Notes: generated by a model from the letters alone, not told the origin. Shown: positions 1 through 46,007, counted from the first letter of the whole stretch. The stretch is 46,007 bases of DNA, filler included, from Catajapyx aquilonaris (GCA_000934665.2; 2 parts of 2 records of this genome joined end to end with filler, not necessarily neighbours in it); one strand, 5' to 3'. Numbers and translations are program-made.

Positions 1-36
1 GATGATCGCCCGAGAGGGTGTGAAACCGGTAGGGAA
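1..36 (+). ncRNA. Minimal type I hammerhead ribozyme (Penelope pLTR type), 5' end cut off by the window edge
   Basis: [CT]GATGA-T, stem II CGCCC/GGGTG with a GAGA tetraloop, T-GAAA, palindromic stem III ACCGGT, GTA cleavage triplet, then GGGAA (same 3' arm as the copy at 21062). The first core bases and the 5' arm of stem I lie outside the window. Confidence 0.6.
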
Positions 37-262
37 CCCGGTTCTACAGTGTGGTAATAACTATAAGGCCCCAAAAAAACGATAAAAAGCATTAAAACTA
101 ACCCAAAAAAATAATAAAAAGGATACAACGCGCACATACATTAAGGCTCTCTCGCTAGCAACGTACTGCCCCACCCTTCTCTAACGGTACAGCTTACCAG
201 TCAGCAAGGATCCGCAATCACTTGGCCGTGTGTGCCATAGGTCAACCGGCTTGAAATTAGTA

Positions 263-283
263 AACCTAACCTAACCTAACCTA
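263..283. repeat. Short (CCTAA)n array, complement of the arthropod telomeric repeat TTAGG
   Basis: AACCTAACCTAACCTAACCTA read directly. Confidence 0.85.
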
Positions 284-299
284 CTCTTAATTTATACAA

Positions 300-359
300 C
301 CTACCCTCAGCGGATACAGCCTATCCTCAGCAGATACAGCCTATTTTCAATGGATACAT
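300..359. repeat. Degenerate 20-bp tandem repeat, 3 copies
   Basis: CCTACCCTCAGCGGATACAG / CCTATCCTCAGCAGATACAG / CCTATTTTCAATGGATACAT. Confidence 0.75.
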
Positions 360-1157
360 GCTAATATTAAATCCAAGTACTTTTAATTTTTACTTTCCAG
401 CAATTATGTAAAGAATTAAGACCATTTTAAATCCCATATAAATAAAATTTTCTTTCCATTTCAGAACGATAGTAAGGGAACTTTGTATTATAGCGATAAT
501 GTAGGGAAAGGGTTAAAATGTTACTGTGTTACATTAAAATGTAATGTTGAGACAGTTCATTAGTAAGGTGATGGTAATAATTGTAACGATCATAGGTGAA
601 AGATAATTGTGAAGGGATATAGCTATCATTGTTTTGTAGTTATGACATGTAACAAGAGAGCATGGAATGGGGTGATGGAATGCATGAGTGGAATTGAGAG
701 TTATACTAATACAAAACATTGAGAGTCATTAACAATGTACTTAGTTCTGTACACAAAGACCTTTTTTTCAACCCACTAAATTATCCCCCTCCCCTCCCAC
801 TGACCTTCCCTTACCCCCCACCACCCACTGGAAACCTCCCTACACCAACTTGTCCTTAGAAAAAAGAAATCCCCAACTCCCCAGTTTACAACCTTGTTTT
901 TGCACCCCAAAAACTCTCTCTATACTGAAAAAAGAAAAAGAAAAAAAGAAAAAAAGGCCCCCCACTCCAACACCCCCCTTCCCTCCTCACCCAAATTCTT
1001 TTTTTCAACCTCTCCCTCTTTTTACCACTCCATCCATTGCTCCAAGCCAGGGAGGTAGCTCCCACACAGAAATGTAAGTGTTATAGAATTCTTATTATGT
1101 GTCGTAGTCTGGTATGGGTTTTATAGAGTGAATTTTATTCCTTGTAGAAATTACTGT

Positions 1158-1200
1158 ACTCTCCTGATGAGGCCAAAATAGGCCGAAACATGTAGAGAGT
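1158..1200 (+). ncRNA. Minimal type I hammerhead ribozyme (Penelope pLTR type)
   Basis: Stem I ACTCTC/GAGAGT, core CTGATGA (1164-1170), stem II GGCC-aaaata-GGCC, GAAA, palindromic stem III ACATGT, GTA cleavage triplet. Core fully canonical. Confidence 0.92.
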
Positions 1201-1320
1201 TCAAAAATTCACAGCTGAAATACATAAGGAGATTATGGAAGGAATTTGGACTTATTTTTTTAACAACATGGACTAGACAACTTCATACTGAGTCGTAACC
1301 GCCCTTGTTAACCACAATAA

Positions 1321-1344
1321 AACCTAACCTAACCTAACCTAACC
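1321..1344. repeat. Short (CCTAA)n array
   Basis: AACCTAACCTAACCTAACCTAACC read directly. Confidence 0.85.
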
Positions 1345-1508
1345 CAACCAATACCTAGTTCGACAATTGGCCAAGAAACAACCCGTGATCTTCAACGAGG
1401 GGTACTAATTTCGTATGTATAAGGTGAACTCAGATGACAATGACCATGCATTGAGACACCAGGGTTATTTCCAAACAGAGTGGCAACCAAAGGGGGACCC
1501 CCATTAAC

Positions 1509-1859
1509 GTGACCTTGGCAGCATTTAAAAGGCAAATATATTTGGCCAATAAGATAGATGACCTCGAACGATCCATTGCAGCTACACAGCCAATACATGT
1601 TGTTGAGACTCACCCTAACCAGCACATCCCCTTCTTGAATGAGATGAACGCTGAACACTTTGCCAAAATGGAAGCTCTGCTCCGGTATACTTCACTCCAG
1701 ATGACCCAATTGATCCTCAATGAGTACATCAGACTCCATAATGATTCCAAACAAATGGCAAAAAAGCTGTACTGGAGCCTCAGTGCTGAGGAAAATACTG
1801 GAGTATATGGGAGCCACAAGTCAACCATACATTCGACACCCAAACTAGACACTATATAA
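1509..1859 (+). pseudogene. Possible N-terminal ORF fragment of a Penelope-like element
   Basis: Helical-looking ORF shortly downstream of a hammerhead-bearing pLTR; no diagnostic motif. Confidence 0.3.
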
Positions 1860-1903
1860 GAACTGCCTGGCACCCCAAAACAGACTACAAAAATCGGAAA
1901 AAA

Positions 1904-1931
1904 GGTGCGTCTTATATGCGAGTAAATACGG
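1904..1931. mobile_element. Solo terminal inverted repeat of a Tc1/mariner-pogo (Tc2-like) element
   Basis: Reverse complement TA|CCGTATTTACTCGCATATAAGACGCACC resembles Tc2/pogo-type TIRs and abuts a TA dinucleotide; partner TIR not found. Confidence 0.55.
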
Positions 1932-2056
1932 TATTTTTAAAGGAGAAGAGAGGGTGAAGTCACTGCGACTTTCGATTCCTGGAACATGGTGACTGCTCCT
2001 TTTGAGTAGCAGTGATTTTATGGCTCACCACATTGCTTGCTGTCCATCTGAGAAAG

Positions 2057-2344
2057 ATGGCTGCTCCTGTGAGGCTGTTCAAGGTATGCTGCGAAACAAA
2101 GAAGAAAGCCATAGCAGCGGTCAGCACTCTTGATGCCGTCAAGGAGCAAGGTACAGTATCTGGAATTCTTCATATGCACTGTGCATCATGCACCACCTAA
2201 TTTAACTTACTCCTATACTCAGGGAAGAAGAAATTGGGCCTTCCCGATGGCTGCCACGTGCAAGTGTTCCTCAGTGATGGGAGCGAAGTAGATGACGATG
2301 AAGTTCTGCAACTTTTGTCGCAAGACAGTGTTGTATCTGCTTGA
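2057..2344 (+). pseudogene. CIDE-N-like domain fragment, 2 exons (2057-2150, 2223-2344), probably a DNA-transposon accessory gene
   Basis: Spliced translation RLFKVCCETKKKAIAAVSTLDAVKEQG|KKKLGLPDGCHVQVFLSDGSEVDDDEVL fits the CIDE-N pattern (FKV...DGTEVDD); phase-compatible GT-AG intron. Confidence 0.55.
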
Positions 2345-3213
2345 ACCAGATGATGAAGTAAGTTACTGAAGTCATGATTTATGTCTGCTTTTAATATCTC
2401 TTCCAACCATTAAAAATGAAGGCTGATATACGCCACTGAAACCTTGATCCTAATTCCTCAAGCTGATGCTGTACAAATTATTTTTGTTCTTGAAGATATG
2501 ACCGGCCAATTAGTGGCTGGTCTGATTAACCAGTGTCCCAATCATTCGCATTCGTAGGATTTCACTAGACTCATTTCTTCCTTTCAACAGAAACCGTGGC
2601 AATCTAACAAGCAAAGTAACTTTTCTTTCCTGGGCGAAATCACCTTCCAGGTAAGGGACTCGGAGCGATGTGCCCCGCGTGGTTCGGAAACCGCAGGTGC
2701 TCCCGACCGAGAGTGGGCCGAGGAGGATGGAAGCCCTCCGATGTGAACCCTCCCCGGGGCCTGCGGCGGAAGACGGCGTCGGAGGGGTTGAGTCGGCCCC
2801 GAACGATGACGACGAATTCGACTGGGATGGTGGGACACTTGGTGTTCCGGGCGACTAAGATCGAGCCCAACAGCAGGCGGTCTGGAAAAAGGCGTAGGTC
2901 GATCGACCCAAGGCCGATGCCAGACCGACAAACCTTTATGCAGCCACCCAGGAGAAGCTACGCAAGCGCCCGAGGGACCTCCTGGAAGACCTGCTGGAGG
3001 GTCGGGATGTTTGTGCCCGACCCCGCCCAGCGGGAGACGATGTTTTTAGAGACGGTGACGATGGGATTGATAACTTTTTACCATATGTGGGATCAAACGC
3101 GGCCGTGGGCGACATGGTAACGGCTATGGGGCACGAGCTGCCATTACAAATAAAGCAGCTCTAAACTGGGTAAAATCGTGTTCCCCACTTGTTATTAAAA
3201 CAGCAGACAAAGG

Positions 3214-5419
3214 CAGTGGCGTGGGCCGCCCCCCCGAAATGTTAAGAAAATCAATAAATGCATTACATTATGTAACAGTAAAGAAAATATGATTATTATT
3301 TGAAGAAAAGGCTTTTTAAATGCCTTGAATGATTTTCGAGCCTTGTTGCGATACCGTGCCAGAGGTGGAGATGCTGCACTAGAAGAGCATTTGAAAAAGG
3401 CCCCGGGAAATGCAATGTACGTCAGTCCTACTGTACAAAATGAATTGCTGGAGTTAATTGGACGTCAAATTCAAAATCAAATCATTGACAGGCTTAAGAA
3501 GGCAACATTCTTTTCGGTTTTAGCCGACGAGACTACAGACATTTGCAGAGTAGAACAATTTTCTCTTTGTCTGCGGTATGTCGATTCGGAATGTTACATT
3601 CGAGAGGATTTTGCTGAGTTTGTTCCAGTGTATGATGTCTCTGGAAAAGCACTGGCCTCATCAATAAAAAATCAAATAAGTAAGCTTGGTTTAGAAATGG
3701 GAAACTTGCGAGGGCAAGGTTATGATGGAGCTGCGTCCATGAGAGGACAATTTCGTGGTGTTCAAGCAATTATACGAAAAGAGTACCCCAAAGCAATTTA
3801 CACTCACTGTTCATCACATTGCCTAAATTTATGTCTCAATGATGCAGCAAAACCTACCACTGTCAGGAACTGTTTTTCAACAATCTTCGAAGTGAGTCAG
3901 TTTTTTTAGAGGTTCTGCAAAGCGCTGCAAGATATTGAAAGATGAACTGGAAGCTTTTGATATGAAGAATTCTTCGATCTACTCTTACTGTGAAACCCGT
4001 TGGGTTGAAAGACATGATTCAGTGATGTCCTTTTGTGAATCGTTTCTTCCAATAACTAGTGCATTAGAAAAAGTGATTGAACAAACAAGTGACGCAGCTT
4101 CAAAGTCAAAAGCTGTCGGTTTGCACTCAAATATCTGCAGCTTCAGCTTCATAGTAACATTAACAGCAATGTCAAGGTTGCTAGCAGTGACGTACAGCTT
4201 ATCCCAAAGTCTTCAGAAAGAGACAATTGATCTCAGTTCAGCAATGGCCAAAGTTTCACTGGCTGAAAGTCGTTTGAATCGAATTAGAGAAAATGCAGAG
4301 GACGAATTTCAGAAGATTTTTCGGCAGGCTTCTGTAATGGCTTCAAAAGTTGGTGTGACACCATCATTACCCAGAGTTGTTGGAACACAAAGGTTCAGGT
4401 CAAATGTAGAATCACATTCATCTGAAGATCACCACAGAATAAACATGTTCATCCCATATCTGGATGACGTAATACAGGCTCTAGGCGAACGTTTTTCCAG
4501 TCACAAGCGTGTTTTGCTCAGTTTGGAAAATGTTTTACCAACAAACACAGTGAAAAGGACTTTCAGTGATCTCTCCCCTGCCATTGAAATGTACAAAACC
4601 GACCTGCAAAATGGAAATTTACATATTTTGGAGGCAGAATGGGACGCTTGGAAATTTTATTGGGAAACCTCCGATCATCAGACACCCAAGTCTGCTGTTG
4701 AAGCACTGCAGATAATATGTAAAGAACAGATCGACACTTTCCCAAACATTATGATTCTCCTCAAAATCCTTGCTGTACTTCCAGTAACCACTGCATCGGT
4801 TGAAAGAAGCTTCTCGACTCTCCGAAGACTGAAGACTTACCTTAGAAGTAAAACCAGTGAAGAGAGACTAACTTCTTTGGCACTGCTAACAATACACAGA
4901 GACTTAATTATAGATAAAGAGAAGGTTGTATCTCAATTTTCAGAAACTGCCCGAAGAGTGAAGTTTTTCTGAAAAAAAAGAAACGTACTTTCACATTTTT
5001 GTGAAAGGGCTATTTGTGATTGCACTTCCTGAAAATTGATAAACAGCCTGCTCTTTAGTTATCTATAGTTTGTAGGAGATTGTGATGATCCTGAACATTT
5101 GTGACAGCCTATTAATAATTATTCTTTTTATGGTCCCAGGTTACAATGTAATATCAGTAGTAGTAGTAGGCTTAATAGCTATCAGCAGTGCCATGTATGA
5201 ACCACATATTGGTTTTATAAAAATAAAAAAATCGACACTGTAATATACATCATTCTGTCTTATAAATATTTTCGCGGTTTATGAAATCCTCCCCCTCCCC
5301 TCTCCGACTCGAATACTGTTATGATACTTCAAAAAAGTCTTACAATAGGTTACAATATTATGAAACGGACCGATCGGCCATGGGTTCCCCCCCGAAAAAA
5401 TTTCCTGCCTACGCCGCTG
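3214..5419 (+). mobile_element. Internally deleted hAT DNA transposon with TIRs and a 6-bp TSD
   Basis: Imperfect TIRs CAGTGGCGTGGGC (from 3214) and GCCTACGCCGCTG (ends 5419); CAAAGG duplicated at 3208-3213 and 5420-5425; contains a hAT transposase. Confidence 0.85.
3325..4972 (+). pseudogene. hAT transposase (ZMYM1/P52rIPK-like), N-terminally truncated, one frameshift
   Basis: Motifs FSVLADETTD, GQGYDGA, YTHCSSHCLNL, ETRWVERHD and the dimerisation domain LPVTTASVERSFSTLRRLKTYLRS. One extra T in the run at 3901-3907 splits ORFs 3325-3909 and 3935-4972; removing it restores FFRGSAKR. Confidence 0.92.
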
Positions 5420-5641
5420 CAAAGGATTTGGCTTATGCTGTATGCCTCGTGCATTTTATGTGCAGAAAATGGAACAACTACTTTCAAGTGAGCTATATTT
5501 ATCTGTTGGACATATATCAGATTTAGACCTGATTGTGAGACCAGAGAGAGAGGTTGAAGACTAACTGGAACTTGTCCCATTTCAGAAATTTCATGTACAC
5601 TGTGCTGTGAACACACTGCCCAGAGTCCAGACTGAACAGAC

Positions 5642-6145
5642 GTGTGCGATAGCTGCTGTACTGAAGATAACACCCGGGTCCAATCGGACTCACCGTCAGA
5701 ACCAGTCGAGATGGCATCAAAAGAAGCAATCAAGACCTTACTTGATGACCTCAAGAACGACATGATGGAACAGTTAACCTCAAAATTGGATCAGACGATG
5801 AAACAACTGGACACGAAGTGGTCAGTGGTGGTGGAAGATATCCAAATGGGGCAACATAGTTTGGTGACTCAATTGGAAGCAGCCAACGCACGTATTACCG
5901 AGCTACAGAAGACACAGGAAGTGCTAGTGAAAAAAATAGACGAGGACGAAAACAGAGAACGTCGCAATAATAAAATTTTCCACGGACTACAGTCGGAAGA
6001 ACCATTAGACTCCTGGAAGCAGGTTGAGGACCTCTTACGCAACTTTATATCTAAGTATCAACTCCATGATTCACCAGAAACTGTAGAGTTTCAAAGGGCA
6101 CACGTGCTGGGACGCCCCAGGAGGGGGGCCCCATTGATAGCTACA
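5642..6145 (+). pseudogene. Non-LTR retrotransposon ORF1 fragment (coiled coil plus RRM-like, L1/L2/CR1 type)
   Basis: Coiled coil followed by DENRERRNNKIFHGL and FQRAHVLGRPR...PLIA, typical of ORF1p (RR.N..I.G...RAHR.G); 3' truncated. Confidence 0.75.
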
Positions 6146-6479
6146 TATGGTACCCACATACCCCCCAACTTGCTATCATCTCCTTTTCCAAAATATACCA
6201 AAGCAACACGTATTTTCTTTATTTAAATTTTTCCAAAATGTGAACAAAAGAATTAATTTCTCAAAATATTAAATATGTCAAGGGTTATATGTACAGTAAC
6301 TTAAGTTGTAAACTGTAAACTGGCAGGGTGTGTGTCCCCCGAAACAGGACGTAATGTACTGAGCAAGGGGCACCGTATTGAAAAAAAATAAAAAATAATA
6401 AAAAATAAAATAAAATAAAAATAAATATATCAGATTTAGACCAGGAATTTTTGGTGTCCCACAAAACCTGTTACGACTG

Positions 6480-6905
6480 TATGCTTGCTTTCCTGCCAAC
6501 ACTTCGAAGTAAGGTATTAACAGATTTCCAACTAGTTAATCAGTACCTTGCTATAGATCACATTACTGTCCCATTGGTGTATGCTGTACCAAAATTAAAT
6601 AAATTGGGATCTGATCATCCGCGGGATTAGGTTCTAAGGCCTATCGTACAAGGCATGCATTCATGTGGCGGGGCGAGTTAGTGCAGTCCTTGTGTACCTG
6701 TTACGTCCACTTATGCATTTCGTGAATTACCAGTTGTTTAGTCCAGATCAATTGCTTTTGTCTTTTGACCCACAATTTGTAGTACCCCCAAATTATGAAA
6801 TGTTCACACTCGATGTAACAGCAATGTATCCATCAATTGATCTTCATTTGGTCAGATCTACCATGAAAATTTTTTATGCAACTTTCAGTCGATATAACCC
6901 AGTAA
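6480..6905 (+). pseudogene. Penelope-like reverse transcriptase fragment (copy 1)
   Basis: PLVYAVPKLNK...LRPIVQ...VLVYLLRPLM...TLDVTAMYPSI, with a stop and a frameshift; related to the RT at 8028. Confidence 0.8.
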
Positions 6906-6929
6906 GCTCTGACTGTCTTTATGGAATTA

Positions 6930-9325
6930 TTGGACATAGTCCTTGTGGCAATAAGCTCATAATTCCAGTTATGCTACCGGTATTGAAACTTTGTTCCCAA
7001 GGTGTAACACTCGGTGTAACAGTTCTTCTCACGAGCAAAAAATTTCTAGGGGTGTTAGCTAATCTGAAAAGTGCAGCACGCAAATGGGAAAGATTGCTTG
7101 ATACACGTGATGATGCATTGCATGGCATGTTCCAAGAGGCAAAACAAAAGGGGCTTGTATACCACCACGTACAGTTGACATACGTTTACACTTAACAAAT
7201 CTATGGCATAAGATTTTTGAACTGTATGAAAGGGACGGTTACGGCACCTTGTTTTATAGGGGAGACAGATACCATATTGAACGGGATTTTATTGACGTTC
7301 CGCAAGAATGGGTGGATGAGTGGCCTAATGTGGCACTAGCCAATTCAGTGCGCAGAAAGGGTAGGGGAGGAAAAAACTATTGAATTGGGATACTGTGCAG
7401 GAGTTCACCTCCATTTCAAAGAACCTTGCAGATTTACAGTCCAATTTTGGATATATTTTTCAACAATTGGGCACTAGCACTTTAAATGAAGTTATACGGC
7501 AATGTCAAGGGTCAGCAGACATTCACATTCAATTTCAACCAAAACGGTTTTTTCGTTGCCAGGTATATGATAGTTAATATAACAGACTTACAAATCTCAA
7601 AAGTTGTTATGGACTTTTTGCAAAATGGAGTTAATTTTGTAATGCCCACAGCTTTGACAAAATAATGCACAAAAGCATGCATGTCTGGACTATATGGAAC
7701 ATCATTGCTACAAAGATATCGAAAAGTTGTATGACACTCATCGAGGACCAGGTTTACAAGGTCACAAGGACAAGGTATACAAACAAATCTTTCGAAACTT
7801 AGTCACTCATGCAACAGCTTATAGAATTCCAGCATCGTTTCCAGAATTTGGGGCATTCACAAAGCTAAAAAGGGCAATGTGTGATTCAGCTGGTAAGGAA
7901 GTTCGTTTAAGGCGAGGCAAACAATTTAGGTGCTGGTTTGCTGCCTTTGAAGTTTTTGAATACGAGGATACATAATGATAATAAGAGCTGTATAGTTAAT
8001 TTATCGACTCATTTTGTTCCTCAATAAGTGCTCCGATATTTCGAGTTGGGGCCGAAGCATATTCCGCCTCGATTGATAACTGTGTCAGATGTACAGAATT
8101 GTGCTGACCATCTTCAGACGTACTGGTACTATGAGGTTTTACGGCGAATGAATCCTATCGAAAATAATTATCAGATAGATTCGAGATCCAATAAGAATGA
8201 TGCTAAAATTTTTTTTGACCTCACTAAACCTCAACAAGTATTCCCTAATAGTTATCCGGAATCAAAAGTGGGTATGATAATGATGAATGCATTTGAGTCC
8301 TATCAGGGGTCACGTAGACCTCCTCCGCGGAAAAGTAAGGATGAACTAGAGGCTTTAGCTTGTTTGAAAGATAATGTTCCCGATAGAATAATTGTGCAAT
8401 TAGCCGATAAAGGTGGAGGATTCGTACTTATGGACAGAGAATTCTATGAACACAAAATGTTAGAGCATTTAGAGTCAGGATCTTACCAGTTGCTTGGTGT
8501 ACATGATGAGGTTAGAGTAACTTTAGGGGACAAGCAGGATATGTTGAAACCTCAAATTTTGGAGTTGATTCCGGGGCTAAGTAGAACGGTTCTTAAGAAT
8601 GCCACACTGAAAGATGCTTTTATTGACCAAACCCATGTCCAGCCAGTCCTACTAGTATATGGTTTACCAAAGATTCGTAAAATGGTCAATAACAAACAGG
8701 ACATATCCATGAGACCTATTGTTCAGAGATTCAAGGCACCCACAGCTCGGATTAATGATGTCCTGGTTTATCTACTGAGACCTCTTATGTGCAAACTACG
8801 CTATCGGTTGTTTTGTCCAGATGACCTCCAAGATCTATGCGCCAAGAACCGTGAGATTGGGCCGCAAACCATGCTTGTTACCTTTGATGTCACGGCCATG
8901 TACACAAGTCTTCCTCATGCGCTTGTCAAGAGACATGTTAATGATTTTTTTCCAAATATACAAAGGAGAGAGCCCTATCACATTCAAGTTCCTGATGACA
9001 CTTTTAATGATTTGCTAGAACTGTATTTGACTGATTTTTTTTAAAATTCAATTTGGCAACAAAGTGTACAGACAATCATGTGGAATCAGTATGGGTTCGG
9101 CCGCGGCACCCATGATTGCGGATATATTCCTGAACAGTTTTGAGACTCAATTCTGTTTTTTGTATGGTCCCCCAGATCTTTTGTTCTACTGTAGACACTT
9201 GGATGTTTTTTTCCGCCGAAATAATTGCTAAACAATTTGAGAAAGACTTTAATGAGAAGACAGGGATCACAGGGACAATACAGGAAATAGGGGGCAGGGC
9301 GGCCTTTTTGGATTATACTTTTTAT
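6930..9325 (+). pseudogene. Degenerate Penelope-like element ORF: long N-terminal region plus reverse transcriptase (copy 2)
   Basis: IVNLS..LGPKHIP, LADKGGGFVLMD, VYGLPKIRK, MRPIV, TFDVTAMYTSL, GISMGSAAAPMIADIFL, a decayed YxDD region (RHLDVFF) and AFLD. Frameshifts after 9040. The 5' boundary is approximate. Confidence 0.85.
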
Positions 9326-9589
9326 ATAGATCTTCCAGGGAATGTACGAGGCCAGTTGCCGGGAGCACATCCGACAGCTGGTCGCTCCTTGCCTCCCTCC
9401 TTCTGTACAGTTTCTCCTGCCCTCTTCAACTTCTCCTTTCAACATGTGCGAACGTGACCGAATAAACGAAGTACCGAAAGAATCCCGTGTCCCTCATTGT
9501 GTGACGAACATCAAAAGGTCACTCATGCCATTGTGAAGTGGGAAATTTTTTTCAATTTCAAGAATTTGCCCCTGTCAGTATGCGAGTAT

Positions 9590-10045
9590 TTGCAGATGAA
9601 TGCATCATATAAGCTTTGGGATGGGAAAAGGTTAAAAACAGACCAAGGGAGTCAAGGGCAGCCAGTCACACTTGACCAACGATTTGCTGGTCTGGAATGT
9701 ACTCCCACCACTGCAAAATCTGTGGCGAAAGTGGCGGTTAACAGTGTAGTGTTCCAAGTGGGACATGTTATATATTTTGGTGATTTTGCCAAGGGAACTG
9801 GACAGATTGGATGTATCCAAGGCATTCTTGTGATTGGTGAGAAGGTGGTTTTTGATTGCTGCCTTCTTTTTAAGAAAGGATATGAGAAGAGAGTTAATGC
9901 ATTTAAATTGGGGCTGTCCAGGCACTCTCTCATCATAGATTCCAGTAAGTTATTGTCACCCTGGCCACTTCTGGAATACCAAATATCCAATGAAATATAT
10001 GTTATTTTTCATTGTGTTCTTGATACCAAAATATGGAGTGAATGA
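9590..10045 (+). pseudogene. Probable C-terminal fragment of a CACTA/EnSpm-type transposase
   Basis: VFQVGHVI..GQIGCIQGILV...KLLSPWPLLEYQI resembles the C-terminus of animal EnSpm transposases (recognised from memory). Confidence 0.45.
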
Positions 10046-11329
10046 GTGAACTCTATGTAATTGCAAACAGGTGAAATATGTTTGTGGAAATATTTTTGTG
10101 TCTAATGTCAGAAAGACAAATAAATGTTGAAATTGCTTTCTGGTTTCTCAGAGTCGGGAAGAGGGAAGTGATGTTATATTGAGTGATACAGAGGCGAGCA
10201 ACACTGAGGAAAATGCCAGAGTGGAAGGAACTTCCGGAAGAAATAGCACAGGGAGAAGCTTAAGTTTCATACTACCAGACTTCTCAGTGCAGTTTCATCC
10301 CTTATTGAACGGGGCTGACATGAAGGAGGACATGAGGAAGTGCTTGAGTTCAGAGCTCAAGTACGAGCTTGCCAAATATTTGGAGTAAGCTTATACTGTA
10401 TACACTTTGGAAGGACTGCCCTTGACGAACGTGTGCCTCCCCCCCTTTGTGGCATCATGAGGGAATTTAGGCAGAATATTAAAAACAAAAATGTGCCAGT
10501 CTAACCTAACCTGGCGTAACTTAGGCTTCCCCCTAAAATCATTTCTATCTGCAAAATACCCCACAATCCTTCCTCCCTTCTCCCCCACACACAAGTTTGT
10601 GAAGTACAGTCCAACCTGCACTTCTGAATTTATTCTCTTACATGCTATCATGTTTACAGTATGTATATATGGCGATAGGTTATGGAGTCAAATTACCTGA
10701 TATTATCTCTTGTACAGTTCCGCCAACCTTCTCGTGAGTTCAAATTCATCATAAAACAAAGTTGGCTATTTAGCACTGGGGATGGCCATGGCTAATAAAT
10801 ACCCCCAGACATGTTGTGTGACAGTTCACCAGCAGGGTCCAGAGTAAAAAAAACCAGAGCAAAGGACTTCCCAATGTTTGGGTATGTGGCAAACATGAGT
10901 ACGTGTGAAAATTGAAGCCACTGTGCCTTTATGTCCTCTTTCAATCATTTCCAGAGCACCTTCATTCACCGACTCTCACTTCGGCGCAAGCTTCAACGAA
11001 GGCGCAAAGAGATTGCATTTAACAAAGCAGCAAAGCCCTTGAAAAACCAGCAGAGGTGCCTGAAATATGCATTGATGATGCGCTGAAGGAGCTGAGAGTG
11101 AGTGAATAGCATATTCTAACTGTTGGTGGGGGTGGTAGTTGTGGTGGTGCGGTATTGGTGCCATTATTGTCATTATCATCATACGGTAGTTATTTTATTA
11201 TATTGTACATTTTCAGATGCTAGAAAGTGCTGACATACTGGAAGCTGGCAGCATTGATGCAGAAAGAATGAAGGCACTTTTGGCAATTACTCTGGCAGAC
11301 GGGAAACATCAATTTGATGTTTCTTGATT

Positions 11330-11464
11330 GCATTAGTGAAGCGTTGGCGCACATGCATTGAACGTGGTGGGGACTACGTTGAAAAGTGATGAAGTGATAT
11401 AAGTCCTATTTGTGGTTATTCAGCAAATAAAAAATTGTTAAGGTTACTTTTTGACTCGCCCTCG
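11330..11464 (+). mobile_element. 3' end of a mariner element
   Basis: Encodes LVKRWRTCIERGGDYVEK-stop, the mariner transposase C-terminus, followed by a TIR-like TTACTTTTTGACTCGCCCTCG. Confidence 0.8.
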
Positions 11465-11478
11465 CACTTGTATTATCA

Positions 11479-11580
11479 TTTGAAAGTTGCAGCTGTAAGA
11501 AAGAACGGAAAGTACCTATGAACGAACAAGTGTTTGTAATAGACCAGCGAACTGAAAGAAAAATGGTAATCGGAAAGTCA
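11479..11580 (+). pseudogene. Short fragment resembling the N-terminal region of hATm-like transposases
   Basis: Translation CSCKKERKVPMNEQVFVIDQRTERKMVIG matches a C.C...KVP..E..F..DQR..RKM.IG motif recalled from insect transposases. Confidence 0.35.
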
Positions 11581-12259
11581 CTTTACAAAATACTAAGGCC
11601 GTGGTACGAAAGTTGAAGCAAGAGCGATATGGGGAGAGAAACAAAACACTGACTGATGTTTCCTCCAGTTCAATGGATAATGGCTATAAAGAGAAGTGGC
11701 GTATGTGCGAGCGTACTGACTTTCCTGAACCATCAGCTATCGTTGAAAGCGGAGCCCAAAATGCTCAAGAACTCACACGTACAGTGGTCAAATTTTCAGC
11801 CGTAGTCGTAGTCCTAGAGAGCAATTTCCTAACCGACAGCAAAACTCCCAAACCCAGAAATATCCTAACCGACAGCAGATTTTTTTTTTTACGTTACCCC
11901 GTGCTATGGCCATGGGTCCTTATAGGGGGGTGGGATACCACCATTTTCTTCAATTTTCTATTTTTTCTTCTTCACTCCGGTGCAAGGATGAAAGGACATG
12001 GGGAAGGGATAGGGGCTTTTTGGGGAGGGAACATGGGTGCAAGGTGCACGTCTGAAACGACTGCACGACAGCAGAATTTTCAAACCCAAGAAAACCCTCA
12101 CTCTCCTAATACTGACTCATCCTCGGGCCGGGGGAGAGGCCGTGGTCTGGGCGGAGGACGACTGGCCCCTAGAGACGATCCGATGGTGGGGCAGGAGGCG
12201 ATACCATCGCGGAGTGGTGCAGAGCAGATGGAGAGACGACGTGGTGCATCTGTAATGAT

Positions 12260-12526
12260 GAACCAGCTGATGACTTTGATCCAGAACACACATTGGGCGA
12301 TATAGTGCAAGGGACAGACGAGGTGGTCGATGCACAATTGGGCGCTGGGAATGGCGGTGTGAGGACCAGTGGGGACGAATTAGAAGCTGACGGACGAGCA
12401 TTGATGGAAAGCCAACAAGGAGGACAATGTGATGATGCTGGAAACGACGAAGATGACGAGGAATGGGTGACACGTTCCAGTGCATCAGCAAACCCAGAAA
12501 ATGTGGCTGGTACACCTGCTGACATG
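12260..12526 (+). repeat. Dispersed repeat A, copy 1 (acidic Gly/Asp/Glu-rich ORF fragment)
   Basis: LGDIVQGTDEVVDAQLGAGNGGVRTSGDELEADGRAL...DDEEWVTRSSASAN aligns with 18772-19041. Confidence 0.9.
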
Positions 12527-13100
12527 AGAGGGATAGTGATAATTTGCTAAATAATGTCAGTAGATTACCATTACAATATGTTGTATTCACCGTTTTTAAT
12601 TGTGTCATGTATAGTAGGGCTTTTATTTGCTTTAGGTCATGTTTATAGGAGGCGCCAGAGCGGCATCCCAAGGGTTTCCCTTCGCACCGTACCCCAAAGT
12701 TCAAGTTCAAGTAGTAATGTTAATACAAGTGGAACAGTAATTATTGACTAATCAGCAGATCTGCTAATATATGAGTCTGACCCGTCATACAGGGACAGAC
12801 CGGCAAAAAGATGGGGTTGTAGCATGGGCCCGAACATATCTTGAATCGACCCCCACTGGATGGGAACATTCCTGGTCTTGCGAGGATCAGAGGTGGCCAA
12901 CTCTGAATTCTCAATACCCTGGTATGATCCAGATTGCCTATCTACGCATATTGAACGCTAAAGTATTGTTTTGAATGACGTTTTATTTTGAATTCAGGAG
13001 CGCTCGTTGACCCTCCACTTTTCCAGCCATCCTACTTGCCGCAGACTTGAATAGTTACCCGTCAGGATAACTATCCAAACAACTTAAGGAGGGGGAACAA

Positions 13101-13288
13101 GGACGGGAGGAGGAAGGCTGTACTCTTGCCCATGGAGCCAGTTTCTTGCTGCTGTTGGCTGGGTGCATGGCAATTGTTTCATTGTCGTTCCTTGCAGCGT
13201 CATCATTTCTCTCCCTGTACCCAGACGGACGGGAGGATGAATGCGGCTGTATTCTTGCCCATGGAACCAGTTTCTTGCTGCTGTTGGC
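13101..13288. repeat. Direct repeat of about 60 bp, 2 copies (13101-13159, 13227-13288)
   Basis: GGCTGTA(C/T)TCTTGCCCATGGA(G/A)CCAGTTTCTTGCTGCTGTTGGC present twice. Confidence 0.85.
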
Positions 13289-13289
13289 A

Positions 13290-14446
13290 AGACACTCGCC
13301 CTCACAGAGGAAGGGGAAGGCACGTCGACGATCAGCAGGATCAGAGCGTTGCTACGCCCCATAATCCCTCACAAATCATTGCTGCCCGATAAGAAGTCAC
13401 TCGGGACAGCATTGGCAAATTCAATATGAATGACGCCAAGCTCGTGTGCTAGAATGCACGATCACTCCAGCACAAAATCCCAGGGCTCATCAAACGAGCA
13501 TATGAGGACTTCACACACCCACCCATCCTCGCTGTAACGGAAACGTGGCAGAGGGGGAAGGCGCAGAATGTAAGAGGCTACCTGGACTATTCAAAGCCGA
13601 GGCGAGGGGACACAAAAGGTGGCGGGGTAGCCATATATGTGCCCCAACAACCGTGCTTTATGGCAAGCACGGAGCTAAATCTGACGGGCGTGCAAGCCCC
13701 TCTAGAGGCGGTGGCATGCAGGGTGAAAACCTACTTTTACAACCCGCCAGGTGAAAAGCTTGACGAGGATGTACTTTCCAACATACTCGAACAATGCCCA
13801 AAACCACTGGTCATGTGCGGAGACTTTAACGCGCACAGCTGCGAGTGGGGAGGGCACACTACAATAACAAATGCCTCGGGCACGGCCCTGGAGAATGCCG
13901 CAGCGGCAGCAGACCTAATAGTACTCAATGTCGGACGACCCACCTATCAGAGGGCCCCCGGCGAGCCCGGCTCAAGTCTGGACATTACTGCCATATTTGG
14001 CGACATATCTATGGACTACGCCTGGGAGGTGGGGGAGGATCAGTGGGGGAGTGACCACTTCCCAAAGTTCCTCGTCCCACTTAAGCCTGCACGCAAGCAC
14101 CCCGCCCCTATGGGCAGTGTAACGCGGCAGGTGAACTGGGCCACGTTCAAGACTCCGGCAAAACGTATTCAGCATCCGGCTGGGAGTGATTTGAAACTCG
14201 GTCTGACTGAATTGACCGGCGCCATTTTGACGGCGGTCAAAGAGGCGACCCTAGAAGTGAAAACCCCCGACAAGTTTGTCGCGATGCCCTGGTACAACCA
14301 GGCCTGCGCAAAGGCGCTACAAAAGGAAACAGAGGCTAGAAGGGGAGCCAAAAAGCACCGTCAGAACACAAAACTCCGGCTGGAGTACAGACGCGAAGTG
14401 GCCAGGTGCCGCAGAACGCTGCTTGCAGCCAGGAAGGCCAGCTGGG
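13290..14446 (+). pseudogene. LINE fragment: probable ORF1 end plus ORF2 AP endonuclease (I/Jockey/R1-like)
   Basis: ORF2 ATG at 13426 overlaps the upstream TGA (ATGA). Motifs (W>stop)NARSL, AVTETW, GGGVAIYV, YNPP, MCGDFNAH, LDI, GSDHFP. No RT domain follows. Confidence 0.9.
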
Positions 14447-14700
14447 CTCCATATGAGCGATGGCATTACAGGAAACCATCTCTAGAATACATAAGAATTT
14501 TTGGTAGCATAGCATATGCCAAGACACCAGATGAAAAAAGGAGGAAACTAGACAGTACAGCTGAAAGGTTGATGTTTGTGGGATACCAGGAAGGAACCAA
14601 AGCTTATAGGCTGGTAAACCCCGATAACAACACAATTCGTGTAAGTCGAGATGTGAAGTTGATGGAAAGTTCTTCGCATGACAAGAAAACTGACGTGAAG
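14447..14700 (+). pseudogene. Ty1/copia pol fragment (post-integrase SH3-like region)
   Basis: PYERWHYRKPSLEYIRIFGSIAYAKTPDEKRRKLD...MFVGYQEGTKAYRL...VSRDVK. Confidence 0.9.
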
Positions 14701-14725
14701 GGGATAACACTATTAGGAAAGGCAA

Positions 14726-16733
14726 ATGGTGCACAGCTCTGTCCCGAATTTGGAAATACCATGCAAAGTAGCTAAGTGCACAAGGACATGCAACAGTTAC
14801 GCAGCCATCGACCACGCTAATTTTACTAGAGAGGGACGAGATTTGCATACAAGTGCTGCTGGGGACATTATGACATGTCCCTTGCAGATCTGTAAGCAAA
14901 AACTTTACAGTCAGCAGTCTTTCCTGAAACACATCAAAGGGCACATATCTCAGGGTTCCGCAATTCAGTGCCCATATGCTGGCTGCGAAAGGCAATACAA
15001 AAGGCTTTCATCATTTACCTCTCATGTCACACGCTATCACAGAAACAATTCGCAGCTTTCTGCACATTTTCAAGAGACCGAATGTGTGCAAGTGAGAACT
15101 AACAACTTGCCAGACCAAGTACTATCAGATTCAGAGACAGAGAAAGATGATGTGAACTTAGGGAGTAGTGGTAATAGTACAGTAAGTCAAGATGAGCTTG
15201 AGCAGAAGGTTGCTCTTTGCAAACAAAGTATCACGTGCCAAAGTCAACCATTCAAGTAATAGTGCAGGAGCTTCGCGATACACATGATTTAAATCAGAGT
15301 CATATAACAAGGGAGCTGAGCAAATGTTTGATGATGCACAACATCCCACAGAATGTTGTTCAAGATATTTCTGACACATTCATTCGAGTGATCTTTTTTC
15401 TCACATTCATGAAAAGACAACTGGAGCTTTGAGTACTAGCTATAAGCGAGAGAAGCACTACAAAGAGAGATACAAGTTCATTCCACCAAGCTCAATTAGG
15501 CTAGGTTATGATTCTTCCCACACACTACAATTTTACCAAATGTAGCCATCAAAGATAGAATTTCAGCCATATTTAAGGATAGTGGTGTACGGGAACAGTA
15601 CATGCAGTCAGTGCAAGAATTGCCTTGGTGTGGGGAATTACCTGGGTGTGGGAAATTACTTCGTGATTTCACTGATGGTACAGCATTCAAGGAGAACATG
15701 TTCTTCCAGGAAAATAAGAAAGCACTGCGCATCATGTTATACCAGGACTCTTTTGAGGTGGTGAATCCACTAGGCTCTGCTAAATCAAAGCACAAGATTC
15801 TTGGAGTACCGGGTATATTACATGCTAGGGAACTTGTGCAACTATAACAGGTCCAAAGTAGATAGCATTCAGTTGGCGCTGTTATGCAAGGAAAAAATTT
15901 CAAGGAGTTCGGGCACAGAGCAGTTTTTTATCGTCTAGTGGAGGATATTAAAGATATTGAAAGGGAAGGTCTTGACCTAGGATTCAATGTAAATGTCAAA
16001 GGTAGTGTTGTATTTATTGCAGGAGACAACCTTGGCAGCCACTGTATTGGTGGGTTTTTGAAGAGTTTCTCCACTGCGCAGTACTTTTGCCGTTACTGTC
16101 TGATAACCAAAGAGCTGTTTCATAAGTGTCCTGTTCATGAATCTTTTACATTGCGGACAAGAGAAAGCTATGACATTGCTGTGTCACTGGTGGAACAGAG
16201 CCATCATGAAGTGCCTGTAACAAGCCAAGAAGGTGTGAAGTTTCATTCAATTTTTAATTAATTACAAGGGTACCATGTTTGTGATGCACGCTTACCACCA
16301 TGTTTGGGTCATGATATGTTTGAAGGAGTAGTTCAGTATGATGTTGCCACTTACCTGAAGTATTTTGTTCTTGACAAAAAATGGATTACCTATGACATGC
16401 TTAACAGGGCATTAAAGAAATTTAAATGCAGAGGATGCGAACCGAGTGACAAGCTCAATTCCGTATCACAAAATGGAGAAAAACTTGGGAGGACATGCAG
16501 TACAAAATTGGTGCATGCTGAGAATTTTGCGATTGCTGGTGGGGAAGTCAATAAAAGATACTAATGACTCGGTGTGGCAGTTCTTATTGCTTTTAAGGCA
16601 GCTTGTTGAGATTTTGTGTGCACCAGTAATAACTGTGGAGAAAGTTGCACACCTGAAAGTACTGATTGAAGAATACTTGGATGACAGAAGAGCATTGTTT
16701 CCTGCACAAGAGGGTAGAAAAAGAAAAGGATAA
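14726..16733 (+). pseudogene. CACTA/EnSpm-type transposase with N-terminal C2H2 zinc fingers, multiply frameshifted and 3' truncated
   Basis: CPLQIC..H..H and CPYAGC..H..H fingers; LYQDSFEVVNPLGSAKSKHKI; IAGDNLGSHCIGGF..FCRYC; PPCLGHDMFEGVVQYD; LGGHAVQNWCMLR. Confidence 0.8.
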
Positions 16734-17869
16734 AACAGAATATGAACCAGTTCAGACAAATCATGGATACATACAAAAAAAACACATAAATCAGGTGAGA
16801 AAGACGTTAATTCATCTAACTGTAACATAAGGTGACAAGGCCATACTGTATAGAGCCTCGTCTGCAAGAGTGTATTTGTTGCATTCCATACTGCAATACT
16901 TTGCAATACTTTTTCAATATTTTCAAATTACATGGCTATGTTGTGAGGGCTAATAATGGTTCAAATTACAAGTGTACCTAAAAAATTCACGTAAATAAGG
17001 CTTCTCACATGTCAACCAATACAACACAATGCACCTTCTCATACGTGACTGCAGCCACCAGTGCCTGTTCGTGTTGCATTCTAATCCACAATCCTACATG
17101 ATTAAGTTGTAGGAAACTGCATGGTACTGAGTAATCCTGATCATTATTGAAACTGTCGCTTATTAGGTGAACTAATTTTACTATTGCAGCACACTCCATT
17201 CCACTACTTGCACGTCAAGGCATAGCACAAGACACTGCACCTGGCACCAACACAAATTCAACTGTTGTGTCTGATTTGGCTGACCGTAGTCGTGAAGTAT
17301 ATATGTATTTCATAATGTCAGATAATAGTCCACTTAAAATGATGGAAATATGACATTATTTTCTTTTAATTTTATGATACTTAGATTGATGAGGAGCTGA
17401 CTGCAGAGGTCCACGCAACTCTAGAAGAAGAGATTGTACCTCCTGCACACACAGATTCAGATCCTGTTGCAGATTCTCCAGTATGAATTTCAGAAAATAT
17501 GGTAATAGTCCCCTCTAAATGATGAAAGTGTGACATTATTTTCCTTTATTTTTATTATGTTAAGAGTGGTGGTGAGCAGACAGCTGAAGTTGTGCAGACA
17601 ATAAGGCAAGAAGAGCATGTTTGCAGCAGAATGGTCACACTCAGAAACCTGGTGGCGGAGAAAGAAATTGAAGAAGAACAATTAAAGAGGAAGCTAGCAG
17701 CCTATGAGGAAATCTGCAATCGTAAGAAATTTCAAATCATTCATAAATCTAATTAGGGCTTTCTTCTATAATCATTTTAATATTTCAGCTTCTGAAGAAG
17801 TATCCTCATACTTGAAGGCATTGGGAAACTTGGTGGGAATGGTGTCATAAAGTATAATATTCTCTCCCG

Positions 17870-18144
17870 ACTGCTAATCGGGAGGTCCTGGGTTCGAATC
17901 CCGGAGGCCGGCGACCCTGACCATGGTTTTCTGTGGTTTCCCATGGTCCTTGCAGGATAATTCCGGGGTCGTTACCGTAATATAGGCCACAGCCGCCTCC
18001 TTCCTTCCCTTTCCCTGCTTCATTCCGGTGATGAGAAAAATAGTAAAAATGGAAGAGTTCCAGACAAAAAATTGGGAGAAATCCCCCCCCTAGGAAAGCC
18101 CGTAGGCTGATAATGGGGTATCAAATTATTATTATTATTATTAT
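17870..18144 (+). mobile_element. 5'-truncated tRNA-derived SINE with (TTA)n tail and 15-bp TSD
   Basis: B box GGTTCGAATCC (17891-17901); (TTA)n tail; TAATATTCTCTCCCG duplicated at 17855-17869 and 18145-18159. Confidence 0.9.
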
Positions 18145-18771
18145 TAATATTCTCTCCCGCCTCCACAGAATGAGTGCAAATATGGTCAAGAAGCCAGGCA
18201 GGAAGGAAGGGCAGGAAGTCCATTGGCCAAGTTGCCATCTGCGCATGATAAAGTAAGTGTGGATGATAATTTTTGAATTAACAGCATTCCATGAACACCA
18301 GACATCCCCAATAGCTGGATTGATATCAATTTCCTCCACATAAATAAATTTTACTGCCAAAGCTAATATATAGCTTAGCTAATTAAGTAATATCTGTAAT
18401 AGAATATTCTAACAAGATCCAGAAGCACTGATGATAATGGCTTCATGGAATTTATTTGGATTTTTCTCTATCCACCTACAAAACTTCAACAGCTGATGCA
18501 TTGCAATTAAAATTGTGACAATAAATTCAATACTTCAGGTAAAACTGGTTCAAGGTTCCGAAATCATGGTTACCAAGGCACAAAGGAACACCATCCTGTT
18601 TTATGGTAAAAGGAAGCCGCCACTAATTGTCGCCAAGTTTCTCGATGTGCTGCACCCCAGTGGATTACATATGTTTTCTGCTTTATACGGGAAGAGGGGT
18701 TTAACACCCCTCCCAGCAGAAGAGACCGCAGATACGGCGGGACGTGGACACCTCCAGGATGTGGTGTCAGG

Positions 18772-19041
18772 GAACCAGCGGATGACTTTGATGCAGAACA
18801 TACCTTGGGCAACATAGTGCAAGGGATAAACGAGGTGGTCGCTACGCAGTTGGGTGCTGGGAATGGAGGTGTGAGGAACAGTGGAGATGAAGCTGAAGTG
18901 GATGGCAGAGCATTGGTGGGAAGTCAACCACAAGGAGGACAATATGATGACGCCGGAAATGAAGCAGACGATGAGGAATGGGTGACAAGGTCCAGTGCCT
19001 CGGCAAACCTTGAACATGTTGGAGGTGCACCTGCGGATATG
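18772..19041 (+). repeat. Dispersed repeat A, copy 2
   Basis: LGNIVQGINEVVATQLGAGNGGVRNSGDEAEVDGRAL...DDEEWVTRSSASAN; diverged from copy 1. Confidence 0.9.
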
Positions 19042-19708
19042 TGTAAGCGCATCATGGAAAAATTCTTTCACAGTTTAAATCCACTGAATAGGTCAAATGG
19101 TCTCGGTGACAGCCTTGATAATGGTAAATTCGGGTAAATTCCCTGGTAAAATGTTCGAAATTTTGGTGCATGAGAAAGACAGAAAATTGGAGCAAATGCT
19201 GGTGGAATGTAACTTGGCGAACATTAATGTTCCTAGGAAAAAGGATGTACGTAGATGCTGTTCTTACTAAATACTGGAACAATGGCTATCAGGAATATTT
19301 TAGAGCCAAGAATAAATTACAGAGTTGTGATAAATGGCAGGAATACAAATGGGGTTTGGCACGAAAAAATACATAAATTGGCCGCAGTTGGAAGGGATAA
19401 GAATTCAGGATAGCCTTGAAGTTGTTTATTTACATAATCAATTGGTGTGTAAATTATTGGGTGTTGATACTGTGGTGGATATATATACTGCACTTAACCT
19501 GCACTTAACTCGACCTGCTGATACTTTGCAAGCCCTTCACCGTCCCCATGATGGTCACATGGTTTGCTATAGTGGATGTTGTGCAACCATTTTGTACTTT
19601 CATTGTTACTTGCTATATTCATTGCTGCACTGTAGGTTTATATTGTACTTTTGATTTCTCTGTTAGTAACTTTCAGCGTCCCCCAGTACTCCTTATAAAC
19701 TACACTGT

Positions 19709-19751
19709 GCATCTCTGATGAGCCCAGTAGGTGGCGAAACGCGTCAGGTGC
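19709..19751 (+). ncRNA. Minimal type I hammerhead ribozyme (Penelope pLTR type)
   Basis: Stem I GCATCT/AGGTGC (one G-U pair), CTGATGA (19715-19721), stem II GCC..GGC, GAAA, palindromic stem III ACGCGT, GTC cleavage triplet. Confidence 0.9.
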
Positions 19752-19905
19752 TGATTCAAAGGAGGACTGCTGCAGGTCATGTTATGCAATGCATTATTCC
19801 TGAGCAGATGATGCTTTGATCATTTAAATTCCTGTCTGTCGTCCTCTGGGTGAAAACTATGTCAACCCAAGCAGCCTCCATCCAAGACACAGCTTCACAG
19901 GCATC

Positions 19906-20301
19906 GTGCTGGGCCTCATAATCCGCATCAGAAGGAGAACCACCACCATCACAGGCGCCATCAACTCTGGGATTGAAGCGCTGACCCAACTGGCCAGACA
20001 GAGGTATCCAGCCACCCTCCTTTTTACTCTCCTGAGAGAAAATCAGCTTCCTGACTCCCACAGCATCATGCCCCATTCCGGCACCCCCATCCGAAAGCAG
20101 CCCCCCTTGCTAGCCCATAGTTGGCAATGGATCTTGCCCAGAAGTGCTGACCACAAACAGATCCTAGCCATAGTGCGCAAATGGCAACAATCAGCGCAAG
20201 CCAATTGTCGCTTTCCGCCTTCTGCGGTGAGCTGCCTCCCAAGGAAGGGTCGTAGCACCTCCCGAATTGCAATTAGGGCGTCCCATCCCTACACAGCCTA
20301 G
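19906..20301 (+). pseudogene. Possible post-RT (thumb) fragment of a Penelope-like element
   Basis: GLIIRIRRRTT...EALTQLARQRYPATLL loosely matches the PLE R..R.....L...GYP thumb pattern; lies between two hammerheads. Confidence 0.35.
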
Positions 20302-21061
20302 CCATAACCTCCCCTACCGCCATCCTCAAAGCCCACCTCTCCCAGCTGCAGACTCGGCATTACCCACCATGGAAGAACCGGCTCTGAAGAAACCCAGCAA
20401 TGAGGCGGCCAGCTCACGTGACCCACCTCCTATCTGCCCTACACGGGCCGGAAGGACCCGCAAGATCGCATTTGGGACCGACCGGAATCATCTTACGGAC
20501 TGCACAACACGGGATCATACCCGGCACATCCGCAGGAAGATGGACAAGCAGCATCCCATAACGACGGGATTCCAATAGTCGAACCAGACGACCAGGACAA
20601 CGACATCATTAGGACACCTCACCACCATGTACGGGGACCCGGAGCAACACCCCCGCGAAGGGGGCGGTCCCCTACGCAACTTCCGGAAGAGCGAGATGAT
20701 CCTCGCCACCCCCCTTTTTAACCTTTTATTGTACTTTTCTTTCCATAGTGTATTCCCTCCCCCCATAGTTGTGACCGAAGCCAGCCAAGACCGAAGCCCC
20801 CCCCCCCCTTTCCCCCCAAACCAGCGTCACCCGCTTTTCTCAAGCGGGCCTTCCCCTATGAATCATGCCTGATTCATACCATCCTGACTCTACAAGAGGG
20901 CCTTTCCCATGAATCATACCTGATGCGTAGCCCACCCACCGTATCCTACCCCCATACTTCCCTGCAAAACTCCCGACCCAAAATTCCGTTCCTTTTTTGG
21001 TATAAATAGGCCACCCCTTGGATGGCCTGGTCACAATCAGCCAAAGCCTCCCTGCTGTCAC

Positions 21062-21108
21062 TTCCCCTGTTGAAGGCCCCACAGTACTGGCCCGAAACGA
21101 GTAGGGAA
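21062..21108 (+). ncRNA. Variant or degenerate minimal hammerhead ribozyme
   Basis: Stem I TTCCC/GGGAA, core CTGTTGA (A6 changed to U), A-C mismatch closing stem II GGCC..GGCC, GAAA-C-GA-GTA. TATAAA about 60 nt upstream and AATAAA just downstream. Confidence 0.65.
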
Positions 21109-22134
21109 ATCGCTGTGAAGCTTTTGTGCTGTAAATAAAATCTGGCTGATTGCTTGGAAGAAGAAAAAATGCACGCTTTTAATAATTACCACGGATCGAA
21201 GCGACACTTCCTGACCACCTCAGCCCACAGCAGCAGTCCGGCCGAGGAGAGGACCACCATCTTCGACCACCAGCATCACCCCGGAGCACCCACCAGCCCC
21301 GGAACGACCCTCCAGGATTCCCCAGACCAGCCTATAGAGGACACCACCATTTCACAGCTCGGGCAGCCTTGACCATGGCCGCCTAGAGAAGCAGCTTTCT
21401 GCCCCGGGGTACGTCAGCTTGAAGTAGCAGAACCTTACTTTTTAGGGCTGTGAACGTAGTGGTCAATTTCTGCTTGTTTCATTAGACTTTTTCATTAATG
21501 GCTTTTTATTACAAGCAGTATTACCAGTTCCCTTGGCATCTGTCCAAGTAAAAAAATATTTTTTCATGAATGTAATTGGTATTTTGTAGGTCAGAAATAG
21601 AAACCGCATGCACAAGTGAAACACCGGAGAGGAAATGGCCTGTGCCTTTCATCTTACCAAGATTGCCAAAGACAGTGAGTGATGCCATAAAAGAGAACAG
21701 GATGACTTCTTGCGAGAGAAACAAGCTTGTGGCCACTGTTTTTGAGGAAATGTGCAAATACACATTGCGAGTTTTTTTTTAAATCAAACTGCTGAGCCAC
21801 CCGGAGGGGACACTACTGCACCGGGCATTACCATGCGCTCATGCTACAGGAGCGAAACATCCAAACTCTGAGTATTCATGGGTGGGCCAGGTCAATTCCC
21901 TAATGTTGAAATATAAATTGCTCCCATGGGGAAAGAACAAATTGACGTCCCGGCCCTGCTTTTAGCGACCCTTGCCCAGGTAAGGTCGGAGGACCTAAGT
22001 AGGCTGTCGGCGAAGGAAAAATATGCACACTATTTGGAAATACGGAGCGTAGAGGGTAAAACGCCTTACTTAAACGGGAATCTCCCACTGCCTGGACCCT
22101 GATTATCTACCAAACCGGTTTAACCTCCGTTTTC

Positions 22135-22941
22135 ATGTACAGAACAACTTTGCTATACGTGACAGGGCACGTGCTAAATGGAATGATAAAGCCAATAATG
22201 TCAACGGTAAGGGAGGACCCAACAGGAGACAGGGTAGGAGGGGCCCAGGGGGAGACAGATCTGGGGGAGATACGAGAAGAGACCAACCTACCACACCCAG
22301 GCCTCCAAACAAACCAGGTCCCTAGAAACATCCCAAGCAACATTACAACGCAACCGCCTCTTTCCAACCAAGTGCTTGACCTGTACCAACCACAACCACG
22401 GAATTTAACTACTATTCCCGGTACCAAACCCACCTATACACCTCTTCCACCAAGAGTTCATCGTGGCAAAGGGGCCTCCAAGGGACGAGGAAGCTCTACG
22501 CAGGTGGCAGCAGTCCACAGCCTTGGATCAGATGCAGCCGGTGGAGCCCCAGAAACGATGACCATAGCTCCATCAATACCATCTGCGGCTTCCATTGTGG
22601 ACGAAGATGGCTCCCACTTTGAAAACCTACAAGATGAGGGACAATTTCAGGACCCGGAAGAGTTAGTCCATGCAACACTCAACGACTTGATACAAGATCA
22701 AGAAACAGCGGAGGATGGAGATCAGGAGGATGGTACGGAAGCAGCCGGGATGGGCCAGGATTATGAAGAGGATCCACTGGGGCAAGTCAGGGTCACTCCG
22801 GATGTCAACGCCAATGCCAACCAGTCACAACATGGACCTAGTGGGTCTACCAGGTCACACCACAAAGGACAAGTTCTTATGGACCATATGTACACTAATT
22901 TAGACCCTTTAAATACTGCCAACTGCTGGGGTATGAAATAG
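22135..22941 (+). CDS. Low-complexity Pro/Gln/acidic ORF, probably transposon-derived; function unknown
   Basis: 268-aa open frame, disordered composition, weak resemblance to repeat A (ATLNDLIQD vs HTLGDIVQG). Confidence 0.3.
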   Translation: MYRTTLLYVTGHVLNGMIKPIMSTVREDPTGDRVGGAQGETDLGEIREETNLPHPGLQTNQVPRNIPSNITTQPPLSNQVLDLYQPQPRNLTTIPGTKPTYTPLPPRVHRGKGASKGRGSSTQVAAVHSLGSDAAGGAPETMTIAPSIPSAASIVDEDGSHFENLQDEGQFQDPEELVHATLNDLIQDQETAEDGDQEDGTEAAGMGQDYEEDPLGQVRVTPDVNANANQSQHGPSGSTRSHHKGQVLMDHMYTNLDPLNTANCWGMK

Positions 22942-22972
22942 AAGAAGTGTAATCTAGTCTGAAAAATTCTCG

Positions 22973-23072
22973 NNNNNNNNNNNNNNNNNNNNNNNNNNNN
23001 NNNNNNNNNNNNNNNNTTAATTAATTAANNNNNNNNNNNNNNNNNNNNNNNNNNNNNNNNNNNNNNNNNNNN
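22973..23072. other. Artificial assembly gap spacer
   Basis: 44 N + TTAATTAATTAA (stop codons in all six frames) + 44 N, exactly 100 bp. Confidence 0.97.
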
Positions 23073-23240
23073 GGCCGCCAGCCTTGACAACGCCCTATAA
23101 ACTGAGAGACGCGAACAACAATGGCGCCGACAGAAGTTTGCGCCTCTTATGTAGTATATGCTCCCTGCTAGGGGCCTTAATAAGGGAGAGAAAAAAGAGT
23201 GGGAGTCTAAGCTTGTAGAGTATGTTTGAAAAGTGAACTA

Positions 23241-23566
23241 GGGAGACGGAGTGGCGCCGCGGTAACGCGTGCGCCCACGGAAGTTAAGGTCCCGGGTTCA
23301 ATCCCCACCCGGGGTTCCCACCTTCTTTCGTGCAGAGTTGGGCCATCTCTGGTTTCGTTTCGGGTGGCAATTTCCGATAGACTAAGCCACCCGGGGGAGT
23401 TCACAAAATGACCGTATGAGACATTGCACATGCACTTTGCACATCCCCTCCTACTTACCCGTGAAACACACTCAATACTGTCCACAGTATACAAGTTTCA
23501 CCCAGATGGTGGTAGCCCACCCCCCTGAAAGGGCTCGGTCCCTGAAATGGGGTAAAAAAAAAAAAA
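23241..23566 (+). mobile_element. Full-length tRNA-derived SINE with poly(A) tail
   Basis: A box TGGCGCCGCGG, B box GGTTCAATCCC (23295-23305), A13 tail, imperfect TSD AA(G/A)TGAACT on both sides. Confidence 0.8.
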
Positions 23567-23655
23567 TGAACTGTAATTGGCTAAGAGGCTCTGTGTCAAG
23601 AAGCTTTATCACTGCTTTTCCACCCATTTGTGACCTCTCCGCTAGACCTTTTAAT

Positions 23656-26236
23656 ATGCTGACTAGTAACAACTCATCTTTAGGTTGTGAAAAATATGAT
23701 CAAGGAATAGAAACAAGTGAAGGAGAGGATGAAGAAGAAGAAGAAAGAGAGGAGGAGGAGGAGGAGGAGGAAGAGGAGGAGGAGGAAGGAGAGGAAGAAG
23801 GAAACGAAATAGAGGAAGAAGAAGTTGGAAACGAAATAGACGAAGAAGACGGACACGACGAAATAGAAGAATGCGAAGATGGAAACGAAATAGAGGAAGA
23901 GGAAGAAGAAGGATACGAAATAGAGGAGGAGGAGGAAGAGGAAGATGATGAAGAGGGATACGAAATAGAGGCAGAAGAAAAAGATGGAAACGAAACAGAG
24001 GGCGAGGAACAATGGAAACTTAGCATAGATACATGGGTGCCAATTAGAGAGACACCTACTAAGCGGTAATCATTCTCAGAAATATAATGTGGGCTTATTG
24101 TGCTGACACTGTGAAGGAACGGTATTTAATATTAAGACAAATTTGTTATAATTCCAGATCCCTTATATTTATCAGTGAAGGCAATGAAATGCATTCCAGT
24201 GGGAATCATTGTGACAGAATGGCACTGGAGGAAAGACACATTCCACTCTATTCCATTGCTTACATGTAGGTGCTGTTAACAGCCTTTCACACATATTATT
24301 TTGTGTCATAATGATAGGTCTGAGAAGCTACTATTAATATAATTAATTTCTTACTTAGTGAATTGGACAAGTTGTGTAAGAAGGACTATGGCAGACGACA
24401 AGAGTTGGCACATTTTCAAGAACTGGTACTGTATTCATTTTTGTTACTGTAGCACAGTATAACTCATGCAATGGTTCCAAGGAAAAAGGTTTAAAAAAAT
24501 ATGCTGACCATTTCAGAGGGCAGGCTTCTATGAGTTTTTGGACTTGGTGGAAGCCCGCTATGGCATAACAAATAGGGTGACTTTGGGAGATGTCACGGAA
24601 ATTTTCAAACGAACATACTACATATATCCAGAGAAGTACAAGGCCCTGCATTTTGAGGAGATAGCTAGAGCAATACTGGGGCGCCTTGTAAGGGAGCTAC
24701 TGAGAGAGTGGAATCCATTTGAAAACCCATATGACCTCGTCAAAACATTCTCTGAGTGTGAAGAGACACTGAACTTTGGATTTTCAAGAGAGGTAAGGGA
24801 ATACTGTGTGAACCATTGTTGTATCCTTGATCACTGGGTACTTTTGTACCACTTAACACATACTGCAATCAACAACAAAAAGTGTCAGGACATTGGATTT
24901 TATCGATATTGCGTTTAGGAATTGGCCAACCCAAACCGCAACCCATTTGCGCTATTGATGACGAGTGAGTGGCTACCAGTCGTTCGAAAATTCTTGCATA
25001 ATTGGGATATCAACCAGCCAGAACCTGTCATCCAATTTTTAAATGTGTGAGTATTTCATGAAGTCTCCTGACGAGTGTAGGTTTTAATTTTAATCAGGTT
25101 TTCAGAAGAAAATATTACAGTAGGTATTGCCTTTTTTGATGTAAATTTCTGAGCGTTTCTCTTGATCCCACATAATGTGCTCGACACGTGTACATATATT
25201 TTCCTTGCATATAATTATTTAAAGTTGATTATTAAGTTATTTCTAAAATACGCTAGAACATGTTGTGCACACAATTAAGCTTCATTTTCACAGCTATTTT
25301 CAGAAAAACCTACAAGTTACATAACTTTTTCTGAATCTTCTGGTATTGTTTTACTTGGTCAGATCAACAACCTTTCTGTGGAATTTAATACATTTATCAA
25401 TTATCATATTTCAGTTGGACCACATCCCTATCTGTTCCTTCTCAAACTGTTATCTACCAACGTATCTGTGAGGAATCTATCCTTTCCAAACTTCAAGAAG
25501 AGGTGAGGAGTTGGAATCCGTTTGAGCGAAACAGAAGCCATGACGTTAGGAGGTTATTACAAACCTGGAATGAATGGATCTTGTCCGGTCTGAAACAACA
25601 TCTAGCTGACACAGCCATGAGTATTCTGGGTGAATGCCTGGCTAACTGGAATCCGCTGACCACATGTGCCACTGCTGCCGTACTCACCTGGGAACCTGTC
25701 CTATCCGATTCCCATATAAATGAATTGATTGAAGTCAATCTTATTCCCAAACTAGCAGTTGCCATCAAGGCATGTTCTGAACATCTTTCTCCAGATATAA
25801 GTAAGAATGCACTTGTGAAACATTGCTCTGACATTACATTTCTAATAATTGATAAGAGTATACAAAATGGAGAGTTTATATTGCCTGTGTCTTTTCAATT
25901 GCAGTGCCTCCCTTAAGTTATTGGTGGTTGGTGATGGAGATGACACCATTTATTACTACACCAACGATGGCCGACCTTATTGAGAGATATTTTATGCCAA
26001 AATGGCTGCAAGAAATGCGAGCATATTTCTACAACAATAGCATTATTCCATCTGAGGTCAATAAGCTATATCTTCGATGGTGCACTCTTTTTATGTATCC
26101 AGATCGCGTGCTGTTTGCCCAACCTGCAATACAATTGTACCTGAAGAGTATCAGCCAGGCACTGTCTCTATATGGAAACTACTACAATCAAGCCAAGAAG
26201 TACGGGCTTATTCAGGCAAGTCCTGTTTTATTTTGA
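23656..26236 (+). CDS. Divergent TFIP11/Ntr1-like (GCFC domain) protein. Exons: about 23656-24065, 24359-24425, 24517-24792, 24919-25046, 25415-25800, 25905-26236
   Basis: Phase-compatible GT-AG introns. Spliced protein contains LLREWNPF, EWLPVVRKFLHNWD..PEPVIQFL, KLQEEVRSWNP, NLIPKL and YFMPKWLQ, collinear with TFIP11. Start codon uncertain. Confidence 0.8.
23720..24010 (+). repeat. Coding acidic repeat: GNEIEEEE/GYEIEEEE units and GAG/GAA runs
   Basis: Repeated GGA(A/T)ACGAAATAGAGGA units read directly. Confidence 0.9.
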
Positions 26237-29200
26237 CAATGTAAGTTAAGTGTATATCAGTGATCGCCATGTTAAGGAGAGAAAAAATATTAACGTCGGA
26301 CACTCTTTCCAGGGGAATAATTTAAGAAATCTTCGATTTAAAAATATTGTTTGAATTGCTGAAACTTGCTCTGTCAGCCAGTGCACATTCATTCCACATC
26401 AGAGATGAAAATTTTGCGTTAAAAGTTGTTACATCCAAGTGTGTAAATGATCCAGTATTCACCACCCAAAATGATGACTGTTCCAGTGTTCGACACATGT
26501 CATATCCCAGTAATAGAAATCTCTCGGGGCCTTCACTAATGTTCGGGTTACTGTAAGTTCTGACACCGTCAACACTACGACACCCTCCGTATTTTGTGTC
26601 AATAGCATCAGGGAAGGGTCGCCTTCCCCACAACCATAGAAAAACATGCTTCACTTGCAATGTAAAAAATTGGATAATATGGTGACAGATGTATCATGAA
26701 GAGTCGGGTCCCTCCCTATATTAAAATGGGGAGGTTAAATAAATTGATTGATTGATTGATTAAAAACATGCTGGCGATCCAGGGCTTGGGAACATGATAA
26801 ACATTTCGTCCATAGAGTCTTTATAAGCCGGATACTTGTAGGTGTCAATATTATTCCGTTTTCGTGAAGTCAACATCCATGTGGATTATTAGTGCTGTAA
26901 TCACTGTAACTGTAAAGGTAATTGCTGTTCCACTTGCACAATATGAATTTCCATGAGTACTGTAATTTGTAATATACTTCGATTGCTTCCTCTTACTTGA
27001 ATTAAATTTACATATAACTTCTATAAAATTCAGAAATAATCAGAAAATGTGTAGATTTTACTAGCAATGGTATGGGCATGCACATTGCACTCCATACAAT
27101 TATCAGTTTTTTAATGCAGTTATTATGTGGACATTGTTAACAACAACACCGTGTTTTAGACTGATATCAAGACAATGTGTTTTTCAATACTTTTCAGATT
27201 CCACTACATCCGCGTGAAATTGTGATCACCCTCTACAACCCGCCCCAATGATGACAGTCTTGAACACCGTGCAAGGACAAGGTGGTGTGACTATTCCCAA
27301 TCACCCCTGTGCTTTTCCAATTTGACCGATTTGATGGGAGAAAGATAAAATAATTCACCATTTTCATACTTCTATAGTCTACATTAATGATTACATATTT
27401 TAAACTAATTTGATATGGAGTTATTGCATGCTTTTGATATTGTCTGATTACTTGATACGGTATCTTCCATTTGAGGAAGTACAGCATCGATAATTTTTAT
27501 TTTTCGTGGAGTTTTAAAATTATCCACTGCATTGTGTCATTTTATGAACTGAATACCTTTATGAAGTGTTCTTGATTAAGTCTGAAGGATATGGCACATG
27601 TTCTTGGTTTGCACGAGGGAAAAAATCAAACGTGATGGATTTAAGTTAATTAGGCATACATGTTTAACACTTTATCACAAGGTTGAGTCATAATACTATG
27701 GGGTGACATACAGTTCATGCATTTAAAGAGCTTCAATCATTAGTATCATTTTTAATGGTACAGTACAAAGTCATCATTTTGGCTGTGTATTATTTTCAGA
27801 TGAAGTCAATCACGACACTGTCTTATAAAGGTACAGACGTACAGTACTAACTGTAAGTTCAAGATGTGACTTCATTACCAATAATTATTAACACTAATTT
27901 AGTCTTACAGATTAAATCCCCACAGACATTAGATTAAGATAATCATATAGTGATTATATTAGTCATTATTCTAGTTCATTATTCTAGACAATTTTTGTGT
28001 GGCAGGTTATCAGTTAAGCCTACTTCAATTCAATCTTTTCTCAGTTTTCATAATTCATTGTAAGAATAACATTTTAACAAAAAACAAAAAAAATAAGTTA
28101 CCTAATGCCTTTGAATACAAGCAATGATGATGCCATATTATTGAATTTATGCATTATTGAGAGAGATTGACAAAATAAAGAAGTGAAGGTTGGAATGTCT
28201 ATGTTCTTCTTCCCTCCCAACAATGGCATGTAACTGTACAAATATGCATGGTTCTTCACAGGTACAGTACCTTGTTTGACTGACAAAAGCTGTGTTCTTA
28301 TAACCGGAGTGTTGGAATTTTGAACTACCAAACTTTCTTTATATTCAAAAGTGTAACTGTAACTGTGCATTTTCGTCCAGCTGTATCATAAACCTCTAGT
28401 ATACATATGTGTATATCAGGACATTAGATTAGACAGGACACCTGGTTTTCTAGTTTTCCTAACACAGTATCTTTTGTACCGGAGAGGGTCAGAGGTTGGA
28501 ATATGCAAATTCAAATACAGTTGACCCCGGATATAACAGACTTCAAGGGAAGGGAACGTCAGGGTTTGCAAAGAATACGCAATGCTCAACTTTACCTGAG
28601 ACTAACCGTAGCTCAGTCAAAAGAAGTGGCTGTGCGAATAGACCATTAGACCTTGAGTGAGTAAGCGTTTCTTCGATGCAGCATGCTTCCACCCACACAC
28701 CACATTTTCACACTTTGGTGAACAAAGTGAGCCCAAAAAAGTAACCAAATAGGTTCTCAAAATTTTATAGAAGCATAACATGACTAAACATTACTGTACT
28801 TATGTGGTCTCCCACACTTCAAGTCGGGTAATGGAGTTAATTAAAAGTTCCCTTTGTCATGGTAATTATATGTTAACTGGCCCCCATCTCTTACTGATGG
28901 CGGTCGATATTCATTGTTGCCATTCTACATCTAATTGACATAGTCAAAAGAAATGGATACTGTCAGAATACCAGGAAGATGGTGATATGGTGATGTGAAT
29001 ATTTTCCAGATATTTTCTTAGTGCAGCAGTCGCACACTGTGGTTTCATTAGGCTACAGGCCTACAACCGTTGACTGCAGGCCCTAGCTGTTACGTAGTAG
29101 CCTACATGGCTCAGCACTCAGCAGGTACAGGGAATAATGTTTCCAGAACTGTTCTGAGAGGGCAAAAAAAAAGCACACTTACGCAAACGCATACAGTGGG

Positions 29201-29268
29201 TTGAACATTCATTTCCCTATTTATTTTTACATTATTGAAAGGCATATGTGACCGTCGTTTGGACTAGG

Positions 29269-32200
29269 CTACTTTTTCTGCTGCCCCTTTTTTGTAGCAG
29301 GCCTCTTATTCTTAAATCGATTTGAAATGGTCGAATCCGGTCGCGACAGACTTCCAGGAGGCATTGGTACTGCACCATCTGAGAATGGAAAGGAAAGGTT
29401 GTAAAGTGACTTATATAAGTATTACTTACCGACTTTGGTTTATTAGATGAAGGTGCCAAATGGAACCGCTGACATTATTCAATACAAGAAGCACAGGTTT
29501 AGTCTGTAATATGACACCTCAGGTGCTGCGTTTTCTTATGAATTTTCCATTATGTTAATTATACTAATGAAGAGTAGTTTTTCCAGTTTCAACTACACTA
29601 GACAATATCAGTTCGCCTCAGAATTCAAAGTTGGAATGAATTCAACTTCATCAAGAGCTGTATTATGAGAGACCTGAAAATGACAGGTTCCCGGCCCATT
29701 TGGCAAATTCGTCAATATCCTTCCTGTCAGGTTTGAGAAAGGGCAACAAAGGTTTCGTCACGAGACAAGGCCAGGCATACAATTTCTTCTACTTCGGACT
29801 ATTGATCAAGTAATGAAAGGGTTGTTATACTCTTGGCTCCTTCCCCTTACCTGGAAGCTTTCCCCTTCGACCACCTTCCAGCTGACTTTCTAGGGACACT
29901 TCGACATTCGGCGAGGCCGCTCCCCAAGCTCTTTCCACAGAACTGTAACGTCAGAAACGTGGCATATCATTGTCATATCACACTCGGTCAATTAAACAGT
30001 CATTCTTTCCAATATTTTGTAAGTGCCACTACCTCTGGGACATGTATGACTTTATGATATGCCGCAGATGGTGGTAGTGCACAATGTGTCCAGGATCATA
30101 CTTGGCCAAATTCTGTGCTGTCTGTGAAAGGTTGCATAAGTGGTAATTGTTCTCACCTGTTGGCAATGTCGAGAAAGATGGTGCTCTGCTTCTCCCAACC
30201 GCTCCCTGGATACTTGCTGTACCGTCGCGGCGTTGGTGTCCCGTCGTGTGATAGAGTAGGCGATGATCTCAGAGACGCCGATGGAGACATCACCTGCGGG
30301 GCTGGCGACGACACCATGTCCTCTGCCACCGTGGTCACTGCCGGCGACGCCACTCCGGAGTCTCCCGACTGTGGCCCCGGAGAAAGGTCTCTTTGACGTC
30401 TTTCCACCTCACATATAACATGATTTATGAACCTAGAGACTCCTTCAGATACCATATTGGCTGGTGGGATCCATACGTCGTCGTCGTCGTCGTCGTCGTC
30501 CACTTCGTCTCCGTCCAACTCCCGACCGCGAATGCGACGCCTAGACGACGCCTCCTTCAACCGCTCGTGTCTCTGCAGCAGCTCCAACGTCGGTAGGAAA
30601 TTGCGACGAAACCGGCTGCCCCTGAACCACGCCTGGAAATAGGAGGGCAGGTGGACCGGATACACTTGACAGAACCCGATTAGACATTTCCCAGATTGTC
30701 GGCGATGCAATATTGAGGCGGTAGCCCTAGAAACTGATCGATGACAAGCGGTATAAAATGGGTGGAGACACGACTCAGCAAGTTTTGTCAACATGCTTAC
30801 AGTGATGGTCATTGAACCCGCATGTGCTGTGTGTTTCATAAATCATCTCACATCCATATATGCAGAACTTGTGTACGCCCACGCACCTATGGCGCCTTGG
30901 GGGGGAACAGGAGGACCAACTTGGTGTAGGAGCGTCCACGACGTCTGAATCGATAATGTGAGCTGAATTCTGAAACACATGGTATAAATGTAATTAGTGC
31001 GAACATACCTGGATGACGATTGCTGCTTCGTCACGCACTTCCTGGCCCGTTTTGGCACCAATGGCTCGGAGGTGACGGGCAGTTTCAGTCATTCCAGCGC
31101 TGACTGACACGTCAAATGGGGTCAAACTTTGAACCCAAAAGGAAGAAAGTAATCGTTATAAGGATAATGGATGATTATGAGTTTATGACCCTCTTCTCCT
31201 ACCAACCTTTTTTTGCTTATTATTGTCCTGTCACACAATCGAATTGTCAATATTTCTTGCCTCAAATGTGCCTTTGTGTGCAGGGGAACGTTTGCCAATA
31301 GGATACAGCAAGTCACTTACATTTACTTGACATATAATCATGAGTGGAATTGCTTCTGTGTGTGGGTGGAGTAAATGGTCAATAAGTCCCCTTCTCGCCC
31401 CCACCTTCCACCACTGTTTCACGTAATGTATAAGGCCACAATAACTTAGGCAGTGTATGATAAGATCTCGGCAAAACATGACGAAATATACACAGTGTTT
31501 AGTTTGCACCCGTCTCTATTTGCTCTATTTGGCAACAATGTCCTGCTCGGTTGTGACATTCAGTTTGCCCCTGAAATCTCCACTTCCCGAAACTGAGATG
31601 AGGCACTTGGGTTGCGTTGAACAGTCAGGATAACTTTTATGGAGCTTTTCCAGACGGAATGTTTCGTGGCCATGCGGTGCAACAGGACCTGAAGTACTGT
31701 GAGTGATCATTTTACAAGTAACATGTGTTAAATTCATATAACACTATGCAACAAAAATCAACTTTTTCTTCCCATGGAAATTCATCTATATTTCCATGTT
31801 CCTGAGGTCACTCTTTATAATGGCAATTCATTTTGCCTGGGATTTGTTTTTGACCTCGGGACAGTCAAAAAACCAAAATCCTCAAAATGGAAGTGTCATC
31901 CCGAATCAAGTGGGCCGAAATGTTGTTAGACCATTTCCGGTTTTGCTAGAAAAAGTCATAGCTGTACTGTACAGACCTATGCCATAACACTGCTTATCAA
32001 GCTTCATCCAAATTGTGAAATACCGTTGGGAGGGGGAAAATCGCAAAAATTTGGAAATTAGGCATTTGAAAATATTTTTTCGGTTAGTGGAAGTGGTCAA
32101 AACCCGATCAAAATATAGATCAAATGAAAGACAAACACCAGAATAATGCGCCTATGGTATTTGTTTTCCTCGAAAATGTGCCCAGAAAAATGTGTGATAT

Positions 32201-34606
32201 TCTATCGGTTACATGCTCAGTCACATACCACATGACATATGACCTCGACAATAATTGAACACCTCCCTCGAAGAAGGGTGTGATGACCTGTACATATATT
32301 TTTTGCGAAGGGATGCAAATCTGGACCACTGCTGGGAGACGTGCGTCGCACTCCGCAGGGGGACTACGTAGATACAAGTAGAGAAGGGTTAACGTACCAT
32401 TCACCTAGGACAACTCCTTCACATGTACAGGCTCACTACTTTTTTAACAATATAATTATTGTACATACACCGTTCTTCGAGGGAGGTGAAAGTGGGTGCA
32501 TGGGGATCCCTTGCTAGAGAGCTTGTCACACAAACCAATACAATAGTAATAGAGAATAATAACGACCCCATGGCTCCTTTTGGCGAGAGGATGGTGAGGC
32601 TGGCTGCAAAGTCCATGAGCACCGAGATGATCTCCAGACGTCCCTCGAGTGCGGCGAAGTGCAAGGGCGTCGCACCGGACTGGTCGCAGCTGTCCACGTC
32701 GCTGTCCGCCTCCTCCAGCAAGTACACCGTGGACTCCCGATGTCCTCTCATTGCCGACAGGTGGAGAGGCACCCTCCCACAGTTGTCTCTCGCATCGCAC
32801 TGGCTGTCTTTGAACAGTCGGAGGACAGACGTGTGACCACCCAGGGCCGCCCAGTGGACTGGAAGGCGTCCTTGGGCGTCCCTGGCGTCGACATCGGCAC
32901 CTGAGCTCAGGAGAAGAGTGGCCACTTCCAGGCGTCCCATCTGAGAAGCCCGGTGCAGAGGAGTGCATTGAGAAGAATCTCGGGCATCCACGACACCTTC
33001 ATCTTGGAGTAATATAGTCATCGCTGACGCTCGACCGTTGAATGCTGCTGCATGGATCGCTGTCGAAAATTAACAATTTGTCCAAGTCAGTCCAGATAAT
33101 TTTGTATACTGTAGAGTGTAGAGTGTGCCATTGTGGAGGACACTTCTGAGAATTCTTCAGTTCAGTGAATGTGCAGATAAACAGTACCTGTGACTCCTTT
33201 CTCGTCTGGTGCGTCAGCAGCAACACCTTCTGAGGTCAGCATGGTGACAGCATCATCAGCACCTCTAGCTGCTGCCCACACCAACGCGCCAGCAAGCACT
33301 TCAGGTGGCAGCTGATCCTGTTGCGTCAAAAGGGACGCCAGAGTGGCAGCAGCGTTACCTTGTGCCGCGTAATGCAAAGGCGTAGCACCATGAGCGTCGC
33401 GGGCAGTGATGTCCGCCCCTGCCTTCAGAAGCGCGCTGGCTGCTCCAGCACCACGCAACATAGCCGCCCAATGAAGCGGAGTACGAAACAAGTTATCGGC
33501 GGCATCGATGGCACCTCCTCGAATCCCTCCAGACAGAAGAGTTGTCAACGACGTGTCGCAGCCATCAGCCAAAGCCAGATGAAGCGCAGTCCTTCCCTCA
33601 TAATCCTGCCAGCTTGCCACAGAAGGAGCTGCTGCCTTTATTTAAACATTATTAGTTGAGTTCTTCTGAATTAAGAAACACCCTGTGTGCTGACCAGTAA
33701 TAATCGAAGACATGCGGTCGGGTTTCCTTTAGTGGCTGACGCAGCGCAGTGCAAAGGTGTGCGGCCCCTGGCGTTTGGAAGCGCCACGTTCGCACCGCGC
33801 CGCAACAACATCCGAACCGCTTCGTGCCTGGCGTACGACGCTGCCCAGTGCAAAGGAGTGTTCTTCTCAGCATCAGGGACTTCCACAGTTCTGACGCGTT
33901 TCAGGATGTGTCCCAGTCCTCGCGCATCGGTGTGACGGGAAGCCAGGTGCAAGCACGTGCTACCCCAAGTGTCGGTCAGGTTCCAGTCAGCATCTCGGTT
34001 CAGGAGCACTCGCACGCATTTGTGGTAACCCTATACAAATTAAAATATTATTTTTTAAAACTGCTGACGTACTGTACAGCAAGCAGATGTGTAATACCGT
34101 AGCGTAAAAGGTTGATCTGCGTGTACACCATACCTTGTAGGAAGCCCAGTGCAGTGCTGTTCTTCCAGAGAAGTCAGCTAAATCCGGATCAGAACCGGCT
34201 TTGAGAAGAACGCCTAAATTGTCCGATCTGTCACCTAGTGCTGCCATCATCAGGGCTGTCCTTCCTCGAGAATCTCGCAGTCGAAGGGAACATATTGGCA
34301 CTGCGACGACAAAAGTATACATCCGTATCAACCGCGCCATCTCTTCAGTTGACATACAGTATGCGCATGACAGCCGCGCACAGCAACATTACGTTACATG
34401 CTTTGCAAATTGTTGAAGGAATGCGTACCTGCTACCAGTTTTTGCAAGGTCTGTCTGTCTCCGTTGACAGCCAAATAGTGAAGAAGTGACAAAGGCGCTT
34501 CTGTCGGATCTACAGGTTGTCTAGGGCTGGACACGCAGGTCAAAGGTGACGCAGGTCGAGGAATCACCAGAGTCGTGTCATCTACTGGTTCTTCTGCGCT
34601 GGACAT
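29269..34606 (-). CDS. INVS: Inversin-like ankyrin-repeat/IQ protein. Exons: 34606-34429, 34300-34134, 34030-33695, 33635-33188, 33059 to about 32567, 31126-31009, 30632-30157, 29942-29851, plus tentative 3' exon(s) to about 29269
   Basis: AVNGDRQTLQKLVA, WQDYEGRTALHLALADG, DNLFRTPLHWAAML, DFAA..LTPFD and the IQ motif EAAIVIQ|AWFRGSRFRR..LLQRHERL are collinear with vertebrate inversin. Splice phases fit. The exon 5 donor and the 3' end are uncertain. Confidence 0.85.
32260..32488. mobile_element. Putative 229-bp MITE in an inversin intron
   Basis: 22-bp inverted repeats CACCTCCCTCGAAGAA(G/C)GGTGT (21/22 match) at 32260-32281 and 32467-32488; AA on both flanks. Confidence 0.55.
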
Positions 34607-35416
34607 TACCAAGTGACTTTACGTTTTCAGACCTGATGTAACTCGTCGTCTGTTACTCTGAACTACGTATGGTGATCGATATACGGTAGGTGAATTGGCG
34701 TTTGCGCATTGGTGACATTTCGATCCATAATTGCCATGGGAACAATAAGGTAGTGCGTGACAACTTGTTTGTTTCTTAAAATTTGAGACATCGTATTATG
34801 TAAGTACAAGATGACGCACTGTAACATGATATTGATGAGGAAGCTTGTAATTGCAAATTAGGTGCAACAAAAGCGTAACTCTTCAGCAGACACCTATGTT
34901 ATTGGTCAATACAGTACAATGATACTGTATACTTGGTACATTAACAGGTTATTTAAATAATACAGGTCACACTTCGTACAAAATAACCAACCATGAACTT
35001 AAGTTTTGACAAGGTCCCAGAGTATGAAACATTTTGCAGGCTTGCTTGTCAAAAACAACTAAATGGCCGCTTCTACCAAAAAACAAATAGTGAAAGAATT
35101 CTAAAGTTTCAGGAGTTGGTCTGTCGATTTCAGTGAAGGTTAGGCATAACACAAGACTGATGGAGAACTTTCTCACTGCTAACTTTCTTGCTACTCTGAT
35201 CGACAAGGGAGAATAGCCGTTTTTTTTTTCTTCTTCTTCTTCTTTATAAGGCGGGAACATGTAAAGGATTATGGATCGGGGGCCAAGGGTTAAATTGAGG
35301 AACATTTACCGCTGAAAATGCTATTATAGTGCTCCCTAATGAGTCAATTAGCATAACTTTCACATTAGTTTTTTTTTTCAGCACACACTTACCTACTCGG
35401 TTATTAACAGAATCAT

Positions 35417-38400
35417 TTACGAATCTTCGATCGACAATGGAAATTCTGTATCTCTCGTCACATACGTAAACCAGTAGAAAAAGTTAAGCAATGCAAATGA
35501 GAGGGGAAACATCACTCTGGCTGTCGTGTCTATGCGGGACACGCTGTTGACTCCTCGTGTCAACCTCTGCCGTCGCTTTCGATAGGTATTGTCGGCGATC
35601 AAACAGTGAATGCATTGTTTCCAGCACGAGTGGTGACGATTGGGAAAATGGTCAACATGGCGCCTCGACGTAATCGACGGGGACGATTCCACGCTTCTTT
35701 CCCCATACACCAGTCTCTCCTGTTCAGACATAAAGATGTGTTCACACGAGCGCCGTCGTTGGGTCGTTGTAATATCAACCAATCAGCAACGAATCAGATT
35801 GGCGGATATACTAACAACCTCAATGACCCAAGCATTGTTGAAAATGGTAACTTACGTTGTAAATGGGGCATATGAGCGAGGTTTTCCTTCGATTTTTAAG
35901 CACCAATCTCATTATGTGAGCATCGGTCTCTTTCAGTTCGTCTTCCCATTCGTCTTCATCTTGCAAAACTTCACCACTCCCAACCTAATATTGCAAGCAT
36001 GCACTGCATTATTACAAGTTATAAACAGGGTGCAGAAGTTACAGATTGTTCACTCTAGTAATCAGTGAACCAATTGAATTATACCTTTGTGAAGTAGTGG
36101 ACAGCAGCAAACTGCAGCATTGATGCGATACAGTATCCGAAGCTCATTAGAAGGAACCAGTCTAAAGCAGTGGCGTAGTGCACTTTGGGTAGGTCACCTC
36201 GACTGTCCAAACTTACGGTAGATAAGGTTAGCACAGTCGTGATTCCTTTTCAGATGGAGATCCAACCAGCGGAATCATATAATTGTGTTTTTTAAAACGA
36301 AGTGTAAATTAATAAACATATTTTATAGTTGTTTGGTTGGTTTAGAATTTAAAATACGTACCCAAACCCACTCTGTCGCTAGTCGCTTCACGATGGATCC
36401 AAAATCCAACCCAGGACAATACGACAATTAAAATGCACGGTACGTACACTTGTATCAGGAAATATCCAGTGTGTCTCTTTAGGTTGAAATGTACTTCAAG
36501 AACCGAAAACTGACCTGCAATTAGAACGTAAAATGACGCACACGTTTCCAAATTTCCTGATGAATTACATTACATCAGCTTAAATTGATTTACCCAAACT
36601 TGATTACACGATGATTCGTAACTTCACTTGCAGTTTTACGAAACAATCATGCGGGAATTGGCCATGCTGTCAATTTTTTGTATGTCTTCCTATCGACTAA
36701 GCTCCATATCATTGAAACATGCCAAACAATCATTCCATTACGAAGGTAATATACGAACCCCCTTAACCCTTCAGCAAAGTCTTAATTACGACGGGGAATC
36801 AAAGAGCGCGGGGAATCGAAGCGTGACAAAGGATGTCGCAATTAAGTTCCGTTTTGCGTCATGTTGACTTACCTTCTTTACGGGAAATTGTGCGGTTCCG
36901 GTAAGGACTTGCCATCAGGTCGAACTGAGACAAGGTCATTCCAGAAACGAAAGTCACACTCTGGCTGCCATACCACTGGTATTTCAAGTCTCGGGAAGTG
37001 TATGCGTCTAGGGGGGGGAAGCATAATATACTGAAATTAGTGAGTGCTATTCATAATAGGGCAATCATGTAATTTTTGCATGCTGATTGTATGTAGAATA
37101 TTTTTCTCCACTAATTACTCAATTAACAACATTAAAGCGTAAAAATAATAATGACATTTTAATTACTGCCAATAAATACTGACAGCTTCCGAAGATTAGT
37201 GGGCAACTCTGTCGATCCATTGGAAAGTCACGTAGCTGCATAGGACACTTTGCCTTTATAGTCAGCCTGAAATCATAATAATAATATTACTGTATTTTTT
37301 CCAATAATAATACAAAAAACCAATAAATTCCATCATACCTCATGGAATACCGAACATTTCCGTCATGTGCTAGTCGGACAAACTTGTTGGGCCTGGTGAT
37401 TGTGTGCAGGTACGAATTTTTTCCATTATGGAAGTAAGTGTCTGGTCGCCATATCCTTTCTAACATGGAAATGCTTAGGCTCAAGTCCTTAATTGGACCC
37501 TCGAAGCTCAGACGAGGGTCACGCCAGTACTGGCGGAAATAGCAGTCTGTGGAATAGTCCTTTCGAGAAGAAAGGAGAGTAGTAATTTAATACCCATGGA
37601 CTAGTTACATAGACAAGGTTCATGTTATTTCACTTGCCATTTCCAATTCTGAAATTGGTCCCATGCTTCGGATCAGCATGCTGCTCTGTACTACTGTTGG
37701 TAAACCTTGGGTGGAAGAAAGCATGGGTTGGACAAAGTATTAATTGTTCATGTGAAATAAATAGTAGTTGCACAGTCAGTAATTAGTAGTCTACCATTGG
37801 TTAAGTCAGAGGGTGTAAATGATGTGATTGATATTCATCTCTAGGGAGTATACGGACAATGGTCACAGCAGGTAACTGCATATTAAAGTTTAATGCTAGG
37901 AAATTGGTTTACAAAATTTAAGAACTATATGCATGGAGCCAAGACGATGCACCAAGGAGTCAGCGTCTTACGTGCTAAAACTGTAGTAACGGGCCTGGTG
38001 CGCCAAATAGTATTACAAGTCTGGTTTTAGCATATTCGTGCTGTGTGCTGACAAATAGCAGAATATGGTTTAAAATAGTTCTAAAAAATAATTACAAAAT
38101 GAAAAATGGCACTACAATCGTAATGAATATGCTTTGATTGTGTTTGTGGACTGTACAGGGGATTGCCAAGAGCACACTTTGGGACTAATAAACAGTAATG
38201 AGCTGAGTACTAATGCACGAGTAGGAATTACTATTAATAACGTATCCATATTAAGTAGTACGCACATGGCCCAAAACTGATTTACAGGGTGTAAATCTGG
38301 CGTGATGCCATCTCATAATGTGCGACAGTGAATGGGGACAAATCCTGGACACATGCGTGCCTACATTATGATCTTTGCTTCTTAGCTGATTAACATCGGC

Positions 38401-41400
38401 ATAGTAAGCCGTAATTGTCAGGTGATAGTCTCATTAATTAATATTTTTCCTAAGTGAAAAGATGCCTCTTTAACTACCTACATTGCGTATGGACAAATCA
38501 ACTTGACCATTCATGCAGTAACATGCGCTTGAATGCTCCTTTGTACAGTACATATCTGTTTAAAGTAATTTATACCGCTGAAATTTGGCAGTGTTAATAT
38601 TAACTGTGATAATAAATTACGCAGTCCATTATTGATGCCCATTACAAATGACTTAATATCCTTAGGCACCGATTGCAATATTGGAGGATACAAATAATTA
38701 TTTCCCTGCATTGTATTACCGCAGTATATTACGTGCAATGCCCTGCCATTGAAACAGTGTGATCCGTTGGATGCAGCTAAATCGCTCTTAGGAGTATAAT
38801 GCAGAGGTTAATAGCCATTTTGCATTCATTATCATGTAATCAGCAAAAAGTGAATTTCACCAGTACATTAATCTTCAATCCTTTACATCTGCTTGTGAGG
38901 ATAGCAAAGTTAGAATAACTTTTTCTAATTAGAAGCTTTGAGACTCATTCCCGATAGACCTAAAAAAGTTTGACTTTGATATAAGACTGTCCCTTGGACT
39001 TCTAGGTAACGTCTCCAAATAAGTGAAAACAGGAGACAAACAAGCCAGGGCCTGGACAACTGTCTCTTGGGAGAAACAGAGAGAAAAGTTCACGTGTTAA
39101 GCCAGAGGGTACAGAGACTCTGAATTCTTAGAATCGTTAAATTTTTCTAATAAATTCTAATGCGACGTAGCTTTTTAACTACGCCAAAATTAGCCGCATT
39201 CTAGGTTACACCACTATTAGGAAAGAAACGGGCGAGAGTTTTCTCCATTTTGCGTTTTGTGTGTGGCAACAACTCCCGAAAATAGTCCCCCTTGTACTTG
39301 TAAATTAACCCGCCTGTTACATTTTAAATCGCATTCCACGACTCCACAATTTGTTTAGGGACTTTGGTAAACCAAAACTCTTGCTCCTGTGGGAGAATAA
39401 AAATAAGTGGCGTGGCTGAAGGACAACTCAATATTTATGAGGTACACAGCAACTGAAGCGGTTTTAGGGAGAAATCGGGATTTTAACTTAAACCGCGAAT
39501 AAATATGCTAAATCCCTAATGGGTAGCTGTAAATGATTACTAAAAAGACACCATAATAAATTGCTAATTTACTACATGCCACAGCAACATTTCAAAACTG
39601 CTGTATGTGACATGCAAAAAGAAATTCTTCACCGCGACACAAAGTGTAAATAATGCTTGAAAGAATGAAGATATACGTAGTAAAGATGTAGCGAAAAAAT
39701 ATGATGACAACTCAGGTGAGACTTATGACTAGCTTAACACGATAAAACTGGCGGTAGTTCAAAATCCAGGTGGACCAACCTGGTTGGCTTGATCTTTTTT
39801 TTTTAAAAAAAAAATAACCGATAGGAAATTGTTAAGCCCGCACTTATTAATTAAGCTGTGAAAGAAAAGAAAAACGATTAAGGCTCTCAAAATACCTGAG
39901 ACCATTTTTGATTGGCTCTCAGTTCGGAGGAAAAAACCTCTTCCGGTTCTAATTTCCGACCTACCTTCCTTCCTTCAATTACTCGATAACATCGATTTTT
40001 TTTTTCTTTCTCTCTCTATTGTAGTGCGTATATGAAGCAACTCCTCTTTGACATCATCTTTCACTTGTATCATATACCTTCATAACTGAGGCTAAAATGA
40101 ATGCAGAGTCTAGCTAATAATTACAGAGTCGAAAATCAGCGTTTACAAATGAGTATTGGAATGCATATATTAATATTCATATTTCGCAGCATGTGCGATT
40201 ACGTAACGGTGGGGGTTTTTTTCAGCGCTTTTTCCAATTATGAGTGCATAGCTTCATCAATATTTCTTCACCGAGGTTTAATTAAGTGCTGGCTCAATGA
40301 ACGAATATTTCAGGGATATAATTTCAATATCGTGTCGATTAAACGCAACATTTGGGCGAACCTTTCGTTAAAGTCAATAATCAACGCTTATGGAGTTATG
40401 GTTATTCAGGAAATGTTGCTTTGATTGTAAGCAGATAACTTATTGTACCGTCAATCGAACTGTCATTAACATCAATTGCAATGGGAAAGGAACATATATG
40501 AATCAATATGTGGGAGCTGACGAATCACTGACCTGTGTCGTGGTTGGGATGCTGACTGCTATCGTAATTTTTGAGTAAATTTTCTAGGAGGATGCTGATG
40601 TTGCGACTTAGAGCTTCATTTGACCCCTTGGGTTTCTGTTGGACAGTAGGCGTCGGGGTCACCTGGGGACCTTTCTCTGGCTGGCTCTGGAGTCGGGGGT
40701 GAGGTCGAATTCGGGGTCGGTCCGGGGAGTCATGAGAGTCAGACACATACCATGTTGACCTTGGGGTAATAAAGTGACTGCATTCTTGATGTCTGATTAC
40801 AGTGCTCAATTAATAGACTGTAATAATTAACAATGTCTAAAGAATTTATTTGCCATAAGGGTTTTTAAATGAATATGGATCAATACTCACATAATGACGT
40901 ATAACTAACACATTAAGCTATGTAGAAGTTATTAATAAATTATTAATAAGTGTTGTGCCTTTGCATTGTTAACCAAAATTTAAATAATGAAGTTTTATTT
41001 CAGTTTTATAAGGAAGCTCGTGTGTGGAAGTGCTGCGGGGTCATGTTTAATCTCTATTGACTCCTTCACCCGATTGTTTTCTTATTAGTAGAGCTAATAA
41101 AGTGCGTATAAGCTTTCCGATGTAATATCTGGCTTGAAATCGAGCGACTAAGAATAGCTCTAATTGATATTGTCAATTACTGTGTACATAATAGAAAATA
41201 TACATTTTTGCCCTAATAAAGCTATTCTATTAATACGTATCTAAATTTTAACAGGTCTTGCAGATTTTTGTAGATACTAAAAATCCATGGAATTTCTGAT
41301 GGTGTGTAAACACCATAGTAATTTTCCATCGTGTTAAGAGTACATGCATGACATAATATTATCAAAAAGAAGCCTGTATCAGTGTACAGACTTCTACTTG

Positions 41401-42128
41401 ATAATATCATTGTGTGCAATTTTTATGTGCGTTAATTTGCATAAACAATTAGTAAACATGTAGTTCCTAATGAAGTATTTTTGTAATGTTACCAAAACTA
41501 AATTGTTGCTGGTCATTCTTCAAACTCGAAAAAGCTTATTAAGTTACGTGAGTGAGTAACTCTGCGAAATTTTTAAAGTACTAATAACTTATACATGATG
41601 TGGTGCTGACATAAGGAAAATACTGTGTATTGGTGCAAATATGATGCTGAAACACTTGCACGTATATTAGTAAATAAAGTTACATATCTCCCCATGCCCT
41701 TATCTCCCCTTTCTCCACCCTCATATTTTTGAAGAAATATGGCAGAGCAGATGTTTGTTCCGTAACTTTTTATACAAGTTAGTTCTTCTAACCTTTACTC
41801 ATACGTCCATCAAGCTGCCACTTTGCCTCTTTTTATCTAAGAAGGCTCAAACTTTGCGACAGATACGCAAAGTTTTACAAGCCTATACAAGTTAAAATGT
41901 GCTGTAGCAGAGGGAAGCAGTTCCCTTTCCAATAACATCCATCTAATGAGATTAATCCTTCCCGGTTTCACTGTTTACTTGATTAACTCATTAATCCATC
42001 CGAATAAAATGTTTCCATGCAAAAGTCTCAGGATGTCAATTAAATTGCACGTTGTTAATAAAGAGACGTTGTACTTACAGCATGGCTAAAGTCCAGAGTA
42101 GCAAGGAGCAGCCAGATAGAATCTTCAT
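35417..42128 (-). CDS. Grd: Cys-loop ligand-gated ion channel subunit, GABA/glycine-like receptor (Grd-like), about 515 aa. Exons: 42128-42079, 40777-40533, 37705-37638, 37559-37339, 37266-37184, 37007-36873, 36514-36362, 36245-36085, 35984-35856, 35719-35417
   Basis: Signal peptide [30 protein letters not shown]; Cys-loop [17 protein letters not shown]1 [12 protein letters not shown]2 [46 protein letters not shown]4 [12 protein letters not shown]. All ten exons are phase-compatible (1548 nt). Confidence 0.92.
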
Positions 42129-43448
42129 TTTTCTGTAATAAAAATTCTGCCATATAAAAGCACAAGCGCAAACGATCCGAACAGTTTTGGTACTGAGATA
42201 ATTCTGAAGGTGTTTTCGTTCACGTTTCGCCCCCCAGCGCATGCGTACAAAACTTTAATTTCGGGCTTGGCGACGAATCTCGGAAAAGTGCAACCTAACG
42301 AGAAAGTTTCTGGCCATATTACATGTTAATAACAAATCATTGCTCTTGCTAGATCCGTCTATATTTCTATATACACACACTTTCTTCTCGGGAGCTCTCT
42401 ATAGTGAAATTCCTGCCTTTCTTTCTGCAAGTATTGCAGGAGAAGGAAGCAATATTCTCGTCTTTAGGAAAAACCAGTGCTCACCCGTCACGACTTTAGA
42501 ACGGTCTTGTAGTTGTTGCAGGAGACATGCTTCAAATTGCCATTCCAAGCAAGATTCAAAGCAAGATAGATGGGAAAACGAAAGTTTAGGCCAGTATAGG
42601 TAACATTTTATTCAGAAAATAATTAAACTAGTAATTGAAAAAAAAAACCATTTTCCTATAGCCATTTTCTCTAGTGCTTGGTAATAAAAAATAGTTTAGT
42701 GACAAAACCCGTTTTATTGAAAAAGGCAACCCATGCGGCATACCGGTAAACGCCATTTTTACTCCGTTCAAAATTAATTCAGCTTAAATATAAATCCCCG
42801 ATAACCTGGCGAGTTATAACCCGATTTACGTCACGACGTACGGAATCCCTCACAATGGCTGAATTGTTCGATAAGCTGTAGCTTATGAAACTTGAACAAC
42901 CCCAGGCTTATATGTTGATAATAGTGGGTGGGATTGGGCTTTGGAGATAGGTTTTTTTTTTTGGGGGGGGGAGGGGGTGCAGTCGGGTCTAGCGGGTGGA
43001 AAGGGGTTCGGAATGTGGGGGAGGAGGGATGGGGGGGAGGGAAGGTGGGTGGCCGATATAAAAAAGTGGTATGCAAACTTTCAGAAGTACAATTTCATGT
43101 TCACTTGAGGGTATTTCTAGTAGGACCTGATTAATGCATTCGCAATCACGTGTAAACAAGTGTGTCACATATCTAGTTTGAATGCAAGAGCATAATATTT
43201 TCTTCAAATATGTTTGGCATCAACACTAGTACAGTAAAATGCATTGAAATGTTGTTGTTATTGTTCTAAATTTGCAACTGTATTAGAGGCAAAAAGCTAG
43301 AAAGCCAACTTGCGTAATATTATGTTATGCTGATTTCATTTTTTGTCTTATAATTCGTATGCAGAATACTAAGGTAACATGGAAAATCGGATCAGCTAAT
43401 TCTGATAAGATTCCCTAATGGATTCCCTAAAATGGCAAAGGAGACTAA

Positions 43449-43603
43449 AGGCCATTTCACAAAAAAAATGTCGCGCGGCAAACGCCGCGGCGCGACTTGC
43501 GGCAAATTTTTATTTATATTTATTGTTGCCAATTGTTGGAAACAATAAAATTTGCCGCAAGTCGCGCCGTTTGCCGCGCGACATTTTTTCTGTGAAATGG
43601 CCT
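43449..43603. mobile_element. PIF/Harbinger-type (Tourist-like) palindromic MITE
   Basis: Nearly whole-length inverted repeat AGGCCATTTCACA...TGTGAAATGGCCT flanked by a TAA TSD (43446-43448, 43604-43606). Confidence 0.88.
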
Positions 43604-44096
43604 TAACGAGTTGAGGTTCTTCCAACCACATTAGTGAAAAACACAAGTTTGCATAATGTAAGGTGCTTGACGTACAGGGCATATTTTTAACTTTAATTTT
43701 TTGATCCAACAATAACAGGAGCACAAACTAGGGTGATGGGTTCTCACAGCATAATCGCTGATGGGAATCATTTCGTTCAAAATGGTGCCATTCCCCAATC
43801 TGCCATCATATTGTTGACATCGCCAGCTATTTTTAATATCACAGGGAGAACTGACAACTCGGGAATGACACTGTTTTAAAAACAAAAACAGTTAGCAGAG
43901 TGACATGTGAATCAACTTAACACCATACAAATTTTGAGTCTTACAGTCACTTATATGTGGCTATTCTCTTGCAAAAAGCACTTGAACAACACTGTCAATA
44001 ACAGAGTTCAAAGTCATTCCACATTTGATAGCAGGCCCACTCTCCTTATTGTCAGGCCGCCGGTTCCTCTACGTTAGAAGGTGTAGTACTGAAAAA

Positions 44097-45730
44097 CTAG
44101 ATCAGTTTTTCCAGAACATCCAGCAACAAGTCCGGTCTCTTCTCCCTGGCCTCTTTCCAGAAGGGGGACCTCTTCCACTCGTACAGGTTTCCCATACCAA
44201 ATCCGAGACATACTTCAGACAGAAACCCGCACCCGTAATCCTTAGCCAGGGCCATCGTCTGTAGAAGATTGTCCAGACTTAGCTGCTCACCCAACTTCAC
44301 CTCACACATGTTCTTAAGTCCTTGGAGGTCATACTTCTCAGCCGCCCTCAAAATGTCCCCAGCCAACGTCTCCATAATCTCAGGCGGCTTTGTTCATGTA
44401 ATAATAATCAACATTTTATTGTGGATTTTGATTGTGGTAGGATATAGGAAACTAGAAAGAAAACCCATCGAAACTGGTTCCACACGAGCGAATCATTTGT
44501 CCGTGGCTTGAACTAACCTTGTCCGTGTACATGTAATAGAGCATCCCTCTGAGGACCTCCTCGCTAATGTCCTGGATGAGGACCTTCCCCTCTTGTTTCT
44601 CCCGAGTGTCGTGATGATACATCGCGGCGAACACAGGGCTTCGAGCACACAGCACGGCGGTGTGGGCCCGCACCTCAGTACCCTCTGAGCTGATCAGCAA
44701 GGCGTCGCATATGTTATCCATTCCCAGGAGTTTCGGAATGTCGCTCTGGAGTGTCACTGCTGTAGTCTCCGAGTGGTGGACCTCTAGTGTTCCAGAGAAG
44801 ACGAGGGTAAGTGTGTCTTCTGGCAGCAATGAGGCGTTGGAGAACATGAACTTGGGCCACCCCCAGACGTGCTTGTCTTTGGTGGTGTATGATATACATG
44901 CACCCTGGTTCCTGACCAGGTTGTGGCGCTTGTCCTGAATGGACATCTCTTGAGCAAGCATAGTGAACGGGAGAGGTTGTTGGTACGGAGGGGTGTACTC
45001 GACATAAACGGACAGAGACGGACCACGTGCATCGTCAGCCACCTCGAGGCGCATCTGCCATTTCCCGGGAACATCTTTGTTGATGGTGAAATAGGGGGAG
45101 ACCCGGGTTCTTCTTATGGACGAAAGGTGGGTGACGTTGTGGATGGCCCAGGTGGAGATACAACCGTGGGTGGTGGTGTTGGTAATGGTTCCGACTTCCT
45201 CCCTCTTGCACCTGCAGAACAATGGAACTCTGGCTTGCATATCAGATAATTATCATTGCGTACTTCATGACAAATGCACAGGGTGAGTCAGTCTACACAT
45301 GAACCCTTCACTTCTGGGTGTTCGTTGAACGATTAATTTCTTCTATGCGTTGTCAGATTATTATTGTGTAACCAACAGGGCTAAAAATGTGTTGCATTTC
45401 AATCAACAGGCCTTCAATTATTATTAAAGGTACGGACCTAGTGATGAGTCAGATCCGTACCCATTATGACTGCACAAATAGCTCCTGGGTCAGCAGTGGG
45501 TCATGGTTGAACCCAGGATTGAATTCGACTTGGAATTCGAACGAAAAAACAAAGGGCGAGATAACTCGACTTCTTCCATGGACCCTGCGTTTTCCGTAAA
45601 TAAAGGGCACTGTACACATCGGTGCACCTGTCCCTGCCCATGAGATGCTCTCCCCTGAGGTCGTACCATACCTGATCACGAGTCCCGAGGTGCCCCGACA
45701 CACTTCATCCACACTGAAGCTCACCGCCAT
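44097..45730 (-). CDS. MATH-BTB (SPOP/roadkill-like) protein, about 347 aa. Exons: 45730-45672, 45211-44518, 44387-44097
   Basis: MATH features (TWAIHN, SPYF, KWQMRL, WGWPKFM, LLPEDTLTL); BTB RAHTAVLCARSPVFAAMYHH..IQDIS..MLYYMYT; AAEKYDLQGLKNMCE. Phase-compatible introns; AAAATGGCG start context. Confidence 0.88.
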
Positions 45731-45819
45731 TTTCGAACACTCTTGATCCTAGACGTAGAAGAGTCAACGACCCTTCTAAGAAAGTTGGGCTGAATCCAAA
45801 TCCACAATCCGTCAGCTGC

Positions 45820-45922
45820 TATTATTATTATTATTATTATTAGTAGTAGTAGTAGTAGTAGTAGTAGTAGCAGTAGTAGTAGTAGTAGACTACTACTACT
45901 ACTGCTACTACTACTACTACTA
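45820..45922. repeat. Compound microsatellite (TTA)n-(TAG)n-(CTA)n
   Basis: Read directly; the TAG and CTA tracts are reverse complements. Confidence 0.95.
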
Positions 45923-46007
45923 TTGTTTTATAGTCATAGCAGCGTGTAGGTAGTAGGCTACCAGTACATTAGCTGTCCGAATCAATCCTTATTATTAGCA
46001 TACTGTG

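Follow-up and report, generated by a model that had tools for sequence, protein, structure and literature searches.

Flamenco-like (flam-like) loci of Drosophila span 227-1,085 kb, are enriched in Gypsy/ERV elements, and lie outside centromeric and telomeric regions, according to the parts of PMC10643416 that describe them. Drosophila genome scans for strand-biased, transposon-dense loci recovered real unistrand clusters, and among 6 candidates outside the melanogaster subgroup, small-RNA data were public for 2 species, with one-strand piRNAs in both (PMC10643416). Unistrand piRNA clusters are recognized by abundant, uniquely mapping 24-31-nt small RNAs with a 1U bias from 1 strand, and by a long precursor made from a discrete promoter. 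Of the retroelements tied to chromosome ends, Athena and Coprina combine a hammerhead with reverse-complement telomere repeats (PMC8557442; Gladyshev and Arkhipova 2007 and Arkhipova et al. 2017, as cited there for Athena, Coprina, and Terminons). Athena is rotifer-specific, and the passages of PMC8557442 on telomere-attaching Penelope-like elements name no arthropod example.

We analyzed a window of 46,007 nt from Catajapyx aquilonaris (the whole stretch of DNA, spacer included), in which positions 1-22972 form 1 assembly piece. As far as its sequence can be read, this 23-kb piece is a graveyard of transposons in which internally truncated remnants of unrelated families stand directly against one another as a mosaic, with their sense strands on +. 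All 9 remnants supported by Pfam, Rfam, or local profiles in 1-22972 were on +, comprising a hammerhead, a hAT remnant, an L1-type ORF1, 3 Penelope-like reverse transcriptase (RT) pieces, a LINE endonuclease, a copia integrase tail, and a CACTA-like transposase, and a weaker trio (CIDE-N, a second CACTA-like piece, and a tRNA-like SINE head) was also on +. The features identified were as follows.

263-283, +, (CCTAA)n tract, the complement of TTAGG (exact repeat scan)
1158-1200, +, type I hammerhead ribozyme with minimal helix III (Rfam RF00163, Hammerhead_1; 34.4 bits, gathering score 34, E 2.9e-5)
1321-1349, +, (AACCT)5.8 tract of reverse-complement telomere repeats, 121 nt downstream of the hammerhead (Tandem Repeats Finder and exact scan)
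2210-2332, +, weak CIDE-N-like piece (PF02017, E 0.035, 14.6 bits, cut-off 23.5, profile positions 25-65 of 76)
3304-4969, +, hAT transposase remnant (DUF4371 9e-23, DUF659 2.3e-4, Dimer_Tnp_hAT 2.2e-11)
5663-6217, +, LINE ORF1 remnant with L1 ORF1p-like coiled coil and RRM (173 relatives at E<=1e-3)
6538-6883, +, Penelope-like RT fragment (profile positions 229-340; local HMM iE 0.015 and 2.2e-5)
7965-9156, +, Penelope-like N-terminal and RT region (profile positions 22-400; local HMM iE 6.5e-39 for 7965-9080)
9554-10012, +, possible C-terminal CACTA-like piece, weak (local HMM positions 662-820 of 827, iE 0.042)
10501-10512, +, short (CCTAA)2.4 tract (exact scan)
12260-12526, no strand assigned, unnamed repeat, copy 1 (direct repeat of 18772-19041; 81% identity over 270 nt by self-blastn)
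13453-14443, +, LINE apurinic-type endonuclease and linker (Exo_endo_phos_2 3.5e-17, Exo_endo_phos 5.5e-9)
14470-14680, +, copia-type integrase C-terminal SH3-like piece (PF25597 SH3_retrovirus 8.4e-25, residues 340-408 of ORF 13453-14772)
14867-16718, +, CACTA/EnSpm-like transposase remnant (profile positions 19-619 of 827; local HMM iE down to 7.2e-105)
17851-17904, +, weak tRNA-like SINE head with anticodon and T arms (Rfam tRNA 22.2 bits, below the gathering score of 29, E 1.6)
18772-19041, no strand assigned, unnamed repeat, copy 2 (direct repeat of 12260-12526)
19855-20064, +, third Penelope-like RT fragment (profile positions 483-552; local HMM iE 5.1e-6)
22973-23072, no strand, artificial spacer between 2 assembly pieces (44 N + TTAATTAATTAA + 44 N)

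The hAT, LINE ORF1, LINE endonuclease, and copia pieces that the original prediction had placed on + were each supported by profile or domain matches. The hAT remnant consisted of 2 long ORFs with 1 frameshift between them. By itself, the ORF at 5663-6217 had no Pfam or PDB match; a profile built from it and 40 relatives matched LINE-1 ORF1p (2ykp_A) at 4e-19, and Transposase_22 was matched in 2 of the 41 members of the alignment. The LINE endonuclease piece lacked the 3' part of its element and was joined in frame to the copia piece within the single ORF 13453-14772, with the junction (~14443) placed by eye from the translation. The copia-type SH3_retrovirus piece was the sole trace of an LTR element; at E<=0.1, Pfam matched no RVT, rve, gag, protease, or env family on either strand of 1-22972. 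Of the 2 EnSpm pieces predicted, the one at 14867-16718 was recovered as a CACTA/EnSpm-like remnant, with an N-terminal C2H2 finger and 25 relatives (E 2.9e-28 to 7.5e-9), and the one at 9554-10012 was matched weakly. Pfam identified Transposase_21 in 1 of 16 CACTA-like relatives (1.2e-3) and DUF4218 in 1 of 16 (1.9e-4), the CACTA-like ORFs of the piece themselves gave no Pfam match, and C2H2 zinc fingers were the only PDB matches of the CACTA-like profile.

The predicted SINE and CIDE-N pieces were recovered on + with weak scores. The SINE head carries a B box, GGTTCGAATCC, at 17891-17901, and ARAGORN called no tRNA. CIDE-N is a host-type domain and not a transposon domain. The mariner element that had been proposed was not recovered, with no mariner/Tc1 family at E<=0.1 in 6 frames of 1-22972 and no match to motif patterns of such transposases.

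Three Penelope-like RT pieces were found on + where 2 had been expected. The local HMM was built from 11 relatives (E 7.6e-12 to 7.2e-4), of which, in the precomputed Pfam annotation, 6 had RVT_1 (PF00078) and 1 had GIY-YIG (PF01541), and all 11 matched the 7965-9156 region on + by tblastn. Relatives with RVT_1 and GIY-YIG, together with the local profile match, identify the RT pieces as Penelope-like at the sequence level. They are truncated, with no full-length copy in the window, and GIY-YIG was not found by Pfam in the piece.

Together, the remnants represent at least 6 unrelated groups (hAT, L1-type ORF1, Penelope-like, LINE endonuclease, copia, and CACTA-like), and most are therefore separate insertions. 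Partial tandems are a common habit of Penelope-like elements (PMC8557442), so the 2 adjacent Penelope-like pieces may be 1 insertion. The prediction of at least 12 orientable fragments, all on +, thus held for direction (9 strong and 3 weak) but not for the number of supported pieces or of independent events, which we put at about 7-9. The original chance of 5e-4 had rested on 12 independent events; with 7-9, the chance of a single orientation becomes 0.004-0.016 (0.016 for 7), before correction for window selection among the hundreds of windows of this genome scanned (316). Fragments were predominantly on 1 strand, as in piRNA clusters (9/9 strong and 3/3 weak), with 7,935 of 22,972 bp (35%) in identified pieces; the other 65% (~15 kb) carries no orientation call and may contain non-coding repeats on the - strand. 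As far as it is readable, the unidirectional layout is real.

The original finding of no recognizable transposon on the - strand agreed with the Pfam and local-profile searches of 1-22972. Pfam identified 0 families at E<=0.1 in the 3 - strand frames with stops read as X, and the Penelope-like, CACTA-like, and ORF1 local profiles found nothing there better than iE 1.6. Among 214 ORFs of at least 50 aa, the sole - strand match was DUF5715 (E 0.0084), which is below the cut-off and not a transposon family. ORFs of at least 150 aa numbered 13 on + and 5 on -, and the 3 internal repeats identified by self-blastn were all direct, with none inverted. Further, AT skew on + (A>T) was positive in 20 of 22 1-kb bins (two-sided sign test, 1.2e-4), compared with 12 of 22 in the neighboring assembly piece used as a control, and was alike in annotated (+0.079) and unannotated (+0.078) DNA.

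These counts bear on an account only slightly less probable than the leading one, namely that the piece is a neutral repeat graveyard. It would then be a repeat-rich and probably heterochromatic piece whose one-sidedness reflects few independent events, the tendency of Penelope-like elements to insert in tandem and nested fashion (PMC8557442 describes partial tandems as common), and the picking of a one-sided window from very many. Perhaps just 7 events (P 0.016), 1 window among 316 of this genome, 65% of the piece unannotated, and a poly(A)-signal asymmetry equal to that of the control piece all fit this account, whereas co-direction of all strong and weak remnants over 6 unrelated groups and a skew that extends into unannotated DNA do not.

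The expectation that - strand transcription avoids poly(A) signals failed. AATAAA occurred 25 times on + and 16 times on - in 1-22972, and the unrelated neighboring piece had the same asymmetry (23 and 13); there is therefore no poly(A)-signal depletion specific to the - strand. This count also weighs against the idea that a - strand host gene spans the piece with a very long intron or some other long transcription unit, where selection against sense elements (terminators, splice sites) would leave mainly antisense ones. Intronic antisense bias mostly concerns LINEs and LTR elements. In human genes such bias is well established (PMC3517506), and exons could sit beyond the piece, whose flanks are out of view; however, the - strand of 1-22972 had no host exon or domain by Pfam, and the known bias is moderate and would rarely yield 9/9 with DNA transposons included. 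We consider this origin improbable. As the original prediction had stated, no host gene was seen, with no host-gene domain found by Pfam in ORFs and 6 frames of the piece except the weak CIDE-N.

TTAGG is the arthropod-type telomere unit, and the piece holds 3 tracts of its complement, all on the retroelement sense strand (+), with none in the opposite orientation by exact scan and 11 occurrences of the word CCTAACC against 0 of its complement. The hammerhead at 1158-1200 matched the full model (1-45) with its CUGAUGAG...CGAAAC core intact and is, judged by this match, of the kind known from the pseudo-LTRs of Penelope-like elements. It was present in a single copy in the piece, with no physical linkage to the RT pieces; of the hammerhead pseudo-LTRs predicted in the plural, Rfam recovered this one and no second. 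The pairing described for Athena and Coprina is present here, with the hammerhead and the (AACCT)5.8 tract at 1321-1349 on the same strand.

The piece might be what is left of a chromosome end or subtelomere, in which retroelements added to, or inserted at, TTAGG repeats end up head-to-tail in 1 direction and other elements landed later. Such arrays are known for endonuclease-deficient, telomere-attaching Penelope-like elements with a hammerhead and reverse-complement telomere repeats (PMC8557442), and the 121-nt distance between hammerhead and tract, the shared strand of the 3 tracts, and the presence of GIY-YIG in only 1 of 11 relatives of the RT pieces are in keeping with it. We nevertheless regard such an origin as rather unlikely: it leaves the co-direction of the hAT, CACTA-like, and endonuclease-bearing LINE pieces unexplained, the tracts are short (12-29 nt), and the 3 "tails" have no significant mutual similarity. 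Moreover, Penelope-like elements that do bear an endonuclease favor microsatellite-like targets as well, a preference that could account for the tracts, and Athena is confined to rotifers (PMC8557442). There is a slim prospect that the piece is a fossil arthropod chromosome end, with a head-to-tail array laid by hammerhead-bearing Penelope-like elements with reverse-complement TTAGG tails that later trapped co-directed transposons and is now a one-strand piRNA source. If true, this would tie the origin of unistrand clusters to telomere-type retroelement arrays.

The right edge of the piece (22972) adjoins the artificial spacer, from its form probably a six-frame-stop joining linker, and is therefore an assembly-piece end and not a biological border; since the spacer joins separate assembly pieces, genes to its right are not neighbors of the 23-kb piece. 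A short, repeat-only piece ending at a spacer could be a chimeric or collapsed repeat contig with an order and orientation absent from the genome, and tandem or inverted Penelope-like structures do upset assemblies (PMC8557442). Collapse, however, does not produce unrelated families in 1 orientation, and the fragments are diverged and mostly unique in the window, with 3 internal repeats only, so that such an artefact seems very improbable. The unnamed repeat is ambiguous in its absolute coding strand: its copies differ by 23 synonymous and 18 non-synonymous changes in the best + frame and by 20 and 25 in the best - frame. The differences fall mostly at synonymous sites (23:18, best frame), which fits separate insertions rather than local duplication.

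Of the single explanations for the shared direction, the likeliest, held tentatively, is that the piece forms part of a unistrand piRNA source locus. This reading draws on the 9/9 strong and 3/3 weak remnants on + with none on -, the AT skew and the excess of long + ORFs, the direct but not inverted repeats, the lack of host-gene domains (the weak CIDE-N aside), the at least 6 unrelated element groups, the unnamed-repeat copies that look like separate insertions, and the recovery of real unistrand clusters by comparable Drosophila scans (PMC10643416). From this unidirectional layout and strand-asymmetric composition, we infer a promoter to the right of the piece, from which a long - strand precursor would be transcribed. 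Processing of this precursor would yield piRNAs antisense to the elements, and selection would retain insertions that lie antisense to the precursor while purging those in sense. Against the piRNA-source reading are the count of 7-9 events, the 65% of the DNA without annotation, the lack of Gypsy/ERV content, the size of the piece in view (23 kb, compared with 227-1,085 kb in Drosophila), and an unchanged poly(A)-signal asymmetry. The telomere-type repeats also argue against it, as they point to the kind of chromosomal location left out on purpose in the Drosophila screen.

In comparison with known systems, the piece resembles the antisense bias of transposons in host-gene introns (PMC3517506) in being one-sided relative to a presumed long transcript; unlike that bias, the one seen here is complete and not moderate, and no host gene is visible. 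Like the telomere-attached, endonuclease-deficient Athena, Coprina, and Terminons (PMC8557442), it has a hammerhead beside reverse-complement telomere repeats, on the strand that is sense for its co-oriented retroelement pieces, whereas its tracts are short and internal and DNA transposons have the same orientation. The piRNA clusters of Tribolium (PMC5613491) and Trichoplusia ni (PMC5844692) offer an arthropod context, which the TTAGG-type repeats suggest here too, and mixed transposon content like that found here, although they were defined by small-RNA sequencing and the present locus by layout only. In flamenco and flam-like clusters, as described in PMC10643416 and PMC10495008, antisense Gypsy-family ERVs dominate, a Pol II promoter is defined, and one-strand piRNAs are demonstrated. 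In contrast, the antisense Gypsy-family/ERV enrichment of flamenco-like loci was not seen here, with no gypsy, env, RT, or integrase-core Pfam domain in the piece, and the 22,972 bp in view hold hAT, LINE, Penelope-like, copia, and CACTA-like content and are known from layout alone. With those Drosophila clusters (PMC10643416; PMC10495008), the piece has in common a dense mosaic of truncated fragments that is strongly biased to 1 strand and free of host genes.

All orientable transposon remnants identified in the piece 1-22972, 9 of 9 well-supported and 3 of 3 weak (12/12), lie on the + strand, and they represent at least 6 unrelated element groups. Pfam was searched with 396 stop-to-stop ORFs of at least 50 aa without X from both strands, 214 of them within 1-22972, and the transposon-type matches among these 214 were on + without exception. 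To allow for the many stops within the remnants, the six frames of 1-22972 were also read with each stop as X (E<=0.1); the + frames returned the hAT, endonuclease, and SH3 matches again, with CIDE-N in addition, and the 3 - frames returned 0 Pfam families, in line with the original observation of no recognizable transposon on that strand. The sole - strand ORF of the piece with a Pfam match (15980-16183, DUF5715, E 0.0084, 16 bits vs a cut-off of 26.8) does not represent a transposon family.

Features of 1-22972, with coordinates, strand, and support (iE, match score of a local profile, an HMM built from relatives of an ORF in this piece)
263-283, 1321-1344, and 10501-10512, +: 3 (CCTAA)n tracts, exact scan
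1158-1200, +: type I hammerhead, full-length and minimal, Rfam, at gathering score
about 2210-2332, +: CIDE-N, weak, Pfam six-frame read-through, E 0.035
3304-4969, +: hAT, DUF4371 9e-23, DUF659, Dimer_Tnp_hAT 2.2e-11
6538-6883, +: Penelope-like RT, local profile iE 0.015 and 2.2e-5
7965-9156, +: Penelope-like RT, local profile iE 6.5e-39 and 2.9e-9
9554-10012, +: CACTA-like piece, weak, profile positions 662-820, iE 0.042
13453-14772, +: LINE endonuclease and copia-type SH3_retrovirus in one 440-aa ORF, Exo_endo_phos_2 3.5e-17 and SH3_retrovirus 8.4e-25
14867-16718, +: CACTA/EnSpm-like transposase, profile positions 19-619 of 827, iE down to 7.2e-105
17851-17904, +: tRNA-like match with B box, Rfam, sub-threshold
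19855-20064, +: Penelope-like RT, local profile iE 5.1e-6

The hAT, LINE endonuclease, and copia pieces were recovered on +, the orientation claimed for them. The ORF at 5636-6223, predicted to be a LINE ORF1, had no relative at E<=1e-3 in a word-indexed homologue search, no match to a transposon family in Pfam at E<=10, and nothing but coiled-coil noise with phmmer against PDB; the one Atlas lead (0.87) was to arthropod Baculo_FP_2nd/PHD clusters. An exhaustive HMMER search identified 173 relatives at E<=1e-3, and a profile of the ORF aligned with 40 of the best 65 of these matched LINE-1 ORF1p (2ykp) in PDB at 4e-19, with Transposase_22 matched by 2 of the 41 alignment members. Because of this search and the profile match, the assignment to LINE ORF1 on +, made by homology, is settled and stands.

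The ORF at 8028-9041 had 11 longer relatives (E 7.6e-12 to 7.2e-4), with RVT_1 in 6, GIY-YIG in 1, and 2 further Pfam families in all 11. In tblastn, all 11 matched solely 8160-9134 on +, and the local profile built from them raised the 2 claimed Penelope RTs to 3 pieces, all on +, with a best - strand match of iE 1.6. Neither RVT_1 nor Transposase_22 was found at E<=0.1 on either strand by six-frame Pfam in 1-22972. The ORF at 15866-16258 had 25 relatives (E 2.9e-28 to 7.5e-9), 0 of them with a precomputed Pfam domain; the family is widespread and multi-copy, about 850-1,000 aa long, and carries a C2H2 finger at the N-terminus and the invariant block GDNLG.H..GGF...F......CR.C, with named matches from loach, catfish, and a thrips. 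The profile built from 12 relatives of at least 700 aa strongly recovered 1 of the 2 claimed EnSpm pieces (14867-16718) and the other (9554-10012) weakly; its - strand matches had iE 2.7 and, on the second piece, iE 0.35. Because Transposase_21 and DUF4218 were each found in 1 of 16 relatives scanned with Pfam, and the profile matched C2H2 fingers only in PDB, the label EnSpm is weakly supported for the family.

Other claimed fragments fared less well. No mariner or Tc1 family was identified by Pfam at E<=0.1 in the six frames of 1-22972, and a search with motif patterns was also without a match. The claimed SINE has a tRNA-like stretch with a B box on +, at a sub-threshold score and with no tRNA called by ARAGORN, and the CIDE-N piece is present on + as a weak match.

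The chance of a single orientation had been put at 5e-4 from 12 independent insertions. The adjoining Penelope-like pieces at 6538-6883 and 7965-9156 may be 1 partial-tandem insertion, a known habit of these elements according to PMC8557442, so fewer events are independent, and for 7-9 of them the two-sided chance is 0.016-0.004, uncorrected for the hundreds of windows read in this genome. A neutral graveyard is a possible explanation, although somewhat unlikely. Further, of 22 1-kb bins, 20 had more A than T on + (sign test 1.2e-4) vs 12 of 22 on the second piece (23,073-46,007), which served as the internal control for composition and signal counts, and the skew was +0.079 in 7,935 annotated bases vs +0.078 in 15,037 unannotated bases. 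ORFs of at least 150 aa numbered 13 on + and 5 on -, and internal repeats were 3 direct and 0 inverted. Composition is independent support for the strand bias, which is probably real but, over the unannotated 65% of the piece, not yet proven.

As had been noted, the fragments are cut short, here at both ends, and lie directly against one another. In translation, the LINE piece has retained an endonuclease and linker but no RT, and its frame continues into the C-terminal SH3 of copia integrase, giving 440 uninterrupted aa across the junction (13453-14772); this could be a deletion junction between 2 young insertions, a chimera from template switching, or a fusion that is expressed. About 190 nt beyond the copia SH3 piece, the CACTA-like transposase begins close to its own N-terminus. 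Several remnants retain long open frames (hAT, 201 and 358 aa; Penelope-like, 338 aa; LINE/copia, 440 aa), so the mosaic cannot be ancient throughout. An unnamed repeat is present as direct copies at 12260-12526 and 18772-19041 that are 81% identical and encode an acidic stretch. In the best frame, their synonymous and non-synonymous differences are 23:18, an enrichment that would be expected from 2 insertions of a putative, formerly coding element and not from a local duplication. The synonymous counts favored a + coding strand only slightly, and the repeat was treated as unorientable. A 293-aa, low-complexity, acidic ORF (22060-22938, +) at the very end of the piece had no Pfam match and no usable Atlas match.

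Read on the opposite strand, the (CCTAA)n of the 3 + strand tracts is the telomere unit TTAGG, and an exact scan of 1-22972 found none in the opposite orientation. Rfam identified 1 hammerhead (1158-1200) rather than the several claimed, and the tract (AACCT)5.8 begins 121 nt after it on the same strand. In PMC8557442, a hammerhead adjoining reverse-complement telomere repeats is the signature of telomere-attaching, endonuclease-deficient Penelope-like elements, and the stretch 1158-1349 matches it, here with a TTAGG-type unit; the same paper states that endonuclease-bearing Penelope-like elements also prefer microsatellite-like targets. That the piece is a subtelomeric Penelope-type array is accordingly worth naming, although improbable. 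A common Penelope-like tail at the 3 tracts was suggested by MAFFT and was rejected, since shuffled sequences gave local alignment scores just as good.

The spacer at 22973-23072 (44 N, TTAATTAATTAA, 44 N; N runs at 22973-23016 and 23029-23072) is 100 nt long with stops in six frames, and from this form we infer an artificial joint between separate assembly pieces. Features are therefore not to be interpreted across it, and 1-22972 is exactly one assembly piece, or one end of a piece. The host genes of the second piece are not its neighbors. Misassembly within it is very unlikely, and placement in an intron of a - strand gene is about as improbable as the subtelomeric array.

Genes of the second piece (Pfam scan of ORFs)
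second piece, +: GCFC-type gene, not a neighbor of 1-22972
35420-37586, -: Cys-loop ligand-gated channel gene, its introns very short, an ordinary host gene
32422-34388, -: ankyrin-repeat gene, an ordinary host gene
second piece, -: MATH-BTB gene, not a neighbor of 1-22972

Near the MATH-BTB gene are 2 near-perfect palindromes, 43448-43604 and 45841-45922, the latter being (TAG)16 then (ACT)11; both matched unrelated Rfam families of microRNA and sRNA below threshold and look like hairpin-forming repeats or MITE-like elements. The first ORF of the GCFC-type gene, an acidic one, is closely preceded by a tRNA-like stretch at 23230-23310 (GGTTCAATCCCCACC, T-arm type) that is probably a SINE head.

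The most likely single explanation, tentative and not established, is that 1-22972 is part of a unistrand piRNA cluster. A - strand precursor transcript would start beyond 22972 and would be processed into antisense piRNAs, and selection would remove sense insertions. The proposed avoidance of poly(A) signals by a - strand transcript does not discriminate, since AATAAA counts (25 on + and 16 on -) show the same asymmetry as on the control piece (23 and 13), which makes a test for depletion on the - strand uninformative. In a Bayesian weighing from our own rough estimates, not computed from data, we gave a stretch dense in transposons a prior probability of a few per cent of belonging to a unistrand cluster; for all of about 9 fragments to be antisense, we took about 0.3 within such a cluster and, under neutrality with partial non-independence, 0.004-0.03. 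The outcome was roughly one third to one half, lowered to little over one third because other processes also co-orient elements.

Confirmation by small RNAs would make the piece a further unistrand piRNA locus from a non-model arthropod, with the unusual content of Penelope-like, hAT, and CACTA-like remnants without Gypsy elements, and would add to the case that layout alone finds such loci outside Drosophila. If small RNAs were absent, the piece would be an ordinary repeat graveyard and a caution on strand bias read from a dozen fragments. The flam-like class as defined in PMC10643416 has Gypsy/ERV material; because none was found in 1-22972, the piece falls outside that class on this content feature. 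Its layout, from which alone it is known here, is like that of flamenco-type unistrand clusters, and, if real, it would fall among the unistrand piRNA clusters of arthropods, an already known kind.
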